The translations under genes were made by a program, and so were the position numbers. The notes under the pieces are model-generated. The model ran no database searches, was not told the origin of the DNA, and was given only the letters and a program-made list of their open reading frames with translations. From the IMG/VR virus record IMGVR_UViG_3300029922_000001, positions 377,499 through 441,498 of that record: a stretch of DNA of 64,000 nt, one strand, 5' to 3'. This document shows, piece by piece, positions 1-64,000 of the stretch (position 1 is the first letter of the stretch; each line of letters begins with the position of its first letter).

Positions 1-57
1 CGGCAATTGATGAACTAAAAGAAGTTTCGAATCAACAGGTTGTGGTACACTAATATC

Positions 58-516
58 ATGAAAGAAGATCAATTGGCTCATATTAAAAAATTAGATAAAA
101 AACACACAAAATTATCTAATCAAATACATGATCTAATTGAATCTGCTTATAAAACAGTTAGCACATTAGAAGAAGCAAAATATCTTCTAGATCAATTGTC
201 TTTGGTTCAATGCGGTGCGTGGCATAGGGTTCAATTACGCATTTGGATTAACGATTTTCCACAAGATTTTGAAAAGTTATCCAATAATCATATTCCTGTT
301 ATTACTGATGATGAAATGATTAAACTCAAAAGGTTAGATAAACAGTGGAATAAAGTTTTTGATGATGCATATAATTTTCTAAAACCTATTGTTGAGGAAG
401 CGATGGCTGATGACAAATTAGGTCTAGAATTTTGTGAACAAACACTTAATATGGAAATTTGCGGATTCGAAAAATGTGAGATTCGCACAGCATTACGTAA
501 GAAGAACTTAATATAA
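58..516 (+). CDS. Hypothetical protein, two tandem copies of a small helical domain (paralog of 6148..6360)
   Basis: ATG at 58 lies 6 nt after TACACT. Both halves resemble MTDDQLKRLKRLNKR..KL.D.I..LL.P.VEE of 6148..6360. Confidence 0.7.
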   Translation: MKEDQLAHIKKLDKKHTKLSNQIHDLIESAYKTVSTLEEAKYLLDQLSLVQCGAWHRVQLRIWINDFPQDFEKLSNNHIPVITDDEMIKLKRLDKQWNKVFDDAYNFLKPIVEEAMADDKLGLEFCEQTLNMEICGFEKCEIRTALRKKNLI

Positions 517-616
517 GGTATACTAACAAAATGAGGAAATGCCCAAATAACAAAATTCACTTTACTAAGGCATGGTTTCTAAATCCCCAATGTTCAATTT
601 TAAGGTATAATAAAAC

Positions 617-2191
617 ATGAAGCAAAGTCTAGAAGAACAGGCGAAATCACTCCGAAGTGAATTAGCTAAAATCGAAGAAGAACAGAGATATCAACAATTT
701 CCATTATTGTATGATTACTTAAAACAAAATGGATTTAATTTTTTTGGTAATTTTGCTGATAAGATTGTTAATGAAAATTTTTCTATTATGATTAAGTTTT
801 ATGCCTACACAATTGAAGCTTGTTTTCAGGATCGTAAAAACAAAAATTACGAAATTTATCCACTTATTTTTGCTTACGAAAAAAATGAATCTGCTAATCA
901 AGAATTAGAAGCTATTGAAAATCTCAAGAAGTTAACACTGCCAATTAAGTATAAAATGTATTTTGATCATGATGTAGAATTTTATTACAATTCTCTTAAT
1001 ATGGAAGATGCTAAGGAATCCTATCAGGAAGTGGTTAACTACATGAAAGCAAATGATTTCAAAATCACTATTCACAAAGTGTTGTCAACTGATTAATTTC
1101 AGGTATACTAACGACAATGAAACTCGAAGATTATGTAAAAGATAATATTGCTAGATATCCTGGTCTATATGTCGGATTTGATTATGAAATATCTAGATTG
1201 CACGTTCTTGATCATACTTTTTTAGTACTCGGTAATGGCATGGAATGGGCTGAAACTGGCGATTCTAAAACTGGTGGTTATATGGTTCACCCAAAGAGTG
1301 TTAAGCGTAAAGGTGAATGGACTAGAGTAAAAGACAAGCCATATGGTAAGGAAAAATATACAGGTCCTGATATTGATAGGTTTTTTACCGATGACTGGAT
1401 TGAGGTAAACATTCTTGATCCTAAAAATTTTGATTTACTTCATACTGTTTATAATGCCCAACCAGTATGGGAGGGTTTTCTTTCCGACTTGCCACAAGAA
1501 CTCTTATCCGAATCTATTGAAAGAAATTACAGATATAAAGATGGCATATTTGTTCAAGACAATTCTGAGTTTCATATTAAAATTTTTGGTAAAAATGAGT
1601 TTCTATTCGCACCCGAACAATTGAATTTGGTTAACCCTAAGTATTTAATTGAAGTAGAAACCCATCGTGATTTTATTAAGCATCATGCAGGTAGTAGAAA
1701 CTTTTTTGCACCTTATCCATTCTGTGAGAAATCTTGGGCATATGCTGAAATTGATCCTAAGTTGATTCAACCTGATTGGCGACAAGGGATGATTGATGTC
1801 ATGCAAGCATCTTTGGACTATTACAATAACACTCCATATGGTCATGAAAATATGGCTTATAATCAATATGCTCGTGATTTTTCAGAAAAGATTTCTGAGT
1901 ATTGTCAAAGGTGGCAAAACCGCAAAACAAATACTTAAAGATTGGAGTTTAACACTTGAAGATGTACCTGAATTTGTTGATCTTGAATTTTCTAAAAGAC
2001 GATTTCCAGTATGTAAATCTTTCTTTAAGATGACTAGTAAGGAAAAGATGAATTCAATGAAGCCAAAACCAGAATTTGAAGAACTTGACAAGTACGGTGA
2101 TGCTCTATGTAGAGGGTCTTATGAAAGAGCTAGAAAGATGCGTATTGGATTTCTTGAAGAAGCACTAACAACATTGAGGGCGATTAAATGA
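617..2191 (+). other. Hypothetical ORFs 617..1096, 1117..1938, 1793..2191 (start of the last uncertain)
   Basis: Co-directional ORFs; the first two start 5-7 nt after a -10 hexamer. No family recognised. Confidence 0.7.
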
Positions 2192-2270
2192 CACCAGCCA
2201 AGTATTGAACTTACTACATTTTTAGAGAGTTTTAACACAAACTAGCCGGAATTGAGGTATAATAGCAGAT

Positions 2271-2576
2271 ATGAAAATAATTCACGTACTTAGTCTTCTA
2301 GTAAGTGTTATACTTATTACTCATGCTCTTGATAAAGCTGCATATAAACAGAATCAATCACAAGCTTTGTATTCGCAGGATAATGCTTTAAAGATGTATG
2401 TCGATCCAGATTTAAATGTTAATGATGCGGCTGTCAATCCCAAGAATTACCCCAATACTCAACTAGACGTTAATATGCATATTCCCGGTAAACAAGACAC
2501 TGGCGAAAAAAACATTAGTGAAAAGGGTCCAACTAAGGTTGGGGATCGTAGTCCACGTAAAGATACAGGAAGTTAA
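2271..2576 (+). CDS. Hypothetical protein with signal peptide or N-terminal anchor
   Basis: MKIIHVLSLLVSVILITHA hydrophobic N-terminus; ATG 7 nt after TATAAT. Confidence 0.65.
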   Translation: MKIIHVLSLLVSVILITHALDKAAYKQNQSQALYSQDNALKMYVDPDLNVNDAAVNPKNYPNTQLDVNMHIPGKQDTGEKNISEKGPTKVGDRSPRKDTGS

Positions 2577-2579
2577 AAT

Positions 2580-3014
2580 ATGGCGATTGTATTACTGGCT
2601 TTTGTTTTGGCACTCTTGATTGTTGTTGTACTTATTGCTTATAAGTCATATCAACAAAATCAAAAACTACTTGAAAAAGATAAGAAATTGACAGAGCAAT
2701 TGGATAATTGCCAAACTTATCTTGTGGAAGGGAAATTCCATATTGGCGATATCTTAACTGCATGTTCAAATCATATGCTTGCTCCTAAAAAGGAAGAGGG
2801 TATTAGAGAACTTGCAGAATACATGTTAGGAACAACTGTAGATATGGCTGAATTAGAATCATCTGTCGATAAAATCATTCCAGAATTGAATCATCAATTC
2901 CCTTGGATTAAGACAATTACTTTCGATGAATGCAATGAATCGAATTGGAAAGAATTTAGAGATAAATATGCCGAACAATATGGTGAATATCTCAACGTGA
3001 ATATGGTATACTAG
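2580..3014 (+). CDS. Membrane-anchored hypothetical protein
   Basis: N-terminal hydrophobic helix followed by a short coiled coil. Confidence 0.7.
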   Translation: MAIVLLAFVLALLIVVVLIAYKSYQQNQKLLEKDKKLTEQLDNCQTYLVEGKFHIGDILTACSNHMLAPKKEEGIRELAEYMLGTTVDMAELESSVDKIIPELNHQFPWIKTITFDECNESNWKEFRDKYAEQYGEYLNVNMVY

Positions 3015-3024
3015 GAAAGTAAAT

Positions 3025-3549
3025 ATGAAAAACTTCAAACTCACACTTCTCGCACTCTTTGCTGTTGTAGCAAGCGTTTTCGTCACTGGCTGTACATCTA
3101 ACTATAACGATGGTTATGGTAATGATGGTTATGCTTATCAGCAGCCCGTCTATGACTATAACGCCAATCCTGTCTATATTATGCAGGGTGGTTCATACGT
3201 CCGAATCTATTCTACTCCTGCTGTTGGAGTCTCCGTCTATTCTCGTAGTAGCAATGGTAGCTATGGTGTAAGTTCATCTTATACTGGTTATCGCACTCGT
3301 GTCGCACAAAGTACTACAATGGCTCGTTCTGCTGGTACTACAGGTCGTTCTTCAGGTTCCAGTTCTAGTAACGGTGGTTGGAGAGGCGGTAGTTCTTCTA
3401 CTCGTAGTTCAACTCCTAGTTCAAGTGGCGGCGGTTGGCGTGGTGGTTCCTCTAGTTCTAGCTCAATGGGCGGCGGTTGGAGAGGTTCATCTAGCTCAGG
3501 TTCATCTAGTTCTAGCTCAGGTTCAAGTTCTAGGAGTGGTCGTAGATAA
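3025..3549 (+). CDS. Lipoprotein with Gly/Ser-rich low-complexity tail
   Basis: Signal peptide ending in lipobox VTGC; three GGWRG(G)SSS repeats; GGAAAG SD-like upstream. Confidence 0.75.
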   Translation: MKNFKLTLLALFAVVASVFVTGCTSNYNDGYGNDGYAYQQPVYDYNANPVYIMQGGSYVRIYSTPAVGVSVYSRSSNGSYGVSSSYTGYRTRVAQSTTMARSAGTTGRSSGSSSSNGGWRGGSSSTRSSTPSSSGGGWRGGSSSSSSMGGGWRGSSSSGSSSSSSGSSSRSGRR

Positions 3550-6500
3550 TGAATTACGGCAACTTCACACTACCTCTAGGTAATAGTAACTACATTAGTG
3601 TAGAACTAACACCAGATAATAAGACTGTAACCTCAGACCTTCGTGTTGCATTCGTCAGAAATGACAATGACAACATCTGGAATGATGGAGTCAGCGTAAT
3701 CGAATTCTTGGTTACTAATCTGTTTGAGCAAGGTATTGATGTTGTCGGTAATCCTGCAATCGTTGCAGCTATCGAAGAGACACTTAATAACCTTAACGGT
3801 TACAGCTACGACTAAATAAGATTGGGGTGGAAATCCCCAACACGCGAAAATCAGGTATACTCAAAACATGAACGAATTTAAAACAGGCACAAAAGTCTAT
3901 TATGCAACTCGAATTTGCGAACTTACAATTGATGCAGATAAACAAAGTATTAGTTTGCATGATGGCATTGGAATCACTGGTCTTCATATTTCGGCTTTAG
4001 AACAGTGCCGTAATCTCACTCCATTTATTGAGCAAGTAGTTGAACTATTAAAGGGTTACAAATATCAAATGTCTGAATCCAATACACTTGATTGGAAAAC
4101 ATCTTCAGTATTCAATCAGTTGGTACTTAATTTTATTGATACCTACACTAGTCTTTATGATGATGATGCAAGTGAAGCTTGGACACGTTTGTATGGCTAT
4201 AAGAATCGACTATTGGCACTCAAACAAGAGTATGATCTTGAGGTAATGAAGCTAAGGTAGCTGAAGAAAGACGGTTGCTTAATCTTCCAATTGAGGTATA
4301 ATACTATCATGTTAGCTTGGTGTAGAAAGTGTCATAAAGACAGAGAAATAATTGATACAGGAGAATTCATTGAAGATAATGAGTTCTTCTGTAAAACTTG
4401 TCAAACTAAAATGGTTAGTAGTGATCTTACACAAGCATTATTGGATGAAGTAACCAGTTTAAGAAGTGATTTAGATGAACTTAAACAAGTAATAAATATA
4501 CTTTTGCAACACTATACGAGTAGAGGATTTTAAACATGAAAGAACTTAAAAAGGAAGATATTAAAAAATATTGGATTGAATATAATGGAGAATATCATTA
4601 TTTTGTTGGTAAAATCCGAATAGCTAATATTTATTCTGTTGGTGATCTTTGGATTTGTGGCTGGAGTGGCTTTACAAATAGTTGTCTTTCTAGTTTATTA
4701 AATAAAGAAATAACACATGGGTATCATAACGATTTAGAACATTTAAAACAATTGTGCGAAAAACAAATGGATGAATTCCTTAATGATATGTTTGCACAAC
4801 GAAAAGTAAAATTCGATTAAAATACCCAATGAGGGATTTCGAGGTATACTGCGATCATGAATGAAAAGAACCAACCTAAGTATTTTGTCAAGTTTACAGG
4901 TACTTATGACGAATTGGAATCTCTGAATTGGAGATATGGTAAGGCTTTTGCTCGTGAATATGAGTTCTACGCTAAAAATCCTGATGGTTCAAAGCACGGT
5001 CAAGAATTGAGAATTTGGAAACATTATGAAGGCTATGTAGAATTAGATGATTTTCATGATCTTTCTTATGTGTTTTTTCTTGCAATTCAAAATAAAGAGC
5101 ATCTTAATTGGTATCAACCTGCACCAGACAAAAATGGAGTAGAGTTTGGATGTTATTACCTATGGATGAATAAAAAAGAGGGCTATTTAAAAAACTACAT
5201 CCCTGGTGACAATCCAAATAGTTTTATTTATAGAGAAGATTGGACTGATGAACAACTCAAAGAATATCACAAAACTTGGAGAGAAGCCAACATTGTCACT
5301 GAAGTTGTAGAAGAAATTGAAATGATGTTTGCAAAAGGAATGATTCAATTGGTTCCTTATGACGAATTTCCAAAGACAGAAATCCCCAATAAGGAAAATT
5401 AAGGTATACTCTGATCAATGAATAACTATGAAATCGGTAAGAAAGAATACGTATATACTAAAGGTAGTGCTACTTGTACAAGAAGAGTATATGAGGATGA
5501 TAAATTTAATCTGTCACTAGGTTCTACAAATGGTTGGACTAAAGATGGACACAGATCAGAACCAACAGCGTGGCTTAGCTTCTGTAATGAAAGTATTATT
5601 ATCTTTGGTAAGGGTTTTGAAGTTGCTAAAAAATGTAAAACCGATGCGGAATATCGAAAATTCTGCGAAAAATCACTGATTCAAACACTAAATAAATACC
5701 CTGATCTACTGTTTACCATGCTTCAAAGAAGTGAAGATAAGGGGATTAGAGAAGGACGACAACAAATTCAAGACCAGTTTAACGCCTTAATGAGATAAAT
5801 ATGGAAACACCACAACTTAAATCGAAAATTAAAACCGTTATTGAAGTAAACGCATTTGATCTTGATGCATTCGTTAAAAGTGTCTATGGCACTAAAAGCT
5901 ATAGCTTCATTGCTGATAATGAATGTGGTAATGATAGCGTACACACCTTTACAGTGGTTAATGAACAATTAGAAGACTATGAGCAAGACGAACTAAACGA
6001 ATGGAAGGAAAATGATAGTGCAGATAATTATATGACCAGCACACTTCTTCATGACCTTTGCATTAATGGTCATATTCAACCAGGAGAATATATCATCTCG
6101 GTTTGTTGGTAAATCCCCAACAAACCAGTTTTAGGTATACTTAAACCATGACAGATGATCAACTTAAACGCTTAAAACGATTAAATAAAAGACAAAGTAA
6201 ATTGACAGATGAAATATTTAATTTATTACAGCCGTTGGTTGAAGAATCATTGACGAATTCCGATGTTGCGAAGCGATTTATTGAACAAACAATTAATATT
6301 GATATTGCACAATATGATCGAAACACATTAATTCGATTACGTAAAAATGAGGTAAGATAAATGACACACCCTGGAAAAGAAATTGACGAACTTCAAAGTA
6401 AGATCACCAAACTGGCAACAAATTATCTAAAGGATCTTGTTGGTCAAATTCAAACTAAGTATCCATTTCTAAAGAATTTCAATAACAGTATGGGTTCTTG

Positions 6501-7969
6501 GAGTTTTACTACCCCAAGACCTAATAGTTATAATACATTTACGGAAAGTGATCTTAGGGATAAGGATATCTATTGTGGATGGGATACTGAACCGCACTTG
6601 TTAGAAGTCGTTAATGATCCATTATTTGTGCAATTAGTGGAATACATGGATGAATACTATGACAAGTGTAGCTACATTAGAATGAAGTGATAATATGATT
6701 GAATGGAAAACAAAGGAAGGCAAGCAACAAGGTTATTACAAGGATAAACTTGTTGCTTATGTTCATAAACATGGTGACACGTTTGCCGAACTTTATCCTC
6801 ATGGTTATGCTTGGCTAGTTGGTGTCAGACGATATGAGAAAGTTAAGGATTTTTGTGAAGGGAAAGATTGGTGTAACACTAATTTTGATCCTGTAGAGTT
6901 TGATAATCATTTCTCAAATAAATAAGGTGAATAATGGAATTAATTAAAGACGAATGGTATCATGTGAACGTTAAAAGAAATACTTATATTTCGATGCGCC
7001 ATAAAATGAAATATAAGCGAAGGCTAGTCAAGGCTAATACTTCTTTTCGCTACTCTCAAGCAGAATTTATTACCAAAGATGGCGATGCTGTGTTTTTTAT
7101 TCATGCCTTTGGGGACTATGGATACGCTTACATTAATGCGAATGATATTAAAATTAAACACATTCCACTAGATGAACTTCACCTTGGGAAAGATTCACAT
7201 TTTTCCCAAACAATCAAATTTAAGGTATACTCTGATTATAATGTTTGATGTAAGAGATTATTTTAATTCACTTGATAAAGTAGAAGTTATCGTACTTAGA
7301 CGACCTGATTTTCTGGCTGATGATTTTGAATATGAAAGCTATGTTGGATTGGGTATTATGCACAATTGTTTTAAAGAACGTATCATTAAAGATGATATTG
7401 TAAATATCACAATATCATTCCCGGAACGTTGGCTTAATATCATCGAAAGAAGAATGTTGTTTGAAAGAATTTCTTTGTATTATCCAAATCTTAAAACTCT
7501 ATTAATTAAAACACATTGTCCAATTTTAATTGGTTGTGTGCCAAATAAATATGCTTATCTGTTAACCGCAGAAAACGATATTGTGGCAACATCTGGTCGT
7601 GGAGAAAATCATGATAGAGAAACATCTATAGAAGATCCTACGGCGCTTTTTAAGGGAATTTCTGAAGGAAAACTATTTACGGCTTAATTGAGGTATACTA
7701 AATCCATGAAAACCGCTAAAGAAGCCATACATGTTTTTATTTTTAACCCACAAGATAATGGTGGGGAACAATTATCTTTATCAACGATTTATGCAGATAC
7801 AGGTGACCTAATTGATGGACTTTGTATTAATCAAGAATTAGAGTTGCAGTCTTATTGTAATTCCGTATCACTAAATCTAAATGCAGTTTGTTTTACTCCT
7901 GAAAATTTACGAAAACTAGCAGATGAACTAGAAGTATTTCGAATTAAAAACTTCCCAAACAAGGTATAA
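3549..7969 (+). other. Run of small hypothetical ORFs: 3549..3815, 3868..4260, 4309..4533 (CxxC-CxxC Zn ribbon), 4536..4820, 4857..5402, 5418..5798, 5801..6112, 6148..6360, 6361..6690, 6695..6925, 6934..7248, 7241..7687, 7706..7969
   Basis: Tightly packed co-directional ORFs; starts moved to the ATG just after the -10 hexamer where one is present. Confidence 0.7.
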
Positions 7970-7982
7970 TCTTTCTAATCTC

Positions 7983-8357
7983 ATGATTGAAATCTTAAAA
8001 AATGATTATGCAAAAAATGCATTGATGGCATTAAACCATAATTTGTATCATAATGTAAATTGGGGTTTGAAATCTTCATTGGAAAATCCCCAAAAGAATG
8101 ATTTTGTTATTTTAGCTTTAAATGATAAAATCCCAGTTGGTGTAATATTTGGTAAATACTATCGACATTATGATAGTTACGGATTAAGTATTTATGTAAA
8201 ACCAGAATATAGAAGAATGGGTATAGGCACCTTATTGATTAATGAAAGTAAAAAAATGGTCAACAAGGAACTAATAGGTTATCCTGGTATTGAAGAAAGT
8301 GGTGCATTCTATAAAAAACAAATTAATGTTACAAAATATGGTAGTTGGGCATCTTGA
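7983..8357 (+). CDS. GNAT-family N-acetyltransferase
   Basis: LSIYVKPEYRRMGIGTLLI acetyl-CoA-binding motif A (R-x-x-G-x-G); later A..FYKK. Confidence 0.8.
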   Translation: MIEILKNDYAKNALMALNHNLYHNVNWGLKSSLENPQKNDFVILALNDKIPVGVIFGKYYRHYDSYGLSIYVKPEYRRMGIGTLLINESKKMVNKELIGYPGIEESGAFYKKQINVTKYGSWAS

Positions 8358-8471
8358 TTTTAGATTGCTTTAACTTCCCAATAAGGTATAATAAGCCATG
8401 ACACAAAACGCCCACAAACTAATAGTAATGGGAATTAAAACCAACAAAACATATAAGGAAATAAAAATATA

Positions 8472-9494
8472 ATGATCAAGTTTTTGGAATATCCGTCAAT
8501 CGAACAATTTCGCTCCGTAATTAAAGATTTTAGTCAGGCTGAATTTATTGGTTTAGATGAAGATGGAAATAAAGTTTATGATCGCACTAAACCTAAGCCA
8601 ATTGTTACTTTTAGAGGGACAGTCAAGCTTCACGGAACCAATAGTTGCGTTGCATATCATAATGGTGAAATTGCAATTCAATCTCGTACACAAAATATTA
8701 CACCAGAGAAAGATAATGCTGGATTTGCTTCATTTGTAATGCAACATAAAGAAGCGTTTTTGAATATTTTTGATCAAATTTTAACAAATCATCCTACGGA
8801 AAAAACGATTTATATGTACGCCGAATGGTGCGGTGGCAACATTCAAAAGGGTGTAGCCATTGCTAACCTTCCTAAATCTTTCTTTATCTTTGATATTTGT
8901 ATTTCTGATACAAATGAAGAAGAGATTACTCGTGAGTGGATTGATATTACTCCATATAGAGATATTGATAATGGTATTTATAATATTTTCGATTATCCTA
9001 ATTGGACTATGGATATTGATTTTAATAACCCAGCTTTAAAACAAAATGATCTAATTGATATTACAATTGGAATCGAAGATGAATGCCCAGTTGGTAAAGC
9101 TTTTGGCTTCTCAGGTACGGGTGAAGGTGCTGTATGGTCAGCAATTCATAATGGAAAGCGTTATATCTTTAAGGTTAAAGGTGAAAAGCACTCAGTAAGT
9201 AAAGTAAAAACCTTAGCTAGTGTAGACGTTGAAAAGCTTAACGGAATTAATGAATTCATTGATTATGCTGTTACCGAAAATCGACTAGATCAAGCTATTG
9301 ATACTGTCTGTAAAAATAGTCTAGATATTCAAAAAATGGGTGATATCATTCGTTGGGTAATGGCAGATGTAATTAAAGAAGAAACCGACACATTAGAATC
9401 TAATGGACTTACTACTAAAGATGTTACTAGTAAAATCGCAGAAAAAGTTCGTAAAATGGTTAGTCTTCGATTGGATAAACAAAGCGGTTTATAA
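8472..9494 (+). CDS. RNA ligase, Rnl2-like (ATP-dependent)
   Basis: Motif I KLHGTN, QSR, YAEWCGGNIQKGV, FFIFDI, GEGAVW, IFKVK. Confidence 0.85.
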   Translation: MIKFLEYPSIEQFRSVIKDFSQAEFIGLDEDGNKVYDRTKPKPIVTFRGTVKLHGTNSCVAYHNGEIAIQSRTQNITPEKDNAGFASFVMQHKEAFLNIFDQILTNHPTEKTIYMYAEWCGGNIQKGVAIANLPKSFFIFDICISDTNEEEITREWIDITPYRDIDNGIYNIFDYPNWTMDIDFNNPALKQNDLIDITIGIEDECPVGKAFGFSGTGEGAVWSAIHNGKRYIFKVKGEKHSVSKVKTLASVDVEKLNGINEFIDYAVTENRLDQAIDTVCKNSLDIQKMGDIIRWVMADVIKEETDTLESNGLTTKDVTSKIAEKVRKMVSLRLDKQSGL

Positions 9495-9540
9495 TTATTT
9501 GGGGAATCCCCAATCGAGAAAATTAAGGTATACTAAGATT

Positions 9541-10217
9541 ATGAAAGATAAATGGGGACAAATAATGTGGTATCGCATCCTAACTTTGATAACTGCTCTT
9601 TACGGTTTAGGTACACTATTAGCTATATGTGGGGCTGCGTATATAAAACACGGATTTCAAAATTTATATCATATGCCAGCTTGTTTCGCCATTACTATTG
9701 TACTTTTGACTACATGTGTTTTTGCAGCAAAAAAACTCTTAAAACTTGAGAAAGAATATTTTAGTGATAAACAATGAAACCTAAAGAAAGAATTGAAGAA
9801 AGAATTGAAAAAATAAGAACACCAGAAGAAATAAGAAATGAATTATTTCTTCGTGATCTTCTTATGTGTGGACTTTATAGCCATTTGATGGCACAGGATG
9901 TTATTACTGTGGAATCTATTAAAAAGCAATTCTATAGTGAACTTAAATTCATGAATTTAAGTTTTTATAAACCTAGACCAGAAGAAGACGCCACTGGTTA
10001 TGATCTTTATGAATTCGATGACGCCAAACTGAACTCATTTACGGAAAACGAACTATTTTTACTTAATGGTATGTGTCATACTATATCCAATATCTATATG
10101 GCTATTAATGATGTAGAAAGACAGGCGCAAAGAGCGCAACAAACAGCCGATAATGCTTATCGTGTTGCTAATGATGCAAGATGTACAGCACAAGTTGCTG
10201 GTGGAAGAACGGTATAA
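9541..10217 (+). other. Hypothetical ORFs 9541..9777 (two TM segments) and 9774..10217
   Basis: ATG 9541 follows the repeated promoter; ATGA stop/start overlap at 9774-9777. Confidence 0.65.
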
Positions 10218-10224
10218 TCAAGTC

Positions 10225-10641
10225 ATGAATGAAGACAATCGACCTAAAGTTGGCGTAGCTGCAATGATTAAGCATAATGGCTGTGTCTTACTTGGATTAA
10301 GAGCAGGTAAAAGAGCTAATGGTAAGTGGGGTTTCCCTGGTGGTCATGTGGAATTCGCAGAACATCCAATTGATGCTATTGTTAGAGAAACGAAAGAAGA
10401 AACCAATCTAGATGTTATCATTAGTGATAATTGGGATTTAGGATGGGCAAGCAATGTTTTCGAAAACTCACACTACATTACACTTTATATTGGTTGCGAA
10501 CTAACTAATCAATGTTGGTCAACTGATGTAGTCAGAATGGAACCAGATAAATTCTCAGAATGGAAATGGTTTGATATTAATGAATTGCCAGATAATTTAA
10601 TGTTCGATAATATGTACGAACTTATTAGATCGAACAAATAA
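10225..10641 (+). CDS. Nudix hydrolase (NUDT15/MutT-like)
   Basis: Complete Nudix box GGHVEFAEHPIDAIVRETKEETNL plus PKVGV and MEPDK..EWKWF; ATG 6 nt after TATAAT. Confidence 0.9.
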   Translation: MNEDNRPKVGVAAMIKHNGCVLLGLRAGKRANGKWGFPGGHVEFAEHPIDAIVRETKEETNLDVIISDNWDLGWASNVFENSHYITLYIGCELTNQCWSTDVVRMEPDKFSEWKWFDINELPDNLMFDNMYELIRSNK

Positions 10642-10705
10642 ATCCCCAATAGGAGAATTAGAGGTATACTCTAGACAACACAATCAGGAAAATCTTCAAG
10701 AAAGC

Positions 10706-10734
10706 TTGACAAAAGACTTCAAGATAGGTATAAT
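10706..10734 (+). promoter_or_regulatory. Consensus sigma-70 promoter TTGACA-17-TATAAT upstream of the tmRNA-like RNA
   Basis: TTGACA 10706-10711 and TATAAT 10729-10734, in tandem with a CCCCAA-type promoter at 10641-10670 that has no ATG after it. Confidence 0.85.
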
Positions 10735-10758
10735 GAATGAGTAAGAAAGAAAGCAAGC

Positions 10759-11022
10759 GCCCGATAGCTTGGGTTAACGCAGACTTAACAAGTAGATGTC
10801 TATATTGATTCACTCATTGCGCAATGAGAAGAATAACGGGACACGCTGAATGGAAAATAGATAACTGAGATTAACACAGTTATTTATAAAGAAGACAGTA
10901 GCATAAAGAGAAAGCAAGTGAGGCTTAGAGTACGTAATGTTAATCACCCTCTAAGATAATGAGTAAGTAACGTAGTGGTGTTTGGTGAGTTTGATGTGTA
11001 GGTTCGATGCCTACATCGGGCT
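10759..11022 (+). ncRNA. tmRNA-like / tRNA-like RNA A (264 nt)
   Basis: Acceptor GCCCGAT/ATCGGGC plus U discriminator; T-arm GTAGG-TTCGATG-CCTAC; stemless D-loop AGCTTGGGTTAAC; CAGACTT(10780-86)/GAGTTTG(10987-93) helix; about 200-nt insert. Confidence 0.65.
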
Positions 11023-11026
11023 CGCG

Positions 11027-11722
11027 TTAAATATGTCTATTGTAAATATTTTTAATTAAATTGTTTACAATAGACCAATATTCATCTTTATGAGATTGAG
11101 TTAAGTGTTTGCATTTAGATGAATCTATAGTACAAAATTCTATTCCATTTTCATTACATAAAATAGATTTTTGTTTGTCATTATTTTGAATTTTATTCAA
11201 TTTATCTTGCCCGTAAATTGGTTCATAATGGAAAATACCATTAAGTTCAATAGCTAATTTCAGTGTTGGAAAATAAAAGTCTAATTCTGAATCAATCGCC
11301 TTATGTTTATTGTATTCACAATTCAACTCTGGGTAATGTAATTGTATTTGTTCTTCAAGATAAACCTCTAATTTAGATCGTCTATTGCCATGTGTTTTGT
11401 TTTTATTGTTGTAGGTGGTGGCGCAACTATGATTACAGAAAAATCTTCCAGTATTTGATTTTTTTATTGCTCCTAATCTTACTGTTATTTTTTTACTACA
11501 ACATGAACATTCTTTAGGAACTCTATATTTTATACTTTTTTGTGATGTCATGCACCTTGTAGAACAATAAAGTGGTTGATTTCTTTTAAGAGTTTTATTT
11601 ATTTGAGATTTCTTTCTTATAAAATATAAATTACAAGCATAACAAATTAATTCAATTTGAGGATCACCTTTAAATTGATTTAAATATTCTATTGATATAT
11701 TATTAGATAATGGAGTGTTCAT
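11027..11722 (-). CDS. Free-standing PD-(D/E)XK (Vsr/DUF559-like) endonuclease with Cys-rich Zn-binding N-terminus; probable homing endonuclease
   Basis: CS.RC, CSCC, FCNHSC motifs, then ELDFYFPTLKLAIELNGIFHY; the only long minus-strand gene; sits inside the RNA cluster. Confidence 0.75.
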   Translation of the reverse strand: MNTPLSNNISIEYLNQFKGDPQIELICYACNLYFIRKKSQINKTLKRNQPLYCSTRCMTSQKSIKYRVPKECSCCSKKITVRLGAIKKSNTGRFFCNHSCATTYNNKNKTHGNRRSKLEVYLEEQIQLHYPELNCEYNKHKAIDSELDFYFPTLKLAIELNGIFHYEPIYGQDKLNKIQNNDKQKSILCNENGIEFCTIDSSKCKHLTQSHKDEYWSIVNNLIKNIYNRHI

Positions 11723-11765
11723 AAATCTATCTTCTTAAAATAATCGAAGATTCCTTTTCGATTCC

Positions 11766-11794
11766 TTGACAGAGTATGAAAAACGAGGTATAAT
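11766..11794 (+). promoter_or_regulatory. Consensus sigma-70 promoter TTGACA-17-TATAAT driving the second half of the RNA cluster
   Basis: TTGACA 11766-11771, TATAAT 11789-11794; no ORF downstream until 12458. Confidence 0.85.
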
Positions 11795-11985
11795 ACATCC
11801 ATAAGCCAACGAGATAAATATGGTCAAGTTCCGAAATGGGAACCGGAAAGGCTAATTGCATTACCTTCATCGGGTACGAGACGGATATATATACTACGTT
11901 GATGGTAGGATGAAATTTATTTCATGAATTAGGCTGAACTCCTAATGTATATAATAGGAAAGCTGAAATAATCTTTCCTGCGCAC

Positions 11986-12084
11986 GAGAAAGAAAGCTAT
12001 AAGTGGTACATAGAAAGCGCAGAAGTTTCTCTTTAAATTCAATAGAAAAAGAAGAGTGTATAGGTTCGATTCCTATCTTTCTCA
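11986..12084 (+). ncRNA. tRNA-like RNA B (99 nt), non-canonical anticodon region
   Basis: Acceptor GAGAAAG/CTTTCTC+A; D-like arm CTAT-AAGTGGTAC-ATAG; T-arm ATAGG-TTCGATT-CCTAT; about 40-nt A/T-rich middle. Confidence 0.6.
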
Positions 12085-12093
12085 CGAGAAAAT

Positions 12094-12182
12094 GGGCGTT
12101 TGCCGAAGTTGGTTAACGGCAGTTCCACTATGACATAAAGTTGTAGTGGAGCTGATCAGGGGTTCGAGTCCTCTAGCGCCCA
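12094..12182 (+). ncRNA. tRNA-like RNA C (89 nt) with a 13-14-bp anticodon stem and 5-nt loop
   Basis: Acceptor GGGCGTT/AGCGCCC+A; D arm GCCG-AAGTTGGTTAA-CGGC; GTTCCACTATGAC-ATAAA-GTTGTAGTGGAGC; T-arm AGGGG-TTCGAGT-CCTCT. Confidence 0.75.
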
Positions 12183-12252
12183 CTCCGAGTTGTAACGATG
12201 TCGTAAACCTGTTTAAATGGTAACATACTGGAACGATTTAACGGACAATTCC

Positions 12253-12415
12253 GAGAGGGAAGAATATATAAGCAGTTAGTTAATGGTTATAATAGCATAA
12301 AGTAAGCATGAAGCAATTCATGGGTGAAAGCAGTAGTGAGTTAGAGTCTCAATTATATATTTGTTTAGTAAAGTAGAATTTTAATACAGATTAGTTCGAA
12401 CCTACCCTCTCTCCA
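12253..12415 (+). ncRNA. tRNA-like RNA D (163 nt) ending in CCA
   Basis: GAGAGGG/CCCTCTC acceptor-like stem plus T-CCA; short TAG-TTCGAAC-CTA T-loop; internal GAATATATAA/TTATATATTT helix and CATGAA-GCAA-TTCATG hairpin. Confidence 0.5.
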
Positions 12416-12457
12416 TTTAAAATCCCCCAGCAGACATATTTAAGGTATACTATAATC

Positions 12458-13099
12458 ATGAACCACTACGCTTTTGAATATAATTGTGATTATTACTATG
12501 AATGTCAACATGGCTCAAGTTGTTGTCAAGATGATTATTGTAGATGCGGTAAGATTGTAGATTTAGTCATTACAAAAGTTCCTAATGAAGAAATAATTAA
12601 AGAACTTAAATCAACATTAAAACCCGGTAAAAGACCTAAGCCTATTTGGTCAGATATAGAGAATTATTGTATCGAAAGATTGTTTGTTATTCATAAACTA
12701 TACAAACCAGAAAAGTACGATATCGCCATAGAAGGTGGTTATTATGGTCAAGAATTAGGTGATGCCTATTTTGCATATAACGATGATGTCAAATTTTATG
12801 ATGATGCAAGAGAAATGTTAGCTCTTAATGATAATGATAAAATTAGATTTATCTTAAATAAGGAATATGGTTATATCTCTGATGATTTAAAAAATACTGA
12901 ATTTTTTATTGAATATATTCAATATAGTGATATCTTAACACCAATTGATCTTCGAAGATGTAATGGTGAATCTTATAGTTATAGCGATATTATTGGAATA
13001 TATAAATTAATTGGTGATAAATATAGAATTATAGACGGTCATCATAGATGGCTTGCCGCTAAAGACGAAACCATAGTTAAGGTAATCTGTTATTTTTGA
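12458..13099 (+). CDS. Protein with Cys-rich N-terminus and C-terminal ParB/Srx-like motif
   Basis: CQHG..CCQDDYCRC N-terminus; YRIIDGHHRWLA at the C-terminus. Confidence 0.6.
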   Translation: MNHYAFEYNCDYYYECQHGSSCCQDDYCRCGKIVDLVITKVPNEEIIKELKSTLKPGKRPKPIWSDIENYCIERLFVIHKLYKPEKYDIAIEGGYYGQELGDAYFAYNDDVKFYDDAREMLALNDNDKIRFILNKEYGYISDDLKNTEFFIEYIQYSDILTPIDLRRCNGESYSYSDIIGIYKLIGDKYRIIDGHHRWLAAKDETIVKVICYF

Positions 13100-13229
13100 A
13101 AACTTCCCCAACAGACAAAAACTAAAAATGGAAATGGATTGCGACAACTCGAAGCTACTAGAATTTTTCAAGGTGCTAATGAAACACAACTTGAAATGAT
13201 TAGACTTATGTGTGAGAATCTAAGAGAAC

Positions 13230-14161
13230 ATGAATAGTTATAAATTTATACAAGACTGGATTCAAGACGGATTCAGTATTCGTAAAGGTGTAGTCATTAG
13301 AGGCGATCTGATCGTTACTGAAACTACTGTGAGCATTAAAGGCTCAGAAAGCTTTAAAGATATTCCTATTGATATTCTTGAAGGACATCAAGATGTAGTC
13401 TATGCTAAGAAACAGAAAATTAAAAAAACGAAAGAAAGAAAACAACAGGTAAAGAAAACCGCTGAAGAATCTGCAAGAATTTCAAGCAGAATTGATTTGT
13501 TGGCTGAAAATCTATTGACACCTACTGAAAATGTGGTACACTCTGCTTAATGAAAACCACCAAATATATCCAAGACCTTAGCGAAAAAATTACTAAGAAT
13601 AATAAATCTTTCGCTAAAATGACCCCTGCACAACGTAGAGTTGCTGTAGCTAAGGATACACTTAAAGCTATTCAAGTTGGATTTATAAATCCAATAGTAG
13701 GATCATATGTCCTTGCGGATTATAATTTTAATAAAGTTCAGTTTGGGGAAGATATGCAAACTATCCTTCTTGAGCTTCCTTACTGTAATTGTTGTGCTAA
13801 AGGTGCTTTATTCGTTGTAAAAGTTGCAAAGTTCAACCATTGTAAAGTGGACCAAAATCTGAAAGAGGATTTTTCAGATAGTGGAATTATTGGGGATGAT
13901 GGACTTGTCTCAAGTTTGGATGGTGTCTTTACTAGGCGACAACTTAATATAATCGAAAATGCTTTTGAAGCTAAATATCTTAACGGTAGTTTTAAAAATA
14001 AAGTATTCTATAAAGCAAGCTTTTTATATGAACATCTTGAACCAAAAGATCGACTTATTGCTATCTGTGAAAACATTATTAAAAATGATGGTGATTTCCA
14101 TGTTCGACTTACTGGTAATGCCTTGAAACGATATAATGAGAAACAGCATAATGAAAACTAA
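13230..14161 (+). other. Hypothetical ORFs 13230..13550 and 13550..14161 (CNCCAKGAL motif)
   Basis: Coupled ORFs (TAATG overlap). Confidence 0.7.
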
Positions 14162-14663
14162 TCCTAATCTACAGAAAACCCCAACAGTCAAAATTAATCG
14201 TGCTAAATGGAGAACAGGCTTTACAGGACAAAACCATGTCCTAGAAGACCTTTTTGGCACTACTAGCCTTGTTACAGAAAAAGGCTATATGTGTTGCCTT
14301 GGATTTGCATGTAAGCAATTAATGCCATCATTGACTCATAAAATCATTAATGATGCTACAGAACCAGCAGAAATCGCTTTTCCACTTCCTGGTAAAAGAT
14401 ATAAGAATCTTCCACTCTTTGCGGATTTTAAAGATAATAATTATAGATATTCAGATGATGAAAGTAAGTATTCGATTATTAAGAAATCTTGGATTGATGA
14501 TGCCATTCGAATCAATGATAGTGCAGCTAAATCAATCGAAGCAAAAGAATTTCAACTTACTCAACTGTTTAAGGAAAATGGAATCACACTCGAATTTGTA
14601 GGAGACTACACAAAGAAACAAATTAAGGCTTTTGAACAAGCTGGGATAAAATTAAATGACTAA
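14151..14663 (+). CDS. CCLG-family hypothetical protein, paralog 1
   Basis: I.R.KWRTG..FG.T.L.TEKG.CCLGF..QL.P...W...A..IND...KE..L..LF.ENGI.L.F.G.YT. Confidence 0.8.
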   Translation: MKTNPNLQKTPTVKINRAKWRTGFTGQNHVLEDLFGTTSLVTEKGYMCCLGFACKQLMPSLTHKIINDATEPAEIAFPLPGKRYKNLPLFADFKDNNYRYSDDESKYSIIKKSWIDDAIRINDSAAKSIEAKEFQLTQLFKENGITLEFVGDYTKKQIKAFEQAGIKLND

Positions 14664-15117
14664 AGTTACAATTAATCGTGCTAGATGGAGAATGGGTGGA
14701 GACGCTAAATCACTAGCTTATGCATTCGGTAGAACCGCTCTAGCTACAGAAAAAGGATATAAGTGCTGCCTTGGATTTGCCGCAAATCAACTGTTTCCAT
14801 CTATTTCAGTAAAACACTTGAAAACTTGTGATATGCCATATAAAATTGACTTTCCTTCGTCACCAGGAAGATATAAAAATATTGAACTAATGTTTGATCT
14901 TTATGATGAAGGTAATGCAGTTATGGAAAAGAACTGGATTGCAGAAGCAGTTGAAATTAATGATCAACTGGATTTGACATTGCCAGAAAAAGAACAAAAA
15001 CTTATTAACTTGTTTAAAGAAAATGATATTGATCTTGAATTTGTTGGCAATTATACGAAAATTCAATTACAAGCACTATACGAAAATTCAATTACAAGCA
15101 CTAAAAGAATAGGATAG
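14656..15117 (+). CDS. CCLG-family hypothetical protein, paralog 2
   Basis: Same motif set as 14151..14663. Confidence 0.8.
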   Translation: MTKVTINRARWRMGGDAKSLAYAFGRTALATEKGYKCCLGFAANQLFPSISVKHLKTCDMPYKIDFPSSPGRYKNIELMFDLYDEGNAVMEKNWIAEAVEINDQLDLTLPEKEQKLINLFKENDIDLEFVGNYTKIQLQALYENSITSTKRIG

Positions 15118-15585
15118 GATAGGATAGGATAGGATAGGATAGGATAGCAAAAAAAACAAGAGAAGAGATAATCCCCAATAAGGGGATTCGAGGTATACTC
15201 TGAACATGATAACCGATCTTAAAAACCTTCCTAATATTGAACTTCTGCATATCGCTAAAGAACCTATCGAAGATGCGAAAATGGAAGTTAAACTGTTGGT
15301 GGGTCCAGAAAAGGGCAATACAGTAATTGGACAATTCTGTTCCTTTAAAGGAATTAAGGAAAGAAAAAAATGAAAAATCCACAATCAACCGTTTTTACCA
15401 AAGACTATAATAGAGAAGTTGTCTATGTCTATATCAATAATAAACAATTCTGCTTCTTCGCTGAAGAAGGAAATCTTAGCAAGAATGAAGCCAATGCAGA
15501 TAAATTGATTGATCTACTTAAACAAGCAGATAGTCAATCGTTTCGATAAAATCCCCAACAATCAAATTTAAGGTATACTCTAATC

Positions 15586-16107
15586 ATGAATACAAAACCA
15601 ATCCCTACAACTCCTACAGTAACAATTAATAGAACAAAATGGAGAACAGGAGGATGTTATCTAGATGAAATCTTTGGAGATACTGCACTACTTACAACGA
15701 AAGGACATATGTGCTGCCTTGGATTTGCTTGTAAACAGTTGATGCCAGAAATTAAAGAAAAAGATATCCAAGATGTCGGAACACCAGAAGATATTAACTT
15801 CGATTATAAAAATGTGACCAAATATCGAAATAGTAAACTACTGTTTGATTTTGTTACAGGTACATCAATGGGATATTGTGATAGCAGAATTCGACCACAT
15901 GATAAACTCTGGATCACAGAGGCTTTTCTAATTAATGATAATGATTCCATTACTCAGAAAATGAGAGAACAAATGCTTACCGATCTGTTCCTGAAAAATG
16001 GTATCAATCTTGTCTTTAAAGGCGACTATACAAAGAAACAAATTAAAGCTTTTACAGAAGCAAAGAAACAAATTAAAGCTTTTACAGAAGCAGGGATTAA
16101 AGTTTAA
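15586..16107 (+). CDS. CCLG-family hypothetical protein, paralog 3
   Basis: Same motif set; the 30-bp duplication 16031-16090 repeats KKQIKAFTEA. Confidence 0.8.
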   Translation: MNTKPIPTTPTVTINRTKWRTGGCYLDEIFGDTALLTTKGHMCCLGFACKQLMPEIKEKDIQDVGTPEDINFDYKNVTKYRNSKLLFDFVTGTSMGYCDSRIRPHDKLWITEAFLINDNDSITQKMREQMLTDLFLKNGINLVFKGDYTKKQIKAFTEAKKQIKAFTEAGIKV

Positions 16108-16587
16108 ATGGATATAACTCCTATAACTCCTAATACTCCTAATACTCCTAATACTCCTAATACTCCTAATACTCCTACAGTGACAATTGATAGACCTAAG
16201 TGGAGAACAGGAGGGGTACGGAATTCTTACAACTTCGGTCCTACATGTCTTAGAAATCATAAAGGATTGAAATGCTGTCTTGGATTTGCTACAGAACAAC
16301 TACTACCATCGTTGTCACATAAACTAAACGAATATGTGACAATACCATCTAGAATTACTTTTCCAGAAGATTATAAACAACTTGAATTTATTAATCTCTT
16401 GGTTGATGTAGAAGATACAGGAAGGTCATTGAATTGGGTTTCGGAAGCTGTTAACATTAATGATAGTAAACTAATTACACTAGAGAAGAAAGAAGAAATG
16501 CTGACTAAACTCTTTGGAGAAAATGGTATCAATCTCGTGTTCACTGGAAAATATACTCCAGAACAAGAACAAATAAAAGCGTGTTAA
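16108..16587 (+). CDS. CCLG-family hypothetical protein, paralog 4 (N-terminal TPN repeats)
   Basis: Same motif set; 9-bp repeat x7 at 16114-16176. Confidence 0.8.
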   Translation: MDITPITPNTPNTPNTPNTPNTPTVTIDRPKWRTGGVRNSYNFGPTCLRNHKGLKCCLGFATEQLLPSLSHKLNEYVTIPSRITFPEDYKQLEFINLLVDVEDTGRSLNWVSEAVNINDSKLITLEKKEEMLTKLFGENGINLVFTGKYTPEQEQIKAC

Positions 16588-16715
16588 GTAGAATAGAGTA
16601 GGAGTAAATGAAAACAAAAGCATAAATGATAGAAGATGCAAAATTTGGACTGATTATAGCAGTGGTTATCGCTGTTATTCTTTTTATTTTTGCAAACTAA
16701 AGAAAAGGAAATAGA

Positions 16716-17596
16716 ATGATTATGACAACAACAGAATCTTGGGTTAATGCATGGGTTGATAAAGAACTAGCAATCATGATTGCAGAAATCGAAAGAATTG
16801 AAAACTATTACTATAAACATATTCGAAGACATGTTAGAGTTAGACCTGATTCAAAATTTCGATGTAAACTTAAAGTGAATCCTTATCAATTTAATGATCA
16901 AGATGAATTTAAAAGACAATTGGAATATAGATTCGCTAGACCTAATAAAGTCAATATCGAAATTGATAAAGAATATGAGGGTCCGTGGTGGGTCTATGTG
17001 AAACCAAATATTCCTGAGAAAACTACTGTGGAAAAAATGATCGAAGAACTGGATGCACTAACTGTAAAGAATGCAGATTGGAGAAAATGGTATCAATCTC
17101 GTGTTCACTAGAAAATATACTCCAGAACAAATAAAAGCGTGTTAAGTAGAGTAAAGTAGAATAGAGTAGGAGTTTTCAGAGTATTAGGAGTTTTCAGAGT
17201 ATTAGGAGTTTTCAGAGTATTAGGAGTATTTACTAGGTCTTTAGGAAATCTAGTAAGCGAGATAGTATAATTATTATGATGACCGCCAATACAACCAATA
17301 CAACCAACACTATTAATATTGATGACTTCATAGGACAACAAGCACTGAAAGCTAAAGCTAAACAAGAACTTGAAGTGCAAATGAAAATGAATAAGATTAT
17401 TCAACATGTTGATAAATACATGGATAGGTATATTAAAGAATATCCTATGAATCCTTACTTCCGATTGCAAACACCAATCAGTGATCAAGGATTCTATCAA
17501 GTTATTCAATGGAACCAATTTGATAATGTGGCATTTACTGATGAACTACATGAAATGATTAATTCAGAAAATGGAGAAGATCAAGAAGACTCCTAG
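16716..17596 (+). other. Hypothetical ORFs 16716..17111 and 17276..17596
   Basis: Co-directional ORFs with SD (AAGGA) or -10-proximal starts. Confidence 0.65.
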
Positions 17597-18160
17597 AACT
17601 CCTAGAACTCCTAGAACTCTTAGAACTCCTAAAACTTTCTGGGAAAATCCTGGGCGAATCTGGGAATTTCATGGGAAAAACATGGGAATAAAGTTGATAT
17701 AAAATTCAACTCCGAGACGTTGAAGTTTATATAATTTTATAGATTTGCTGAGAATGTATTAAAAATAGTATTAATTTAAGCTTGAGTGATCTAAAAAATG
17801 ATATTACTGATATGAACTAAGATAATAAATTTTTTGAAATTAAGGTATCAAGAGAATATAACTGCGAAAACGTTGTTTTTTCAAAAAATGAGAGAAAGTT
17901 TTCAAAAATAACTTTAATAGATGCTACCGGAGCAATTTTAATGTAATTTTTTGAATTGACTATATAAAAATGAACTTGTTACTGTTAAAGTTTTTCAAAA
18001 AACAATATTGAATTTCGAAAGACTGGATAAGGTTTTTGAGAGGTTGTTTTTATATAAACTTTGTAAGTTTTTTGGAGTTCTTGGGTACTTTTCGTGTTCA
18101 CCGTAAAAAATTAAAAAACACACGATGGTCTGATATCGAAAGTATTAATCTGTATAAAGT
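17590..18160. other. Large AT-rich intergenic region with iteron-like and A-tract repeats (candidate origin or genome terminus)
   Basis: Five TGGG(A/C) units at 10-11-nt spacing (17640-17690); repeated TTTT(C/G)AAAA-type tracts; hairpin AAATTCAAC/GTTGAAGTTT; no ORF of 60 aa or more. Confidence 0.35.
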
Positions 18161-18165
18161 AGAAT

Positions 18166-19012
18166 ATGGCAATAACTGATACAGTAGAATCACTTTCACA
18201 ACAATTGCAGGACTTAAAAAATGAGATGGCTCAGCAAATTGGCACAATAAGTGGTAATCAGCAAAATGCTATTAATTCTGCCATTAGTGTTTATGTTACT
18301 GATTTACAAAATGCAATAGATACTCATGTTGCTGAAATTGCCGCTTTAAATTCCGCTCATGCTGCTGAGATATCAAAGTTAAAATCAGACTATGATAAAG
18401 AGATATCCTTAATAGAATCATTACGTTGTGAGGAACGTAATGCGCTTCAGACTACGTATAATAATATGGTCATTCAGAAAGACGCAGCGAAAGCGAATGT
18501 TGAATTTACGTTAGGAACTCAAATAGATAATTTAAAGAACAGTGTTATTGAGTTAAGTAATTCGGTCACAAAATTAAATAATGTTATCAAGGGTAAAGAT
18601 TCGAAAATCATTGAGTTATTGAACGCATCTAAGGTAAATCTTAGTTGATTGAACCTATAATAGATTGATGATGTTAACAGACTTCGGAGTTTTCCCCACC
18701 TTACAAATCCTTGAAGGTGTATGGCTAGAATTACGAAATTCGAAAGGAGTTACTAAATTATATCCTCTTTTAGAGGACGAATTAATATCCTCAGATTACA
18801 CAGCACTAGATCCAATAGTATTACATCCTGGTAAATATTGGATAACGATATTCAATGACAGTACACCTATTGTTAATGATATCTTATCTATTGATGTTGA
18901 GTGCATATTGTTTAATTACAAGATAGATTATCAAAAAGATCGTGAAGTAACTTTAAGTAAGAGTTTATTTATAGGTACTGAGGAAGAGTGGTATTGCGAA
19001 ATGGAGATTTAA
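18166..19012 (+). other. Coiled-coil protein 18166..18648 and hypothetical 18665..19012
   Basis: Heptad-like composition in the first; operon-like packing. Confidence 0.65.
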
Positions 19013-19647
19013 GTTTGGGTAGTTTTCAATTACATTCAGAGATTAGTAAATCTTTTGTAAATGGTCCAACTGAGAGTGGTCGTTATGTATTCTGGGTACA
19101 GGGTTGTCCCTTTGCGTGTCCTGGTTGTTTCAATCCTAGTACTTGGGCATTTACTGGTGGTTATTTAAAGACAGTAGAAGAGTTAGTAAAAGATATATTA
19201 GCGAGTGGTTGTGATGGTTTAACTATTAGTGGTGGTGAGCCATTATTACAGCGAGAGGCGTTATTGGAATTAATAATTCAATTAGAGCCATATGTATTAC
19301 AAGGAATATTAAAATACGGAATTATTTGTTATAGTGGTTTTGAGATCGAAGAGGTTGAGAAATTCGAAAGATCGGAAGAACTACTAGGACTGCTTGATGT
19401 TTTAATTGACGGGAAATTTGTAGAAAATTTAAAGACAGTAGATTCTATAGCTGGAAGTTCTAATCAACGATTTCATTTTTCGAAAAAGGAAGATAGGGGT
19501 AATTGTATTATTACTTTATCTGACATAGAAGAAATTGATAAAGGTGTTGAAATTCATTCTAGTTCTTTAGAAAAAACTGTACAAATAACAGGCTTCCCCA
19601 ATATAGACCGCAGATTTTTAAAGTCAATAGGTTTAACAGTGAAGTAA
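18988..19647 (+). CDS. Radical SAM 4Fe-4S protein, NrdG-like (anaerobic RNR activase family)
   Basis: R..FWVQGCPFACPGCFNP.TW (CxxxCxxC), GLTISGGEPLLQ, DVLIDGKF, GSSNQR. Start uncertain. Confidence 0.85.
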   Translation: MVLRNGDLSLGSFQLHSEISKSFVNGPTESGRYVFWVQGCPFACPGCFNPSTWAFTGGYLKTVEELVKDILASGCDGLTISGGEPLLQREALLELIIQLEPYVLQGILKYGIICYSGFEIEEVEKFERSEELLGLLDVLIDGKFVENLKTVDSIAGSSNQRFHFSKKEDRGNCIITLSDIEEIDKGVEIHSSSLEKTVQITGFPNIDRRFLKSIGLTVK

Positions 19648-19655
19648 GGAAAATA

Positions 19656-20549
19656 ATGAAAAATAATTCAAAGATACGTGGTATCATAAAATCCGAAGGG
19701 GATCAAGCCCCTTATCAAGTAAAGGGTTTCCCTACTAGTTACAGCAATCACATTCCAGGTGCTAATGTTTTAGCGACGATGAAAGATATAGAAGTATGGT
19801 ATCATTTCATTCGTTGGTATGATCATCCAAATGGTCAAATTGCTTTACAATACTTAGTTCAAAAGTATGATCGTTTTTTTCACAAGACTGCTCACAAGTT
19901 AAGTCATTCTAATCCCCATGAATTTGAGTATGCGGATTTCGTAGGTTTTGCAAGTCAGGGATTTTTATATGCTCTTTTAACTTACGATTTCGAAACAGGA
20001 ATTGAGAAGGGTAGTAGTTTAAACACATGGATTCATAGCAACGCTTATCCATTTGCAAACAACCAGCGTTATTCAGCCAGGATGGTAAGTTCCAATTCTC
20101 ATTTACGTCAAGACATTAAATATGCTGCTGGTGGTTATGATAGTGATCCTGAGAAGAAAGAGTTATTTGAGCGTCAGCGCAATTGGGTAAATGACAGTGA
20201 CATTGCATTAGCTTTACAGCGTGTAAAGTTATTAGATTCTCCAGCTATGTTTTCTGATTTAATGGATAATGATGATGAAGAGTCCCATGAATTATTAATT
20301 GAAGATCCAAACGTTTTAAATGAGGAACAATTAACATTGCGGATTTTGATTAATAACATGAAAGAAACATTTTCAGATGTTGAGCGTAAGATATTCGAAT
20401 ATCATTTTGAGCAAGAGATGAATGCTCAAGAGGTAGCATCAGAGTTATCTTTAGATTATCGCAAGACATTAAATTTGATTCGCAAGATCAAAGAGAAGAG
20501 TGTTGCATATTACAATCAGAGTGAACAAGAGTTAGCATTGGTTGTATAA
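19656..20549 (+). CDS. Phage-encoded sigma-70-family RNA polymerase sigma factor
   Basis: Region-2-like LVQKY..FF.K.A...EYADFVGFASQGFLYALLTYD......LNTWI; region-4-like FSDVERKIFEYHF.QEMNAQEVASELSLDYRKTLNLIRKIKEK. Confidence 0.75.
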   Translation: MKNNSKIRGIIKSEGDQAPYQVKGFPTSYSNHIPGANVLATMKDIEVWYHFIRWYDHPNGQIALQYLVQKYDRFFHKTAHKLSHSNPHEFEYADFVGFASQGFLYALLTYDFETGIEKGSSLNTWIHSNAYPFANNQRYSARMVSSNSHLRQDIKYAAGGYDSDPEKKELFERQRNWVNDSDIALALQRVKLLDSPAMFSDLMDNDDEESHELLIEDPNVLNEEQLTLRILINNMKETFSDVERKIFEYHFEQEMNAQEVASELSLDYRKTLNLIRKIKEKSVAYYNQSEQELALVV

Positions 20550-20573
20550 TCAGATTAGGGAAAATAGGAGATT

Positions 20574-20843
20574 ATGTTACTCAAGAAAGAGATTAAGAAT
20601 CTATATGAATATACTGCTGTGTGCAATGATGAAACCACAGCAGTAGATTTCGAAAACTTTTTAAAGTCATTAGACACTAAGTATTATTTTCGTCAAGGTC
20701 AAAATGTATATTTCATTTGTTCTAAGATGGAAGGATTACAAATAGCTAAACCTTTTATAAAAGAGTTATTAAATAAAAGTAAACTTCTAGAAAGTGAAAA
20801 TTCGAAAGAATCGAAAGATAAAGTCATTGAAGATACGGTATAA
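20574..20843 (+). CDS. Hypothetical protein
   Basis: AGGAG SD upstream. Confidence 0.65.
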   Translation: MLLKKEIKNLYEYTAVCNDETTAVDFENFLKSLDTKYYFRQGQNVYFICSKMEGLQIAKPFIKELLNKSKLLESENSKESKDKVIEDTV

Positions 20844-20852
20844 TAGGTTTGT

Positions 20853-21215
20853 ATGTTAGTAGCAGATCCCCACGTTAAAGTAAGACCAGGAATTGAGGAT
20901 TTTGAAAATACTCCAAGCGGCTTTGATAGTTTGTTTGGTCCATCATTTCCCAACCATGTATATTTGATTGAGTACCCTGGCAATTTATATGCATTATATT
21001 TCCATAAGGGTGATCGTGGTATAGCTTGCTTTTCGTCAGAAGGTCGTGCTATAATGTACATGGATCACTTAGTTGGGGATGTTCCACCTGGGAGTAAGGT
21101 CACTAAATTAACATTAGATGATGCTTTAGATAAAGCTAAAGCTAAGGGCGATCCAATTGTTGGTATTTTCTTATTAGATAATATTGACAATCCTCAAATT
21201 CAGTATGTAGTTTAA
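20853..21215 (+). CDS. Hypothetical protein (family shared with 51073..51432)
   Basis: G(I/L)A.F.....A ... (L/F)(D/E)(D/E)A...A ... P.V...FL ..... (Y/F)V pattern in both. Confidence 0.7.
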   Translation: MLVADPHVKVRPGIEDFENTPSGFDSLFGPSFPNHVYLIEYPGNLYALYFHKGDRGIACFSSEGRAIMYMDHLVGDVPPGSKVTKLTLDDALDKAKAKGDPIVGIFLLDNIDNPQIQYVV

Positions 21216-21257
21216 CTCACTACTGAATTATAATAAGATACGGAGAAAAATAAAAAC

Positions 21258-21761
21258 ATGAATAAATTAAGTCTCGTTGCAATCGCTACACTCGCGTTGT
21301 CAGCTATGGGTTTTGCCCAAACAACAACCCAAACCACAACAACCACAACAAAGGTTGTCACGACCACAACAAATGCTAAGCCAACTGTTTATGTTGCTAA
21401 GTCAAATCAACAAGTCAAGGAACAGTCTATTGCTGTTACCACTAATTCTAATGGAATTAGTCTAACCTATCTTCATGATGGTTATCAAGGTATGGTTGGT
21501 GTAACTGGTCAAGTTACACAATTGCTTCCTCGTTTGAGCCTAGATGCTCTAGTTGTTACTCCATTGGTTAAGACAGGTACTACAAGTCAAGCTTGGGTTG
21601 GTGGTGCTTTACAGTACGATCTTTTAGGCAAGCCTCTAAGTGGTTGGTCAGTTAATCTACTTGGTGGATATAAGGGTTGGGACGTTACTCAGCCATTCTC
21701 AGCGCAAACTCTTAAATTCCAGAACTTTGTTGTTGGATTCACAGTAGGACGCCAGTTCTAA
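21258..21761 (+). CDS. Secreted or outer-membrane beta-rich protein
   Basis: Signal peptide ending GFA, Thr-rich linker, alternating beta strands, C-terminal Phe. Confidence 0.65.
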   Translation: MNKLSLVAIATLALSAMGFAQTTTQTTTTTTKVVTTTTNAKPTVYVAKSNQQVKEQSIAVTTNSNGISLTYLHDGYQGMVGVTGQVTQLLPRLSLDALVVTPLVKTGTTSQAWVGGALQYDLLGKPLSGWSVNLLGGYKGWDVTQPFSAQTLKFQNFVVGFTVGRQF

Positions 21762-21825
21762 GAACTCTTAGAGTTCTAATTTAGATTTTCGAAAATCGAA
21801 AGATTTAGAAATTCGAAAATTCGAA

Positions 21826-21865
21826 AAGACCCTAACTAGGATTATCTAGTTAGGGTCTTTGTGTT
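21826..21865 (+). terminator. Intrinsic terminator hairpin
   Basis: AAGACCCTAACTAG-GATTAT-CTAGTTAGGGTCTT followed by a T-rich tail. Confidence 0.8.
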
Positions 21866-21876
21866 TATAATAGAGT

Positions 21877-22485
21877 ATGAATGATATTGGTATTTTACCT
21901 GGAAGTATTGAAGAAAAATTTTGTCATTATATGACAACTCTTAATGGACGTGTATTTTTAGCTCAATCATTTTGTAAACGAATTAATGAAGCAATGGAGC
22001 CTTATTTAAAAGCATTAGATTGTATATTAGGTAATACTCATTTTGAGTATGCCACTAATGCAGATAGAGGTAAAGTTCTTCCATTAGTAGAAATTGCTTG
22101 TTATCCCACAGTTAAATTTGATGATAAAGAGAACTGGGTAAAGCTTTGGAATAATCATGGTGTAGAAAGAGTTAAGAATTCTTTATTAAGACAATTATTA
22201 GCTAAGTTTACTGAAGCTGCAAATAAAGCTGGTTATGAAATTAATTTTTCAGATGCGGAAACTATCACTACTGATGAAATTGTCAAAAATTCACAATTAG
22301 GAATGAGTGGTAAAATCCACATTAATGAAATTACTTGTTTACCTGCTGATTCTCAAGGTGGAATTAAAGAACATTACAATGATGAAACAGGTGAATTAAT
22401 ATGGCGTAGTGAAACCCCACGTCCTGCAACATTAGGTCATGTTAATTATTTTGAGGTTGGAATTATTATAGAGGATAAAAAATAA
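21877..22485 (+). CDS. Hypothetical protein
   Basis: 202-aa ORF starting just after TATAAT. Confidence 0.7.
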   Translation: MNDIGILPGSIEEKFCHYMTTLNGRVFLAQSFCKRINEAMEPYLKALDCILGNTHFEYATNADRGKVLPLVEIACYPTVKFDDKENWVKLWNNHGVERVKNSLLRQLLAKFTEAANKAGYEINFSDAETITTDEIVKNSQLGMSGKIHINEITCLPADSQGGIKEHYNDETGELIWRSETPRPATLGHVNYFEVGIIIEDKK

Positions 22486-22778
22486 TGGAATTATTTGGAT
22501 TTTTAGCTAGAAAGAATAGATGGTCAAAAGAAACATTTCCAACAGTTACTGTTGATGGTGTTCTCAATCATATTGTAGAAGAGATAAAAGAGATTAAAGC
22601 TAAACCTGATGACTTAGAAGAATGGATTGATTTAATACTATTAGCATTTGATGGAGTACATAGGGCAGGTTTCACGCCTCATGAGTTAATTAAAATGTTA
22701 GAGTATAAGCAAGATAAGAACACTAAGCGCAATTGGAATGCGGTTAATTCAGAAGGTTATCATAAACACGTTGAGTAA
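22485..22778 (+). CDS. dATP/dGTP pyrophosphohydrolase domain protein (DUF550, MazG-like)
   Basis: WSKETF....GVLNHI.EE..EI...P.DLEEWIDLILLAFDG..RAG......L..K..KN..R.W. Confidence 0.85.
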   Translation: MELFGFLARKNRWSKETFPTVTVDGVLNHIVEEIKEIKAKPDDLEEWIDLILLAFDGVHRAGFTPHELIKMLEYKQDKNTKRNWNAVNSEGYHKHVE

Positions 22779-22873
22779 TAAGTGTATAGATAAAATCATT
22801 TAGGGGAAATGGGGAAACTCATTCATCTTCATCCCTTTCCGACCATCCCAGAATACTAATAGCTAGAGCTTCC

Positions 22874-22993
22874 CTAATTTTTACAATTGGTTACGTATCG
22901 TGCATCTTTAAGTAAAATAGCAGTAGATCCTACCACATTAGATGGTTCCAATAGATCATAGAGTCTCTGAAGTTTTTTTAGTTGTTCGTTCAT
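22874..22993 (-). CDS. Putative 39-aa small protein behind the only minus-strand copy of the repeated promoter
   Basis: MNEQLKKLQRLYDLLEPSNVVGSTAILLKDARYVTNCKN; ATG 6 nt after TATACT (23005-23000). Below the ORF track cutoff. Confidence 0.55.
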   Translation of the reverse strand: MNEQLKKLQRLYDLLEPSNVVGSTAILLKDARYVTNCKN

Positions 22994-23051
22994 GATATAA
23001 GTATACCTTAATTTTGAGTGTTGGGGATTTTTAAAAAAGTCAATAAAAGTA

Positions 23052-23079
23052 TTGACAAATGATTAATTTGTGGTATACT
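23052..23079 (+). promoter_or_regulatory. sigma-70 promoter TTGACA-16-TATACT with extended TG
   Basis: TTGACA 23052-57, TG at 23071-72, TATACT 23074-79; in tandem with the CCCCAA promoter at 23128. Confidence 0.7.
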
Positions 23080-23166
23080 AAAAACAATCTCATGCGGGGA
23101 TGTTCGGAAGTCAAGGCGACTAAAGAAAATCCCCAACACAAAAATTTGAGGTATACTGGACACACA

Positions 23167-23649
23167 ATGGAAAATACTACAACTGTTACGGAAAAGTCTC
23201 GACGTGGGCGAAAGCCTCTAACCTTCATCGGTTTTCTCTCATTTGCGGATGCAAAGGCATATGTACAGGGTCTAAATATCACTTCTATCAAGGCATGGAA
23301 TGAGTGGTGCAAGACTGATGCGCGACCTGAGAGTGTACCTGCTGCTCCTGGTCTAACTTATCGTGAGGATGGTTGGGTTGGAATGCCTGATTTCCTTGGT
23401 TACACTGCTTCTGGTCGTGGTCGTCCTCTTGGTAGCAAGAACAATACAGTAGTTGATGTAGTCACTACTGAAGTTCTCAACGCTGCTGATACTTATGCTG
23501 CTTCTGTAGTTGTTGGAGATGAAGCTGCTGAAGTTGCTACTGGTGATGTTACGACTATTGAGGATGCTGTTCTTATCAATCTCATTGATAATATTCCTGA
23601 CGTAGTTGCTGAAGTTCTTGCTGAGCAAGAAGCTGCAAACGTCGCCTAA
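23167..23649 (+). CDS. AT-hook / phage-integrase-repeat-like putative DNA-binding protein with acidic tail
   Basis: RRGRKP - FLSFADAKAYVQGLNITS..AW.EWCK...RP..VPAAP...Y...GW.G..DFLG - GRGRPLGS; paralog of 45605..46111. Confidence 0.7.
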   Translation: MENTTTVTEKSRRGRKPLTFIGFLSFADAKAYVQGLNITSIKAWNEWCKTDARPESVPAAPGLTYREDGWVGMPDFLGYTASGRGRPLGSKNNTVVDVVTTEVLNAADTYAASVVVGDEAAEVATGDVTTIEDAVLINLIDNIPDVVAEVLAEQEAANVA

Positions 23650-23670
23650 TCAAGCGTAAATAACAACAAT

Positions 23671-23713
23671 AAAGTGCAAGCTAGGGATTAAAAAAATTCT
23701 CTACTTGCACTTT
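23671..23713 (+). terminator. Hairpin after 23167..23649
   Basis: AAAGTGCAAG...CTTGCACTTT. Confidence 0.6.
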
Positions 23714-23904
23714 ACTATCTCATTGGGGTATAATAATAGAAGTTATTAATTTATTAGTAACTAATCTTTATCAATGAGGATAGGGATAGCACACAAAAGA
23801 ATATGAACGACGCTCCCAGGTAAGTGAGTGTTGTCATATCAGTGTTGCACAACAATATGATTTAATTTCGATTATAAGAAGTTGGATCAAACGATAGGAG
23901 AACA

Positions 23905-24486
23905 ATGAAATTGACAAAATTTTTACCAGTGGTTGCATTATTGACATTATCTTGTGGAAGTACCTTGTCCGAAGGTCAAACACATAAATTATCATTTACT
24001 GCTCATCCAATAAAGAAAACGCATTTACTCTATGAGAAGTTAACTTCTAAAGTTGTAAAGATAGATGACCGTAAAACATTCGACAAGCGCAAGAACATTG
24101 CCAAGAAGATTGAGTTACGGTTTCGTAAGAGAGGTATTAATGACAAGAGGGCTATTATAGGCGCTTGGGTTAATGCTTGGCATGAATCTGAATTTAATCC
24201 AAAAGATGAATATTACGGTTGTAAGGGGTTATTCCAATTACTAAGTGATCATTCTGATCATTGGTTATACAATGCAGATCGCAACATAGATATTTTACTT
24301 AATGAGGAACCTTATAAGCCACGTATTGACAAGTGGTACATATGGGTAAAGAAACATCCTCATGCTTCTGTTAGAGAAGTTACAGTGAAATTTGCTACAG
24401 ATGTAGAACGCTGTGCAAAACGATTTAGAGCAAGAAGAGGGGTTACCGCTATTCATTGGATGAAGGTAATCAATTCTGAATCATAA
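23905..24486 (+). CDS. Lysozyme-like / lytic transglycosylase-fold lipoprotein
   Basis: Lipobox TLSC; AIIGAWVNAWHESEFNP (catalytic ES), KGLFQL, later F...VER; AGGAG SD. Confidence 0.65.
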   Translation: MKLTKFLPVVALLTLSCGSTLSEGQTHKLSFTAHPIKKTHLLYEKLTSKVVKIDDRKTFDKRKNIAKKIELRFRKRGINDKRAIIGAWVNAWHESEFNPKDEYYGCKGLFQLLSDHSDHWLYNADRNIDILLNEEPYKPRIDKWYIWVKKHPHASVREVTVKFATDVERCAKRFRARRGVTAIHWMKVINSES

Positions 24487-24501
24487 GACTTATAATAAGT
24501 C

Positions 24502-25187
24502 ATGAACATTGATTTATACGACGTTAAAGAATCTTCAGTGCAGCCAAATTGTATTAGAATTTGGCATCCTGAAGATCAACCTTATGATTTTCCTTTTGGA
24601 GATTATCCAAATAAAGATAGAAAATGTCTTTGGGTAATTGAGTCACCTAAAGACTTTGGTGGTTTCCCAGGTACTGAGTATTTATTCTATTCTGGTTTAG
24701 GTGGTGATACTGATAAACTAGAGATGGAAGATTCTATTATCTACTTTGTGTATGATCGTAGTAATAGAAGTGTTTGCGGTGATAATTGTCCATTTGAGAT
24801 TTCTAATGATGATTGTTGTTGTAGTATTTAAAATCCCAATAAGGAAAATCTAGGTATACTCTATTCATATGATGAATCTTTGTTTGAGGCAGAATAATGA
24901 TTAGAGTGACCTTTGAAATTCCTGATGGGAATTTTGTAATCCCCAAGAAACAAAAGGTATATACAAAAGGTGGTGGACAACACATGAAAGATGATGCTTT
25001 GTGTGGTGTTATCCAACATATAGATGAATATCTTAATTCGGCTAAAACATATCAACTTCTACAAGCAATGAAATGGTTAGCTAACGATAGTGTTGATAAA
25101 GAAGTGCGTGATGACATGGCTAAAATGCATACTGATATGTATGAACGCATGAAGGATCTTACAATTCTTAGAATTGAAGTCGATTAA
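24502..25187 (+). other. Hypothetical ORFs 24502..24831 and 24897..25187
   Basis: Starts follow -10 hexamers. Confidence 0.65.
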
Positions 25188-25271
25188 TAAAAATCCCCAA
25201 CACCCTGATTTGAGGTATACTAAACAAAAGGATATATCGAAATTGGGATATAGAAAAGGCGATGACAACAA

Positions 25272-26324
25272 ATGTTTAATGTAGAAAATCTTGAGAAAAT
25301 GGTTACTGAGGGATATATTCACAAGATTCCTCATGAAAATGGATTATATCATCTATTAAATTATACGCCTTTGGCTGCGTTCAAAAAGGTGTGGAATTTT
25401 GAAACTCTTAATAGTCGTGGTACGGTTATTGATAATGAATACAATATCATTTCAAAACCTATGGAAAAATTTTTTAATGATTTCGAAGTCACTGAAGGTT
25501 TAATTCCTTATCATCTTCCATTTGATGCATTTACAAAATTGGACGGTTCTTGTATCATTGTGAGACGATTAGGTGATGAACTTCTTGTGAACACTCGTGG
25601 CTCATTTAAATCACCGCAATCACAAATGGCTCATTTATTGTTAAAAGAAAAGTATAACATTAATGATTTTGATCCAAATTACACTTATATTTTCGAATAT
25701 ATCGGGTTAGAAAATCGTATTGTGGTGTTATATAAAGAAAGCGATGTTGTTCTTTTAACAATGTATGATATGCGAACATTAGAAGAAGTTGAATATGATC
25801 AATTCCCTAAACATTTCAATATTGTTAAGCGATATGATGGTCTTGATATTGAAACAATGAAATCATTAGACATTCCAAATGAAGAAGGTTTTGTTGTTAG
25901 ATTTTCTAACGGTTTCCGTATGAAACTGAAGATGAAAACTTATATGTCACTTCATGGAATTGTTACAGGATTGAGTTCTAGAAAAGTTTGGGAATTAATG
26001 AAAGATGGAAAATCTCTAGAAGAAATTGCATCTGCTTTACCAGATGAATTTTATGAATTCGCAACTAAAACAAAAACACAACTTCAGGATAAGTTTGATG
26101 CAATTGAAAGCAAGGTGCAGATTGCTCAGATGGGACTTGCGTTCGCAGGTTTAACTGAGCGAAAGGATAAAGCATTGTGGATTCAGGCTAATGCTAAGGA
26201 TGTTGCACCATACATGTATGCATGGCTTGATGGTAAGGATTTCACCGCTGGTATTTGGAAGTCAATCTATCCTCCATATATCAGCCCTTTTGAAGAAAGA
26301 GCTAAGTTAACAGGAGAGAACTAA
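25272..26324 (+). CDS. RNA ligase, T4 Rnl1 (RnlA)-like
   Basis: LNYT...W.....SRG.VID, KP.EKFFN, motif I KLDGS, TRGSF.S.Q, FEY....NRIVV.Y, EEGFVV, RMKLK. Confidence 0.85.
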   Translation: MFNVENLEKMVTEGYIHKIPHENGLYHLLNYTPLAAFKKVWNFETLNSRGTVIDNEYNIISKPMEKFFNDFEVTEGLIPYHLPFDAFTKLDGSCIIVRRLGDELLVNTRGSFKSPQSQMAHLLLKEKYNINDFDPNYTYIFEYIGLENRIVVLYKESDVVLLTMYDMRTLEEVEYDQFPKHFNIVKRYDGLDIETMKSLDIPNEEGFVVRFSNGFRMKLKMKTYMSLHGIVTGLSSRKVWELMKDGKSLEEIASALPDEFYEFATKTKTQLQDKFDAIESKVQIAQMGLAFAGLTERKDKALWIQANAKDVAPYMYAWLDGKDFTAGIWKSIYPPYISPFEERAKLTGEN

Positions 26325-29302
26325 TGCAACAGTGGGAATATATAATTTTAAGAATGGGCTATGTTGAACTAAGTTCAACAATTGATGAAGTGGGTAAAAA
26401 TGGTTGGGAACTAGTAAATGTAGTTAGTTTTAGTGATTCAACTGCATTAATGGCATTTTTTAAACGACCATTGGTTGTAGTTGAAGAAGTTGAAGAAAAG
26501 GCTTTAACTCACCGATCAGATAAGTTCATTTGGTATCATGATGAATCATTTTGCAATCGTGCAGATTTGGACAAGTTCGGAGATTGTCCAGTATGTAAAA
26601 TTCATCCAGATACACAATCAGTTTGTGGTAGACACAACCCAAACTATACAGAATAGGGTATAATAAAATCATCATCGCAAGAACTCTGAGATGAAATCTA
26701 AAAGCAGGTAAAAACAAAACAACATGGCATCCAATCTAAAAGCAGATTCGTATTCGTTCTTCTATCGACTTCCAAAGGACAGTCCTGACATCGCCTTGAT
26801 TCTTGAGGTACTTGAGTATTCCAAGCTTGAAGGTGGTCCAATCCCTTATCGTGTTACTCCAAAGGAAACGGTAACTGAGATTTGGCTTGACTCGACTCGT
26901 CTTGAGGATGCACGAAAGTTCGTCTATTAATTTGATTTCCCCAATGGGGGAAACCGAGGTATACTTTGCTTATGGATCGTATTAAACAGAATCGCTTAGA
27001 TAATCAGCGTGATAATTCCACCTTAGACCAAACTCAACGCAAGAGATTAATGGGAACAACACATTGGTTTGCTTTTGTTTCAGGTTGGATTAATGCAGCA
27101 GAAGCTATAGATATTCTTAATGTCTATGCACGAATTGATGAAGCTAATGCGCGTTTTGGATTTCCCCAATAAAGGAATAAAAGGTATACTCTAATCATGG
27201 ATAAACCATTTTCAGTAATTGATGAATTCGAAAACTGCTATTCTCAACATGGAACAAAAGACAAAGCACAAGACAGTATCTATGATCTAGTTGGAGTCTT
27301 TATTGGTGTTCCTTTTGAGATTACTGAAAAATTAGATTGGAATGAAGGTGGTACTAAGTTTCAATATGACAAAATGGCGGTGACACTATAATGACAGGAC
27401 TATCTAAATCTCAAATTAAACGGCTTGATAATCTCCTAGTTAGTGAAAAGGATCATCTAGGATATATCACACGTAGTGAACGTATTCTTAAACGGATTAG
27501 AGCGCGAATTGAGGAAATTCAAAGGTATTGCATTCACGAATTCAATGATGGTGAGAACGTGTGTATTCTTTGTGGGAAGAAAATTCCCCAATAAGGAAAA
27601 TCAAGGTATACTCTGATCGTGGACCCAAACTTGACCCACGGTATTTTCCCTCAAGAGTGCAATAGAACTCCTATTGGATTCATTGAATTAAAAAGGGATA
27701 ATCAAAGGCATTTATATACTTCGCTCACAAAATAGGTTGCAAATCACGAAAAGCGTGATATAATAAATCCATAAGCCGAAAGGATCGGCAAGGAGAATCT
27801 AATGGAAAACACTCTCAAACCAAATACTCAGCAACTAGGCGAAAGTCTTATTATCAGCATCAAGGGGAAGGGGTATGCAGTGACCTCTGTCGAAGAGGTT
27901 TACAATTTGTGCGCTAAGTCAGCAGCGGCAATCAAGAATGTTCTCACTGAACTTGAACGAGCTGAAAATGCACTCGAAAATGATGCTGACGAAACCGTAA
28001 TTCGAGTAACTTGGAGCAAGCCAACTCGCCGATACCCTTCGAAGCCTTGCATGGAATTGGTAAAGATCGTGTGCTTTAATTCAAGCCCAAAGTTTGCAAC
28101 CACAGTGCAGGGAGAACAAGTCGGCAGATCAACACTTTACAGAATGCCCAAAAAGGCTCGAATTGCAAACATTTTTGCAAAACGCAATGAGGCTTATTAC
28201 AAGAGAGCGGAATTGATTCAAGACAGTGCATATAATTAAATAATCCCCAATAGGGGAAACCGAGGTATACTAAGACTATGAAAAAAGCGAAGGTCGAAAA
28301 ACGAGGGAAAACCCTAATCATCAAAATTACTGTTGATCCATTTGCTGGTGGATCGCACACTACTTACAGCGGTTACGGTCTTCATGTTAAGGGAACTAGC
28401 AAGCATAATCGTGTTAGCAATCGACTTGAAGCAAGAAAGGCACAAAGGGGAGATTATGATTAAACTTACTGTAGATAAGAATTCGACAATGGCATCTATC
28501 ACTAGAAGATTGAATGCACTTTTCCCTGGAGAGGATGTTGCACTCATTTTTGATGATAAGCCAACTAAACGTCATTTTGTCTATATGGGTTCTGGTAATC
28601 ATCCAGAAGGTCATCCTTTTATGTATATTAAGAGTGATGAAGTATATAGTAAGAATTAAAAAGACCATTGTGCAAGAAACTAGAATTGTAGTTGATGTAT
28701 TTCAAGACGATCCAGAAAATACGATTTTCGAAGATATTACATTAGATGCAATACACAGAGAATTACCAGGTGTGGATTGGCTAACAGTTGATGTATACTA
28801 TGAAGTGCTTGCAAAAACAGAAGAACAAGGATAATGAAATGGCTAATATCTATGTAATCGAACGTTTATCTCTACATAACAAGGTAAGATTTACAAGTAA
28901 TGATCTAACTATAGAGCTAGACTATAATTTGAAAAATCGAAATTTGCCTGTTAGTTATGAGCAGATAATAGATGATTTAATTGAATTTAGTCCAGAATTC
29001 GAAGAAACACTACATGAGATTATCAACACCCAAAGAACTTTAGATTTTTGTTCAGGTCAGCAATTTTGGGCTGATGATATCAAACGTTTTTTAAGACGGT
29101 AAAAATGGCTTTTAGAACAGATTTAATTATTGAAGCATGTAGATTGACATTGGAAGAAATTCGAGTTCCTACCGAAGATGAACTAAAACATATTATTCCA
29201 GCTATTATTGAATATGCAAATTTTGCTCATTGTCCAATTAATGAAGTAGCACCTTCACTAATTTGTGCTACTCGTTATGCTTTACTTGAAAATCCCCAAT
29301 AG
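26324..29302 (+). other. Run of small hypothetical ORFs: 26324..26656, 26724..26930, 26972..27172, 27197..27391, 27391..27594, 27802..28239, 28278..28463, ~28456..28659, ~28838..29102, 29105..29302
   Basis: Co-directional; most are bounded by the repeated promoter. Confidence 0.65.
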
Positions 29303-29326
29303 ACAAACAAGAGGTATACTCCCAAT

Positions 29327-29812
29327 ATGAAAAGAGTGACTGAAATGAACGGCAATAGGGCTAATGGTATTCGTGGATGTAGAATCACAATTTGGGATAA
29401 CAACAGCAATATTATAGATCGTTTTGTTGTTCCTTCTATGTTTGGTGGAGTTAATTATTGCAAAAAATATCCTAATGGTATATATGGTAAAAGATTTTAT
29501 AATGCTTTAAAAGAAATCCCCAATACTGGGATTCGAGGTATACTCCCAGTATGGAGAATAGTCATGTTTCGAACTTATGCGTACATTTTAAAATTAGATG
29601 CTAATTACACAAATGGTGTTATTGATAGGGAATTCACGGAAGTATCTAATGAAGAAATTCAGTTCTTAACAAAGAAATCATCTAAGGAAAAGCCACTCAC
29701 TCCATTACAATTTAAGTTTGGTGATATGTTCACTTCTAATATCTATTTAGATGGTGATGAATACATTAACACAGAAGATGGTTTAGTTCCTATTGAAGAA
29801 ATCATTCAGTAA
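29327..29812 (+). CDS. Hypothetical protein containing an in-frame internal promoter copy (possible fusion of two cassettes)
   Basis: Codons EIPNTGIRGILP are the promoter element 29515-29544. Confidence 0.55.
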   Translation: MKRVTEMNGNRANGIRGCRITIWDNNSNIIDRFVVPSMFGGVNYCKKYPNGIYGKRFYNALKEIPNTGIRGILPVWRIVMFRTYAYILKLDANYTNGVIDREFTEVSNEEIQFLTKKSSKEKPLTPLQFKFGDMFTSNIYLDGDEYINTEDGLVPIEEIIQ

Positions 29813-29944
29813 GGGAAAGTCTCAGCGTTGAGATCTCCTTTATTTTCCCTATTTCCTTGGATGGTGTTTATCTATACACTAATTAATTGAATTATTCGAA
29901 CAATTCGAAATCCCCAATAGAAGAAATTGAGGTATACTCTGATC

Positions 29945-31180
29945 ATGAAAACAAAAACATTTTCTCGTGAAATTAGTTTAATTAAAGCAGCTAATGAAGT
30001 TTATTCTTTATGTGATAGCTACGGTATTAAAAAAGGATGTTTAGGTGCTTTTGATAAAAACATTAAGCCTTTTGGTTTAAAGAGAGAAGATCTTAAAGAA
30101 ATTTTGAAATATGTTTCTATTCAAAACAAAATTAGAACAAATAGATATAATTTAAGTTTAAAGATAAATTCTAAAAAACAGGGATATACTTTAGTTCCAA
30201 ATATAGTTAAGAAACTTAATGATTTAAAAATTAGGACTATTAGTTATAATGTTAAAAATGTTCTTAGAACATCTAATCTAAAAATTGTATTATCTAATAA
30301 CCCAAATAAGTTTAATGCAACTCATACTTCTACTACTGATTATGGTGGAAGATACCCAGAGACAACACATTATAACACTATTACAGTACCTAGTAATTGG
30401 CGACTAAGAGTGGATAAGTTAGGAATTAGTAATTTAGGTAACATGTTTACATTAGACGCTTTTCCTTGTGAAACCAAAGGTGATTTTAAATTATATTCTG
30501 CAATGTGGATTTCTCAAGGTCGTGGTTATAATTTAAATGTCCATAAAGGTTTTATTGCGGTAAAAGACAATGAATCATGTCATGCATTGACATCTAGTTC
30601 TGCTATTTCTGGATTAAAAAGAAAATTATCTTTAACTAAAGAAGAAAAATTAGCAATGGGATTAAAACTTATTAATTCATCGTTGTCAAAAAAAGTAAAA
30701 CAAAATAATCATCTTTATGTTACTCTTCAAGATGCTTATACTGTAGGTTCCTGTGATAGCGGAATTAGATCATGGTGTAATCATGTGGGTTTAAATTATT
30801 ATGATGGTAAAGCGCCGATTGAATTAGTTATGAAAGGTTATGAATTAGCACCATTATCAGAAGTTAGAAGAACACTTTTATATACACTTAGAAATTCTCC
30901 CCAATAGAAGAAATTGAGGTATACTCGAAACATGAAGATTTTTAAAGACCAATTAATTAATTTATCAGGTTGTAATCAACCTGGTAAAGTCAGAGTTATG
31001 ACTACCATTACTCAGTATGACTTGCGTTATAAGATTTTTGACGCCATTAAGGAAGAGTTAGGTTTACCTGAACTTTCTTTAGAGGTTAGTGCAATTAGCA
31101 TGGATGAAACTGGAAATTGGCATATTGATCTTAATATACCTATTGGCGTTGCAAAAGAATTAGTCGGAAATATTGCCTAG
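29945..31180 (+). other. Hypothetical ORFs 29945..30907 (very basic) and 30932..31180
   Basis: Starts moved from the TTG-AGG-TAT-ACT artefact to the ATG after the -10. Confidence 0.7.
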
Positions 31181-31243
31181 AAAATCCCCAATAAGGAAAA
31201 TTGAGGTATACTAAACACAACGAACGGAGAATACGAAAACAAA

Positions 31244-32194
31244 ATGATTCAACAACTAGCATATACAATCGCCCGAAACGGCAACATTACAGTTTATGTG
31301 AACTTCAATCCTTATCATGTTAACGCTGAAGCGCCAAACTATGAGAAGGTTATGGAAATTCTCAAAAGCGATACCGCGACTAAGATTGATGATCTACTTG
31401 TCGCACTTGACGTAAGAGCGGCTTTGACCAGTCATCTCAGTAACTACATTACCATTGTTGACAATGAGTTGTATTACAAGGATACCGTCATCAACACAAC
31501 CTTGGCGGATCGTATTGTAGAATTCTTTCATAAGGGATATGCGATCAGCAACCTTATTAAGTTTTTCGAACGACTTCAAGCTAACCCTTCAGAAAGGGCA
31601 CAAATTGAACTTTTCAACTTTCTTGAGAAGAACGACTTGCACATTACCGATGATGGTTACTTCCTTGCATATAAGAAGGTAAGGTCTAATTACACTGACT
31701 TGCGAACCGGTACGTTTGACAATAGTGTAGGTGCAACACCTTGGATGGATCGTAACGAATGCGACGATAATGCAGATGAAGATTGTTCTCATGGACTTCA
31801 TGTTGGAACTTACAAGTTTGCTTATGGGTTTAGTAACAATTATGACAATAAGCTTATTCTTGTAAAGGTAGACCCAACGGATTGTGTATCTGTACCTAAG
31901 TCTGATGCAGGAAAGATGCGTGTATGTCAATACTTGGTTATTGCTGATGTCACTGGAAAGGACGGGGTAACTCCTGCTTTTGTTGCAGAATCAACAGTAA
32001 CACAATTGGCTCCAACTCCTACTCCAGTTGTTGCAACTGAAAAGAAGTTGTATCGGGACAAGCAGGGGCACTTTATCTCTAAGGAAAAATATGATGCACT
32101 TCATGTTGTCACTAACCAATTCCCTAATGGGGTAACACTGACAACAAATAAGTTGCCACAACGTGACAGTAAGGGTAGGTTCCTACCTAAGTAA
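31244..32194 (+). CDS. rIIB: rIIB-like protein
   Basis: F.ERLQANPS..A..ELF.FL....L.ITDDG.FLAYK.V...Y.D..TGTFDNSVG....M.R..CDDN....CS.GLHV, VKVDP.D.VSVP.....KMRVC.Y.V; C-terminal RD.KG.F motifs. Confidence 0.9.
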   Translation: MIQQLAYTIARNGNITVYVNFNPYHVNAEAPNYEKVMEILKSDTATKIDDLLVALDVRAALTSHLSNYITIVDNELYYKDTVINTTLADRIVEFFHKGYAISNLIKFFERLQANPSERAQIELFNFLEKNDLHITDDGYFLAYKKVRSNYTDLRTGTFDNSVGATPWMDRNECDDNADEDCSHGLHVGTYKFAYGFSNNYDNKLILVKVDPTDCVSVPKSDAGKMRVCQYLVIADVTGKDGVTPAFVAESTVTQLAPTPTPVVATEKKLYRDKQGHFISKEKYDALHVVTNQFPNGVTLTTNKLPQRDSKGRFLPK

Positions 32195-32272
32195 AAATCC
32201 CCAATGGGGAAAATCAAGGTATACTGGGAATGTAAGAAACATTCTCAGTAACGAGAAGAAAAATAGGAGACT

Positions 32273-34465
32273 TTGAACGGTACTATTAATATGATTCAAA
32301 AAGACACAGCAGGTAACGCAACAGTAGTAGGAATGAACGCGCAATCAGGATTTGCAATCCTTGCATCCGCGAAAGCATTCAAGATTTTGTCATCGGGTAT
32401 TTATAAGAATAAGATTCTTGCCCCAATTCGTGAACTTAGCACTAATGCAATTGACATTCATCGCAAGTTCAATGTTGACCGTCCTTTCGAGGTTCAACTT
32501 CCTAACAATCTTAATCCTCATTTCGTGGTCCGTGACTTTGGACCAGGTTTGTCTAAACTGCAAATTATGGGCGATAAGGAATTGGACATTCAAGGAATTT
32601 ACACTACGTATTTTCTTTCAACTAAGGAATCTGAGGCAGATCAGATTGGTTGTCTTGGATTGGGTACTAAATCCCCATTTGCTTATGTTACGTCTTTCAC
32701 TGTAACCTCTTACTTTGATGGTCTAAAATCAGTGTACGCTATGTACCTTGATGGTGATATGCCAAACGTTAACCTAGTCGGTAGTGAACCTTCTGATGAA
32801 CCCACCGGATTGGAGGTAAGCTTTGGAGTCAATGTCTACGACTTTGGTACGTTCCGAAACGAACTACAGAAACTTTATTCCTTCTGGACTGAGGCTGAGC
32901 GTCCTGTAGTAACTGGACAAACGGTATCTTATACCAATTACATGGAAGGTAAAACTAAGGGTAACGGTTGGTTCCTGTCAGATCAGACATACGGTAATCT
33001 GTTTAGTCGTGGTTACTTCCATGTAGTAATGGGGAATATCGCCTATAAGGTGAACTGTTATGATGGTCCTAATAAGGCTTTTGAAGAGATTGCAGAATAT
33101 AGCAATTTGATCTTCGAATGCGATCTTGGCGAAGTCAACTTTACTGCATCTCGTGAAGAGTTGGAGTTGGACAACAACACGGTTGCCGCAATTGTCAAGC
33201 GAATTGAAGACTTTAAGCAGAGCATTGTTGTTTCATTAGAGGAACAGGTTAACAATGCCGGTAGTCTTTGGAAAGCTAGACATCTTGTTGCAGATTTCAA
33301 AAAGTCTCACTCTCTGGTTAAGCGACATGATTTCAAATATCACGGTATGACTCTACTCTGGAATAATCGTGTTAAGTTCACTAAGACACCAATGGTACTT
33401 TATGTCCGAAATCACGATCAGAAGCTTCACAAGAAACAGGATATTACAAGTTTCTATATCGGAGATTCGTCCCGTAATACAACGTTCTATTTCAATGATC
33501 TTGAAAAGCCACAACATACGCATAGTCGAATGAACTTCCACCTTAGAACTCATAAGACTTCAAATGAAGTAGTATTGATTGACGGGGTAAGCTTCAGGGA
33601 TGCTAAAAGAATCTTTGGACTGTCAAAAGATCAGATCACTAGGGTTTCAACGCTTGACATTCCTGTAAGAACTCCACGAATGCGACGGGATAAGAATTTG
33701 GACTTTGATGATCAAATCGAATTCTGCAATAAGCACATTATGAAGTTAAGCTACTATCGTTGGGACGACTGCGTTCTACCTAAGAGCGAACCGGTTTACT
33801 ACTTTGTTGACCTGAAGGGACAAAAGCCACAATTTGAAGATGAAGAGATCACTAGTTTCGATAACGTAGTGCGATTTATGAGAGAATGCACTAGCTACGA
33901 TGTTACAACAGTGTATGGCGTTCGTGGTCCTGCTAAGAAGCTAGTCGAAAATTCAGATGCTTGGGTAAACATTTATGATCTTTTCAAGGTGGAACTAAAG
34001 AAGTATCTTGATAAGTATCCTCTTGCGGAATATGCAAGTAAGGACTATCTCAAGACTAATGTAATTAAAGAATTGTTGAAGATCAAAGAAGTGTTGGCTT
34101 TGAATCCGGTTACTGAGAATGGTGACATATGCAAGAAGATTACAAAGATTGAGGCTGACGTTATCGTTCCTTCAACCTGGGAATGGAAGATGGATTACTA
34201 CACTTTCCAGCGATTGGCTTATAAGATCGGAGTGAGTTTGCCAGAATCACACAATAAGGACACTACAACTCTTTCACAAGATGTTAAAGATATCCGTGTT
34301 GAATATGCTACACAATTCCCACTAATGCAGCATCTTAGCTATTCAGTTGAGGGTAAGAAGGAATACCTAAGACTTTGGGTAGTCGATCAAGAAGCTAAGG
34401 CACTTGCAAATACAGTTCAAGAATCAAAACTAGAGGATACCGTTCAAGTCTCACTGACAGTCTAG
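32273..34465 (+). CDS. rIIA: rIIA-like protein (N-terminal GHKL ATPase)
   Basis: AFKILSSGIYKNKILAPIREL.TNAID.H, VRDFGPGLS, Y.TYF.STK, IG.LGLG.KSPFAY, SRE.L; 730 aa next to rIIB. Start TTG 32273 or ATG 32291. Confidence 0.9.
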   Translation: MNGTINMIQKDTAGNATVVGMNAQSGFAILASAKAFKILSSGIYKNKILAPIRELSTNAIDIHRKFNVDRPFEVQLPNNLNPHFVVRDFGPGLSKLQIMGDKELDIQGIYTTYFLSTKESEADQIGCLGLGTKSPFAYVTSFTVTSYFDGLKSVYAMYLDGDMPNVNLVGSEPSDEPTGLEVSFGVNVYDFGTFRNELQKLYSFWTEAERPVVTGQTVSYTNYMEGKTKGNGWFLSDQTYGNLFSRGYFHVVMGNIAYKVNCYDGPNKAFEEIAEYSNLIFECDLGEVNFTASREELELDNNTVAAIVKRIEDFKQSIVVSLEEQVNNAGSLWKARHLVADFKKSHSLVKRHDFKYHGMTLLWNNRVKFTKTPMVLYVRNHDQKLHKKQDITSFYIGDSSRNTTFYFNDLEKPQHTHSRMNFHLRTHKTSNEVVLIDGVSFRDAKRIFGLSKDQITRVSTLDIPVRTPRMRRDKNLDFDDQIEFCNKHIMKLSYYRWDDCVLPKSEPVYYFVDLKGQKPQFEDEEITSFDNVVRFMRECTSYDVTTVYGVRGPAKKLVENSDAWVNIYDLFKVELKKYLDKYPLAEYASKDYLKTNVIKELLKIKEVLALNPVTENGDICKKITKIEADVIVPSTWEWKMDYYTFQRLAYKIGVSLPESHNKDTTTLSQDVKDIRVEYATQFPLMQHLSYSVEGKKEYLRLWVVDQEAKALANTVQESKLEDTVQVSLTV

Positions 34466-34512
34466 ATTCTAAGAAAATCCCCAACAATGGGGATTCGAGG
34501 TATATTAATTTT

Positions 34513-35029
34513 ATGAAGAATTCTAAAGTGATTGATTATTTACTATGTTTGTTTGATGGATATCAACATTGGGGAAGAAATCACGAAAAAGATAAATCCG
34601 ATAATAAAATTACTGTTATTCAATTTTATTATCCAAGTACATTTGATAAGTTAATGAATTCTTTATCTAATGGCATTGAAGATGGTGGTCAAATAATTAA
34701 TATTACAGATGAAATTATTGAATTACAACGTTCAGAAGATTTAATCACTATGACTGTTCAGGGTTGGATTTAAAAATCCCCAATAGAAAAATTCGAGGTA
34801 TATTTATTTTATGGGACATATGAGATTAACCTTTGAACAGAAGCAATTGATTAAGAAGCTAGATAAGCAATTGATTGAATTGTCTAAAAATCAAAAAGAG
34901 AATAAGAGAATCATCAATGACACTCTTAAACAGATTAATAATCTGTATAGCTTTTGCGACCATCAATATAAACATTTTAATCATACTGGAGAGTTGATAT
35001 GTGCTTATTGTGGTCACGTTCATGAGTGA
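34513..35029 (+). other. Hypothetical ORFs 34513..34773 and 34811..35029 (C..H...C..CG, like 27391..27594)
   Basis: Each has its own promoter copy. Confidence 0.65.
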
Positions 35030-35072
35030 TTTTAAAAATCCCCAATAAAGAATTAAGAGGTATACTGCCAAC

Positions 35073-35777
35073 ATGAAAACACTTAGATCGGTTGCAGCAA
35101 TTGAAAAATCGTCCAACTCGAAAATTGGAATTGCATCTACTACTTATGCTTCGCAAGAATCTTGTCCTAAGACTTGTATGTTCTATAATAACGGTTGCTA
35201 TGCAGGTTTGGGTCTAACAGGTATTCACACTAAACGATTAAACCGAAGTGGCGTTACTGACATTGTTGAGATTGCTAAGGCAGAAGCTGAAGGAATCCGG
35301 TCTTTGACAGGTTGTTACAATCTAAGAATCCATACGGTTGGGGATTGTAAGACTGATGAAACAGCTAAGATTGTTTCAGATGCGGCAAAGGATTTTATGT
35401 CAAAAGATGGCAAAATCGCTTGGACCTATACTCATGCTCATGATGTTAAACGTGAGTCATGGGGTAGCGTGAGTATCTTACGTAGTTGTGAGACTATCGC
35501 GCAAGTCAAGCAAGCACATAGCGATGATTATGCAAGTGCAATGGTTGTATCTGAGTTTGAATCTGATAAGCCTTATGATATAGGTGAGGGATTCACCGGT
35601 ATCCCTTGTCGCAATCAAGTTAATAAAGAGATTACTTGCACTAAGTGTAAGCTATGCTTTAATGATAAGGTCTTGCACAAGTCCAAAAGAGTCATCTTGT
35701 TCGCTAGTCATGGCACAATGAAGGGTACAGTTAATAAAACACTAAAAGTACTTAATCTCCCAAATGACAAAAACTAA
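35073..35777 (+). CDS. Cys-rich phage protein (gp88-like, probable Fe-S / radical-SAM-related fold)
   Basis: SCP.TC......CYA, LRIH.VGD, WTYTH, C..Q......C..C.LC. Confidence 0.55.
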   Translation: MKTLRSVAAIEKSSNSKIGIASTTYASQESCPKTCMFYNNGCYAGLGLTGIHTKRLNRSGVTDIVEIAKAEAEGIRSLTGCYNLRIHTVGDCKTDETAKIVSDAAKDFMSKDGKIAWTYTHAHDVKRESWGSVSILRSCETIAQVKQAHSDDYASAMVVSEFESDKPYDIGEGFTGIPCRNQVNKEITCTKCKLCFNDKVLHKSKRVILFASHGTMKGTVNKTLKVLNLPNDKN

Positions 35778-35779
35778 GA

Positions 35780-35812
35780 TTCAGGGAATGCAAATTCCCT
35801 GAATTAATTTTT
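35780..35812 (+). terminator. Intrinsic terminator
   Basis: TTCAGGGAAT-GCAA-ATTCCCTGAA plus T tract. Confidence 0.8.
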
Positions 35813-36105
35813 TAGCTTTTTATTGAGAACCATCTACTCTATTAGTGTATAGATAAAAGGTTTCCCCGAAAATGGGGAAACCTCCGAAATCCCAGCATTG
35901 ATAAGTCAATTACTCACAGCTAAAGCAGTGGGCTTGTTTTTGGTCGTGATAGGGGTTGCAGTCAGCACCATGACAATATTAGTATTGGGTTGGGTTGTAG
36001 GCATTGGGGTATTATTATTATTGTTTGCTATGGTTAACTGGTTTGTCAACATCTGTTGTCCACGTAAAATCCCCAATAGGTGAATTGAGGGTATACTAGA
36101 AACTT

Positions 36106-36178
36106 GTCCCGGTAGCTCAGTGGATAGAGCAACAGCCTTCTAAGCTGTGGGTCGCAGGTTCGAATCCTGTTCGGGACG
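36106..36178 (+). tRNA. trnR: tRNA-Arg (anticodon UCU), CCA not encoded
   Basis: Canonical cloverleaf: GTCCCGG/TCGGGAC, GCTC-AGTGGATA-GAGC, ACAGC-CTTCTAA-GCTGT, GCAGG-TTCGAAT-CCTGT; own promoter with -10 at 36092-36097. Confidence 0.95.
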
Positions 36179-36202
36179 CGAGATTTATGGTATAATAACA
36201 TC

Positions 36203-36445
36203 ATGACAAAAAAAGTATTTGCCTTCGTTATGACTATTAGCATTATTGGTGCTTTGCTATTTGGTTGTAGTTTTGGTACTCAAGATTCCGTTAATGTAAC
36301 ACCGATAATTTACACCTTTACCATTGATGGTAGAACCTATCAGTATCAAGATTGCACTTTCTATGAAAGTGGTCTTGCCCAATGTACTGATGATAAAGGT
36401 AAACAAGTTGATATTAGCGGTAGCTATAAATCAGTGGAAAATTAA
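36203..36445 (+). CDS. Small lipoprotein-like hypothetical protein
   Basis: Signal peptide with LFGC. Confidence 0.6.
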   Translation: MTKKVFAFVMTISIIGALLFGCSFGTQDSVNVTPIIYTFTIDGRTYQYQDCTFYESGLAQCTDDKGKQVDISGSYKSVEN

Positions 36446-36642
36446 TCCCCAATAAAAAAATAACAGGTATACTCTGATCATGAACACACACATTGAAGAT
36501 AAGATTTGGTCAAACGATGATCCAAAGATGAAGAAGGTTTTGACAATGGTTTGGGCTGTTAGTTTGGTGATCGCAATCGCCATTGCTTTGGTTACGCTTA
36601 TTGGTTAATCCCCAACGATTGGATTAAAGGTATACTGCACTT

Positions 36643-37749
36643 ATGAGTTCAAGATTCCACGTTGGAACCCTAACCAAAGCAAAACTTAAATCTCCACAGG
36701 TAGTACTACCTGTGAAGCAGAAGAAACTAGCCACCTTTCAAGAACGGGATACAATTCCTTCTACTGGTAATAAGGTAAGTTATCTTAACTCAATTAAGGG
36801 TCAAGAAAATCTAAAGGAGATGTTACAAATTCAAATAGATGCCTATAACAACTCTAAGGGTAGTGTAGGGCACTGGCTATTCACTGGTCCTTCAGGATTG
36901 GGTAAGACAAAGTTTGCTAACGCTTTTGCGGCTGATTTAGGACTGCCATTCTATCCGATTTTAGGTAATCGTATTAAGAAGTGGTCTGAAGTGGTCGCAC
37001 TGCTTTCTAGAGTTCAAGAGAATGATATTATCTTCATTGACGAAATTCATGCTCTTAGACCTATGTTCCAAAATAACTTTTATAACATCTTACAGAATTT
37101 TACTTTTGATGATATCGTTGAAGGTAGTGCTATAACCTATAAACTGCCTAAGTTTAGTTTATGGGGTGCCACTACTCATGTAGGTGATCTAAATGAAGCC
37201 TTAAAGAACCGTTTTACTGACATTGCGGAAATGGTCCCTTACACTCGAAATCAACTTACTAACATTATCGTAGAAACTGCTGCGAGTGAATTCGATGTTA
37301 ATATTAATAATGAACTGGCTTATAAGATGTCTAATCTAGTGCGTGGCACTCCTAGATACGCTGTAAACATGATTCGGACGTTAGTTAAGGTGTCGAAAGC
37401 ATATCAAACCGAAATTGATATAAAGGTTCTTACTAAAAGCTTGCAATTGAAGAATTTAGATCCGTTTCTAGGTTTAGATTTTACTGCACGTAAGTATCTC
37501 TTTGCTTTGTATGATAATGGGTCTATGGGAACGGCATCCATTGGTATCCACATTAATGAAGAAGAAAAAACTGTGATTGCATTAGAAAAATTCTTATTCT
37601 CTTATTTTGAAGTACCAGAACTTAACATTAAGGGACCATTGATTGTTAAAGGATTGGGTAAGAAACTTTCCCCTAATGGATTTAAGTACATTGATGGAAT
37701 TCGAAAGTTAAAACAGAGTGGGTGGTTTCTAGCTGAGAACTGGGATTAA
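36643..37749 (+). CDS. ruvB: Holliday junction branch-migration ATPase RuvB-like
   Basis: GQE.LK..L.I.I.A, H.LF.GPSGLGKT..A, IFIDEIH.L, F.L.GATT..G.L...L..RF, Y....L..I, RGTPR.A. Confidence 0.9.
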   Translation: MSSRFHVGTLTKAKLKSPQVVLPVKQKKLATFQERDTIPSTGNKVSYLNSIKGQENLKEMLQIQIDAYNNSKGSVGHWLFTGPSGLGKTKFANAFAADLGLPFYPILGNRIKKWSEVVALLSRVQENDIIFIDEIHALRPMFQNNFYNILQNFTFDDIVEGSAITYKLPKFSLWGATTHVGDLNEALKNRFTDIAEMVPYTRNQLTNIIVETAASEFDVNINNELAYKMSNLVRGTPRYAVNMIRTLVKVSKAYQTEIDIKVLTKSLQLKNLDPFLGLDFTARKYLFALYDNGSMGTASIGIHINEEEKTVIALEKFLFSYFEVPELNIKGPLIVKGLGKKLSPNGFKYIDGIRKLKQSGWFLAENWD

Positions 37750-37795
37750 AAATAGGATATTTCCCCAATAGGGGAATTCGAGGTATACTAAATCT

Positions 37796-40700
37796 ATGGA
37801 AAAAATAGAACGTTATAATTCAATCGTTAAAATCGGTTATAAGCAACCACTACCACAGAACGGTGAAGTTTTCAGACTTGTTAAAAATGTTTTCCATGAT
37901 GGTTTTAGTGTACATCAAACAAATATTGTAAATTCGAAAATCACCTATGATAGTGTGTTGCGAAAATCTAAAACTAAAAACCCATGTCAAAAGTTTTTCG
38001 ATAATCTTTAAGGGTATAATATATTCATTATGAATGTCGTACACTGTTCCCTTGTTGGTAGTCGAATGCATGGATTAAATACCGAAAATTCTGATTATGA
38101 TTATCGAACGATTTATAAAATGGATCTGAAAGATATTCTTGATCCTTTTATTAAACCTGAAGAAAAAAAGGTATTAGAAGATGGACAAGATGTTGAAGAA
38201 TTTGAATTAAGGCATTTTTTGAAGATGTTATGTGGAGGCAACGGTACCGCATACGAAATCCTTTGGAGTGATCAATACACAACGTCACCAGACTTTCAAG
38301 TATTCAAAGACAATAAGCACTGGTTCTTGAATACAAAGGGTATCTGTAATGCTCATATTGGTTATGCCGATTCTCAGCTAGAAAACTTTTTAGAGAAAGT
38401 CGAAAAAGATCCTACCGCATTAGATAAGTCTAATGCAAGGAATCGAATTCGAAAAGCTTCTGTAGCTGGTATCCGTATTCTATGTCAAGCAGAACAGTTG
38501 CTATTGACAGGTGATTTTGCACCAAAGATTGCTGACTATAATAAGAATGTAGCAGATTATCTATTGGAACAGAAGTACACTCCTGATGATCAGATTAATG
38601 CAGATTTTATCACTAGGAATATTGAGATAATCGAAGGACTGAAATTTGATGTAAAGAAACTCCATGAGAATGTTCCTGTAGTTCTGCCTCAATATGATCA
38701 GATTGTTGAAGCTTTGGTCGCAATTTATTCATAATATTAGGTATACTAAACATATGACAAAATTTTTAACGAATCTTTTGATTTTCTTGATTTGTGTTGC
38801 TATTGCTTTAGGCATTTCGTTCTATACACTTTGTTGTATTCTAGATCATAGAATCATTATGTAAAATTCCCCAATAGGGGAAACCGAGGTATACTCAGAT
38901 TATGGTTAAAATCGAATGGAAAGAGATTATTCATCCTAATAATTTTAGAGAAATGACAACAACAATTAATGGGGATAATTGGAGTGTGTATCAATTAACT
39001 TGGAGAACAAAATTTAAAGCACATAAAAACAAAACAAGTCAAAATCCAATTTGTTATCAACCTTTTGATTCTGAAGAAAAAGCAATTCAATTTGTAGAGA
39101 ACAAATATAATGGCTAACAATAGACGTAAGTGGCATTGCCTTGATTGTGGTAAAGATTGTGGATCAAAAGGTTTGTGTGAACATTATTTTATTCACACCA
39201 ACCTATGGATGCAAGCAGTTGGTAGCAATAAGGGAATGTTATGTGTTCAAGATCTTGAAAAAAGATTAGGTAGACAATTAACTCCTGCTGATTTTACAGA
39301 TTGCCACATAAACGATCCTAAAAAAAACACAATGTCCCCTAGACTTTTATCAAGAATCAGGGGTAAAATCCATGCATGATTGTGTATCGCGTAGAGACAG
39401 TTAGCGGGGTAGGACCCTACATAGAACGTAATGCACCACAAATACTTTATGATGCTGTAACCCATCCTTCATGCAGAAATGATGAATTGCCAGGATGTAA
39501 CAACTATAAGAAGGTAGAAGATAAACATTATTGGGGATTTCGAACGATTGAACAGTTGCATGATTGGTTCCATTACATTTATGAAAAATTTGAAAGACAT
39601 AGTTATGTAGTGGCTATATACAATGTCTCTAAAGATTATGTCTTGGAGTTTAAATCACAGTTAGTGTTTGAAAAAGATAAATCAGAATTGCAAGAAACAT
39701 TTCGTGTCAATAATTTCTTTGAGGCATTTAGTGGTGAGCATCAACTCTATTTGAATCTCCCCAACACAAAAATTGTAGGTATACTCTAACAATGAAAGGT
39801 ATTTTTGAAATTGAAACCAATGATCTTACTCAAATGATTCTATCAATGGGACATAAAGATTCATTAATGGTTTCATCTCAAAATGGTGATGATGGTGCAT
39901 ATGAATTTTATTGTATTCATGATTGTATTTTTATTTTCGATGATAATTTAGAACTTATTTTCTCTGTTAATAAAAATAAATATGAATTAACAATGTCAAT
40001 CAATGAAATTAAAAAATGGACTTAAAATCCCCAACACCAAAAAGAGAGGTATACTAGGAACATGATGATTTTCGAACTTTACAGGCGTTCTACTGGAATC
40101 ACGGTAGTAATAGCAAACACACTAGAAGAAGCAATAATTATGATTCGAAAAAGTGAGTTTGGTTATTTGTGGGACAATTTTGATGATAAGGAATTAGTTT
40201 CACATATAACAATCAGCAATTTTGTTGGATCTGGTATGGTTTTTGGTGAAAATACAAGCGATAGAGATTAATGGGATAATTTAGATAATCCCCAACACCA
40301 AAAAGAGAGGTATACTAGGAACATGAATACAATTCAAAATAAAGTACACGACAATAAGCCTTACAATGCGACTGCCGCATCTGCAAACGTGATTCGAGAC
40401 ACCCGCGCTAAGAATGCTACTACAAAATTCTTGACTTCGCTTGGTTACACGATCACCGACAACTTGGAGCGATACGCAAAGTACGACCTTGCGGCAAATC
40501 ACCCTACATTTGGTACTGTAAAGATTGAATGCGAAGATCGTCTAATCCGTGATTGGACTAATATGGTCACTCGTTCTTTCAATAAGTTCCGAATCTATAA
40601 GCGAAAGATTAATAAAGAATCTGAATGGTTGTTGTATGTGGCAACTTGTGGCGATGATTCTAATCTGATCTTGATTACGACTCATGATGCAATTAGCAAC

Positions 40701-41053
40701 TCTAAGGTAGTTATGATTACCAATAAGGGTTGGGGACAATTGGAACCGGTTTATGAAGTCGAACATACTGATTGGGTTTGCTACAATATGACAACTCAAA
40801 AGGTTGAATGGGGTGATAATCCTATCATCATGGGACTTCTAGGTAAGTAATGAATATTTACACAATCGAAAAAACGTCAAAAGGTTACACTTCTGTACTT
40901 GCTGAAACTCCAGAAGAAGCAGTACAGTACATTAGGGATACCACAAATCCTTATGCTTATCTTTGGAGTTGTTACCCTGATGATGAAATTATTATATCAT
41001 TTAAAGTTACCCCTTTCAAGGGTGGTGTATTGTCAAATATTGACTACTATTAA
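37796..41053 (+). other. Small hypothetical ORFs: 37796..38011, 38902..39117, 39110..39379 (CxxC..LC..D/CLE.RLGR), 39376..39789, 39792..40025, 40062..40271, 40323..40850 (possible PD-(D/E)XK), 40850..41053
   Basis: Co-directional and promoter-bounded. Confidence 0.65.
38030..38734 (+). CDS. Pol-beta-superfamily nucleotidyltransferase (RlaP / T4 NrdC.11-like)
   Basis: GSRMHGLNTENSDYDYR, D.E.FEL.HF...L..GN....EILWS, GYA..Q. Confidence 0.85.
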   Translation: MNVVHCSLVGSRMHGLNTENSDYDYRTIYKMDLKDILDPFIKPEEKKVLEDGQDVEEFELRHFLKMLCGGNGTAYEILWSDQYTTSPDFQVFKDNKHWFLNTKGICNAHIGYADSQLENFLEKVEKDPTALDKSNARNRIRKASVAGIRILCQAEQLLLTGDFAPKIADYNKNVADYLLEQKYTPDDQINADFITRNIEIIEGLKFDVKKLHENVPVVLPQYDQIVEALVAIYS

Positions 41054-41109
41054 GTATTGAGGGATTCGAAAGAATCCCCCAATACGAGTTTAAGAGGTAT
41101 ACTTAGATC

Positions 41110-41538
41110 ATGCTAGATGAAGCATTTTATTCAGCTTTCACAAGAAAAAAACTATTTAGCAGTTATATTAAAATAGGAGATTATTCTTTTCAAGAAGGTG
41201 CTGATCTAGTGTTAAACAAAACACGATTGGAGTTTACCTATCGTATGGGGAAAAATCCTTATAACGTAGTATTCCAAGCTAAGAAACTATCACGTACAGG
41301 CAAAAGACTACTAATATCTCATCCCTATTGCAAACATTGTGGAATAGAGGGTGTTAAGTGGGGATTAGAAGCTAAAAAATACCATGTTCAAATGATTCTG
41401 TATTCTGAGAACAATGTACCTCTAACCATTGATCATATTCTACCCAGATCAAAAGGTGGTTCTGATAGTCCAAAGAATTATCAAGTGCTATGTTATGCTT
41501 GTAATCAACGTAAAGCTGACTTTGAAAATCCCCAATAA
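41110..41538 (+). CDS. HNH endonuclease
   Basis: CKHCG ... [31 protein letters not shown]. Confidence 0.9.
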
Positions 41539-41562
41539 AGAAATTTGAGGTATACTCTTATC

Positions 41563-41985
41563 ATGGAAAACGCACAACTTTTTGCACAACGAGCTTATGG
41601 ATATGTCGGCAAGCAAACAGATCGTCCTAATAGTATAACTGATGAATGTGTAACTATTAATATTAATCATCAGGTAATAAAACGCCTTATTTGTATATTA
41701 CGTGATCATCCAAAGTATTCTATGACTGATAGATATTCTGAGTTTATCAGTGATATGATTGATAAAATCATTATGAATAAAACAACATTAAAAGGACTTT
41801 ATATACCCAAAGTTACAAAATCATTTTTTGTTATATCTCCAAATGGTGAAATTATTATAGTTAGCAATCAATCGAAATTTTGTAAAGATAACAATTTAGA
41901 CTCAACAAGTTTTAGTAGAATGCTTAACGGTAAAAGAAAATCATCTCAAGGTTGGACTAAATATATCCCCAATAAAGAAATTTAA
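41563..41985 (+). CDS. Protein with homing-endonuclease-type C-terminal DNA-binding module (NUMOD1-like)
   Basis: SPNGE....N...FC..N.L....FSRMLNGKRKS..GW. Confidence 0.55.
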   Translation: MENAQLFAQRAYGYVGKQTDRPNSITDECVTININHQVIKRLICILRDHPKYSMTDRYSEFISDMIDKIIMNKTTLKGLYIPKVTKSFFVISPNGEIIIVSNQSKFCKDNNLDSTSFSRMLNGKRKSSQGWTKYIPNKEI

Positions 41986-41999
41986 GGTATACTCTGATC

Positions 42000-44799
42000 A
42001 TGAAAGTAAGAGCTAATTCGAGTTATATTTATCACCCTTGTCTTTTGGATGTTTGCGATGGTAGAACAGACCTAGTAAAAGGTGATCTTGTGGTAGTTAA
42101 GAATCTACCAGGTTGTCCTAAGTGTAATATAATGAATCATGCACACGTCTATAAAGATGATAAATTTGCTGGTCTAGTTTGTTGCGCTTCATTGTATTCT
42201 CCAAAGGAATACCCTAAGTTGCTTGCCGAATGGGAAGCAAGGAATGCACAAAATGCTTAAAAAAGTACATAACTTCACCATTAAATTGGTGATTACTATT
42301 ATATTGGGAGTAATGTTACTGCCAATGATTGCATCTTGTGTTAAAGTGATTCCAGCTTTGCATCCTTGGGGAATTGGACCATTAAAATGTCACTATCTTG
42401 TGACTATAATCCCAAAGTATGAGCAAAGAAAAATTGTTGATGAATTGGAACAACCAGGACCATGTTATCACAATAACCATAAGAAGTGATGTATAACGGA
42501 ATATATGAAGAAGAAAAAAACTCATATATTCCGTTTTCATTTTGATGCAACATTAGTAGATGTTGATGTAGAAGCTTTAAACATTAGAGAAGCTTTTCGT
42601 ATTATGAACAAAGAACATCCTGAGTATAGTACAGGATTTATGATATTACGAAAAGATGAATCAGGATCTTGGATTCAGATTGATTAGTGTATAGATGAAA
42701 GGTTTTCCTGAAAATGGGGAAACATAAATCCCCATTAATCAAAATTAAGGTATACTTTGTTTATGATTACGTTTACACATGAAGATGGGAATGTTTTACA
42801 CCTATCAACTGTTACAGATAAGGAATTCTATCTCAAACATAAAGAAGTTTACTTTGATGATGAGCCAGAAATCATACCTCATTGTAGTGGTGTTATTATT
42901 AGGCATGGTCACGATATTTGGATTGTAGAACCTTTTAATCACTTTAGCGGATATCACTATTCATTCGCTAAGGGGAGGCTAGAAAAGCATTTAACACCCC
43001 AACAGAATGCACTTAAAGAAGTATGGGAAGAAAGCGGTTTAATTGTCACTATTGATGGTTATGTTGGCGATGTTCTCAATAATAGATTTTACACTGGTGT
43101 TGCAATTGGTGGAAGTCCCAATAAGTTTGATTGGGAAACTCAAGCTGTTCATTTAGTCGATATTCCAATGGCTAGAAGTTTATTTGAGCATCAAGGTAAG
43201 CCTATTCCGATTCAAGGACTAGAATTATTTGAACAGTGGCTAGAAAGAAATCCCCAACCATAAAATTTGAGGTATACTAAGATTATGAATTGGAAAGTAC
43301 GTTATTGGATTTTATCTGCTGCTTTACTTCTTAGTATTGTTACATCTTTGGGTTGTGGAGATGAATCACGATCAACATTCAGCCTTACACTAGCTAACAC
43401 TCTTTTCCCAACTGCTCAAAATAAGGTAGTAGAAGGTGAAGGTGTGACATTTGAAGTTATTCTAGGAAATAAGATAAGAAAGTTATTCCTAGTAGACTAT
43501 AACAGTAATCCTATTATTACCTGTATTGAAGGTTGTGGAGAAACACGATAATGTTGAATTTTATCAAAGCTAATAAATGGAATTTAGTTATCATGGCATT
43601 TGTAATTGTGATTGCGATTAATCTTGCTGGATATATTAAACAACATGGTCCTATCTTACCTATTCCTTTACAAGTTAGCAACCGTGGTAGGACGTTTAGA
43701 GAATTAAGTGTAGAATATACAGATGTAAAATCATCAATGATAGAAGATGAAAATGAAATGAAATATCATCTTCAGGATATTAAAACTGGCGAACGATTCT
43801 GGACTTATGATTTGAATGGTGATGGAGCATTGTATCCAGAATGAAAGTACTTTATAGCTACATTGATCAGTATGGCACCAAATTTGAAATAAGGGAAGCA
43901 CTTCCTGAAGGTTATTCTTGTTGGCTAATTCTATCTGAAAAAGACGGTGGAATTACTAGACAATGTGGTTTTCCTTTGGAAAAGATTCTTGAGTTAATTG
44001 AAGAGAATAATCAAATGCAAGGAATTATTAAAAAATTAATGGAGAATAAGAAATAATGTTTATTTATCATCTGTTTAAAAACATCGTTTACAATGCAACT
44101 ATTACGGTATGTGTCTCTATTCTAATGCTAGGTGTCTATAGTATTAAAATTGCATTTACTAGTTTCTTGATTTTTCTATGTGTTTTGTGTCTACTTGATG
44201 GCATCATTGGTTACTATAAAGAACGTAGAAAATCCCCAACAAAGAATTAAAAGGTATACTTTGATCATGAACTTATGGAAAATCTTTAAAAAATATTTTT
44301 TCTCAAATTTGCGTTTTAAATTTATCGCTACGCTATTTTTGTCAGCAATTCTTGCTGCTTGTGGTTTACATTTAATTGACATAATTATTGTTGCCACTAT
44401 TTATTTTATTGTATGGTGCTTTTGTGGTGTTTTGGCAATGCTTTTATAGTTATCAAAAAGGAGTGAATAATATTGGAAATTTCTAACGATTACATGGTTT
44501 TGCTTTTTAATGCCCAACATCAATATCGTCGTAACTGGTTGGGAAGTGGTACAGATCAAAAGGTATATAATCTAAAATATCAAGGTAAAACCTTTAGCGA
44601 GATTCAAGAACAATTTAAAAATTGTAAAATCTATGTTTATAACAAAACTAAAAATATGGATGTTCTAATTTATGACAAAAATGGTAATGTCCTTAGTCGT
44701 TTTGGTAGTAATTACCAATTAAGCGAATTTGAAGTATTAATTGAACCTATTGACACAAGTGTTAAATACTTTGTGTGGTTTGGTAAAAAATTACAATAA
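42000..44799 (+). other. Small hypothetical ORFs, several with membrane or lipoprotein features: 42000..42260, ~42253..42489, 42505..42687, 43285..43551, 43551..43844, 43841..44056, 44056..44250, 44267..44449, 44473..44799
   Basis: Co-directional packing; hydrophobic helices and SLGC/IASC lipobox-like motifs. Confidence 0.6.
42763..43263 (+). CDS. Second Nudix hydrolase
   Basis: SFAKGRLE..LT...NALKEVWEESG Nudix-box variant; WETQAV. Confidence 0.85.
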   Translation: MITFTHEDGNVLHLSTVTDKEFYLKHKEVYFDDEPEIIPHCSGVIIRHGHDIWIVEPFNHFSGYHYSFAKGRLEKHLTPQQNALKEVWEESGLIVTIDGYVGDVLNNRFYTGVAIGGSPNKFDWETQAVHLVDIPMARSLFEHQGKPIPIQGLELFEQWLERNPQP

Positions 44800-44841
44800 T
44801 TTTAAAACCCCCAACACTCGAATAAGAGGTATACTCCTAAT

Positions 44842-45276
44842 ATGAGAACGGATTTACCAGATTTTTCTAATATTTTATGGATACCAATTGAAGATATTTT
44901 TAATTCATGGTTATCAATTGATAGTTCTAAAATTAAGTTAGGTCCGCAAGAACGAACCTATGAAGAGTGGATGAACTTACTTAATTATAAAAGAAAAAAT
45001 AGGGGATATGAAACAGTTTTACCTTTGTTGACTGAAACAGGTTTTCTTCGTCCTTTAGCTTTCCGAACATACAATAAAAATTTATATTTACCTAATGGTC
45101 ATCATCGTTTAACAGCGGCGTATGATTTGGGTTACAAGTATATACCATTTGTTGAAGCTGTAGATGGACAATCAGCATACTATGATATACATGAATTTGA
45201 AGATTCAGAATTGTGGTCTTTGATTCATCCTGAAAATCCATTGCCTACAAATCCAAAAATCCAAAAACCCCAATAG
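44842..45276 (+). CDS. Stand-alone ParB/Srx-like domain protein, paralog 1
   Basis: W..IE.I...W.S.DS...W..LL..K...Y......GF..PL...NGHHRLTAA.DLGYKYIP. Confidence 0.75.
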   Translation: MRTDLPDFSNILWIPIEDIFNSWLSIDSSKIKLGPQERTYEEWMNLLNYKRKNRGYETVLPLLTETGFLRPLAFRTYNKNLYLPNGHHRLTAAYDLGYKYIPFVEAVDGQSAYYDIHEFEDSELWSLIHPENPLPTNPKIQKPQ

Positions 45277-45300
45277 CGGAATAAGAGGTATACTAAGATC

Positions 45301-47797
45301 ATGATAATCGGTCAACGACTTACAGATTTTCGGAAAGACTATGAAAATCCTAATATTGTAGATTTTCTATGGGAAAATCGAAAACATTTTCTCACAAACA
45401 ACTCAATAGATACTAGTGATCAATGGGGTTTGGTTACAAAGATTGAAGGACCATATTCTTCACCAATCTACAATGAATCTGTAAAGTACAAATATGTAAA
45501 AGAAGCACTATCGGATCAGGGTATCATCATGGAATTTATCCGTCATAATGGCAAACTTCGATTCACAATTTCCCCAACACTCGAATAAGAGGTATACTCA
45601 GATCATGCCACGCGGAAGAAAACCACTAGATTTCACTTTTATGTCTTACCAGGATGCTAAAGTTTATGTTCGAAAGAACGGTATCCGAAGTCTCGCCCAA
45701 TGGCAGGACTTTTGCAGTAAGAACAAACGACCTGACAATATCCCTGCCGCTCCCAATATTAAGTATAAGGACGAATGGGAAGGCTTTCCTGAGTTTCTAG
45801 GCTATACTGCCAGTGGTCGCGGACGACCAGCAGGTAGCGTAAATCGTCCTAAAGAAGAAAGGGATCAAGATAAAGAAAGTACCAATATCTTCGAAGATCG
45901 CCCAATTAATACAGTAATGTATACTTACGAAGAGGCTAAGGCATGGTGCTATAAGTTGCGCTACACTAAGGCTATGTACAAGAAGTTCATTACTGATTAC
46001 ACCTATCAGGTTCCAGGTTCTTGCAGTTCCAGACTTCCTAAGAATCCTTCGGAGTTCTATCCTGAATTTGATGCAAATGACTTCTATTACACTGAAGGGG
46101 ATAATGTCTAAAAAGATCAATACTAATAATGCAACCTTCTCTAAAAAGAGGGTTGCAAAAGCTTGTCTTAATACACCACAATATGCTTTTAAGACTATTA
46201 AGGTTAAAATAAGACCTAAAAAAGTTATGGATACTGTACAATCTCCACAACCAAAACAACTTAATCTGTTGGAATTTTTGCTAAAGATTTTTTAAAATCC
46301 CCAACGAGTAAATAAGAGGTATACTCAGATCATGGAAACAATTAATCAAACAAATTTTCAAGCTGTTTTTGTTAATACAAATAAAGCTCCAATTGAAACA
46401 CAACATATTTACTGGTACACTAGAGAAATTAATCTCGTTGGTGATTCTCCAAAGATTGCGTTAATTGAAGTAGTGCGTGAAAAATATCAACATCCTGACG
46501 CTGAAAATGATGCAGTTATTTGGCTTCTCAATGAACATCAACGTCAAATTACAGATAAATACAATGGAGAGGATTTATTCTAGGATTGCATCATGCTCAA
46601 AATACTACTTGCGATTCAGTAAAGGTGTATTAATACTGGATGCGCGCCATAAATCCCCAACGAGTAAATAAGAGGTATACTAAAAACACAATGAACGAAT
46701 TCCCACAGTTTCCAGCTTGGATGATGCCTTCAAAGGCTGTAATGCTCACTGCTATGAAAACCGCGAACAGCATTCTTTGGACATTCATTTTTTTCGCCCT
46801 TGCTTTCACTTTGAAAGAAACGTCTCTTGCACATGACGTGCAATATGCATATCAATTCGGTATGTTCACAATGGCTTGTACTGTACTTGCTTGGATGGCG
46901 GTACTGCATCAAGTTTGGACTGATCCAAAGTCCAAGACAGAGTAAGTGCATTAAAATTAATCTTTGAATTATAATAAATCAAGGATTAGAGAAAATCCCC
47001 AATAGAAAATTAAGAGGTATACTAAAAGCATGAGTAAGCGAACAGAAACCTTTAGCAGAGATTTGGTACTCAAATTGATTAATAATCATTTGAGACAAAT
47101 TAAACAATGGAAGTCATTGAGTAGTCTAGAATTAGCTATTAAATGTCGTGAAAACGCAACAGCTTTGATTGAGATGCTAGAGTCAGAAGATTGTGGTTCT
47201 TGGGGTGGACATGATCCAGAAGATCCAAAATGTGGCAAACACGCTGATATTTATTCTCGTTATGAGTGGTTAAGAGATAGACCAAAAAATCCCCAATAGA
47301 AAATTAAGAGGTATACTAGGAGTACAATGAAAACAATTTCACGAAATGCGATTGCTGAAAAGCTAAAGGACACTGCAAAGGGAACACGGATCATCGGAGT
47401 GCAATATACTACCGAACCAAAGGTAAAGAAGTCTTGCCCGTTCGCAAATCTTCAGAAGCATACTCAAAGTACGGTTATGCTTGGTGTTAACTACGCTAAC
47501 CGTTTGGCGGCTAAAGGTGAACAACCTGCTGGCGTAGACCCTTACTTTGAGGACATTGACGGTCAAAACTGGCTTGTTCGCCATAAGACCAACGGTACAG
47601 AATACTTGCGGGTTTCACCAACTGGTAACAACTTTGCAAAGTCATTCTACACTTCTGATGGTGTAGATGTTGACTCAGACTTGGTAAAGGAACATCTTTA
47701 CGCTAAGGCTGAAGGGGTACCTGAAGTATTCTTGATCAAACTTGCAAACATTCGTAACATCTCACTCAATGGTGAGCAGTACCAGATTGTAGGTTAA
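45301..47797 (+). other. Hypothetical ORFs 45301..45588, 46332..46583, 46691..46945 (2 TM), 47030..47299, 47327..47797
   Basis: Each starts just after a promoter copy. Confidence 0.7.
45605..46111 (+). CDS. AT-hook / integrase-repeat-like putative DNA-binding protein, paralog 2
   Basis: MPRGRKP, FMSY.DAK.YVR...I.S..QW..FC....RP.NIPAAP...Y..EW.G..EFLGY..SGRGRP; a second degenerate repeat follows. Confidence 0.7.
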   Translation: MPRGRKPLDFTFMSYQDAKVYVRKNGIRSLAQWQDFCSKNKRPDNIPAAPNIKYKDEWEGFPEFLGYTASGRGRPAGSVNRPKEERDQDKESTNIFEDRPINTVMYTYEEAKAWCYKLRYTKAMYKKFITDYTYQVPGSCSSRLPKNPSEFYPEFDANDFYYTEGDNV

Positions 47798-47811
47798 GCC
47801 ACAATCTAACG

Positions 47812-47850
47812 AAATGAGACTGAGGGAATAATCTCTCAGTCTCATTTTTA
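47812..47850 (+). terminator. Intrinsic terminator
   Basis: AAATGAGACTGAGGGA-ATAA-TCTCTCAGTCTCATTT plus T tract. Confidence 0.8.
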
Positions 47851-47971
47851 TATATTTAAGCGTATAATTCAAATCCTTTATACGTTTTAGTGTATAGATC
47901 GAAGTGATAGACGAAAATGGGGAAATCTCCGACAACATGCTAAAATCTCCGAGAACATGCTATAATAAAGT

Positions 47972-48361
47972 ATGGAACTATTTATTTCAATCACAGGTCA
48001 AGCGGCAACAGGTAAGACCACAATAGCTAAAATCATAGAAGATGCTCTACGCGATAAAGGCTTTAAAGTCATTCAGAACGACATAGATTTGACTGGTGAT
48101 GTAATTAAACCCGATGGATGGGTAGAACGTAACACAGAAGGAATTAAGGGCAAAGAAACCACTATTAGCATTGATACAGTAGGTGTACGTAGAGGAAGAG
48201 AGAAGGTTACTTGTCCAAAATGCGGATATTGCCCAAAATGCGGTTGGGATACAACAGAAGAAGATCTTTGTTTGTTTTGCGGTGGTGTTCTTGGATCACC
48301 TAAACGCAGTGCTGACATTGGAGTAACCACTGACAAAGAGATTATCTTAGGTATGGGATAA
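47972..48361 (+). CDS. Small P-loop protein with C-terminal Zn ribbon
   Basis: ISITGQAATGKTT Walker A; CPKCG.CPKCG...CLFCG. Confidence 0.6.
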   Translation: MELFISITGQAATGKTTIAKIIEDALRDKGFKVIQNDIDLTGDVIKPDGWVERNTEGIKGKETTISIDTVGVRRGREKVTCPKCGYCPKCGWDTTEEDLCLFCGGVLGSPKRSADIGVTTDKEIILGMG

Positions 48362-48395
48362 TCCCCAATAACCAAACCAGAGGTATACTTAATTC

Positions 48396-51300
48396 ATGGA
48401 AACAATCCCTAAGAGAGATATATGGGATCAGAAATTAGCTGATCATATTTTAGAGACAGTCAAGAAATATATTCCTACTTTGCCAGAAGGGACCACTGTT
48501 TATAAGTATAGTGGTATGTGCATGAATGCCAAAGAAGGTAGGCATTCATTTGTGTATCTTATGAGTACTGGTTGGAATGAGACTTTTATCGTTACCTTGA
48601 AAATACCTGGTGCTTCAATTAAGCTTAAAACTGAGGCTATTTATATTCCAGTTAAGGATATTACTTTGCCAACACCACAATACTATCCTAATGAAGAAGT
48701 GGTTTACAAGCGAAAATATAGCGATAAGAAAAAAGCTAGGATCAAATATGTCACTGCAATTTGTTGGGATTGGATACAGGAAAAGCATGGTAAACCTTGG
48801 TTATTGCGTTATCAAATGTCTAGCAATGGTCATGACACAATCGAAGATGAAGATGTTCTACGTGCCAAGCAAGAATCCCCAACAGAATAATTAGAGGTAT
48901 ACTTAGATCATGGTTAAGATTACTAGAGGCGATATCACCACCTACACTTTCAACGTAGAAGTACCAGAAGAATTGGTTGACAGTGTGAAGCGTAAGAAAG
49001 CTTTTAAGCAATGGATTGAAGTTCATCTAGGCATGAACAGTAAGGCAGAATGGTCTACTATGTTCCCAACTCGACTTCAGCTTACAATTGCAACTGGTTG
49101 GAACGAACAAGAAATCACTGAAAAGGTGAATGCATTTGTCACTGGTGAATACAACAGGACTATGAAAACCCCTCTCGCTCAACTTTGAGGTACAATAAAA
49201 ACATGGAATACATTCGACTACAATTAGCTTTCGACATCGCAGAAGCAACCGGAGCAAACATAGAAGATGATTAGTATACCGATTTGGTTATTTGTTATTT
49301 TGGTATTGCCATGTACTATCCTCGTATTGTATCTCAGCTTTTTGGCTTTTGTTATCTTTTTTTCTTGGATTTTCGATTTATGTGTGTGATCACCTATCTT
49401 TATGTATAATAGAATACATGAAGATACGTCTCCTAAGTGATATACACGGTTTTATACAACCAGTAATCTATAATTACGCTCAGCGTGATGATACTATCAA
49501 GGGTTATGATCTTCTAATTCAATTGGGAGATTTTGGATTTCGCGATACATATAAACATCTTAATAAATTTGATCCTGCAAGATTAAGAATACTTGGTGGT
49601 AATCACGATGATTATGGCGCTATGAGATCACTTGATATTATTCCTTATTTCCTTGGTAATTTTGGATTATTACCTGAAAGTGATGGTAAAGTCTTTTTTG
49701 TGCGTGGTGCATGGTCTATAGATCGTGACAGAAGGATTGAAGGATGGAATTGGTGGAAAGAAGAAGAATTATCATGGTCACAAATGAATGATTGTTTAGA
49801 TTTATGGGATCAAGTTAAAGACGGTGTTGAGGTTGTTTTGTCACATGAAGCCCCAATGAATTTTGCTTCAGTATTATTTGGTAGTTATCCTATTGAAACT
49901 AATACAGGAAAATTACTATACGAAATGTGGAAAATGCACGAACCTAAAAGATGGTTTTGCGGGCATTGGCATATGCAAAAAACATGGAAATTTGGCAATA
50001 CAGAATTCCGTTGTTTAGCTATTAATGAATCTATAAATATTGAAGTCTAAGGTATAATCTGATTATGGAACTTTCCGCAGAAATGATAGTTAAACTCGAA
50101 AAATTAGCCACAAGAAAAATTTGGAGTGATAATCCCGATTTTATGATTGATGATTATGCTGGTGGTCAAACTGATGATGCTTTTTATGGTGGATCTGATG
50201 CTGGAGAAACACTCTTAGCAAGAGAAATTTTAGGTCTTCAATTTCCCCAATAAGGGGAATCGAGGTATACTTTATTTATGGAAAACTTGACGATTGAACA
50301 ACTTGAAAAGAAACTTGGAATTAGATTCGTAACGGATTGCCATTATTCGATTACAGAAACGCGAGTTTATATGCCAAAGTCTAATGACTATCTACGAATT
50401 GTTATTGATTGGAAATCAAATAAACATTGTACTAATAAATATGTTCATTTTCTTTATGATCTATCTTCTAGTCTTGGACATCATATTCACTTCTTTCGCG
50501 CTCCAAGGGGAAAAAAGTTTTATATAGGACTTGAAGATTTGAAAGAAAATTCAAATAAACATAATAATTGGGAATATATTGGATTTAGCAATTTGAAGTA
50601 TAGTGTAGAACTTACCTATATTAGTCGCAAACATTCTACAACAATGTATAAGGAGGAAAGAGAATGATTATATGTACTATTTTTTTCTTATGTGTTGTTG
50701 CGTCTGTGGTTATCAGTAGACGTAATATTCCAATTGGAACTAAAGCCTTTAATCTATCTTGGGGTATACTTTTTGCCATTATATTTATTGGTGAATTAGT
50801 TGCATTGTATTGTTGCGCTCACAATATTCTCATTCCATAATCCCCAATAAAGGGATTCGAGGTATACTAAATCTATGGAACGTACATACACCTATAAAGA
50901 AGTATTGGCTTTGATTAAACAAGCTTATGTGGAAGGTCATGGTCAAGGTATTACTGATGGTCATTCGATGAATAAATACCGTGATCCGAAAGGTCTTTTT
51001 GAGGATTCTTACGTATTAGATGATCTTAATGATTTGTTAAGATGATACACATTGAGGTATACTATAGGCAATATGATTAAACACACTCCAAACCCACCTG
51101 GATTTATAAAGCTATCAGATAGAAGCACTGATGATATTTTATCATCTTCATTGACTAATTTTCCAGAACAGTTAGTGTTGCTATATTTAGGTGATGGAAA
51201 TTATTTATCTATTGCAAGTCCACAATCTGAATTTGACACTTCACTCTTAGGATTGGCTACATTCATTAATTCTGAGGAAGCAATTATCTTTAGAGAAGAT

Positions 51301-51432
51301 AACAATGTAATTGCGGATCTTTCTCGTAAGAGTTTTGAAGAAGCAAGAGAGATTGCTATTGCTAACCCTGATGTTCAAGCACTATTCTTGATTTTCGGAA
51401 AAAAGATTACAGAAACTCATTTCGTGAGATAA
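48396..51432 (+). other. Hypothetical ORFs 48396..48890, 48910..49188, 50065..50253, 50278..50667, 51073..51432
   Basis: Mostly promoter-led; 51073..51432 resembles 20853..21215. Confidence 0.65.
49418..50050 (+). CDS. Calcineurin-like metallophosphoesterase
   Basis: LLSDIHG, QLGDFG, GGNHD, VLSHEAP, FCGHWH; ATG 7 nt after TATAAT. Confidence 0.9.
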   Translation: MKIRLLSDIHGFIQPVIYNYAQRDDTIKGYDLLIQLGDFGFRDTYKHLNKFDPARLRILGGNHDDYGAMRSLDIIPYFLGNFGLLPESDGKVFFVRGAWSIDRDRRIEGWNWWKEEELSWSQMNDCLDLWDQVKDGVEVVLSHEAPMNFASVLFGSYPIETNTGKLLYEMWKMHEPKRWFCGHWHMQKTWKFGNTEFRCLAINESINIEV

Positions 51433-52023
51433 GGAAAGGAGATAATCCCCAATAAGAAATTCGAAGGTATACTCTAATTATGATTAAATGCTTCAATAAG
51501 ATTCTAAAAGATCATCGTCCTGCTGATCAAGTTTTTAGTGCTGATGAACTTTTTTGGATTACTTGTCTATTGGAAAATCAAAAGCAATATGAAGATCAAT
51601 GGCATGTTGTCTATAAAAATGTAGTGCTTACCACTGAAAACTGCCTTGTAATTTAAAATCCCCAATAAGAAATTCGAAGGTATACTCTGATCATGCTTAC
51701 AGTGATTTTTATTTTCTCAGCGGTTTGTTTTGTGCTATCGTGTAGACCTAAGCCTATTACAAACTTTCAGAAAATCTTTACTGCGCTTTTCTGGATTAGT
51801 TTTGTTGCTTATCTTGTCTGTTTGGTATTTGGAGTTAAATGAATAATATTATCATTAGTTTTATATTGACTATTGTAGGTATGCTTTTTATGCTAGGAAA
51901 CTTTATGTTTACTGACAAAAATAATAAACCTGCATCTACTTTTTGTTTTGGTATTTCCATGCTTTTATTTGGAGTTGCATCGGGTTTGATTTTTGGCTCA
52001 ATTTAACATTAAGGTGATGGTTT

Positions 52024-52428
52024 ATGAAGTCTCGAAAGAAAATTCATTGGATATCAATTACGGAAATTTTAAGCACTTGGGGAAGTTGTGATAGCGAATG
52101 TGCTGGAGAAAACTACCCTGACAATAAGATGCTTACTGAATCAGAATGGCAAGTACTTCTAGATTACAAACGTAAAGAACTTAAATATAAAGAACTCTAT
52201 GAGATTATTAAAAAAGAGGGTTTTAATGAGCCACTTGTCTTTTGCAATAATTGGGGAAGAATACTCCATCTAGATGGTCATCATCGTTTAACTGTTGCTA
52301 TTGATTTAGGATATAAATACATTCCCTATATCAAACGATCTAAAGTAAAAGATATTTGGGTGGATTTTTATGAGGATTTTAGTCACTTTAATTTTGCTCA
52401 TCCTGAAAATCCCCAACCAATAAATTAA
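52024..52428 (+). CDS. Stand-alone ParB/Srx-like domain protein, paralog 2
   Basis: DGHHRLTVAIDLGYKYIPY. Confidence 0.75.
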   Translation: MKSRKKIHWISITEILSTWGSCDSECAGENYPDNKMLTESEWQVLLDYKRKELKYKELYEIIKKEGFNEPLVFCNNWGRILHLDGHHRLTVAIDLGYKYIPYIKRSKVKDIWVDFYEDFSHFNFAHPENPQPIN

Positions 52429-52777
52429 AGGTATACTCTATTCATGGATACAGTTAAAGAACAGAATGAAGTGTTTGATGAACACGTTAGTAGACAACTT
52501 AAATCAAGGCTTACCTTTGGTCTTAAAGCGTGGATTCTACTTGAAGTTACCCGAAATACCAGTGGATTAGTAGACCTTGAAGGTTATCCTTGGCATGAGT
52601 TTCGGAATCCTTTTGATATCTACATGAGCGATGTTGAAGAGTTTGGGCAAAAGATTGGCGTCTTGAGTCTATATGAAGATCAAACTTATCACATTAATGA
52701 TGCCAAACGTCATGAACTGCTTGAATGGATGGAATACGCATAATCCCCAATACTTGAACTAGAGGTATACTCTATTC

Positions 52778-53188
52778 ATGTCAAGGTTAATTGAACGAAT
52801 AGAGTGGATTTCCATCGAAGATATTACCGAAAATGGTTGGGGTAGTGTTGATAGTAAAGAAATTGATATTGATTTTCAAAGATACATTATGCTTAACGAA
52901 AGAGAATGGAAACAACTTCTTGACTTGAAGCGGGAAGATAAAAAGTACCCCAAACTTCTAGCTAGTGTTAAGGCAAATGGCTTATTAGTGCCAGGTAATT
53001 ACATTATCCACGAGGGAATGTATTTTCACGGCAATGGTCATCACCGCCTAGCGGCGGCAATTGATTTAGGTTTCAAAAGACTACCTTATATTCAAGTACC
53101 AGGACCTAGACAACTTGCATGGCATTGGAGTAAGAAGATGTTTGAAAAAGCAAATTTAATGGAATATGCTCATGGATTTCCCCAATGA
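52778..53188 (+). CDS. Stand-alone ParB/Srx-like domain protein, paralog 3
   Basis: NGHHRLAAAIDLGFKRLPY. Confidence 0.75.
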   Translation: MSRLIERIEWISIEDITENGWGSVDSKEIDIDFQRYIMLNEREWKQLLDLKREDKKYPKLLASVKANGLLVPGNYIIHEGMYFHGNGHHRLAAAIDLGFKRLPYIQVPGPRQLAWHWSKKMFEKANLMEYAHGFPQ

Positions 53189-53497
53189 GAAAATCGAAGG
53201 TATACTTAACACAACATGAAGAACATGACGAATTTTAAGAACATTCTCGCCACTGCCAACTCTTTCACCGCGAAGCGATCTCGTGGTAATGCCGCTCTCA
53301 AGGGACTTCTCGCTTTGGTAGTCATTGCGGTAGTTATTTTCCTGTGCTACATTGGTCCGATTTGGACAATCGGCGCTCTCAACCTCCTGTTTGGACTCCA
53401 TATTGCGGTAACGCTTCAGACTTGGCTTGCTACCTTATGGCTTATGATTGTAGTCGCCGCTAAGAACTACAGCAAGTAAATCACCTTTGACAAAATC

Positions 53498-53530
53498 GAA
53501 AGGGTACCCGATGGTACCCTTTCTCTATTT
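53498..53530 (+). terminator. Intrinsic terminator
   Basis: GAAAGGGTACC-CGAT-GGTACCCTTTC. Confidence 0.75.
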
Positions 53531-54426
53531 GTCCCCAATAAAAGAATTAGAGGTATATTTAGATCATGCTTGAATCGAAGATTAAATGGAGAGATGCATT
53601 TGGTAACGAAGGTTATCATAGAGATGTAAAAGTTGCATACGTTCATCAACATGGCAACTTCACCGCTTTTGTGTATCCTACTGGAAAACCTTCTTATGCA
53701 TCACCACTAGATCAAATTAAGTCCTCTGTCAGAAATATTGAAGAAGGAAAATTGTGGTGTGAACAAAATTTTGACATTGATGTTTTCGAAAAAGCAAACT
53801 TAATACCTTTGTGTTTTTCAGAAACCCATAGAGCTATTATGGTGGAAAAAAGAGAAGTCTATATTCCTACATTTGGGATAGTTTGGATTAACGAAAATCG
53901 AACAGATCAGATTGTGGAAATTACAAAAACTTCGAATTTACTCACTCTAGAACAATATCAAGAACGATATCCAGATACAATATTATTGGGTTATGGTCGT
54001 CGGATTTATAATCCCCAATAGAAAAATTTGAGGTATACTAGCATCATGAACGTAATTCACACTTATCGACAGAACCTTAAAGAGATTGCCACAGAAGGTG
54101 AAATTCTCATTAGCCTTTGGCGAATGGCTCACCGATCTGACTACATTCCGCGATTTGGTATCGAACACTATAAGCTAACCATTACAGAAATTTGGGTACA
54201 GCTTGATGTTCTCTATCGAACTTATGGTATCAATTATAATCCTGATATTCGATTCCGATATCTGGAAGATTATTACTTTCATGAAATTGATGCAATGAAT
54301 TTTGAGTTCTCAGTTTCTTATGATCCAGATGACGAACTCAGTAAGATAAAGTGTGTGACTACTGCACTTTTATCACAGCTATATGGTAAGCCTTGTTATT
54401 TCTTGATCCCACAAGAGTAAAAGAGT

Positions 54427-54453
54427 AACCGGAGAGAATCCGGTTTTCTTTTT
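54427..54453 (+). terminator. Intrinsic terminator
   Basis: AACCGGA-GAGAA-TCCGGTT plus T tract. Confidence 0.75.
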
Positions 54454-54569
54454 GCTTCCACGATTCATAATTCCTATATATTAGTGTATAGATGCATAGG
54501 AATTATGAAAATGGGGAAATAATGATCAGTAAAAATCCCCAATGATCAAAAATGAGGTATACTAAGATC

Positions 54570-54965
54570 GTACAAGACGGTAAGGTGGCTGAAAGGAAAT
54601 CCCCAAAAGTCTATAAACTAATTTAGAATTGAATACATATAGTAACTTTCAGGGTGTGCGGTGACGGGTTAAAATCGTACACACCTTTCAATGTACACGA
54701 TAAATCTTTGTGGCTCAACGAATAAGATGCAGTGAGAGTTTTATCCCGTTTTAGAATCTACCCTAGTGAATAAGGTCAAAATCCCCAATGAGATGGCAAA
54801 TCTCCCAGATAAGGTAATCCATGTATATCCATGATATGATCGTTGACCACGTATCGTCTAAATGTGTAAAGAACTGATGAAGATCCTTTAGCCCATTTAT
54901 GGGTTATAAATAGAAAGGTAATGAGGGTTGTTGTGCGGCTTAAATCGTATAGTCAGCCCTTTAAC
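54570..54965 (+). ncRNA. Candidate structured ncRNA (about 390 nt) in its own promoter cassette
   Basis: The promoter is followed by GTA instead of ATG; no ORF of 60 aa or more; two related hairpins at 54651-54688 and 54924-54962. Confidence 0.45.
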
Positions 54966-56497
54966 TTTTTATCCCCAATAAAAGAATTACAGGTATACTC
55001 CAATTATGAGATTCAAGACAACAGTTAGCAAGTTTGAGAATGGTGAATGGACTATCATTGAGGGTTCAGTTTATCGTAATTGGTCAAAGCAACCAACTGA
55101 GAAAATGATCAGCAATGCAATTGCCAGTATCTTGAAAGACCTACAGACTATCATTCCTGGTTTTAGGGAATATGGAGTGGAGAAGATCATTTAAGAATCC
55201 CCAATAGGGGAATTAAGGTATACTCTAAATGTGATGAATAGTTATCATCCAAAAAGATAAGGGTTTAAGTTTATTTTTGCAAAAGCTGTACGTTGGTTAG
55301 TAACCAATAAAAGAATATTCTAATAACTAAAGAAGAAAGATTGATAGAGTAGCGTCTATTAAAATAAATGTATATCCTTATCACATTTTCCCCAACACTC
55401 AAATTAGAGGTATACTATATCCATGAAAACATACAATCTTGGAGATTTGGTTATTGTCAAAGGAACAACGAATAATCCATATGTAACTGGTGGAATTTCA
55501 GGACCTGATAGAGCAAGGGTCATAAACTCTCTAAAAGAGCAAAAGACAGTAAGTGACGATTATGAATTCTGGATTGCTCCTACTAATGGTGGTGCATTTA
55601 AAGTGCAACAGCATCTTATCTCTTTCCAAAATCCAATAGTGTTGCAGATTCATGCTCAAAATCCCCAATAAAAGAATTAGAGGTATACTAGAAACATGGA
55701 AAACTTTAATCAGAAACTTCAAGACTTTCTCGCTCTAGCTGAAAAGGAAACTCAACACCGAATGCATATGGAAGGTTATGACAGTCTTCTAGCAAGTGCG
55801 GAAAAGGCAGGACGACGGGCATACTATTACTTTACCTGTGAACCAGGATTGAAGTTTGTCAAAGTGTGGAAAGAAGCACAAGGTGACAAGTTTATTCACA
55901 GTTTTGTTGAAAAAAATACTGGAATCATCTATGGCGCGGATAGTTGGAAGAAACCCAATTTTAAGAGAGCATACGGCACTCTAGACACCATTAATGATTG
56001 GTATTGGGGTGATTATTACGGGGTAAGTAAGACAGGGGTTAATACACTAGTACCAAAAGAAAAGCGTCGTAAGCCTTGATAAATCCCCAATAGGGGGAAT
56101 TAAGGTATACTACCGGTATGGAAAACTTCAATACCGGTGGGTCTGTTTCTCTAGCCGCTTTACATCAACGTCAAGCGGCTACTAAGGCTTTATTAGAGTC
56201 GTTGTATGGTGAAGTCTTAGCTAAAAAGGTTCACACTGATCGTAAATATTTAAATTTACTATTACATGTTCTTGATTCTGATGGTAAAGATCTAGAAGCA
56301 GTGGAGAATTTACGTACAATGCTTGAAAAGGATCTGGTATACTACTAACATGAGTGACGCAAGAATCGAATAGATTGGTTTAATCTGTGGAACCTTAATT
56401 GCAGCATTGGCTGCTGGCTTTGGATTGAATATCCTTTTAGCTTTGATTTTAGGTCTTTAAAAATACCCAATAAGAAAATCGAAGGTATACTCTATAT

Positions 56498-56815
56498 ATG
56501 AAACAACATGAACTGTATGATGAACTATGTTTGACTGAAGCATCACAAGCAGAAGGACTTAGCTTTGATGTTGGTTTTCATTCAGATTTAATTGAATTAT
56601 ATAGACTTGATGTTAAATCTGAGTTTAGATGGCAAGGACGCGCTACTAGATTCTTAAAGGAATTAACTGCAATTGCTGATAGGAATAATTTACCTATTGA
56701 GTTAGAAGTTGGTTCTGGTACTGATGAAATAGACATAGTAGAGGATCTTCCAGCTTTTTACAATAAGTTTGGTTTCGAGTGGGTGGATACTTATATGCGT
56801 AGAATCCCCCAATAA
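56498..56815 (+). CDS. GNAT-like acetyltransferase
   Basis: IEL..L.V..EFR.QG.AT.FL.EL...AD.....I.L, L..FY.KFGF. Confidence 0.75.
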   Translation: MKQHELYDELCLTEASQAEGLSFDVGFHSDLIELYRLDVKSEFRWQGRATRFLKELTAIADRNNLPIELEVGSGTDEIDIVEDLPAFYNKFGFEWVDTYMRRIPQ

Positions 56816-57113
56816 AAAAATTAGAGGTATACTCTAAATATGAACATTCTAAAGAAGATTCTCAAAGCTATTGGATGTAAACAATCTACGCTTTGTAAAT
56901 TTGGTTATCATACACTAGCTTGGTATTCAAAAGCTGATTGTGAAATGTATTTCATTCAGAAGCGCAAATTTGGTCCTTTAGTAGAGTGCGGTTGTTGTCG
57001 TAAGATTTTACATATTGAAGAAGTTAACGTTGATGAGGTTGAGTATCTTCATGGATTATATCCAATAAATTAAGAATTATCCCCAATAGGAATTTTAAAG
57101 GTATACTCTAAAC

Positions 57114-57479
57114 ATGAAAGTTTTAATATCTGATGATGACCAAAATCTTTTAGATAGTATGGTTCGCTATTTAGAGCGTTATGATATCGAAGTACATGGT
57201 TTTCTTTACAATGATCTTGCTATGAATGATCTTGAGGCAGGTTTTACACCTGACTTCATTTTGACAGATTATGACTATGGTTGCGGACGACGAAATGGAG
57301 TAGATTATATTAAAGCACTTAGGTCAAAACATTTTACTGTACCTATCGCTTTAGTTTCAGGTTCAAGTAAACAACAATTAATGAAGGAAATCGAAGGTAT
57401 TGACAATGTTGTTGTAATTGAAAAATCAATGAATTTATGTAAAATGATTTTTAGGTTTCTTAATTTAAATCCCCAATAG
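57114..57479 (+). CDS. Single-domain response regulator (CheY-like receiver)
   Basis: KVLISDDD acidic pocket, PDFILTDY phosphoacceptor, NG...I..LR, PIALVSG, EK. Confidence 0.9.
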   Translation: MKVLISDDDQNLLDSMVRYLERYDIEVHGFLYNDLAMNDLEAGFTPDFILTDYDYGCGRRNGVDYIKALRSKHFTVPIALVSGSSKQQLMKEIEGIDNVVVIEKSMNLCKMIFRFLNLNPQ

Positions 57480-57503
57480 GAATTTTAGAGGTATACTCTA
57501 AAC

Positions 57504-57704
57504 ATGATTAAAAAGACTCTTCGACAAGGATTCATTGTTGACAAGCACGGTGTTCAACGATGGTATAAGGATGATTTTATGCATAATCTTAATGGTCCTG
57601 CGGCTGTTTTCCCTGATGGTAGGGTAGCTTACTACATTAACGGTACACGAATTCCACGTAAGACGTTCGGACAAATGCTGGCTAAAGCAAGGAAAAAGAA
57701 GTAA
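57504..57704 (+). CDS. Small protein with a W-Y...H..NGPA...DG....Y.NG repeat unit
   Basis: Repeat motif common in phage hypothetical proteins. Confidence 0.6.
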   Translation: MIKKTLRQGFIVDKHGVQRWYKDDFMHNLNGPAAVFPDGRVAYYINGTRIPRKTFGQMLAKARKKK

Positions 57705-57931
57705 TGCCAGAAACCCCACCGCCAATTACAAGTATGCAACTTCAAGCTTTTTGCTTACTATTTCAACAATCTCTTACTTAATGTATTGGGGAACAAATTC
57801 GAAACAAGATACTTGTTTTCTTGTTCTTACTATTGCATTTTTGGTGTTGGGTCTAAGTGTACTTATGTGCAAATACCTGATACCACCAGACTAGTTTTCC
57901 CCAATAAGAAAATCGAAGGTATACTCTTTTC

Positions 57932-58366
57932 ATGGCTAATTTTCCTACTCTGCAAGACGTGCATTGGGTTTCAATTGAAGAGATTTTAAACTCTTGGCTT
58001 TCAATTGATAGTAAAGCACTTAAAACATCTACGGACATTTCAAAAGAGTTGACCTATAAAGAATGGGAGATACTACTTACAAGAAAACGTGAAGAGTGTG
58101 AATATGAAGAGATTAGACCTATCATTGAACAAGAGGGGTTTAGAATGCCTTTGGTTTACGAAATTCAAGATCGAACTGGAAAATTCTGTCATTGTCAGGG
58201 ACATCATAGACTAGCTTGTGCAATAGATTTAGGATATAAATATTTGCCATACGTTCATTATCAATGGGCTGATGGTGGTTGTTGGCACATTGCTGATTTT
58301 GAGTGGGATACATTAATCCATCCTGAAAATCCCCTGCCTACTAATCCAATTTTGACTGATAAATAA
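57932..58366 (+). CDS. Stand-alone ParB/Srx-like domain protein, paralog 4
   Basis: QGHHRLACAIDLGYKYLPY; C-terminal LIHPENPLPTNP is identical to paralog 1. Confidence 0.75.
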   Translation: MANFPTLQDVHWVSIEEILNSWLSIDSKALKTSTDISKELTYKEWEILLTRKREECEYEEIRPIIEQEGFRMPLVYEIQDRTGKFCHCQGHHRLACAIDLGYKYLPYVHYQWADGGCWHIADFEWDTLIHPENPLPTNPILTDK

Positions 58367-59204
58367 AAATCCCCAATGGGGAAAACCGAGGTATACTTAG
58401 AACATGAAAACACTTTCAACACAGACAAGAGATCGAAAAGGACTACTCACTGCTTACGGATTTGTCGATGGTGGCACCGAAACAAGACAAAAGGATAATA
58501 CAAAGATCACGATTCATCGTCCTGAAGATACAGAAAACTACATTCTGACAGGAATGTACGACGGCAAGAAGGTTGGAATTGACGCAGGTAAGAGTCTGGA
58601 GAATGCGCGAAAGATGGTAAGCAAGTATCTCCGGGGCGAAATCAAGTAAGTTTATATCTGTCATCTGTAGAAACAATAAGACAATGACTCCCCCTAAAGG
58701 GGGAAATCCCCAATGCCTCTAATTGAGGTATACTATATTTGAGGAAATCGAAAACTATGAATAACTACGATCTATGGCAAACAACAGAATGGCAACGAAA
58801 AAATGGATTTGCATCTAAAGGTGATAAAGTAACTTTTAAAGCCAACGATGGTTATGATGGTGACATTCAACGCGCTAAAGATGCGGGACTAGTAATTGGT
58901 GAAAGTTATATTGTCACAAGAACAGAAGTTGGACGTTGTAATAGTTATCATATTCTAGAGGGATTTGGTTACAGTTTCAATATTGTAATGTTTGAACAAA
59001 TTCCAGATCCTAAAGCGATCATCAAGTGTGTAGTAACCGAAATTGGACAAGATACGCTCCGTGGAGACTACAAGGCAGAGGATTTTGCTAATTTGTTACG
59101 TACAGCGGCAGATGCAATTCTAAGTCCTGATAGTAATCATTACTATTATGAATTCACGTTCACAAACGGGGATTGTATCTATCAAATCACTGCAAAGAAG
59201 TAAG

Positions 59205-59235
59205 AATAGGGGAACTCTTCGGAGTTTCCCTATTT
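59205..59235 (+). terminator. Intrinsic terminator whose 3' arm is the left box of the 40-bp element
   Basis: AATAGGGGAACTC-TTCG-GAGTTTCCCTATT. Confidence 0.8.
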
Positions 59236-60761
59236 CGGTTCGAGTTCCTTATCTATACACTAATAAGGAACATTAAAACGTACACTTAAAATCCCCAATA
59301 GATGAATTTAAGGTATACTCTATTCATGGGAAAGAAACCAATTACACCATCTAAGCCACCATTTGAGGTTGGAGATATAGTCTCTAGCCGACATGGTGAA
59401 TATGCTGGGTTACTGTTAAAAATAGAATCTATTTACCCTTCTGAAAGATATGGTTCTGGATATGGCGCTCGTTGTGTTGGAGCTATCACTGGAAAATATA
59501 TTAAAGAAAGCTATGTTGATTCTGCATGGTTTGTGAAAGTAGAAGATCCAAAATTGTCACCTTATCGCGTTGAATTATTATTGCGAAAGTCAGACAACTA
59601 TTTCCATATTTTGGCTGCTGAAGCGATCAAGCAACTACGACTTCAAAAATCCCCAATAAAGAAATAAGAGGTATACTCTGATCATGGCACAAAAACAAAA
59701 GGTCACCGTGGATACGCCTTATTTGAATAGTTGGGCGCATCAACAGGAACAAGAGCAAAAAGCTATTGAAGATGAAAGTAAATTGCCATTCAAACAGATG
59801 ATTGAAGCAAGAAAGAAGCGTTTGTCATCGACTATCGAAAGTGCCAAAAAATGTACAGTCATTTTTGAGAACCAAAACATTGCTTGGTACATGAAACTTT
59901 TTTACTGTGACAGAGAAAGCGCAAGACAGGAACTTGGTTATCGTCCAGCTATTGCAACTTTAACTTTCGAAGAATATCGCAATAGTGCTTTACGATAATC
60001 CCCAATAGAAAATTAAGAGGTATACTTAAAACATGAACACTCTCCCGAACATCGTTCTCGCCGGTTTGAATCGCTATCAGAATCCAGCCCCTAAGAAGGT
60101 AATCACGAGGGAACAACAGATTGAGCGGCTTCTCAATCGTTATGCGTCGGCTGTTTTGACTTTTCGCAAGCCTGAAACCTGGAAGGTTTGGGCAAAAGAG
60201 AGGGACGCGATTATTGCCGAAGCTGGTAAGCTAATCGGCAAGAACTACAACGGTAACAACGTTGTAACAATCTGGGAGCATGAGACTCCAAAGGATGAAT
60301 TGGACTACATTGTTGCAAAAGAGTATCACACTTGGAGCAATAATCCGTGCCGTCCTTGGAATTCAGGCGACTCGGAGCATCTAGAGAATCGTGTGGTTTT
60401 TGATATCGCATTTCTTGCGAAGAAGAAATGTTATCACATTTACTACGATCACTCGTAAGGGGGAGAAATCCCCAATAAAAGAATTGGAGGTATACTAAGA
60501 TCATGTCACATTTCGAAAATGAATATCGTTCTCCTGGTTACTGGCTTGATGCCAGAGAAAGAATGGAATCAGGCATGTGTCCTGAATGTGGCGAATGGTT
60601 GAAACTTGAAGAAATTTGCCCATGTAAAGAAGATTGCGATTGTGCTACTGAGTACGCTAATATGCAAAGAGATTATCTTGCAGCAGATTGGCAAGACGCA
60701 GAAGAAGGATTGGGAAGTTACGTAAAATCCCCAACGATCTAATTAGAGGTATACTCAAAAC

Positions 60762-61022
60762 ATGGAAGACTTTGGAGATTTCAGCGAATATGGCGATCAG
60801 GATGCTTTAGATAGCATTGACGACTACAACCGATTTGAAGAAAGGGAAGTATTCAACGATCAAGAAGGACGTGACCCTGATGATGAATTTGAAGATGATG
60901 ACGAAAGGGAAGAATTCGAAAGGGAAGAATTCGAAAACTTTTTCGAAAATGAACCAGATTGCACGGCTGATGACAATTGGGCAATGGGAACTTTACAAAT
61001 AGATCCCGATTTTGGTTACTAA
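60762..61022 (+). CDS. Extremely acidic small protein
   Basis: About 36 D/E, 5 R and 0 K in 86 aa (hand count); own promoter and terminator. Confidence 0.7.
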   Translation: MEDFGDFSEYGDQDALDSIDDYNRFEEREVFNDQEGRDPDDEFEDDDEREEFEREEFENFFENEPDCTADDNWAMGTLQIDPDFGY

Positions 61023-61024
61023 GC

Positions 61025-61063
61025 AAAATAAGGAACTTTCAGAAAGTTCCTTATTTTCTTTTT
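61025..61063 (+). terminator. Intrinsic terminator
   Basis: AAAATAAGGAACTTT-CAG-AAAGTTCCTTATTTT plus T tract. Confidence 0.8.
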
Positions 61064-61510
61064 AGGTTTCTATGTATCTTATCTATTCTTTCGGAGTATT
61101 AGTGTATAGATGTACACGTTCGGGGAAAATGGGGAAAGCTACGAAAGCTCCGAACTCCGATTTCCCCAATAACAGAATAAGAGGTATACTCTATTCATGA
61201 AGCAGATCACAAAAGAGCAAGCTCTAGAACTTTTCAAAGCAAACAGAGAGTATGCGGATGACAACGTTTTTACCATTTGCGCATCCAATATGGACCCAAA
61301 TGGAATGTTTGCAATGGAAGTGGAAGGTTGGCGCATTCGCGAAAATACGTTTACTTCAGTTCCATTGTATTCGGAAGATCCTAGCGTAGAAGCTTTTGAG
61401 CGGTATCTTGCAAACTTTAGCTTTTACAACTGTGATGAAGAAACAGGGAAAGACATAACCTATTGGGTTTGAGAAATCCCCAACACTCAGATTAGAGGTA
61501 TACTACACAC

Positions 61511-61981
61511 ATGGCACACATGGCACACACGAGCTATTTGAATTCAGTTTTCGACAAACGATCTAATGCTGCTGCAATCAAATTCATCTGTAGAGCGTTG
61601 GAACTGGTAGATTGCGATGCTATTGCATTTACTGGAATGTCTGGGGCACTAATGGCTCCAAAAATTGCAGAACTCACAGGTAAGAAACTTGTAATGGTTC
61701 GAAAATCGGGGGATGATTCTCATTCTAGCTTTAGAGTTGAAGCCACAACAACGAAAGTGTATAAGTATGTCATTATTGATGATTTGATTTTCTCTGGCAG
61801 AACAGTCAATCATATCATCAAGACTCTGAAAGAGAGTAGTAATTTTCAGCTTGCTAAGTGTCAAGCTATCATTATGTACGCGGAAAAGGGCGAAACAAGC
61901 TATAAGACGGTACATAATGGCTTGAAAATCTACAACCGTAAGCAAGGATTGCCACGTAAGAAAACCCCAAAGCCTGTTTAA
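61511..61981 (+). CDS. Type I phosphoribosyltransferase
   Basis: DAIAFTGMSG...A..IA...GK.LV.VRK; PRPP-binding YVIIDDLIFSGRT. Confidence 0.85.
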   Translation: MAHMAHTSYLNSVFDKRSNAAAIKFICRALELVDCDAIAFTGMSGALMAPKIAELTGKKLVMVRKSGDDSHSSFRVEATTTKVYKYVIIDDLIFSGRTVNHIIKTLKESSNFQLAKCQAIIMYAEKGETSYKTVHNGLKIYNRKQGLPRKKTPKPV

Positions 61982-61997
61982 CAGGTATACTCTATTT

Positions 61998-62529
61998 ATG
62001 AAAAGCCGACGTTCACTAAATCGAGTTCTACGCGACAGTCTTGGAAAGGGACTCACCAAAGAAGAAGTTAAGATTCTTGCACTTGAAAATATGAGACTAT
62101 TAAACTCAAACTTCGATAAGAATTTGGTTGATGCTTTCATGACAGAAGCGCAACTTTTACAATGGGCAACTGCAACAAGTAAAGTAGAAGGAGTTTTTGA
62201 CGATAATCATATTATGAGTCATGATATGAAGTATCGTTAAGGGGATGGAAAATCCCCAATAAAAGAATAAGAGGTATACTCAAATCATGGAAACGACCAA
62301 AATCAACAAAGACGAAGCTACAAAGCTAATCGACGGTTACAAACTCACACTCTATGGACGAAATTTGGTTCGACATCGTAGAGGGTTGAAGACTCTGGAG
62401 GAAATGTACAAAGATTGCGCTATCGCAGAAGTCTTGATTCGCGAACTTAACACGGCATTGTCGAATGTTTCTAATGACACAGAAATGAAGTTGTTCATGG
62501 GTGGTTTGGAAAATATCATCAACTTCTAA
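61998..62529 (+). other. Hypothetical ORFs 61998..62240 and 62287..62529
   Basis: Promoter-led. Confidence 0.65.
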
Positions 62530-62684
62530 GAAATCTAAGGAGAAGGGGCGAAAGCTCCTTTTCCCTATTTTCTTAGTTTGGGTCTATCTATACACTAATT
62601 AAGAGTAAGACTATCATCTAGAATAATTGCAATATTGATTCAATTAGAAATCCCCAATGAGTCAAGGCAAGGTATACTATGTTC

Positions 62685-63587
62685 ATGGCACAATCGAAAG
62701 ACACACCGAGAGACGTAGTAGAGAAACTTCTTGAACTGACAAAAGGCGACTTACTTCCTTGGAATTGCCCTTGGATGCGACGACAACCTAAGAATCCAAT
62801 TAGTGGTACGCGATATCGCGGAATCAATTGGTTACTTCTAACTTGGAAGATGGGCGAATTTGATGGAGAAAACCGATTCGTCACCTACAAGCAGTTGCAA
62901 GAATTCTCCAAGAAGCAAGTCAAGTCGATGTTTATTAAGGCAGGTTCTAAGGGAAGCATGATCATTAAATACGGAATGTTCCAAAAAGATAAGGACATGG
63001 GAAATGGCACTATCAAGGAAGTTTCAATACCGTACATGCAAACGTGGTCCGTGTTTAGTGTTACTCAAGTAGACGGTTGGGATATCCCAAATACTGAAAC
63101 TTATGGCACAAAAGCCCTTCCTGAAGTCAATGCACTAATTCAAAAAATGGGCATTACTGTCAAGAGCGGGAATCAAGCCGCATATTCACCTAGTGGCGAT
63201 TATCTGATTATGCCACCCGCTGATACGTTTAAGTCACCAGAATTGCATCTGGCTGTTGCCATCCATGAACTGATTCATTGTAGTGGACATAAGGACCGCT
63301 TGAACCGAAAGAGTATGGAAGAGGGCAAAGACCAGAAATATGCAACTGAGGAAATGGTTGCGGAAATTGGAGTAGCTATCGCGATGGCAGAACTTGGAGT
63401 AGAGTATCAAATTCAACAATCTGCTGATTACATTAAGGGGTGGTGGAGTGTGATTCAATCCAACCCTAAGAACTTTATATGGGCTGTAAGTCAAGCCCAA
63501 AAAGCAGTAGAATACGTTCTTGGAACCACTATCGAAACGGTTGAATTAACAGAATCAGGAACCGAAAGTTTCGCCTACGTAGGTTAA
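62685..63587 (+). CDS. ardC: ArdC-like ssDNA-binding antirestriction protein with zincin-like domain
   Basis: PW..PW, N..SG..YRGIN...L, FVTYKQ, G.KG, A.Y.P..D...MP....F, HELIH.SGH..RLNR, YA.EE.VAEIG, SA.YI..W. Confidence 0.9.
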   Translation: MAQSKDTPRDVVEKLLELTKGDLLPWNCPWMRRQPKNPISGTRYRGINWLLLTWKMGEFDGENRFVTYKQLQEFSKKQVKSMFIKAGSKGSMIIKYGMFQKDKDMGNGTIKEVSIPYMQTWSVFSVTQVDGWDIPNTETYGTKALPEVNALIQKMGITVKSGNQAAYSPSGDYLIMPPADTFKSPELHLAVAIHELIHCSGHKDRLNRKSMEEGKDQKYATEEMVAEIGVAIAMAELGVEYQIQQSADYIKGWWSVIQSNPKNFIWAVSQAQKAVEYVLGTTIETVELTESGTESFAYVG

Positions 63588-63590
63588 GGA

Positions 63591-63632
63591 TTAAAAGAGT
63601 AGAGTTAAAATCCTACTCTTTTAATTTTATTT
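63591..63632 (+). terminator. Intrinsic terminator
   Basis: TTAAAAGAGTAG...CTACTCTTTTAA plus T tract. Confidence 0.75.
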
Positions 63633-63763
63633 ATTTAAGCCTCATATTATAATTTTTAAGAATATTAGTGTATAGATCAAACGGATCATGAATAATAGGG
63701 AAATTTGGTAATTGATGAATTCTTAAAAATCCCCAATAAAGGAAATTAAGGTATACTAAGATC

Positions 63764-63982
63764 ATGACTCTAAGGGACAAGACAACGCTTCTTCATCAAG
63801 CTCAAAGCCTTGAGAATGATGGTCGTGGCGTTTTTTGTGTACGTGAAATTGTCAATTACTTAGAGCGTGGGGATTTACGTAGTGCAAAAACAGTAGCAGA
63901 TACAGATAATGACAAAATTAGGAATTATCCCTTTTTGTCAAAAATCATTCAAGCCATTTTTGAGACTGAGAATCCCCAATAA
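63764..63982 (+). CDS. Hypothetical protein
   Basis: Bounded by promoter copies; ends in NPQ-stop. Confidence 0.7.
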   Translation: MTLRDKTTLLHQAQSLENDGRGVFCVREIVNYLERGDLRSAKTVADTDNDKIRNYPFLSKIIQAIFETENPQ

Positions 63983-64000
63983 AAAATCAAGAGGTATACT

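What the first reader, a model, noticed from the sequence alone, without database searches (positions are those of the whole stretch)
10641..12420. Cluster of four tRNA-mimic RNAs, each with a differently remodelled anticodon domain
Seen: four elements (264, 99, 89 and 163 nt) keep an acceptor stem and TTCGA T-loop, the parts read by RNase P, CCA-adding enzyme and EF-Tu, but none has a normal 7-nt anticodon loop. They are transcribed from consensus sigma-70 promoters with no ORFs, whereas the phage's one normal tRNA lies elsewhere (36106). Inference: a dedicated system of tRNA-shaped decoys or regulators, e.g. baits for host anticodon nucleases (PrrC/RloC/PARIS-type) or modulators of stringent response or translation. 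An Rnl2-like ligase lies about 1.3 kb upstream.
Basis: partly seen in the sequence, partly recalled or inferred. Interest (0 to 1): 0.8.

Follow-up and report, generated by a model that had tools for sequence, protein, structure and literature searches.

The report
Phage operon of non-decoding tRNA-shaped RNAs
A 441-kb peat phage carries a strongly promoted cluster of tRNA-derived RNAs that cannot read codons, and at least one of them is trimmed and CCA-tailed like a tRNA and accumulates in environmental RNA, much like the unexplained stable RNAs C and D of phage T4.

Summary
The four elements are real. E1 (10759-11023), E2 (11986-12084) and E3 (12094-12182) each have a perfect 7-bp acceptor stem, a 5-bp T stem and a TTCGA loop. 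E4 (12253-12415) is weaker, with a 3-bp T stem. None has a 5-bp stem with a 7-nt anticodon loop.

Two of the only six perfect sigma-70 consensus promoters in the 441-kb genome drive the cluster.

Contigs from four metatranscriptomes cover E1 alone. They break at 10759 and 11023. In two runs a non-templated CA follows 11023. E1 is therefore 5'-processed, CCA-tailed, unspliced and stable.

The cluster is not a unique "dedicated system":
- The genome has 22-25 tRNA genes, a tmRNA and a Ro60 (TROVE) gene.
- It also has Rnl1-, Rnl2- and PNK-like genes.
- Six other tRNA genes are interrupted by a hairpin. Removing the hairpin restores a canonical loop of the isotype expected from context, and the junctions have RNase III-like geometry.

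E1 and E2 cannot be restored in this way. E3 can only be restored with an aberrant junction. E3 is a tRNA-Val body with a 14-bp arm.

Best reading: these are non-decoding tRNA-body mimics matured by the tRNA pathway, like T4 RNA C and D. A decoy role is possible but untested, and bait for anticodon nucleases specifically is unlikely. No orthologues were found.

The parts
10706..10734 (+). Promoter P1: TTGACA, 17-nt spacer, TATAAT, 12 of 12 matches. It lies about 17-18 nt upstream of the E1 5' end once a start site about 7 nt after the -10 is assumed.
   Evidence: Only 6 such sites occur in 441 kb against about 1.2 expected, and 4 of the 6 precede tRNA or tRNA-like operons.
10759..11023 (+). 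E1: a 265-nt tRNA-shaped RNA. Acceptor GCCCGAT/ATCGGGC, discriminator U, T arm GTAGG-TTCGATG-CCTAC, a weak D arm with GG, and about 195 nt in place of the anticodon loop. Position 11023 is the templated first C of the CCA.
   Evidence: RNA contigs from 4 metatranscriptomes cover it, and contigs from different runs break at 10759 and at 11023. A non-templated CA follows 11023 in 2 runs, and no contig skips the insert. No Rfam family matches at E<=10.
11027..11722 (-). HNH homing-endonuclease ORF (231 aa), convergent with E1. It splits the RNA cluster in two.
   Evidence: PHROG 559 and 9084; ORF list. Phage T4 has the segB homing endonuclease at the same kind of place in its tRNA cluster.
11766..11794 (+). 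Promoter P2: perfect sigma-70 consensus with a 17-nt spacer.
11797..11985 (+). ORF-free leader of the P2 transcript. It holds several hairpins and two internal copies of the genome's inter-tRNA spacer motif (CGAGA followed by an AT-rich run, near 11810 and 11871). It looks like degenerate tRNA slots.
   Evidence: Sequence, folds, and the motif as defined on the true tRNA clusters. No tRNA match.
11986..12084 (+). E2: a 99-nt class-II-like tRNA shape. Acceptor GAGAAAG/CTTTCTC, discriminator A73, a 4-bp D stem, a 5-bp stem closing a 9-nt loop, a long variable arm, and T arm ATAGG-TTCGATT-CCTAT. The trailer is CGAG.
   Evidence: (tRNA-Sec model, 19.1 bits, below threshold).
12094..12182 (+). E3: an 89-nt tRNA-Val body whose anticodon arm is a continuous 13-14-bp helix capped by a 7-9-nt loop.
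   Evidence: Rfam tRNA 33.5 bits; fold z = -5.5.
12130..12136 (+). The heptad A-U-GAC-A-U, a Val-type anticodon-loop sequence. It sits in the weak upper pairs of the E3 helix, 9 bp from the tRNA body instead of 5.
   Evidence: Sequence and constrained fold. The phage has no other tRNA-Val.
12184..12252 (+). A 69-nt spacer element closed by a 7-bp stem. It is flanked by the CCGAG motif on both sides and has no T loop.
   Evidence: (z = -0.6, so not significant) and sequence.
12253..12415 (+). E4: a 163-nt element. Acceptor GAGAGGG/CCCTCTC, discriminator U, an encoded CCA, a TTCGAAC loop on a 3-bp stem, a D-arm-like hairpin, and about 85 nt of insert.
   Evidence: (ARAGORN calls it only at the 80% threshold). 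One 157-nt RNA contig covers 12258-12402 in one run.
8472..9494 (+). Context only: an Rnl2-type RNA ligase (340 aa). A NUDIX hydrolase at 10153-10641 lies directly upstream of P1, and an Rnl1-type ligase lies at 25272-26324.

Best explanation
The locus is a diverged tRNA operon. Its products are no longer decoders. They are stable RNAs that mimic the tRNA body, the same kind of molecule as phage T4's RNA C and RNA D.

Proposed mechanism, step by step:
1. Two consensus sigma-70 promoters give strong transcription by the host polymerase. This is inferred from sequence.
2. The acceptor/T-arm minihelix and the D/T elbow send the transcripts into the host tRNA maturation pathway. The 5' leader is cut exactly at acceptor position +1. 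The end is shown for E1; RNase P as the enzyme is inferred.
3. The 3' trailer is cut after N73-C, and the host CCA-adding enzyme completes the CCA. The non-templated CA is shown for E1. The enzyme is inferred, and the phage encodes none of its own.
4. The full-length RNA accumulates. This is shown for E1, weakly indicated for E4, and not shown for E2 and E3.
5. The anticodon domain is replaced by a 195-nt insert, a 9-nt loop, a 14-bp helix or an 85-nt insert. The RNAs therefore cannot reach a codon with tRNA geometry (inferred).
6. They most likely act by occupying or recruiting a protein that reads the tRNA body or its CCA end. Candidates are tRNA-directed defence nucleases, the phage's own Ro60 (as a Y-RNA-like adaptor), and a synthetase or modification enzyme. 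Which partner is used is not known.
For: Anatomy.

Promoters: both are perfect, and perfect consensus sites in this genome mostly precede tRNA operons.

RNA evidence: contigs from four metatranscriptomes cover E1, with contigs from different runs breaking at 10759 and at 11023. The letters just outside do not match the genome. After 11023 two independent runs read CA where the genome has GC. No contig skips the insert. The flanking NUDIX, HNH and downstream ORFs are not covered, apart from one 35-nt low-identity partial match in the HNH ORF.

Shared processing: E2 has, and E3 nearly has, the N73-C(C)GAG trailer motif of the genome's true tRNAs.

Not restorable: under the junction rule that restores six other interrupted tRNAs of this genome, E1 and E2 yield no canonical loop. 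E3 does so only with a -5 or -7 offset.

Selection on E3: it keeps a tRNA-Val minihelix within 1-2 of 32 positions of bacterial tRNA-Val, and its D stem is changed on both strands of two pairs that still pair.

Precedent: T4 has the same layout, with nudE upstream, then tRNAs, a homing endonuclease, tRNA-Arg, rnaD and rnaC. T4 rnaC has a canonical T arm. The roles of RNA C and D are still unknown (PMC3014915, PMC9697503).
Against: No orthologue of any element was found, so there is no covariation support.

The folds of E1, E2 and E4 are not better than shuffles.

The RNA evidence comes from assembled contigs of metatranscriptomes. A spliced product of about 70 nt would not be assembled, so splicing is not excluded.

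E2 and E3 were not seen in RNA at all. E4 rests on a single read-length contig.

The extra letters after the CA are unexplained, including one contig that joins 11023 to 10759 through 8 letters.

No binding partner has been shown.
Confidence: 0.6

Rival explanations
1. The elements are intron-containing pre-tRNAs, like the 'enigmatic introns' of Lak megaphage tRNAs. The inserts would be cut out and the halves joined by the phage's Rnl1- or Rnl2-type ligase, giving decoders such as tRNA-Val(GAC) from E3. The full-length E1 seen in RNA would then be a precursor.
For: Six other tRNA genes of this genome carry hairpins of 17-31 nt in the anticodon loop. Removing the hairpin gives canonical loops (C/U-U-NNN-A-A/G) of the isotype expected from context: Leu UAG in the Leu cluster, Lys UUU in the Lys cluster, Thr UGU in the Thr cluster, Cys GCA next to Cys with U73, and Gly GCC and Gly UCC with U73. 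The two junctions lie 2 nt (4 cases) or 3 nt (2 cases) apart across the helix, which is RNase III-like geometry. The phage has Rnl1-, Rnl2- and PNK-like genes. E3 keeps a U-GAC-A heptad, and the phage has no other tRNA-Val. Lak phages have a class-I tRNA-Tyr with an insert (PMC6784885).
Against: E1 and E2 give no canonical loop for any single deletion. E3 gives one only with junctions 5-7 bp apart, or with an anticodon stem of 8-9 bp. No group I core is present. The phage has no splicing endonuclease, RtcB or RNase III gene. The species assembled in all four runs is unspliced E1 carrying CCA, and no contig shows a skipping joint.
Confidence: 0.15
2. This is the first reader's specific proposal: the RNAs are baits that soak up host anticodon nucleases of the PrrC, RloC or PARIS type.
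For: tRNA-targeting defences and phage tRNA counter-measures are well documented (PMC10264068, PMC11464382, PMC11555353, found). The RNAs are tRNA-shaped, strongly promoted and, for E1, abundant. E3 still displays a Val-type heptad. The phage invests in tRNA repair enzymes.
Against: Anticodon nucleases read the anticodon loop and its modifications, and a stabilised stem inhibits PrrC (PMC3014915, section on ACNase specificity). In these RNAs that loop is deleted, enlarged or base-paired. No defence gene or host is known for this phage.
Confidence: 0.1
3. The RNAs are Y-RNA-like adaptors for the phage's own Ro60 protein. The tRNA-like module would tether Ro60 to another enzyme, as bacterial YrlA does.
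For: The genome encodes a TROVE/Ro60 protein (117.8 bits). No Rfam Y RNA was found within about 8 kb upstream or 4 kb downstream of it. YrlA RNAs mimic tRNA, and M. smegmatis YrlA is cut by RNase P and receives CCA (PMC4201824), which is the behaviour E1 shows. Phage Ro60 proteins bind phage Y-like RNAs (PMC12135203). E3 contains GCCGAAG, which fits the GNCGAAN0-1G motif.
Against: The cluster lies 373 kb from the Ro60 gene, whereas YrlA genes lie within 4 kb on the same strand. The topology is opposite: here the ends are in the acceptor stem, not in a Ro-binding stem. There is no Rfam YrlA or Y_RNA hit. The GCCGAAG of E3 sits in the D arm, and GGCGAA occurs in the D arm of several of this phage's other tRNAs.
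Confidence: 0.1
4. The elements are leftovers. They would be decaying duplicate tRNA genes, or processing punctuation, that are still transcribed and trimmed but have no function of their own.
For: No orthologues were found. The folds of E1, E2 and E4 are unexceptional. The leader and the spacer look like degenerate tRNA slots. A homing endonuclease has invaded the cluster.
Against: The acceptor and T arms of E1-E3 are perfect, the promoters are perfect, and the E3 helix is a perfect 13-14 bp. Random decay does not build long complementary arms. E1 is one of the few transcripts of this phage that assembles in environmental RNA.
Confidence: 0.08

Closest known systems
Phage T4 RNA C (species 1) and RNA D (species 2), stable RNAs of the T4 tRNA cluster
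   Same: They are ORF-free stable RNAs encoded at the end of a phage tRNA operon. A homing endonuclease gene sits inside the cluster and a NUDIX gene lies nearby. T4 rnaC has a canonical T arm (CCGGG-UUCGAAU-CCCGG) next to an acceptor-like closing stem, with long extra arms in between. Like E2, it gives only a weak match to the tRNA-Sec model. Their function is still unknown (PMC3014915, PMC9697503).
   Different: No sequence similarity was seen or expected. E1 is twice as long. The T4 rnaC acceptor stem has mismatches, whereas those of E1-E3 are perfect. Here the RNAs have their own consensus promoters rather than following true tRNAs. That RNase III cuts T4 species 1 RNA is recalled from memory only and was not checked.
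'Enigmatic introns' in tRNA genes of Lak megaphages (Devoto et al. 2019, PMC6784885)
   Same: They are huge-phage tRNA genes with non-group-I inserts in the anticodon loop. They include a class-I tRNA-Tyr(GTA)-like gene, and their splicing route is unknown. The authors remark that such tRNAs may be common in large phages. Six other genes of this genome, and genes in at least three other large phage records, fit this description.
   Different: Removing a Lak insert restores a scorable tRNA. E1 and E2 cannot be restored, and E3 only aberrantly. Here there is RNA evidence that the insert-bearing form, E1, is end-matured and stable.
Bacterial Y RNAs of the YrlA type with Ro60/Rsr
   Same: They are tRNA mimics with D and T arms and an acceptor-like stem. 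M. smegmatis YrlA is cut by RNase P and receives CCA. This phage encodes a Ro60 protein.
   Different: The location, the topology and the Rfam model all fail for E1-E4 (see the membership test).
tmRNA
   Same: It has an acceptor/T-arm tRNA-like domain formed by the two ends, a large insert in place of the anticodon arm, RNase P processing and a CCA end.
   Different: ARAGORN and Rfam find no tmRNA here. The phage has a separate tmRNA at genome 293574-293927. E1 has a D arm, and no tag reading frame or pseudoknot series was recognised.
Bacterial tRNA genes with group I introns
   Same: They carry an insert of about 200 nt in the anticodon loop of a bacterial-type tRNA gene. Homing endonucleases are often associated with them.
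   Different: No group I core was detected at E<=10. The precursor form carries CCA and accumulates.

Membership tests
Canonical tRNA (Rfam RF00005) | Score at or above the gathering threshold of the covariance model | tested here: inconclusive
   E3 scores 33.5 bits against a cut-off of 29, but the whole anticodon arm is treated as a 33-nt insertion. E1, E2 and E4 give no match.
Canonical tRNA (Rfam RF00005) | A 5-bp anticodon stem closing a 7-nt loop with U33 and a purine at position 37 | tested here: not met
   E1 has about a 195-nt insert, E2 a 9-nt loop, E3 a continuous 13-14-bp helix, and E4 about an 85-nt insert.
Canonical tRNA (Rfam RF00005) | A 7-bp acceptor stem, a T arm with a TTCRA loop, and a D loop with GG | tested here: met
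   E1-E3 score 12/12 pairs. E4 has only a 3-bp T stem.
tRNA interrupted by a group I intron | A group I catalytic core in the insert | tested here: not met
   No Rfam intron family matches at E<=10 on 10500-12600 or on 10740-11040.
Archaeal/eukaryal-type tRNA intron | A splicing endonuclease (tRNA_int_endo) and an RtcB- or Trl1-type joining enzyme | tested here: not met
   PF01974 and PF01139 are absent from the phage genome. The host is unknown, so this could not be tested for the host.
Archaeal/eukaryal-type tRNA intron | A bulge-helix-bulge motif, or an insert at position 37/38 | tested here: not met
   The E3 helix has no bulges. The only canonical restoration of E3 puts the insert at 31/32 or 32/33. 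Reading E3 at 37/38 needs an 8-9-bp stem.
Lak-type phage tRNA with a removable insert | Deleting one insert restores a canonical anticodon loop that fits the tRNA body | tested here: not met
   E1 and E2 have no solution. E3 gives Tyr(GUA), which does not fit its tRNA-Val body. Six other genes of the genome do meet this feature.
tmRNA | Detection by the tmRNA models, and a tag reading frame | tested here: not met
   ARAGORN and Rfam find none in the window. The genome's tmRNA lies elsewhere.
YrlA / bacterial Y RNA | Encoded within about 4 kb of the Ro60 gene, on the same strand | tested here: not met
   The Ro60 gene is at genome 14878-16542. The cluster is at genome 388257-389913.
YrlA / bacterial Y RNA | The 5' and 3' ends pair in a Ro-binding stem carrying GNCGAAN0-1G | tested here: not met
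   Here the ends pair as an acceptor stem. The only motif match, GCCGAAG at 12102-12108, lies in the D arm of E3 (definition).
YrlA / bacterial Y RNA | [quoted passage not shown] | tested here: met
   E1 has its 5' end at acceptor position +1 and a non-templated CA at its 3' end. The enzymes themselves are inferred.
T4 RNA C/D-like stable RNAs (an informal class) | Non-decoding stable RNAs encoded in a phage tRNA operon and matured with the tRNAs | tested here: met
   Stability and end maturation are shown for E1 only.
T4 RNA C/D-like stable RNAs (an informal class) | Sequence or structural homology to T4 rnaC or rnaD | not tested
   Only the shared T arm and closing-stem architecture was noted. 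No alignment was attempted, because no similarity is expected at this distance.

The most novel reading that the evidence does not exclude
E1-E4 are a new class of phage effector RNA. They would be CCA-tailed and possibly aminoacylated tRNA-body mimics, up to 265 nt long, that neutralise or redirect a tRNA-reading host factor or arm the phage's own Ro60. They would sit beside a second novelty in the same genome: protein-dependent tRNA introns that are cut with RNase III geometry and sealed by phage Rnl1- or Rnl2-type ligases. That would be the first tRNA splicing pathway in a bacterial system that does not use a group I intron.
Probability: 0.2. Interest if true: 0.85.

Novelty: new variant of a known kind. 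Interest (0 to 1): 0.58.

Why it matters
Phage T4's tRNA-cluster RNAs C and D have had no known function for about fifty years. The 'introns' of megaphage tRNAs have been unexplained since 2019.

This locus gives a natural case in which such a molecule, E1, is seen in environmental RNA with tRNA-type ends and a CCA tail. The same genome also offers a clean internal contrast. Six interrupted tRNAs can be restored to canonical form. Four tRNA-shaped RNAs cannot.

That contrast turns two vague puzzles into bench tests:
- Are the restorable tRNAs spliced by a double-strand-specific nuclease plus the phage ligases?
- What protein binds the non-restorable ones?

If the answer is a defence nuclease or the phage Ro60, it would add an RNA-based layer to the conflict between phages and hosts over tRNAs.

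Tried and rejected
1. Orthologues for covariation analysis. None was found by any of these routes:
- megablast and blastn against GenBank phages;
- exact E1 and E3 patterns, and a gapped 'tRNA-Val with insert' pattern, in IMG/VR;
- the E1 pattern in JGI metagenomes, which returned only the source contig, and in 185,579 genomes;
- loci found through the NUDIX protein and through ORF213;
- homologues of ORF213, which have tightly packed ORFs and no RNA cluster upstream.

2. Known RNA families. Nothing matched beyond the E3 tRNA hit.

3. Group I, tmRNA and YrlA readings were rejected (see the membership test).

4. Genes for a splicing endonuclease, RtcB, RNase III and a CCA-adding enzyme are absent from the phage.

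5. Antisense targets. The longest complementarity of any element to the rest of the genome is 13-15 nt, which is near chance.

6. Thermodynamic support. Only E3 stands out.

7. Isotype of E1, E2 and E4 from their minihelices.

8. A Y RNA next to the phage Ro60 gene. An ORF-free, promoter-to-terminator stretch exists, but its fold is unremarkable.

9. The two RNA variants in E1 (10812 A>G and 10894 G>A) fall in predicted unpaired positions. Two sites are too few to count as evidence.


Full report
WHAT THE WINDOW IS. The window is bases 377499-441498 of a 441,498-bp IMG/VR virus record from a peat metagenome. An identical copy of the protein encoded just downstream of the locus sits on a 521,591-bp contig elsewhere, so the record may be incomplete. 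The genome is about 32% G+C. It uses sigma-70-type promoters and carries a tmRNA, so the host is a bacterium.

THE OBSERVATION. Four elements were reported. E1 (10759-11022 to the discriminator), E2 (11986-12084) and E3 (12094-12182) each have a perfect 7-bp acceptor stem directly followed by a perfect 5-bp T stem around a TTCGANN loop. A scan for that signature finds 28 sites in the genome against 3-7 in shuffled genomes, and three of them lie in this 1.8 kb. E3 passes the Rfam tRNA threshold (33.5 bits) with the whole anticodon arm treated as an insertion. Its fold is exceptional (z = -5.5). With introns allowed, ARAGORN calls E1 and E3 at its default threshold and E2 and E4 only at a relaxed one. 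E4 (12253-12415) has a perfect acceptor stem, an encoded U-CCA end and a TTCGAAC loop, but only a 3-bp T stem. Its fold and those of E1 and E2 are not better than shuffles.

None of the four has a 5-bp stem with a 7-nt loop. The two promoters (10706-10734 and 11766-11794) match the consensus 12/12 with 17-nt spacers. Only six such sites exist in 441 kb, against about 1.2 expected. Two drive this locus, and two more precede the tRNA clusters at 7.4 kb and 172 kb.

An HNH homing-endonuclease ORF lies on the minus strand between E1 and E2 (11027-11722). The genome has 22-25 tRNA genes, not one. The second transcript also contains a 190-nt leader and a 69-nt spacer element.

RNA EVIDENCE. Metatranscriptomes from peat, permafrost, a bioreactor and soil hold 6-10% of the locus's sampled words. 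I laid the contigs of four of them on 10600-12500.
- All four have a contig on E1.
- In three runs the contigs break at the predicted ends. Two break at 10759, the first base of the acceptor stem, and two at 11023.
- Beyond those points the contigs carry letters that do not match the genome. After 11023 two independent runs read CA where the genome has GC. With the templated C at 11023, this gives U73-CCA.
- The -10 hexamer ends 25 nt upstream of 10759, so that 5' end is a processing site and not a transcription start.
- No contig skips the 195-nt insert.
- The flanking NUDIX and downstream ORFs are not covered. The HNH ORF has only one 35-nt partial match of low identity.

E1 therefore exists as a discrete, end-matured, CCA-tailed, unspliced RNA of about 267 nt that is abundant enough to assemble. 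One run also has a read-length contig inside E4 (12258-12402). E2 and E3 were not seen. At 89-99 nt they may be lost in such libraries.

Three caveats apply. Contigs show presence, not absence, so a 70-nt spliced product would not assemble. One contig joins 11023 to 10759 through the 8 letters CATTGGGA. This could be a circle, a concatemer, a tandem copy in a variant, or a template-switching artefact, and I cannot tell which. The letters after the CA in the other run are also unexplained.

THE LOCUS IS PART OF A GENOME-WIDE PATTERN. Allowing inserts, ARAGORN and Rfam reveal further long tRNA genes inside ordinary tRNA clusters or standing alone. For six of them I defined the 5-bp anticodon stem and listed every way of joining a prefix and a suffix of the intervening sequence into a 7-nt loop with U33 and a purine at position 37.

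In each case one solution gives the isotype expected from independent context:
- Leu(UAG), in a class-II body with A73, inside the Leu cluster.
- Lys(UUU), with A73, inside the Lys cluster.
- Thr(UGU), inside the Thr cluster.
- Cys(GCA), with U73, next to the normal tRNA-Cys.
- Gly(GCC) and Gly(UCC), with GCGG acceptor stems and U73.

In all six the anticodon is paired with the insert in one continuous helix. The two junctions lie 2 nt (four cases) or 3 nt (two cases, one with a bulged base and one with an internal loop) apart on opposite strands, with a 3' overhang. That is the geometry an RNase III-type cut leaves. Such a cut would give 3'-OH and 5'-phosphate ends, which Rnl1- and Rnl2-type ligases seal. 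The phage encodes an Rnl2-like ligase (8472-9494), an Rnl1-like ligase (25272-26324) and a 303-aa PNK-like ORF. It encodes no RNase III, splicing endonuclease, RtcB or CCA-adding enzyme.

This splicing model is an inference. Part of the regularity follows from the shared C-U-NNN-A-A loop pattern, and no RNA data were available for these genes. Similar long-armed tRNA genes occur in at least three other large phage records, of 501 kb, 199 kb and 43 kb. Lak megaphages were reported in 2019 to have tRNAs with 'enigmatic introns', with the remark that these may be common in large phages (PMC6784885).

HOW THE FOUR ELEMENTS DIFFER FROM THAT CLASS. Under the same enumeration E1 and E2 have no canonical solution at all. 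E3 has only Tyr(GUA), with junctions 5-7 bp apart, and that does not fit its body.

Of 81 sites examined, ARAGORN called a tRNA at 72, and all 72 were tRNA-Val. The E3 minihelix is within 1-2 of 32 positions of those genes. Its D loop is also the tRNA-Val one. Its D stem differs on both strands of two pairs that still pair (read from the sequences).

Inside the long helix, 9 bp from the body instead of 5, sits the heptad A-U-GAC-A-U (12130-12136), a Val-type anticodon-loop sequence. The phage has no other tRNA-Val. E3 is therefore a tRNA-Val whose anticodon arm has been lengthened by about 4 bp and closed over the anticodon by an added 3' strand. With that geometry it cannot place the anticodon in the decoding centre. 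That last step is an inference from the fixed distance between acceptor end and anticodon in tRNA.

E2 is class-II-like (long variable arm, A73) with a 9-nt loop.

E2 carries, and E3 nearly carries, the trailer motif found after the discriminator of the genome's true tRNAs: N73, one or two C, then GAGA and an AT-rich run. The same motif occurs twice in the leader and at the 5' edges of E2 and E4. The whole second transcript thus looks like a tRNA array whose slots have diverged to different degrees.

WHAT IT IS AND HOW IT MOST LIKELY WORKS. The best-supported reading (about 0.6) is a diverged tRNA operon whose products are non-decoding tRNA-body mimics. The steps are:
1. Strong transcription from the two consensus promoters.
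2. Entry into the host tRNA maturation pathway through the acceptor/T minihelix and the elbow.
3. Removal of the 5' leader at position +1.
4. 3' trimming after N73-C and completion of the CCA.
5. Accumulation of the full-length RNA.

The ends and the accumulation are shown for E1. The enzymes are inferred. The extension to E2-E4 is inferred from anatomy and from the shared trailer motif.

The closest known molecules are phage T4's RNA C and RNA D. T4 has the same layout: nudE upstream, then seven tRNAs, the segB homing endonuclease, tRNA-Arg, rnaD and rnaC. T4 rnaC has a canonical T arm next to an acceptor-like closing stem, with long arms in between. The roles of both RNAs are still unknown (PMC3014915, PMC9697503).

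For the downstream function I can only rank the options:
- A competitor or decoy for proteins that read the tRNA body or the CCA end.
- A Y-RNA-like adaptor for the phage's own Ro60.
- A substrate for aminoacylation outside translation.
- Processing punctuation.

The Ro60 idea arises because the genome encodes a TROVE protein with no recognisable Y RNA nearby. Bacterial YrlA RNAs are tRNA mimics, and one of them is cut by RNase P and receives CCA (PMC4201824). However, E1-E4 fail the YrlA tests of location, topology and model match.

Those enzymes read the loop that these RNAs have lost or buried, and a stabilised stem inhibits PrrC (PMC3014915).

RIVALS. Four rival readings remain:
- True introns that are spliced out, at about 0.15. 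This is kept alive by the six restorable genes, the ligases and the Val heptad. It is weakened by the fact that E1 and E2 cannot be restored and by the CCA-tailed unspliced E1.
- Anticodon-nuclease bait, at about 0.1.
- A Ro60 partner, at about 0.1.
- Functionless leftovers, at about 0.08. This is contradicted by the perfect stems, the perfect promoters and the long complementary arm.

LIMITS. No orthologue of any element was found in GenBank phages, IMG/VR, JGI metagenomes or 185,579 genomes. Homologues of the flanking gene have no RNA cluster. There is therefore no covariation evidence, and the internal structures of E1 and E4 are unknown. The RNA evidence is from contigs only.

VERDICT. The general idea of tRNA-shaped, non-decoding RNAs that use the tRNA maturation machinery is supported, and for E1 it is now backed by RNA data. 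The claims of uniqueness and of an anticodon-nuclease target are not supported. This is a new variant of a known but unexplained kind, represented by T4 RNA C and D and by the megaphage tRNA 'introns'. The internal contrast between restorable and non-restorable tRNA genes makes both puzzles testable.

Noticed in passing
genome 14878-16542 (+), outside the window; L095 8379-10043: The phage encodes a TROVE/Ro60 (Rsr-like) protein of about 554 aa (PF05731, 117.8 bits summed). No Rfam Y RNA lies within about 8 kb upstream or 4 kb downstream. Just upstream (L095 8118-8358) are a promoter-like site, about 200 ORF-free nt and a terminator-like hairpin, which could be its Y RNA.
   Followed up: partly
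genome 172713-172810, 245888-245993, 247522-247620, 251433-251524, 253296-253394, 275381-275484 (outside the window): Six tRNA genes carry a 17-31-nt hairpin in the anticodon loop. Removing it restores canonical loops of the isotype expected from context. The junctions are offset 2-3 nt across the helix with a 3' overhang, which is RNase III-like geometry. This suggests a cut-and-ligate tRNA splicing route.
   Followed up: partly
window 12083-12088, 12183-12191 and 12250-12256, and all tRNA clusters of the genome (for example genome 275070-275600, minus strand): A conserved trailer and spacer follows the discriminator of the phage's tRNAs: one or two C, then GAGA, then an AT-rich run ending in AT. 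A partial CCA is thus encoded and must be completed after cleavage. The motif is probably a 3'-processing signal.
   Followed up: partly
window 11023 joined to 10759 (RNA contig of run X17): One metatranscriptome contig joins the 3' end of E1 to its 5' end through the 8 letters CATTGGGA. It could be a circular or concatenated RNA, a tandem copy in a variant genome, or a template-switching artefact. It remains unresolved.
   Followed up: no
window 25272-26324 (+) and genome 287907-288308 (+): An Rnl1-type RNA ligase (PF09511) lies in the window, and a 303-aa PNK-like ORF (AAA_33) lies elsewhere in the genome. Together with the Rnl2-like ligase at 8472-9494 they make a full T4-style RNA repair set.
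   Followed up: partly
genome 172128-172200 and 353602-353673 (+); tmRNA at genome 293574-293927: The genome has two tRNA genes with a CUA anticodon (amber suppressors) and a phage tmRNA. Some genes may be read with TAG recoded. ORFs in the window look intact under the standard bacterial code.
   Followed up: no
genome 354986-355014 and 361154-361182 (+), outside the window: These are the two remaining perfect sigma-70 consensus promoters of the genome. They do not precede known tRNA genes, so further highly expressed RNAs or early genes may start there.
   Followed up: no
genome 274892-274973 and 274985-275068 (-), outside the window: Two paralogous 82-84-nt tRNA-like genes lie at the end of the Leu cluster. 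Their D regions are enlarged. Their anticodon stems differ in sequence but both pair fully (compensatory changes), and their loops read UU-AAG-AA and UU-UAG-AA.
   Followed up: partly
window 12458-13099 (+): An identical copy of this 213-aa protein is recorded on a 521,591-bp contig in another collection. The 441-kb IMG/VR record, scored 100% complete, may be shorter than the real genome.
   Followed up: no
window 62679-63587 (+) and 18988-19647 (+): The first ORF is an ArdC-N plus zincin metallopeptidase protein (anti-restriction type). The second is a small radical-SAM protein (Fer4_12) that resembles QueE or an activase.
   Followed up: no
L049 1644-1783 (198-kb phage record G005); L087 345-448 and 1605-1704 (501-kb record G003); L088 302-412 (record G006): Other large phages also carry tRNA-shaped genes of 100-140 nt with long or complex anticodon arms. 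Several have an encoded CCA, and some lie near an Rnl2-like ligase gene.
   Followed up: partly

What the first reader, a model, noticed from the sequence alone, without database searches (positions are those of the whole stretch)
10759..11022. tmRNA-shaped RNA that lacks the alanine identity elements
Seen: 7-bp acceptor (GCCCGAT/ATCGGGC); canonical T-arm; stemless D-loop (AGCTTGGGTTAAC, similar to the TGGATTCGAC loop of tmRNAs); a helix replacing the anticodon arm (CAGACTT/GAGTTTG, extending irregularly to ACTCATT 10812-18 / AATGAGT 10958-64); short linker to the T-arm. Inside the loop is ATAACT|G at 10861-10867, like the sequence before the resume codon in many tmRNAs, and that frame stays open for 30 codons (EINTVIYKEDSSIKRKQVRLRVRNVNHPLR, stop 10957-59). 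Established: tmRNAs carry G3:U70 and discriminator A for alanylation and usually end their tag in hydrophobic/Ala residues. Here the pair is C3:G70, the discriminator is U, and the tag would be basic. Inference: a repurposed phage tmRNA (different charging or tag, SmpB decoy, or trans-translation inhibitor), driven by two tandem promoters.
Basis: partly seen in the sequence, partly recalled or inferred. Interest (0 to 1): 0.85.

Follow-up and report, generated by a model that had tools for sequence, protein, structure and literature searches.

The report
Long-armed tRNA-like RNA of jumbo phage
A 441-kb peat phage makes an abundant 265-base RNA whose ends fold like the top half of a tRNA and get trimmed and CCA-tailed like a tRNA. 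It has no anticodon loop, matches no known RNA family including tmRNA, and its job is unknown.

Summary
Positions 10759-11022 carry a 7-bp acceptor stem, a canonical T arm, a 14-nt D region without a proper stem, C3:G70 and discriminator U. The helix replacing the anticodon arm is longer than described: 14 of 15 positions pair (chance about 2.5e-5).

The RNA is real. Metatranscriptome contigs from four environments cover exactly 10759-11018/11023 and nothing around it. One contig reads CCA after the discriminator, where the DNA reads CGC.

It is not a detectable tmRNA. ARAGORN and Rfam give no hit, although Rfam scores a related phage's tmRNA at 106 bits. G3:U70 and A73 are absent. So are the UCGAC and GGAC motifs shared by three phage tmRNAs. 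No pseudoknot precedes the proposed resume site. The D region instead matches a neighbouring tRNA-like RNA (12094-12183) that also has a 15-bp arm.

Best reading (0.45): a tRNA-derived, non-decoding stable RNA. The tRNA module gives it defined ends and stability, and the 184-nt insert is the working part.

Rivals: a convergent tmRNA analogue or antagonist (0.2), or a pre-tRNA with a 195-nt intervening sequence (0.12).

No homologue was found, so there is no covariation test.

The parts
10642..10670 (+). Copy of the phage's gene-start cassette (ATCCCCAA-N12-AGGTATACT), here not followed by a start codon. Probable phage-type promoter for the RNA.
   Evidence: AGGTATACT occurs 85 times in the window against 0.42 expected. 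The extended consensus is given, and 66 of 84 copies have ATG exactly 6 nt downstream. This copy has AAC there.
10706..10734 (+). Perfect sigma-70 promoter: TTGACA, 17-nt spacer, TATAAT. The predicted start lies about 17 nt before the mature 5' end.
   Evidence: one of only two 12/12 sites in the 64 kb. The other (11766-11794) heads the neighbouring tRNA-like RNA cluster.
10759..10765 (+). Acceptor stem, 5' strand (GCCCGAT). Mature 5' end of the RNA.
   Evidence: RNA contigs of runs X16 and X18 stop matching the genome exactly here. Pair probability 0.42-0.82.
10766..10779 (+). 14-nt D region (AGCTTGGGTTAACG) with GG for the elbow contact but no regular D stem.
   Evidence: ARAGORN draws only 3 pairs and a mismatch. 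It shares GTTAACG(G)CAG with the tRNA-like RNA at 12094-12183.
10780..10794 (+). Long arm, 5' strand (CAGACTTAACAAGTA), replacing the anticodon arm.
   Evidence: 14 of 15 positions pair with 10979-10993; chance 2.5e-5. The first 7 pairs have probability about 0.52.
10795..10978 (+). 184-nt AU-rich internal domain. It holds hairpins at 10813-10828 (6 bp, GCGC loop), 10857-10888 (11 bp, 9-nt loop) and 10924-10955 (7 bp).
   Evidence: pair probabilities 0.88, about 1.0 and 0.51. The whole-RNA z-score is only -1.16. Variants seen in RNA runs: 10812 A>G, 10894 G>A, 10946 deletion.
10867..10959 (+). Not established as coding.
   Evidence: My rough estimate from base composition gives about a 7% chance that a given frame stays open this long. 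The frame starts inside the 11-bp hairpin. The 10946 deletion in run X24 changes the end from HPLR to PL.
10979..10993 (+). Long arm, 3' strand (TGTTTGGTGAGTTTG).
10994..11014 (+). 4-nt variable-loop equivalent (ATGT) followed by the T arm GTAGG-TTCGATG-CCTAC.
   Evidence: Pair probability 0.91-0.99.
11015..11022 (+). Acceptor stem, 3' strand (ATCGGGC), and discriminator T. CCA is not encoded (the DNA continues CGC).
   Evidence: The X18 RNA contig reads T-CCA after the stem.
11035..11075 (.). AT-rich perfect inverted repeat just downstream. Possible transcription stop; it overlaps the 3' end of the minus-strand homing-endonuclease-like ORF.
   Evidence: It appears as a hairpin. The consensus scan did not call it a terminator.
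12094..12183 (+). Sister RNA. It has a tRNA top half with a regular D arm, but a 15-bp perfect helix and a 5-nt loop in place of the anticodon arm. ARAGORN labels it tRNA-Ser(ACT), or tRNA-Tyr with a 14-nt intron.
   Evidence: 33.5 bits; z = -5.5.
11986..12083 (+). Third tRNA-like RNA: 7-bp acceptor, T arm, D arm, long variable region and a 9-nt loop where the anticodon loop should be. ARAGORN misses it.
   Evidence: tRNA-Sec model, 19 bits against a cut-off of 47.

Best explanation
10759-11022 is the gene for a roughly 265-nt stable, non-decoding, tRNA-derived RNA of a 441-kb peat jumbo phage.

Shown:
- It has two promoters, the phage's own gene-start cassette and a perfect sigma-70 site.
- The RNA in environmental samples begins exactly at G1 of the acceptor stem.
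- It ends after the discriminator, and one contig carries a CCA that the DNA does not encode.
- The ends form a tRNA top half: 7-bp acceptor, canonical T arm, GG-containing D region.
- A 15-bp helix replaces the anticodon arm and leads into a 184-nt AU-rich domain.
- A neighbouring gene has the same design.

Inferred:
- The tRNA module is what host RNase P, 3' trimming enzymes and the CCA-adding enzyme act on. This gives the RNA exact ends, protection from exonucleases and hence high abundance. It is the natural counterpart of an engineered 'tRNA scaffold'.
- The inserted domain, or the anticodon-less tRNA body itself, is the effector. It most likely binds and titrates a host or phage tRNA- or RNA-binding factor during infection. 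The partner is unknown.
- It resembles tmRNA in topology but is not a member of that family.
For: - Exact end-to-end RNA contigs in four environments with zero flanking depth, and CCA in X18.
- 19 RNA runs hold the RNA. All words those runs share with the 1.9-kb region come from this gene: the same runs hold 0.09 of 189 sampled words and 0.71 of 24, about 17 words either way.
- Two promoters.
- Arm with 14 of 15 pairs, chance 2.5e-5.
- The design 'tRNA top half plus an arm of at least 11 bp' turned up convincingly only twice in the window plus the fetched phage loci, of which the 80 ligase loci alone total 1.2 Mb. The two cases, this RNA and 12094-12183, lie 1.3 kb apart.
- D region shared with that sister RNA.
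- No 7-nt anticodon loop, and no tRNA or tmRNA hit.
- No tmRNA signature motifs (one search compared).
Against: - No homologue was found anywhere, so no base pair has covariation support.
- The internal domain folds no better than shuffles (z = -1.16), and no target or partner is identified.
- The string before the proposed resume codon resembles a true phage tmRNA.
- ARAGORN in intron mode can read the locus as a tRNA with a 195-nt intron.
- The data are contigs, not reads, so a rarer spliced or aminoacylated form cannot be excluded.
Confidence: 0.45

Rival explanations
1. A convergent or highly diverged tmRNA analogue. The RNA would be charged by a synthetase other than AlaRS. By my recall of the published identity rules (not a tool result), G1:C72, C2:G71 and U73 are closest to bacterial glycine acceptor determinants. 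It would enter stalled ribosomes and either add the 30-residue basic, non-degron tag from GAG 10867, or act as a decoy that blocks host trans-translation.
For: - Topology: tRNA-like domain, long helix, internal domain. The D region is exactly 14 nt, as in the phage tmRNAs.
- GGAAAAUAGAUAACU|GAG against L065's GGAAAAUAUAACU|GCA.
- Position of the proposed resume codon (nt 109 against 92 in L065).
- A 30-codon open frame ending in TAA and followed by further stops.
- CCA-tailed and abundant, like tmRNA.
- Huge phages are known to carry tmRNA and SmpB (PMC7162821).
- A phage molecule consisting only of the tRNA-like domain (mycobacteriophage DS6A) is reported to inhibit tmRNA (PMC4131195, PMC11915505).
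Against: - No tmRNA call by ARAGORN or Rfam at E<=10, against 106 bits for L065.
- No G3:U70 or A73.
- The UCGAC and GGAC motifs are absent (one search compared).
- No pseudoknot upstream of the resume site.
- The resume codon is buried in an 11-bp hairpin.
- The tag end changes in an indel variant.
- No SmpB or synthetase domain among the 25 Pfam families listed (of 32 found) for the window's 114 ORFs.
- The D region is tRNA-type and shared with the sister RNA.
Confidence: 0.2
2. A pre-tRNA interrupted in the anticodon loop by a 195-197-nt intervening sequence that masks the loop in a duplex. Removal, possibly using the phage's own RNA-repair enzymes for the sealing step, would give a decoding tRNA. 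Three solutions exist on paper: ARAGORN's Pro-UGG; Thr-GGU with loop UUGGUGA; and Val-AAC with loop UUAACAA, from a bulge-helix-bulge motif at the canonical 37/38 site.
For: - ARAGORN in intron mode calls tRNA-Pro(tgg) with a 195-nt intron at position 28 here. It calls tRNA-Tyr(gta) with a 14-nt intron at the equivalent site in the sister RNA.
- Read directly from the sequence, the canonical register gives a 4-bp helix (27-30 with 224-227) flanked by two 3-nt bulges, then a 3-bp inner helix. The resulting loop UUAACAA has U33 and A37. My estimate of the chance of this is about 2.5e-4.
- Rnl1-type and Rnl2-type ligases, an RlaP nucleotidyltransferase and a metallophosphoesterase are encoded in the window.
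Against: - No group I intron hit, even at E<=10.
- In that register the continuous helix makes 6 pairs against 4 for the bulged form, so the bulged form is disfavoured.
- The sister RNA's helix has no bulges at all.
- The mature product would lack a proper D stem.
- Position 37/38 of the Pro, Thr and Tyr solutions is atypical for those tRNAs.
- All four RNA contigs are colinear with the DNA and show no deletion joint.
- ARAGORN calls a tRNA for almost any deletion end-points, so its call has little specificity.
- No splicing endonuclease was identified.
Confidence: 0.12
3. The abundant environmental RNA is not (only) the linear phage transcript. It would be a circular or tandem form: a 273-nt unit with the acceptor stem closed by a tetraloop. 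That would point to tandem gene copies in relatives, RNA circularisation, or an independently spreading small RNA element.
For: - The X18 contig runs 10784-11023, then CATTGGGA, then 10759-10789. The junction ATCGGGCTCC-ATTG-GGAGCCCGAT is a perfect 10-bp hairpin.
- The 4 letters before 10759 in the X16 contig also do not match the genome.
- The RNA appears in many RNA runs, while the JGI metagenome-contig scan returned only the source contig and a chance hit, and GTDB genomes returned nothing.
Against: - Seen in one contig of one run.
- The six extra letters are not explained by circularising the mature RNA.
- Peat DNA runs hold the whole 1.9-kb phage region.
- The gene has its own promoters.
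- Template-switching artefacts in library preparation or a tandem duplication would produce the same contig.
Confidence: 0.05

Closest known systems
tmRNA (SsrA), including the canonical tmRNAs of large phages (e.g. locus L065 11355-11745)
   Same: - 7-bp acceptor, T arm, and a 14-nt D region without a stem.
- A long irregular helix in place of the anticodon arm, with a large internal domain.
- 5' end at G1, CCA tail, high abundance.
- An AAAAUA..UAACU string before a possible resume codon.
   Different: - No G3:U70 or A73.
- No UCGAC or GGAC motifs in the tRNA-like domain.
- No pseudoknots.
- The resume site lies in a hairpin.
- The tag would be long and basic, without an ALAA-type end.
- Only about 27 nt lie between the stop codon and the closing helix.
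- Zero score with the Rfam and ARAGORN models.
Mycobacteriophage DS6A mini-tmRNA, which consists of the tRNA-like domain only (PMC4131195, PMC11915505)
   Same: A phage-encoded tRNA-like top half without a normal coding function. It has been proposed to act as a decoy.
   Different: DS6A keeps clear tmRNA homology and is about 65-80 nt. This RNA has no tmRNA homology, a different acceptor identity and a 184-nt insert.
Phage T4 RNAC and RNAD, small stable RNAs of the tRNA gene region (PMC3014915, PMC9697503)
   Same: Stable non-coding RNAs encoded beside phage tRNA genes, next to a homing-endonuclease-type gene. Their function is still unknown.
   Different: No sequence relationship was tested or expected. 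T4 RNAC and RNAD are classed as late RNAs, whereas this RNA also has a perfect host-type promoter.
tRNA-mimic RNAs matured by tRNA enzymes: bacterial YrlA Y RNAs, mascRNA, and engineered tRNA scaffolds
   Same: A tRNA-like module is used for folding, processing and stability, while another part of the molecule does the work.
   Different: In YrlA the acceptor-like stem is closed and the ends lie in the Ro-binding stem; here the ends are the acceptor stem. There is no Rfam hit to any of these families. None of the 25 Pfam families listed (of 32 found) for the window's ORFs is a Ro (TROVE) domain.
Intron-containing tRNA genes: bacterial group I introns in anticodon loops, and archaeal bulge-helix-bulge introns
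   Same: A large insertion at the anticodon loop of a tRNA-shaped gene. A formal ARAGORN intron call and a paper bulge-helix-bulge motif at position 37/38.
   Different: No group I core was detected. The bulged form is weaker than the continuous helix. There is no D stem, and no spliced form appears in the RNA contigs.

Membership tests
tmRNA | Recognised by the family covariance models (Rfam RF00023 and the permuted forms) or by ARAGORN's tmRNA search | tested here: not met
   No hit at the gathering score or at E<=10 on 551 nt. ARAGORN with -m gives nothing, even at -ps80. Positive control: the L065 phage tmRNA scores 106 bits.
tmRNA | Alanine identity: G3:U70 wobble pair and discriminator A73 | tested here: not met
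   C3:G70 and U73, read directly.
tmRNA | Conserved sequences of the tRNA-like domain: ..GG(A/U)U(U/C)CGAC in the D loop, and GGAC immediately 5' of the T stem | tested here: not met
   Both are present in the three phage tmRNAs L065, L066 and L072. The candidate has UUGGGUUAACG and UGAUGU instead.
tmRNA | Pseudoknot PK1 upstream of a single-stranded resume codon | tested here: not met
   Enumerating interleaved stems of at least 4 bp in nt 29-110 gave none. This was a simple search and would miss weak or short knots. The proposed resume codon lies in an 11-bp hairpin with probability about 1.0.
tmRNA | Tag reading frame with a conserved proteolysis-signal C-terminus | tested here: inconclusive
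   A 30-codon frame exists, but it ends in HPLR. A 1-nt deletion variant ends in PL. By my rough estimate the frame length is not beyond chance. There are no homologues to test for coding conservation.
tmRNA | SmpB partner, and aminoacylation with delivery by EF-Tu | not testable with these tools
   No SmpB or synthetase domain among the 25 Pfam families listed (of 32 found) for the 114 + strand ORFs of 75 aa or more in the window. The other 377 kb of the genome and the host were not searched.
tRNA (decoding) | Cloverleaf with a 7-nt anticodon loop, recognised by the tRNA models | tested here: not met
   No RF00005 hit and no ARAGORN call without intron mode. The anticodon arm is replaced by a 15-bp helix, and the D stem is degenerate.
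tRNA gene with a group I intron | Group I catalytic core, U before the 5' splice site and G at the intron's 3' end | tested here: not met
   No Intron_gpI hit at E<=10. None of the three possible intron 3' ends is a G (read).
tRNA gene with a bulge-helix-bulge intron | Two 3-nt bulges separated by a 4-bp helix, placing the cuts so that a 7-nt anticodon loop results | tested here: inconclusive
   The canonical 37/38 register can be drawn and gives the loop UUAACAA. However, all of its pairs are A:U or G:U. The competing continuous helix makes 6 pairs against 4. The sister RNA has no bulges. No spliced contig was seen, and no endonuclease gene was found.

The most novel reading that the evidence does not exclude
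This phage has independently built a tmRNA-like molecule from one of its own tRNA genes. The RNA would be charged with an amino acid other than alanine; the acceptor is closest to glycine identity (U73, G1:C72, C2:G71). It would enter stalled host ribosomes and then either release them with a basic, non-degradative tag or jam the host's trans-translation. That would make it the first natural tmRNA analogue without alanine identity.
Probability: 0.08. Interest if true: 0.9.

Novelty: new variant of a known kind. Interest (0 to 1): 0.6.

Why it matters
Small RNAs that borrow the tRNA shape, such as tmRNA, Y RNAs and mascRNA, are rare, and each one has revealed new biology. This is an unannotated RNA that no standard tool detects, yet it assembles from metatranscriptomes of peat, permafrost, soil, wetland, rhizosphere and a bioreactor.

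It belongs to a set of three anticodon-less tRNA look-alikes driven by the two strongest host-type promoters in 64 kb of a jumbo phage. They sit among RNA-repair genes.

Working out what it binds could show a new way for phages to manipulate the host's tRNA or translation machinery. It could also throw light on the long-unexplained stable RNAs of phage tRNA regions, such as T4 RNAC and RNAD.

It also shows that tRNA and tmRNA finders miss such genes.

Tried and rejected
Homologue searches, all negative:
- blastn against INPHARED phages.
- Exact or degenerate patterns in IMG/VR for the T arm plus acceptor, the D loop, D loop with gap and T loop, and pre-resume string with gap and T loop. These gave only the source contig or chance hits.
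- JGI metagenome contigs: the source contig plus one chance hit.
- GTDB genomes: none, then one chance hit inside a Bordetella coding region.
- nhmmer against 80 loci of phages sharing the neighbouring RNA ligase and against other parts of the same genome.
- The gapped scan failed to return the window's own contig even though the pattern matches it. Gapped scans are therefore not exhaustive.

Relatives through neighbouring genes:
- NUDIX gave one non-syntenic relative at 41% identity.
- The RNA ligase gave 80 loci at 41-56% identity with many tRNAs and three canonical tmRNAs, but no RNA like this one.
- The promoter cassette is essentially unique to this genome in IMG/VR.

Recovering the RNA-derived contigs through spurious ORFs over the gene failed.

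Ideas rejected:
- Group I intron.
- Stop-codon recoding of the genome: the standard code already gives 72% coding on the + strand.
- The global alignment to a phage tmRNA was uninformative.
- A tRNA-like end at about 12253-12415, which has no proper T stem (read).

Full report
**Source and setting.** The window is the last 64 kb of IMGVR_UViG_3300029922_000001 (also Ga0302280_1000004), a 441,498-bp viral contig from a peat metagenome. It has about 33% G+C, and nearly all genes lie on the + strand. It encodes an rIIA-like protein, a RuvB-like ATPase, a NUDIX hydrolase, and Rnl2-type and Rnl1-type RNA ligases. A Pfam scan of all 114 + strand ORFs of 75 aa or more adds an RlaP 'RNA repair' nucleotidyltransferase, a metallophosphoesterase, GNAT acetyltransferases, a radical-SAM protein and an ArdC-like protein. 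None of the 25 families listed (of 32 found) is SmpB or an aminoacyl-tRNA synthetase. The standard genetic code fits: 72% of the + strand lies in ORFs of at least 100 codons.

**The observation.**
- Acceptor GCCCGAT 10759-65 pairs with ATCGGGC 11015-21.
- The discriminator is T at 11022, and no CCA is encoded.
- T arm GTAGG-TTCGATG-CCTAC at 10998-11014, preceded by the 4-nt linker ATGT.
- A 14-nt D region with no regular stem.
- C3:G70.
- ATAACT|GAG at 10861-69, followed by a 30-codon open frame ending at TAA 10957-59.

A scan of the whole window for 'T arm plus 7-bp acceptor' gave only this RNA, the two ARAGORN tRNAs, one further tRNA-like RNA and one weak hit in a coding region.

The helix that replaces the anticodon arm is larger than described. 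Positions 10780-10794 pair with 10979-10993 at 14 of 15 positions. Random draws of the same composition reach this at a frequency of 2.5e-5 at a fixed register. The whole molecule folds no better than shuffles (z = -1.16). What is well defined is the tRNA module, the arm and three hairpins.

**Expression.** Two searches of public runs found the 286-nt stretch in at least 19 metatranscriptomes: permafrost, peat, bioreactor, soil, wetland and rhizosphere, dated 2018-2025. In those runs, all words shared with the surrounding 1.9 kb come from this gene. Peat DNA runs hold the whole 1.9 kb.

Contigs of four RNA runs were laid on 10650-11100.
- Depth is zero up to 10745 and from 11034 onwards.
- One contig covers 10759-11018 and another reaches 11023.
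- Two contigs stop matching the genome exactly at 10759.
- Identity is 95-99%.
- The X18 contig continues after the discriminator with CCA, where the DNA has CGC.

So there is a discrete RNA whose 5' end is G1 of the acceptor stem and whose 3' end is CCA-tailed. That is what RNase P, 3' trimming and the CCA-adding enzyme would produce; the enzymes themselves are inferred, not shown.

Variants seen: 10812 A>G in all four runs, 10894 G>A, and a 1-nt deletion at 10946. The last two lie in unpaired positions of the predicted fold.

**Promoters.** TTGACA-17-TATAAT at 10706-34 is a perfect 12/12 sigma-70 site. The only other one in the 64 kb (11766-94) heads the next RNA cluster. By my estimate from base composition, about 0.06 such sites are expected by chance.

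Upstream, 10642-70 is a full copy of a cassette (ATCCCCAAT..AGGTATACT) that precedes most genes of this phage. The 9-mer occurs 85 times in the window against 0.4 expected. In 66 of 84 copies ATG follows after exactly 6 nt. Here no start codon follows, so the cassette behaves as a promoter rather than a ribosome site.

**Is it a tmRNA?** The tests say it is not a family member.
- ARAGORN finds no tmRNA, even at lowered threshold.
- Rfam gives nothing at gathering scores or at E<=10 on the isolated 551 nt. The same library scores a canonical tmRNA in a related large phage at 106 bits.
- Among 80 loci of phages sharing the neighbouring RNA ligase, three carry canonical tmRNAs with ...ALAA tags. 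All three have UCGAC in the D loop and GGAC just before the T stem. The candidate has neither.
- G3:U70 and A73 are absent.
- No H-type pseudoknot can be drawn upstream of the proposed resume codon.
- That codon lies in an 11-bp hairpin with pair probability about 1.0.
- The 10946 deletion variant changes the tag's C-terminus from HPLR to PL.

- The D region is exactly 14 nt, as in the phage tmRNAs.
- The string GGAAAAUAGAUAACU|GAG is strikingly like L065's GGAAAAUAUAACU|GCA.
- Huge phages do carry tmRNA and SmpB (PMC7162821).
- A phage molecule made only of the tRNA-like domain (DS6A) is reported to inhibit tmRNA (PMC4131195, PMC11915505).

**Is it a tRNA with an intron?** ARAGORN in intron mode calls tRNA-Pro(tgg) with a 195-nt intron after position 27. 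For the neighbouring RNA 12094-12183 it calls tRNA-Tyr(gta) with a 14-nt intron at the equivalent place.

The call is weak. ARAGORN returns a tRNA for almost any pair of deletion end-points. The D stem it draws has three pairs and a mismatch. Positions 37/38 are atypical.

- There is no group I signature, and no possible intron 3' end is a G.
- On paper, a bulge-helix-bulge motif can be drawn at the canonical 37/38 site. It has a 4-bp helix (27-30 with 224-227), bulges at 31-33 and 228-230, and an inner helix 34-36 with 221-223. It would leave the textbook loop UUAACAA with anticodon AAC.
- All those pairs are A:U or G:U. The continuous helix in the same stretch makes six pairs instead of four. 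The sister RNA's helix has no bulges.
- None of the four RNA contigs shows a deletion joint. Contigs can hide minor species, and 70-nt tRNAs are poorly sampled.

**What it most resembles.** The closest relative is its neighbour. 12094-12183, which ARAGORN calls tRNA-Ser(ACT) and Rfam scores at 33.5 bits, has a normal acceptor, D arm and T arm. In place of the anticodon arm it has a perfect 15-bp helix closed by five bases (z = -5.5).

The candidate's D region shares GTTAACG(G)CAG with it, as if the 5' strand of the D stem had been deleted. A descriptor search for 'tRNA top half plus an arm of at least 11 bp at the anticodon-arm register' was run over the window and the phage loci fetched up to that point; the 80 ligase loci alone total 1.2 Mb. 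It found convincingly only these two RNAs. A third tRNA-like RNA (11986-12083) has a 9-nt loop and a long variable region.

So this phage carries a small set of tRNA-derived RNAs that cannot decode.

**Best explanation (confidence 0.45).** This is a tRNA-derived, non-decoding stable RNA. The tRNA top half serves as the handle for host tRNA-maturation enzymes and gives defined ends, a CCA tail and stability. The 184-nt insert, or the anticodon-less tRNA body itself, is the effector, probably by binding or titrating a host or phage factor.

- Shown: the gene, promoters, ends, CCA, architecture and paralogy.
- Inferred: the enzymes, the stabilising role and the mode of action.
- Rivals: a convergent tmRNA analogue or antagonist (0.2); a pre-tRNA with an intervening sequence (0.12); a circular, tandem or independently spreading form (0.05).

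**Unexplained.** The X18 contig joins ...ATCGGGC-T-CCA to TTGGGA and then to GCCCGAT.... This makes a perfect 10-bp hairpin capped by ATTG and a 273-nt unit. The X16 contig also has four non-genomic letters before 10759. Tandem copies in a relative, circular RNA or a library artefact would each explain it. Only raw reads can tell them apart.

**Limits.** No homologue was found in any collection, so no pair is supported by covariation. One gapped scan missed the source contig itself. The single read-laying run used contigs, not reads. Only 64 kb of the 441-kb genome was examined in full, plus a few fragments.

Noticed in passing
window, 85 sites, e.g. 10642-10670, 12423-12451, 36608-36636: A conserved cassette, ATCCCCAAT-A-(5 purine-rich nt)-AA-TT-N-G-AGGTATACT-N5-C-ATG, precedes most genes. 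The 9-mer occurs 85 times against 0.42 expected, 84 of them on the + strand, and 66 of 84 have ATG exactly 6 nt after it. It looks like a phage-specific two-part promoter that would give leaderless or near-leaderless mRNAs, one per gene. In IMG/VR it is essentially confined to this genome.
   Followed up: partly
window 12094-12183: The 'tRNA-Ser(ACT)' called by ARAGORN and Rfam (33.5 bits) has a perfect 15-bp helix with a 5-nt loop instead of an anticodon arm (z = -5.5). It is not a normal decoder and appears to be a sister of the RNA studied here.
   Followed up: partly
window 11986-12083: A further tRNA-like RNA that ARAGORN misses: 7-bp acceptor GAGAAAG/CTTTCTC, good T arm, D arm, 9-nt 'anticodon' loop and a long variable region. 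The best Rfam match is tRNA-Sec at 19 bits, below the cut-off.
   Followed up: partly
window 11766-12457: The second perfect sigma-70 promoter (11766-94) is followed by about 190 nt of non-coding sequence, the two tRNA-like RNAs, and about 240 nt more non-coding sequence before the next gene. This is a probable multi-RNA operon. None of it appears in the RNA runs that hold the 265-nt RNA.
   Followed up: no
window 11027-11722 (- strand): The only sizeable minus-strand ORF in the region matches phage HNH and homing-endonuclease families (phrog_559, phrog_9084). It is a free-standing homing-endonuclease-like gene wedged between the RNA genes, as segB is in the T4 tRNA region (the T4 comparison is from my own knowledge).
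   Followed up: partly
window 8472-9494, 25272-26324 and other ORFs: The window holds an RNA-repair tool kit: Rnl2-type and Rnl1-type RNA ligases, an RlaP 'RNA repair pathway' nucleotidyltransferase and a metallophosphoesterase. Two NUDIX and two GNAT proteins are also present.
   Followed up: partly
window 10759/11023 junction in RNA run X18: One metatranscriptome contig joins the CCA-tailed 3' end through TTGGGA to the 5' end. The result is a 273-nt unit whose acceptor stem is closed into a 10-bp hairpin. Tandem gene copies, circular RNA and artefact remain undecided.
   Followed up: no
L058 3644-3780 (IMGVR_UViG_3300017722_002988, 199 kb): A 133-137-nt tRNA-like RNA with G3:U70, A73 and encoded CCA, a D arm, and an insertion of about 50 nt where the anticodon loop should be. 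Rfam gives no hit; ARAGORN in intron mode calls it tRNA-Val with a 49-nt intron. It could be a miniature alanine-accepting tmRNA-like molecule or an interrupted tRNA.
   Followed up: no
L065 11355-11745; L066 12500-12888; L072 12911-13301: Canonical tmRNAs, one standard and two permuted, with tags ending in ALAA. They lie within a few kb of the Rnl2-type ligase in other large phages, next to big tRNA clusters.
   Followed up: partly

What the first reader, a model, noticed from the sequence alone, without database searches (positions are those of the whole stretch)
22778..63703. A second 40-bp bipartite element on both strands, spaced a few kb apart at operon borders
Seen: ten copies of TTTCCCYATTT-N15-ATCTATACACTAAT (3 forward, 7 reverse), all exactly 40 bp, intergenic and mostly beside terminators. 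In the forward copies the left box forms part of a terminator-like hairpin arm; in 35841 and 42683 the spacer folds back on the GGGGAAA box. Gaps are about 7.0, 6.0, 6.9, 5.2, 6.6, 4.7, 1.9, 1.5 and 1.1 kb. No ORF start follows at a fixed distance, so it does not behave like the gene promoters. Inference: a protein-binding site for genome organisation, segregation or stepwise injection, a nicking or recombination site, or an antisense/late promoter that silences early cassettes.
Basis: partly seen in the sequence, partly recalled or inferred. Interest (0 to 1): 0.8.

Follow-up and report, generated by a model that had tools for sequence, protein, structure and literature searches.

The report
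Second promoter-like motif, mostly antisense
A 40-bp two-box DNA motif between gene blocks at one end of a huge (over 441 kb) uncultured peat phage is real and conserved in related phages; it is most likely a second kind of promoter read with a phage-made sigma factor, and most copies point backwards into the terminator of the preceding block.

Summary
In detail: ten copies of TTTCCCYATTT-N15-ATCTATACACTAAT (3 forward, 7 reverse), none expected by chance. They are the only copies in the 441,498-bp contig, and no degenerate copies exist. The element is conserved in four related metagenomic lineages (44 copies plus 3 diverged ones). The spacer is always 15 nt. In orthologous pairs the boxes are 92% identical, against 52% for the spacer and 56-64% for the flanks. 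The same orientations bracket the rIIB-rIIA block in three lineages. Every copy lies between an intrinsic terminator and the next leaderless 'gene promoter'. The decisive feature is an asymmetric clear zone. Next to the right box no hairpin or promoter hexamer lies closer than 16 nt (mode 27-29 nt, both orientations), whereas on the left-box side neighbours overlap the box or lie 5-6 nt away. This fits an RNA polymerase footprint: left box about -41..-31, TATACA at -12..-7, start about 2 nt past the element, the geometry of the phage's other two promoter classes. The genome encodes three sigma-like proteins and no polymerase of its own. Best reading (about 0.5): a second sigma-type promoter class, with forward copies driving the next block and reverse copies firing short antisense RNAs into the preceding terminator. 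Main rival: a site for another DNA-binding protein. No transcript data were available.

The parts
22778..22817 (-). Element copy 1 (1 mismatch). It lies between convergent genes: a MazZ-like + strand gene ending at 22778 and a 39-aa minus-strand ORF. No hairpin terminator is present here.
29844..29883 (+). Element copy 2, forward. The left box closes hairpin 29813-29849. The gene promoter at 29911-29938 lies 27 nt downstream. This copy heads the block that contains rIIB and rIIA.
35841..35880 (-). Element copy 3, reverse. It lies 35 nt after bidirectional terminator 35778-35805, at the end of the rII/DUF7227 block. The spacer and left box form an internal hairpin (35861-35880).
42683..42722 (-). 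Element copy 4, reverse. The left box lies 6 nt from gene promoter 42729-42756 and forms an inverted repeat with its -35 hexamer (42714-42735).
47886..47925 (-). Element copy 5, reverse (1 mismatch). It lies 37 nt after terminator 47811-47848 and is followed by two tandem 20-nt repeats (47926-47965).
54480..54519 (-). Element copy 6, reverse. It lies 34 nt after bidirectional terminator 54427-54445. The left box lies 16 nt from gene promoter 54536-54563.
59225..59264 (+). Element copy 7, forward. The left box is the 3' arm of hairpin 59206-59233. Gene promoter 59292-59319 lies 27 nt downstream.
61098..61137 (-). Element copy 8, reverse. It lies 40 nt after terminator 61025-61057. The left box lies 25 nt from gene promoter 61163-61190.
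62560..62599 (+). Element copy 9, forward. The left box overlaps terminator 62539-62564. Gene promoter 62651-62678 (ArdC-like gene) lies 51 nt downstream.
63664..63703 (-). Element copy 10, reverse (1 mismatch). It lies 41 nt after hairpin 63593-63622, at the end of the ArdC-like gene. The left box lies 26 nt from gene promoter 63730-63757.
19656..20549 (+). Sigma-factor-like ORF of 297 aa (phrog_351), 2.2 kb upstream of the first element. It is one of three candidate readers; the other two lie outside the window at G000 59271-59876 (+) and 229405-229983 (-).

Best explanation
The element is a second, highly specific sigma-type promoter class of this phage lineage. It would be read by the host RNA polymerase core carrying one of the three phage-encoded sigma-like factors.

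Geometry, read in the direction TTTCCC to ACTAAT:
- The left box lies at about -41..-31, the position of a -35 element.
- TATACA lies at -12..-7.
- CTAAW is the discriminator.
- Transcription would start about 2 nt past the element.

Forward copies (3 of 10 in the window) lie in tandem, 27 nt upstream of a leaderless gene promoter. They would give a second, leadered transcript of the following block: the rIIB-rIIA block, the block at 59.3 kb, and the ArdC-like gene.

Reverse copies (7 of 10) lie just downstream of the intrinsic terminator of the preceding block and point back into it. They would make RNAs that reach the end of that, often bidirectional, hairpin at +47 to +77. Polymerase bound or firing there would oppose read-through into the next block, or yield RNA antisense to the 3' end of the upstream messages.

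Shown: the motif, its conservation, its positional grammar and the presence of sigma genes.
For: 1. Two boxes at an invariant 15-nt spacing in all 44 copies from six locus sets. CCC at positions 4-6 and TATACACT at positions 30-37 also hold in a diverged lineage.
2. Orthologous pairs: boxes 92-93% and 91% identical, spacer 52%, flanks 56-64%.
3. Same architecture as the phage's other two classes. The gene promoter is TCCCCAAY-N11-RGG-TATACT-N6-ATG, 86 copies. The class used in the rest of the genome is TG-TATAAW-N6-ATG. In the element, TATACA-N6 lands on a purine in 31 of 44 copies.
4. Asymmetric clear zone. On the right-box side the nearest hairpin or promoter hexamer is never under 16 nt away; 37 of 39 are at least 24 nt away, with the mode at 27-29 nt, whatever the neighbour and in both orientations. 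On the left-box side neighbours overlap the box (18 copies) or lie 5-6 nt away. The sequence of the clear zone is not conserved.
5. Three sigma-like ORFs, all aligning to the sigma-factor profile phrog_351 over the same part; Pfam finds region 2 and region 4 in one and region 4 in another. No phage RNA polymerase, MotA or AsiA was found.
6. All-or-none scores, as for phage-specific promoters.
7. Orientation is conserved at the three orthologous junctions around the rII block in lineages with 57% and 51% rIIA identity.
8. Precedent: a conserved antisense phage-specific promoter in the early region of Phikmvvirus phages (PMC10914365).
Against: - No transcript data: no RNA run was listed, so no start site has been seen.
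- Twenty-eight of 44 copies point against all genes, and no conserved ORF follows them.
- Orientation differs in front of the orthologous ArdC-like gene in one relative.
- The TATA core lies at about -70.5/-71.5 from the neighbouring gene-promoter start in both of the commonest arrangements. This would also suit a regulator site.
- The -10-like hexamer has A, not T, at -7.
- No copy lies upstream of any sigma gene.
- About half of the downstream hairpins lack a good U tract in the antisense direction, so the length of the antisense RNA is uncertain.
Confidence: 0.5

Rival explanations
1. The element is a binding site for a sequence-specific phage DNA-binding protein other than RNA polymerase. 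Such a protein could be a regulator of the adjacent gene promoter, or a roadblock or insulator protein placed at block borders. It would work in either orientation.
For: - The element occurs in both orientations at equivalent places, between terminator and next promoter.
- It carries about 40 bits or more, far above what is needed to specify a site, and there are no weak copies.
- The near-palindromic TATA core of the right box lies at about -70.5/-71.5 from the gene-promoter start in the commonest forward (gap 27) and reverse (gap 5-6) arrangements. Others lie at -81.5 and about -91, roughly one helical turn apart.
Against: - Only 7 of 28 reverse copies have the 5-7 nt gap (6 at 5-6 nt, 1 at 7 nt); the rest lie 16 to more than 200 nt from the next promoter.
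- A symmetric protein footprint does not explain why 24-29 nt must stay clear beyond the right box, even next to a terminator, while the left box may overlap its neighbour.
- Only about 10 of the 60-odd gene promoters in the region have an element, and those promoters look like all the others.
- No candidate binder was identified. There is no ParB_N domain, and Pfam and PHROGs gave nothing for many neighbouring ORFs.
Confidence: 0.25
2. Read on the opposite strand, the right box (TG-TATAGA) is a -10-only promoter of the genome-wide class TG-TATAAW. Most copies then point with the genes, and the left box is a conserved element of the 5' leader.
For: - The reverse complement of the right box differs from TGTATAAA at one position.
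- In this reading 28 of 44 copies are co-oriented with the genes.
- In gap-6 copies the leader could fold GGGGA against the UCCCC of the gene promoter.
Against: - In the diverged lineage the change falls inside this hexamer (TATAGA to TATATA), whereas TATACACTAA of the forward reading stays intact.
- The invariant block would then lie upstream of and across the hexamer, unlike the real class-A sites, which show only weak base preferences (about half A at -21/-20, G at -14/-13) upstream of the hexamer.
- The clear zone lies on the wrong side for this reading.
- The left box and its fixed spacing stay unexplained, and the predicted start falls on no preferred base.
Confidence: 0.07
3. The element is a recombination or mobility site: an attC-, TIR- or PeSL-like junction at which gene cassettes are exchanged.
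For: - The region is a mosaic of small-gene cassettes.
- Three gene blocks are bracketed by a forward and a reverse copy.
- In relative L019 a 920-bp gene is inserted 4 nt from the edge of the copy that corresponds to 63664.
- PeSL terminator/promoter motifs do mediate such shuffling in T4-like phages (PMC2839356, PMC4122927).
Against: - Of about 14 ends of aligned blocks between the window and L019, about 12 fall at gene promoters and one at an element. Three of the four shared elements lie inside conserved blocks.
- No tyrosine or serine recombinase was found in 441 kb.
- The element has no internal symmetry. All genes but one stay on one strand, so no inversions have occurred.
- A forward copy followed by a reverse copy is expected by chance in 29% of orderings.
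- The boxes are under purifying selection over deep divergence, which passive homology patches would not need.
Confidence: 0.06
4. The element is a DNA-level site for nicking, for replication start or arrest, or for control of genome injection or packaging.
For: - The copies are confined to about 41 kb at one end of the contig.
- The sites are directional with an excess of one orientation.
- Motif-specific nicks are known in T5-like and phiKMV-like virions (own knowledge).
Against: - No positive evidence.
- The contig end is not the genome end: a relative's contig and a second contig of the same sample continue the arm with more copies.
- Nick motifs in known phages lie on one strand only.
- The tight grammar with terminators and promoters points to transcription.
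- The contigs laid gave no information.
Confidence: 0.05

Closest known systems
PeSL (promoter-early stem-loop) composite terminator/promoter motifs of T4-like phages (PMC2839356, PMC4122927)
   Same: - Both are short conserved intergenic motifs in an arm of small accessory genes that join a G/C stem-loop (GGGG...CCCC) to a promoter.
- In forward copies here, the left box is the CCC arm plus T tract of such a stem-loop, followed by the promoter-like right box.
- The phage carries T4-type genes: rIIA, rIIB, an Rnl1-like ligase and Y07B.
   Different: - PeSL promoters match the host sigma-70 consensus, point with the genes and are the recombination junctions.
- Here the boxes are unlike sigma-70 and the spacing of stem arm and -10-like box is fixed.
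- Two thirds of the copies are antisense, and the recombination junctions are at the other motif, the gene promoter.
Promoters specific to phage-encoded sigma factors (SPO1 gp28 and gp33/34, phiEco32 gp36; own knowledge)
   Same: - The phage has no polymerase of its own and several sigma genes.
- Its promoter classes are few, near-identical and unlike the host consensus, with fixed two-box geometry.
   Different: - Those classes drive genes. Here most copies face away from genes and into terminators.
- The cognate sigma is not identified.
[quoted passage not shown]
   Same: It is a phage-specific promoter oriented against all genes in the early region and conserved in sequence and position among relatives. 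It was proposed to stop transcription running into the early genes.
   Different: It is a single copy, read by a single-subunit polymerase, and its transcripts are long. Here there are 10 or more copies, each paired with a terminator.
Lambda OOP RNA (own knowledge)
   Same: It is a short (77 nt) antisense RNA that starts just beyond the 3' end of a gene, overlaps that end and stops at a terminator.
   Different: It is a single locus read by host sigma-70 and has a defined target (cII). Here the RNA sequences differ at every copy and their existence is not shown.

Membership tests
Sigma-70-family two-box promoter | Two conserved boxes at a fixed spacing that suits sigma regions 4 and 2 | tested here: met
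   11-nt and 14-nt boxes with a 15-nt spacer in 44 of 44 copies. With TATACA at -12..-7, the left box spans -41..-31.
Sigma-70-family two-box promoter | A transcript 5' end 5-9 nt after the -10 hexamer | not testable with these tools
   No RNA run was listed. Only a weak purine preference at the predicted +1, 31 of 44 copies.
Sigma-70-family two-box promoter | A cognate sigma and core polymerase are available | tested here: inconclusive
   Three sigma-like ORFs are present and no phage polymerase was found. Which sigma, if any, reads the element is unknown.
Sigma-70-family two-box promoter | A polymerase-sized, downstream-skewed footprint | tested here: met
   Indirect evidence: a clear zone of 24-29 nt beyond the right box only, in both orientations.
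Sigma-70-family two-box promoter | Points at a gene or RNA gene | tested here: not met
   Met for 16 of 44 copies. The other 28 face a terminator and the 3' end of an opposing gene, and no conserved ORF follows them.
PeSL composite terminator/promoter motif | A stem-loop joined to a promoter, between small accessory genes | tested here: met
   The left-box CCC pairs with the upstream flank in 24 of 44 copies, against 16-23% in controls. In one search a strong hairpin overlaps or ends on the left box in 12 of the 16 forward copies.
PeSL composite terminator/promoter motif | A host sigma-70 consensus promoter, co-oriented with the genes | tested here: not met
   The boxes are unlike TTGACA/TATAAT, and 28 of 44 copies are antisense.
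PeSL composite terminator/promoter motif | Serves as the junction of cassette exchange | tested here: not met
   About 12 of 14 block ends between the window and L019 lie at gene promoters and one lies at an element.
Site-specific recombination site (attC, inversion site, transposon end) | A recombinase or transposase is present and the site has dyad symmetry | tested here: not met
   PF00589 and PF00239 were not found. The boxes are not symmetric.
parS / KorB-type centromere or silencing site | A palindromic site plus a ParB-family protein | tested here: not met
   No ParB_N match. The site is asymmetric.
Described structured RNA (Rfam) | Match to a covariance model | tested here: not met
   Only tRNAs reach the gathering score in the window, L019 and L020.

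The most novel reading that the evidence does not exclude
The reverse copies, each paired 27-29 nt from a terminator hairpin that is often bidirectional, form a dedicated boundary device. A sigma-polymerase (or another protein) parked or firing head-on just behind each terminator would seal the block against read-through. Together with the forward copies, this would divide a megaphage's accessory arm into 1-7 kb units that can be switched separately from the roughly 60 constitutive leaderless gene promoters inside them. That would be a phage-encoded transcriptional insulator system built from antisense promoters.
Probability: 0.2. Interest if true: 0.7.

Novelty: new variant of a known kind. 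Interest (0 to 1): 0.5.

Why it matters
Very large phages carry long arms of small accessory and anti-defence genes, and how these arms are regulated is almost unknown because the phages are uncultured.

Here the sequence alone shows three promoter-like classes and three phage sigma-like genes. It also shows a strict grammar (terminator, then element, then leaderless promoter) that is kept across lineages sharing only 51-57% protein identity.

If the element is a sigma-specific promoter whose majority use is antisense and terminator-coupled, it offers a simple, testable model for how a megaphage times or insulates blocks such as rIIA/rIIB and an ArdC-like anti-restriction gene. It would also supply compact orthogonal promoter, sigma and terminator parts.

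If it is instead a site for another protein, it marks an unknown high-specificity DNA-binding system.

Tried and rejected
- **Exact and degenerate pattern scans of IMG/VR** for the element, the gene promoter and the diverged form gave only chance singletons or nothing.
- **The search for related loci in IMG/VR** with the RuvB-like and rIIA proteins found no relatives.
- **A scan of GTDB genomes** with the gene-promoter pattern gave 120 single chance matches. No relative and no host clue emerged.
- **RNA runs:** none was listed.
- **Read laying on four peat DNA runs** returned only short unitigs that break at the repeats. There were no variant letters, and the joints were all explained by other copies of the repeats.
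- **The full records behind L020 and L034** are not held, so the full distribution in those contigs could not be scanned.
- **Rfam** found nothing at the elements, in the 54.5-55.0 kb gap or in the L020 core.
- **Literature search** for the box sequences found nothing relevant.
- **Rejected after testing:**
  - Young repeat or chance: excluded by conservation at orthologous sites.
  - Promoter for small ORFs.
  - Same holoenzyme as the gene promoter: the TCCCYA-to-TATAC spacing is 21 nt against 16 nt.
  - T7-like or multisubunit phage polymerase.
  - MotA/AsiA-type appropriation.
  - ParB.
  - Z-base genome, despite a MazZ-like gene: no PurZ.
- **PDB sequence search** with the 297-aa sigma-like ORF was uninformative.

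Full report
**Observation.** Seven are exact and three have one mismatch. No match occurred in any of 100 dinucleotide-preserving shuffles. The window is the last 64 kb of a 441,498-bp virus contig from a peat metagenome, with 34% G+C. Allowing five mismatches over the whole contig gives the same ten sites and no others, all within the last 41 kb. Neither box alone is enriched elsewhere. A weight matrix built from 44 copies scores the ten sites at 37-50 bits and the next best position in the genome at 6.3, close to shuffled sequence. The motif is therefore all-or-none.

**Surroundings.** All genes but one in the region are on the + strand. It occurs 86 times, all between 341 kb and the contig end, and 85 copies are on the + strand. 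The rest of the genome uses a -10-only motif, TG-TATAAW, again 6 nt before ATG. Every element lies between the end of one gene block and the next gene promoter.
- In the 400-441 kb zone, five of six strong intrinsic terminators have an element beside them. In the 341-400 kb zone, which uses the same gene promoters, none of five does.
- In forward copies the left box is itself the 3' arm and T tract of the terminator hairpin.
- Reverse copies follow a separate hairpin that is often bidirectional.
- The blocks hold accessory and counter-defence genes: rIIB and rIIA homologues and DUF7227 between copies 29844 and 35841; an ArdC-like protein between 62560 and 63664; and an Rnl1-like RNA ligase, RlaP, a RuvB-like ATPase, a metallophosphatase and a MazZ-like pyrophosphohydrolase.

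**Relatives.** Homologues of the ArdC-like and rIIA proteins led to metagenomic contigs at graded distance. A pattern scan of JGI metagenomes added a 78-kb contig from the same sample.
- L019 (ArdC 90% identical) has 8 copies.
- Two parts of a 69-kb scaffold, L020 and L035 (ArdC 58%, rIIA 57%), have 15 and 3 copies.
- L021 has 2 copies.
- The 78-kb contig has 5 good copies and one decayed copy.
- In all there are 44 copies, 16 forward and 28 reverse, each with exactly 15 nt between the boxes. The consensus is TTTCCCYATTT(t)-N-RTCTATACACTAAW, and nothing is conserved outside the 40 bp.
- In nine orthologous pairs the boxes are 92-93% and 91% identical, the spacer 52% and the flanks 56-64%.
- In L035 the three junctions around the MazZ-like gene, the rII block and DUF7227 carry the element in the same orientations as in the window. 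This also holds for the two junctions flanking the rII block in L037 (rIIA 51%, 46% G+C), where the motif has drifted to TTCCCC...GTATATACACTAA; L037 has a third, reverse copy after an unrelated 266-aa gene. CCC at positions 4-6 and TATACACT at 30-37 stay in register there.
- A lineage with 34% rIIA identity has neither motif.
- In front of the ArdC-like gene the orientation differs between the window and L020.

**Positional grammar.** Forward copies are followed by the gene-promoter hexamer after 26-29 nt in 11 of the 16 measured; the others are at 32, 37, 42 and 51 (twice) nt. The sequence of that gap is not conserved. Reverse copies have the hexamer 5-7 nt from the left box in seven cases and otherwise 16 to more than 200 nt away. 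I then measured, in the element's own orientation, the distance to the nearest strong hairpin or gene-promoter hexamer on each side.
- On the right-box side the distance is never under 16 nt. It is at least 24 nt in 37 of 39 cases, with the mode at 27-29 nt, whether the neighbour is a promoter (forward copies) or a terminator hairpin (reverse copies).
- On the left-box side neighbours overlap the box in 18 copies or lie 5-6 nt away.
- Gene promoters elsewhere in the arm overlap the preceding coding sequence. The clear zone therefore belongs to the element.

**Mechanism.** A clear zone of about 25 bp on one side only is what an RNA polymerase open complex needs downstream of its start. If TATACA is placed at -12..-7, as TATACT and TATAAW are in the other two classes, four things follow:
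- the left box spans -41..-31;
- CTAAW is the discriminator;
- the start falls 2 nt past the element, on a purine in 31 of 44 copies;
- the next feature begins at about +26.

The genome encodes three sigma-like proteins: an ECF-like one of 201 aa, a SigB/F/G-like one of 193 aa, and a divergent one of 297 aa inside the window. No T7-like or multisubunit polymerase, MotA or AsiA was found. The spacing from TCCCYA to TATAC is 21 nt in the element against 16 nt in the gene promoter. The two motifs therefore cannot be read in the same way.

I conclude, with confidence about 0.5, that the element is a second sigma-type promoter class. Forward copies would add a leadered transcript, with the ATG at about +62, to the block that follows. 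Reverse copies would transcribe 17-41 nt and then the terminator hairpin of the preceding block, which ends at +47 to +77. About half of these hairpins have a U-rich tail in that direction.

What the reverse copies achieve is inference. They could block read-through head-on, make short RNAs antisense to the 3' end of the upstream messages, or compete with a gene promoter only 5-6 nt away. A conserved antisense phage-specific promoter in the early region of Phikmvvirus phages is a published precedent (PMC10914365).

**Rivals.**
- *A non-polymerase DNA-binding protein* is the main rival (0.25). In its favour, the element occurs in either orientation, carries very high information, and has its TATA core at about -70.5/-71.5 from the neighbouring start in both of the commonest arrangements. 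It does not explain the one-sided clear zone next to terminators, and only a quarter of the reverse copies keep that distance.
- *Reading the right box on the other strand* as a TG-TATAGA version of the genome-wide class would make most copies sense-oriented (0.07). The diverged lineage, however, changes that hexamer while keeping TATACACTAA. The clear zone lies on the wrong side, and the left box stays unexplained.
- *A recombination or mobility role* is unlikely (0.06). Block ends between the window and L019 fall at gene promoters in about 12 of 14 cases and at an element edge once. No tyrosine or serine recombinase was found.
- *Nicking, replication or injection roles* have no positive evidence (0.05). 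The contig end is not the genome end, because L019 and the second contig continue the arm.

**Comparison with known systems.** The nearest described anatomy is the PeSL composite terminator/promoter motif of T4-like phages: a GGGG...CCCC stem-loop joined to an early promoter among small accessory genes (PMC2839356, PMC4122927). Forward copies look like a PeSL whose stem arm doubles as the -35-like box. The differences are that PeSL promoters match sigma-70, point with the genes and are the recombination junctions. Here that last role belongs to the gene promoters. I therefore class the element as a new variant of a known kind, a phage-specific promoter, and not as a member of the PeSL family.

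**Limits.** No transcript data could be obtained. The contigs laid from four peat DNA runs were uninformative. The full relatives' records could not be scanned. Host and temporal classes are unknown.

Noticed in passing
G000 341578-441498 (window about 1-64000): The 'gene promoter' TCCCCAAY-N11-RGGTATACT is followed after exactly 6 nt by ATG in most of its 86 copies, so this whole arm appears to make leaderless messages. Its RGGTAT and short spacing recall SigB-type promoters, and one phage sigma is SigB/F/G-like.
   Followed up: partly
G000 0-340 kb and window 16700-22800: A third promoter-like class, TG-TATAAW with no -35 box, lies 6 nt before ATG. It occurs upstream of large, probably structural genes and of the 201-aa sigma gene. 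A sub-block of the window (17.2-22.8 kb), which includes the 297-aa sigma-like ORF, uses this class instead of the gene promoter.
   Followed up: partly
window 36070-36179: A gene promoter (36070-36097) lies so that its predicted start is about 2 nt before the mature 5' end of tRNA-Arg(TCT) at 36106. The tRNA would therefore be made almost without a leader.
   Followed up: no
window 22874-23027, minus strand: This is the only minus-strand gene promoter in the genome (23000-23027). It drives a 39-aa ORF that converges on the MazZ-like gene, with element copy 1 between them.
   Followed up: partly
window 54564-54971: About 400 nt after gene promoter 54536-54563 contains no ORF and no ATG at the start. 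It holds a hybrid AAATCCCCAAAAGTCTATAAACTAAT (a -35-like box fused to a right-box-like sequence) and two similar GTGCGG...TTAAAATCGTA hairpin regions. It may be a non-coding RNA; Rfam finds nothing.
   Followed up: partly
window 47926-47965: Two tandem 20-nt repeats (TCTCCGASAACATGCTAWAA) lie directly after element copy 5 and overlap a TATAAT-type promoter for the gene at 47972. They may be an operator.
   Followed up: no
L020 11225-11368 and 12077-12231: A conserved core of about 145 nt with a long interrupted hairpin (GTTTCCTAAAA...TTTTAGGAAAC around a GTTTCTTGATCAAGAAAC palindrome) lies twice between a reverse and a forward element that face outwards. Rfam gives no match.
   Followed up: partly
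contig end, window 63973-64000; L019; L034+L027+L031: The contig stops inside a gene promoter. A relative's contig (L019) runs 7 kb further, and its end matches a 78-kb contig of the same sample at 98% over its last 63 nt; that contig carries more gene promoters and elements. The genome is therefore probably larger than 441 kb, despite the 100% completeness estimate.
   Followed up: partly
window 55500-63800 compared with L019: Differences between the two phages are whole-gene insertions, deletions and replacements whose ends lie at the gene promoters. This is the pattern described for PeSL-mediated shuffling in T4-like phages.
   Followed up: partly
window 22485-22778: A MazZ-like dATP/dGTP pyrophosphohydrolase (PF04447) is present, but no PurZ-like adenylosuccinate synthetase was found in the contig. 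There is therefore no evidence for a 2-aminoadenine genome.
   Followed up: yes

What the first reader, a model, noticed from the sequence alone, without database searches (positions are those of the whole stretch)
26936..60760. Neighbouring promoter copies are identical, including the variable spacer: footprint of cassette insertion or excision
Seen: a 40-nt perfect repeat (40026-40065 / 40287-40326) flanks one 69-aa gene. Similar pairs: 31 nt at 46295/46651, 33 nt at 46992/47286, 32 nt at 51444/51657, 29 nt at ~29911/30898, and 39 nt with one mismatch at 57079/57469 flanking the response regulator. Distant copies differ in the spacer. Inference: genes enter or leave as promoter-bounded units by Campbell-type recombination between promoter repeats (or local gene conversion), giving an integron-like but integrase-free gene array. 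Promoter-associated repeats (PeSLs) have been proposed to mediate shuffling in T4-like phages, but this motif is different.
Basis: partly seen in the sequence, partly recalled or inferred. Interest (0 to 1): 0.82.

Follow-up and report, generated by a model that had tools for sequence, protein, structure and literature searches.

The report
Promoter repeats bound swappable phage gene cassettes
In a roughly 520-kb phage from peat, about 80 near-identical promoters each sit directly against a small gene, and comparison with related phages shows that genes are gained, lost, swapped and reordered exactly at these promoters, much like a mechanism already described in T4-like phages.

Summary
All six repeat pairs sit at the stated coordinates. 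Neighbouring promoters share their variable spacer far more often than chance: 7 adjacent pairs have at most 1 mismatch against 1.1 expected (p about 2e-4), and 5 of the 12 identical-spacer pairs are immediate neighbours (p = 6e-6).

- **Polymorphism at the window end.** The window ends at an assembly fork. A 1,162-bp two-gene segment is present or absent, and the junction lies inside the shared -10 box of two promoters.
- **Comparison with a relative.** Against a relative 74-96% identical in DNA, 18 of 61 promoter-to-promoter units are missing. These include all 7 units bounded by near-identical promoters (Fisher p = 7e-5).
- **Breakpoints.** 61% of alignment breakpoints fall within 12 nt of a promoter core, against 10% expected (p = 3e-23).
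- **Other changes.** Cassettes are also replaced and reordered.

Identical flanks are not what a simple Campbell-type exchange between different promoters predicts. They fit an insertion that duplicates the resident promoter core, or local conversion between neighbours.

The mechanism matches promoter-early stem-loop (PeSL) shuffling described for T4-like phages (2010, 2014). The differences are a different motif, no ribosome-binding site and no obligatory stem-loop. I rate it a new variant of a known kind.

The parts
26936..64000 (+). Array of about 70 promoter-plus-gene units. The motif is ATCCCCAAY-N12-GGTATACT-N6-ATG. It continues upstream at lower density (12 more copies between 604 and 25214) and downstream into the next contig.
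   Evidence: The ATG lies exactly 6 nt after the -10 box in 64 of 82 copies.
29911..29939 (+). Left copy of the identical 29-nt promoter core pair (right copy at 30898-30926).
29945..30907 (+). 320-aa ORFan cassette between identical cores. It is absent from the close relative L062 and from the outgroup L064, so it was probably gained in this lineage.
30898..30926 (+). Right copy of the 29-nt pair.
34513..34773 (+). 86-aa cassette between promoters 34477-34506 and 34776-34804, which share their right halves including the rare -10 variant TATATT. It is absent in L062 and L064. The junction lies in ATTTTATG.
40026..40065 (+). Left copy of the 40-nt perfect repeat (core plus leader plus ATGA).
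40065..40271 (+). 68/69-aa ORFan between the 40-nt repeats. In the relative, this gene and the preceding 77-aa gene are replaced by one unrelated 71-aa gene.
40287..40326 (+). Right copy of the 40-nt repeat. It is conserved in the relative with 1 mismatch.
41563..41985 (+). 140-aa cassette between near-identical cores (anchors 41549/41986, 1 mismatch). It is absent in L062. It shows weak similarity to the C-terminal part of HNH endonucleases and sits just after an HNH gene (41110-41538).
46295..46681 (+). Identical 31-nt cores (46295-46325 and 46651-46681) flanking an 83-aa ORFan (46332-46583) that is absent in the relative (L066/L067).
46992..47318 (+). Identical 33-nt cores (46992-47024 and 47286-47318) flanking an 89-aa ORFan (47030-47299) that is absent in the relative. 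The same core recurs at 59997-60026.
51444..51688 (+). Identical 32-nt cores (51444-51475 and 51657-51688) flanking a 58-aa ORFan (51480-51656) that is absent in the relative.
55405..56111 (+). Two cassettes, an 82-aa gene (55423-55671) and a DUF7717 gene (55696-56079), whose order is reversed in the relative L073.
57079..57507 (+). 39-nt cores with 1 mismatch (57079-57117 and 57469-57507) flanking the 121-aa response-regulator receiver gene (57114-57479). The gene is absent in the relative, whose single promoter has a different core.
63972..64000 (+). Promoter at the end of the window and contig, where the assembly forks. It is the left boundary of a 1,162-bp present/absent segment in the same population.

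Best explanation
The region is the hyperplastic early-gene region of a roughly 520-kb peat phage that carries rIIA/rIIB and RNA-ligase genes. Nearly every small gene is preceded by a promoter-like element whose -10 box lies 6 nt from the start codon. The two conserved boxes of this element (ATCCCCAAY and rGGTATACT, sometimes also the ATG) act as dispersed short homologies. The phage's general recombination and replication machinery exchanges or switches templates at these boxes.

Shown:
- Deletions, insertions, replacements and reorderings of single [leader-gene] units between close relatives have their junctions in these boxes.
- One such deletion is segregating within the sampled population.

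Inferred:
- An insertion needs two exchanges, one with each donor promoter flanking the incoming gene. Each exchange can fall in the -35 box or in the -10 box/ATG.
- This predicts four outcomes: left core resident and right new; left new and right resident; both new; and both resident. In the last case the first exchange is in the -10 box and the return is in the -35 box of the same resident promoter, which duplicates its spacer.
- All four classes are seen. The 'both resident' class produces identical neighbouring promoters.
- Identical neighbours are therefore mostly young insertion scars. Some local conversion between neighbouring promoters adds to them.
- Repeated insertion at one promoter builds runs of identical cores.
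For: 1. **Within-population indel.** The long form has a first promoter core, then 1,162 bp with two genes, then a second core with a different spacer. The short form has the left spacer joined to the right leader, so the crossover lies inside the shared AAGAGGTATACT. Both forms occur in one assembly (L030 and L033). Parts of the segment are present in the relative, so the short form is a deletion.
2. **Comparison with the relative.** 18 of 61 units are absent, including 7 of 7 bounded by near-identical cores against 11 of 54 others (Fisher p = 7.3e-5). In three-way alignments the relative equals the W-left upstream flank, then the promoter, then the W-right downstream sequence.
3. **Breakpoints.** 39 of 64 alignment breakpoints lie within 12 nt of a core, against 10% expected (p = 3e-23).
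4. **All four flank classes occur.**
   - Both resident: 29931/30918, 41549/41986, 46318/46674, 47016/47310, 51466/51679, 40048/40309, and L073 5509/5812.
   - Left resident only: the insertions at W 37782 and 45591, and 34499/34797.
   - Right resident only: the insertions at W 57918 and 48382.
   - Both new: the insertions at W 36466 and 59312, and 57100/57490.
5. **Run of identical cores.** The relative has six consecutive promoters with the same 29-nt core in front of unrelated genes with different leaders. They lie in the same hotspot as the polymorphism.
6. **Polarity.** The 320-aa and 86-aa cassettes are absent from both the relative and the outgroup L064, which favours gain.
7. **Reordering and relocation.** The 82-aa and DUF7717 cassettes are reordered. 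The 72-aa gene after rIIA lies elsewhere in L064.
8. **Mosaic divergence.** Fourfold-site divergence between orthologous cassettes ranges from 0.00-0.03 to 0.68.
9. **Not tandem duplication.** The flanked genes are not paralogues.
Against: - The reciprocal test is weak. In the relative, 4 of 10 identical-neighbour units flank genes that W also has. Insertion scars therefore cannot be the only source of identity.
- Orthologous spacers differ by only about 5% between the two phages. The identical pairs cannot be dated as younger than the split, so deletion in the relative (favoured by identity) remains possible for the pairs without an outgroup.
- The two-exchange model is inferred from end products only.
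- Some differences are not promoter-bounded: a GIY-YIG gene insertion, a 139-nt and a 51-nt indel, and several left breakpoints at stop codons.
- Promoter activity itself is untested.
Confidence: 0.72

Rival explanations
1. Local gene conversion comes first. Neighbouring promoters are homogenised by short-patch conversion or unequal exchange because they are close together. The resulting 29-40-nt perfect direct repeats then make the enclosed gene prone to deletion. The relative would then have lost these genes rather than W having gained them.
For: - At orthologous positions with unchanged genes, cores differ between the two phages and match a neighbour in one of them. Relative L066 705 and 1009 both carry ACTCAATTAAGA, while W 45287 and 45591 carry AGCGGAATAAGA and ACTCGAATAAGA. 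Relative L073 2396 and 2619 are identical, while W 54992 and 55217 differ.
- The only event with clear polarity inside the population is a deletion.
- The identical pairs cannot be dated as younger than the split.
Against: - The segregating deletion used two promoters with different spacers, so identity is not needed.
- The 320-aa cassette is absent from both the relative and the outgroup, which favours gain.
- A run of six identical cores in front of unrelated, lineage-specific genes in an insertion hotspot is more simply explained by repeated duplicative insertion.
- All 7 of 7 units would have to have been lost in one lineage.
Confidence: 0.3
2. Campbell-type integration of excised mini-circles, as proposed for PeSLs, with a strong preference for a genomic promoter whose whole core is identical to the circle's. 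That gives 29-40 nt of perfect homology instead of 8-10 nt, so the flanks are identical from the start.
For: - Identical cores exist at distant loci and could serve as such addresses: 28264/38888; 47016 and 47310 with 60019; 53552/55682; 56484/57918.
- The classes with one resident and one new core fit simple Campbell integration or excision.
- Mini-circles were demonstrated experimentally for PeSLs (PMC2839356).
Against: - Paralogous ParB-like genes carry different cores that match their neighbours rather than each other. The core therefore goes with the location, not with the gene.
- The 'both new' class cannot arise from a single circle integration.
- No circles were observed here.
Confidence: 0.2
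3. Neighbouring genes share the spacer for functional reasons, such as the same expression timing or strength or a regulator-binding site, with no recombinational meaning.
For: - Some spacer types recur. A GGGG-containing spacer that can pair with the CCCC of the -35 box occurs in 11 of 82 copies against a 1.6% background.
- Orthologous spacers are fairly conserved between relatives.
Against: - The identity is exact over all 12-13 variable positions, and in two pairs it extends through the leader to ATGA.
- It is confined to immediate neighbours.
- It coincides 7 of 7 with presence/absence differences.
- The flanked genes are unrelated ORFans.
Confidence: 0.04
4. Dedicated mobile elements (homing endonuclease genes or a site-specific enzyme cutting in the promoter) insert the cassettes and create a target-site duplication of the promoter.
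For: - A GIY-YIG gene and a DUF723 gene are relative-specific insertions.
- An HNH gene sits next to the 140-aa cassette, which itself resembles the C-terminal part of an HNH endonuclease.
- The -10 box contains the 6-bp palindrome GTATAC, read directly from the sequence.
Against: - Most cassettes are small ORFans with no nuclease domain.
- The duplicated length varies from 29 to 40 nt, and its ends coincide with the conserved boxes rather than with a fixed stagger.
- The GIY-YIG insertion is not at a promoter.
- No recombinase family is recorded among the array genes.
Confidence: 0.08
5. The pattern comes from tandem duplication of promoter-plus-gene units followed by divergence, or from an assembly artefact.
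For: Paralogue families do exist in the window: four tandem genes at 14136-16587 and four ParB-like genes.
Against: - Genes on either side of the identical promoters show no similarity.
- The same arrangement appears in independent JGI, ENA and Logan assemblies from several samples.
Confidence: 0.01

Closest known systems
PeSL (promoter-early stem-loop) mediated modular shuffling in T4-like phages (Arbiol et al. 2010, PMC2839356; Comeau et al. 2014, PMC4122927)
   Same: - Dozens of repeated early-promoter elements lie upstream of ORFans in hyperplastic regions.
- Insertions, deletions, replacements and one ORF displacement between closely related phages have junctions in or next to the elements.
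- No dedicated integrase is known, and the process is attributed to the phage's own recombination system.
- G-run/C-run stem-loops overlap the -35 box in some copies.
   Different: - The motif is unrelated. The -35 region is ATCCCCAAY rather than TTGACA-like, the -10 is TATACT, and no exact match exists in 185,579 reference genomes.
- There is no Shine-Dalgarno sequence. The ATG is 6 nt from the -10 box, implying leaderless mRNAs.
- Only 17 of 82 copies can form a CCCC/GGGG stem-loop, so the terminator half is not a constant part.
- The conserved part is about 29 nt in two boxes rather than about 100 nt.
- The host phage is roughly 520 kb and only distantly T4-like (rIIA at most 36% identical to cultured phages).
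- In the passages I read, the PeSL papers do not report identical flanking elements or runs of identical cores. A search of PMC2839356 found no occurrence of 'duplication' or 'gene conversion'.
- Mini-circles, shown experimentally for PeSLs, were not tested here.
Botstein/Campbell modular evolution through conserved linker sequences, as summarised in PMC2839356
   Same: Short conserved intergenic sequences act as joints where unrelated modules are exchanged by homologous recombination.
   Different: Here the joint is the promoter itself, the module is a single small gene, and the density is one joint per roughly 480 bp.
Integron gene-cassette arrays
   Same: A one-directional array of small, mostly unknown genes that are gained and lost singly at repeated boundary sites, with a hotspot where insertions accumulate.
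   Different: No integrase, attI or attC was found. Every cassette has its own promoter instead of sharing one. The boundaries are promoter boxes used by homology rather than by site-specific recombination.

Membership tests
PeSL elements of T4-like phages | Repeated promoter-like motif, many copies, concentrated in a hyperplastic region upstream of ORFans | tested here: met
   There are 82 copies on one strand in 64 kb. Most downstream genes have no family match.
PeSL elements of T4-like phages | Promoter close to the sigma-70 consensus (TTGACA-like -35, N17, TATAAT-like -10) | tested here: not met
   The -10 TATACT fits. The -35 position reads ATCCCC/TCCCCA, unlike TTGACA and unlike the variants listed in PMC4122927. 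Promoter activity was not assayed. A tRNA-Arg gene begins 8 nt after one -10 box, which supports a transcriptional role.
PeSL elements of T4-like phages | Stem-loop (terminator/attenuator) as a constituent of the element | tested here: not met
   Only 17 of 82 copies have a GGGG run placed to pair with the CCCC of the -35 box: 11 in the spacer and 6 upstream, against backgrounds of 1.6% and 2.8%. This is enriched but not general.
PeSL elements of T4-like phages | Shine-Dalgarno sequence and start codon at the 3' end of the element | tested here: not met
   The start codon lies 6 nt after the -10 box in 64 of 82 copies, leaving no room for a ribosome-binding site.
PeSL elements of T4-like phages | Indel and replacement junctions between close relatives lie in or beside the elements | tested here: met
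   In one search, 39 of 64 breakpoints lie within 12 nt of a core (p = 3e-23).
PeSL elements of T4-like phages | Mini-circles carrying one chimeric element plus the enclosed ORF | not testable with these tools
All runs found earlier were held only as assembled contigs.
Integron | Tyrosine-recombinase integrase with attI, and attC sites bounding promoterless cassettes | tested here: not met
   No integrase or resolvase Pfam family is recorded for the genes called in window 36.3-64 kb or in the relatives' contigs. Each cassette has its own promoter. The rest of the genome was not examined.
Tandem gene duplication array | Neighbouring units are paralogous | tested here: not met
   There are no blastp hits at 1e-3 between genes on either side of the identical promoters. 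The six genes behind identical cores in L071 are unrelated.

The most novel reading that the evidence does not exclude
The identical 29-40-nt flanks and the run of six identical cores may be the signature of a dedicated insertion process that duplicates its target and is aimed at the promoter core. One example would be an enzyme or replication-restart event that recognises the GTATAC palindrome in the -10 box or the CCCC/GGGG hairpin. Very large phages would then have their own integron-like gene-capture system, in which the promoter doubles as the attachment site and each insertion automatically supplies the new gene with a leaderless promoter.
Probability: 0.12. Interest if true: 0.85.

Novelty: new variant of a known kind. 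Interest (0 to 1): 0.55.

Why it matters
- **Generality.** Promoter-mediated modular shuffling, described so far for a few cultured T4-like phages, also operates in an uncultured roughly 520-kb peat phage lineage with a quite different, leaderless promoter. It operates at high density: about a third of the units differ between phages that share 97% identical rIIA.
- **A sequence-only marker.** Neighbouring promoters with identical spacers mark lineage-specific cassettes.
- **A concrete model.** The four-outcome exchange model can be tested.
- **A practical point.** The 441-kb contig ends exactly at such a polymorphic promoter, so these elements can fragment assemblies of huge phages.

Tried and rejected
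- **Close relatives among cultured phages.** None at DNA level, and rIIA is at most 36% identical.
- **Motif scan of IMG/VR.** Only the source contig carries many copies.
- **Motif scan of 185,579 reference genomes.** No match.
- **Literature search for the motif strings.** Only unrelated primer sequences.
- **Tandem-duplication origin.** Rejected by all-against-all blastp.
- **Gradual decay of spacer similarity with distance.** Not seen. The mean effect is at lag 1, and exact identities cluster within 6 copies.
- **Dating the identical pairs from spacer divergence.** Not informative, because orthologous spacers differ by only about 5% (my comparison of the lists).
- **Fixed offset of contig starts.** Two short contigs from sister samples (L038, L042) both start exactly 140 nt upstream of a promoter. 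I could not explain this and did not use it.
- **Context of the 175-aa gene at 40323.** The same arrangement in 9 places, so there is no variation around the 40-nt repeat within the peat population.

Full report
**What the window is.**
- The window is the last 64 kb of a 441,498-bp metagenome contig from peat. Spacing of motif matches in locus L014 and contig ranges give window position = contig position - 377,498.
- An independent ENA assembly holds the same phage on a 521,591-bp contig.
- The window encodes rIIB (31244-32194), rIIA (32273-34465), two RNA ligases, a sigma-like protein and an ArdC-like protein.
- No cultured phage is close. rIIA is at most 36% identical to any.

**The element.**
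- The motif ATCCCCAAY-N12-GGTATACT occurs 82 times on the + strand and once on the - strand.
- In 64 of 82 copies an ATG follows the -10 box after exactly 6 nt. There is no room for a ribosome-binding site, so the transcripts are expected to be leaderless.
- One copy sits 8 nt in front of a tRNA-Arg gene. This argues that the element acts in transcription rather than translation.
- 13 upstream genes read through the -35 box and stop on a TAA or TAG formed at its end, giving proteins that end in PQ.
- 17 copies have a GGGG run that can pair with the CCCC of the -35 box.
- The same motif and spacing are used by a distant relative whose rIIA is only 57% identical (L064).
- No exact match exists in 185,579 reference bacterial and archaeal genomes.

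**The observation.**
- The identity is confined to the promoter, running from about the -35 box to the -10 box. In two pairs it extends through the leader to ATGA.
- The flanks and the neighbouring genes are unrelated.
- Shuffling the order of the copies gives 1.1 adjacent pairs with at most 1 spacer mismatch, against 7 observed (p = 2e-4).
- Of the 12 pairs with identical spacers, 5 are immediate neighbours (p = 5.9e-6) and 9 lie within six copies (p = 3.4e-6).
- Mean similarity does not decay smoothly with distance.

**Variation inside the peat population.**
- The window ends on the last base of the -10 box of the promoter at 63972-64000.
- Two other contigs of the same assembly begin with the same 127 nt and diverge immediately after that box.
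- One of them (L030, start of a 78-kb contig) is a short form. The other (L033) is a long form that the ENA 521-kb contig also follows.
- The long form has 1,162 bp more, carrying two small genes, bounded by two promoters with different spacers. The short form has the left promoter's spacer joined to the right promoter's leader, so the junction lies in the shared AAGAGGTATACT.
- The short form occurs in at least three other assemblies and the long form in at least one other.
- Parts of the extra segment are present in a related phage, so the short form is a deletion.
- This fork is why the contig, and hence the window, ends there.

**Comparison with a close relative.**
- A search with rIIA found a 97% identical protein on scaffolds from another study. 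Searches with two further proteins found the same relative's scaffolds for other parts of the window.
- Together they align to window 28187-63771 at 74-96% nucleotide identity.
- Of the 61 promoter-to-promoter units that can be compared, 18 are missing from the relative.
- All 7 units bounded by near-identical promoters are among the missing, against 11 of 54 others (Fisher one-sided p = 7.3e-5).
- In three-way alignments the relative's single promoter carries the upstream flank of the left W copy and the leader and gene of the right W copy.
- Across all alignment breaks, 39 of 64 lie within 12 nt of a promoter core, against 10% expected (p = 3e-23).
- The relative in turn has its own extra cassettes inserted at W promoters 36466, 37782, 45591, 48382, 54992, 57918, 58727 and 59312.
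- At 39810-40269, two W genes and the extra promoter copy are replaced by one unrelated gene.
- The order of the 82-aa and DUF7717 cassettes is reversed.
- Fourfold-site divergence of shared cassettes ranges from 0.00-0.03 (rIIA: 10 of 293 sites) to 0.68. This points to exchange of whole cassettes with more distant lineages.

**Why neighbours are identical.**
- A single Campbell-type exchange between a circle and a resident promoter leaves one resident and one incoming spacer. On its own it cannot give identical flanks.
- I sorted the lineage-specific cassettes by whether each flanking core matches the single core at the empty site. All four classes occur: both resident (7 cases, which are the identical neighbours), left only (3), right only (2-3), and neither (3-5).
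- This is the expected result if an insertion needs two exchanges or template switches, one with each donor promoter, and each falls independently in the -35 box or in the -10 box/ATG. Leaving the resident promoter at its -10 box and returning at its own -35 box duplicates the resident spacer.
- Repeated insertion at one promoter would build runs of identical cores. The relative shows such a run: six consecutive promoters with the same 29-nt core, different leaders and unrelated genes, in the same ArdC-UvrD hotspot as the polymorphism.
- ParB-like paralogues carry cores that match their neighbours rather than each other. The core therefore follows the location, not the gene.
- The 320-aa and 86-aa cassettes are missing from both the relative and the outgroup L064, which favours gain.
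- This model is an inference from end products only.

**Limits and the main rival.**
- In the relative, 4 of 10 identical-neighbour units flank genes that W shares. At two of these loci, W has different cores at the orthologous positions. Some conversion between neighbouring promoters, or loss followed by re-insertion, must therefore also occur.
- The reciprocal association (5 of 10 against 20 of 58, my count) is not significant.
- Orthologous spacers differ by only about 5%, so the identical pairs cannot be shown to be younger than the split.
- Not all differences are promoter-bounded. Exceptions are a GIY-YIG gene on the opposite strand, a DUF723 gene, a 139-nt indel and a 51-nt in-frame indel.

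**Comparison with what is known.**
- Arbiol et al. 2010 (PMC2839356) and Comeau et al. 2014 (PMC4122927) described PeSLs in three pairs of T4-like phages. PeSLs are repeated early promoters with stem-loops in hyperplastic regions.
- They reported indels, replacements and an ORF displacement at the elements. For RB49/phi1 they demonstrated mini-circles. They compared the system with integrons and noted that no integrase is known.
- The present system works in the same way.
- It fails three structural features of a PeSL: a sigma-70-like -35 box, a constant stem-loop and a Shine-Dalgarno sequence.
- It adds two things I did not find in those papers: target-core duplication giving identical flanks, and runs of identical cores.
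- I therefore rate it a new variant of a known kind. It is interesting to phage genomicists, but the principle is not surprising.

Noticed in passing
window 604-63975 (all promoter copies); tRNA-Arg at 36106-36179: The start codon lies exactly 6 nt after the -10 box in 64 of 82 copies, implying leaderless mRNAs on a genome-wide scale in this phage. One copy sits 8 nt before a tRNA-Arg gene. The same architecture is found in a relative with only 57% identical rIIA (L064).
   Followed up: partly
window 35841-35881, 42683-42723, 47886-47926, 54480-54520, 61098-61138 (+); reverse-complement copies near 29870-29883 and 59251-59264; also L033 about 420-440 and L053 about 11330-11345: There is a second repeat family, ATTAGTGTATAGAT, usually followed by a GGGGAAA-type hairpin. 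It lies in the longer intergenic gaps and occurs in both orientations. Some copies sit at the edges of indels. Its function is unknown; it could be a terminator or another promoter class.
   Followed up: no
window, e.g. genes ending at 27172, 29302, 30907, 41538, 45276, 47299, 53188, 55671, 57479: Thirteen genes read through the next promoter's -35 box and stop on the TAA or TAG formed at its end, so their proteins end in PQ. Proteins in the relative (L071) end the same way (NPQ). The promoter thus supplies the stop codon for the upstream gene.
   Followed up: partly
window 64000 (= end of the 441,498-bp contig); L030, L033, L053: The contig, and hence the window, ends exactly at a promoter because the assembly graph forks there between the long and short forms. 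The ENA assembly gives one 521,591-bp contig, so the genome is about 520 kb.
   Followed up: yes
window 44842-45276, 52024-52428, 52778-53188, 57932-58366; L071 9704-10183: There is a family of four diverged paralogues with a ParB-like GHHRL motif (37-43% identical to each other). A fifth member lies in the relative's hotspot. Each has a different promoter core.
   Followed up: partly
window 14136-16587: Four tandem paralogous genes (41-48% identical, 153-175 aa) lie outside the finding's range.
   Followed up: no
L062 9596-10270 (- strand) and 11436-12320; window 41110-41538 and 41563-41985: The relative carries a GIY-YIG gene on the opposite strand and a DUF723 gene that the window lacks. 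The window has an HNH gene followed by a 140-aa cassette that resembles the C-terminal part of HNH endonucleases and is absent in the relative. Homing-type mobility may add to the turnover.
   Followed up: partly
L041 5604-5654 versus L022: A 51-nt in-frame deletion inside a gene distinguishes two peat samples. It is not promoter-related.
   Followed up: yes
window 29327-29812: A 161-aa open frame runs through the promoter at 29516-29544. In the relative only the last 82 codons form a gene, starting 13 nt after that promoter's -10 box. The W-specific 409-bp insert (29105-29513) has apparently fused an extra N-terminal part in frame. The outgroup L064 has two copies of the 82-aa gene, and the non-syntenic copy is 77% identical.
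   Followed up: partly
L038 and L042 (contigs from sister samples = window 40148-46472 and 50700-53767): Both contigs start exactly 140 nt upstream of a promoter's ATCCCC. I could not explain this coincidence.
   Followed up: no
window 31244-34465: rIIB lies upstream of rIIA and is short (316 aa). From my own knowledge, T4 has the order rIIA then rIIB. The order seen here is kept in the relative and in L064.
   Followed up: no
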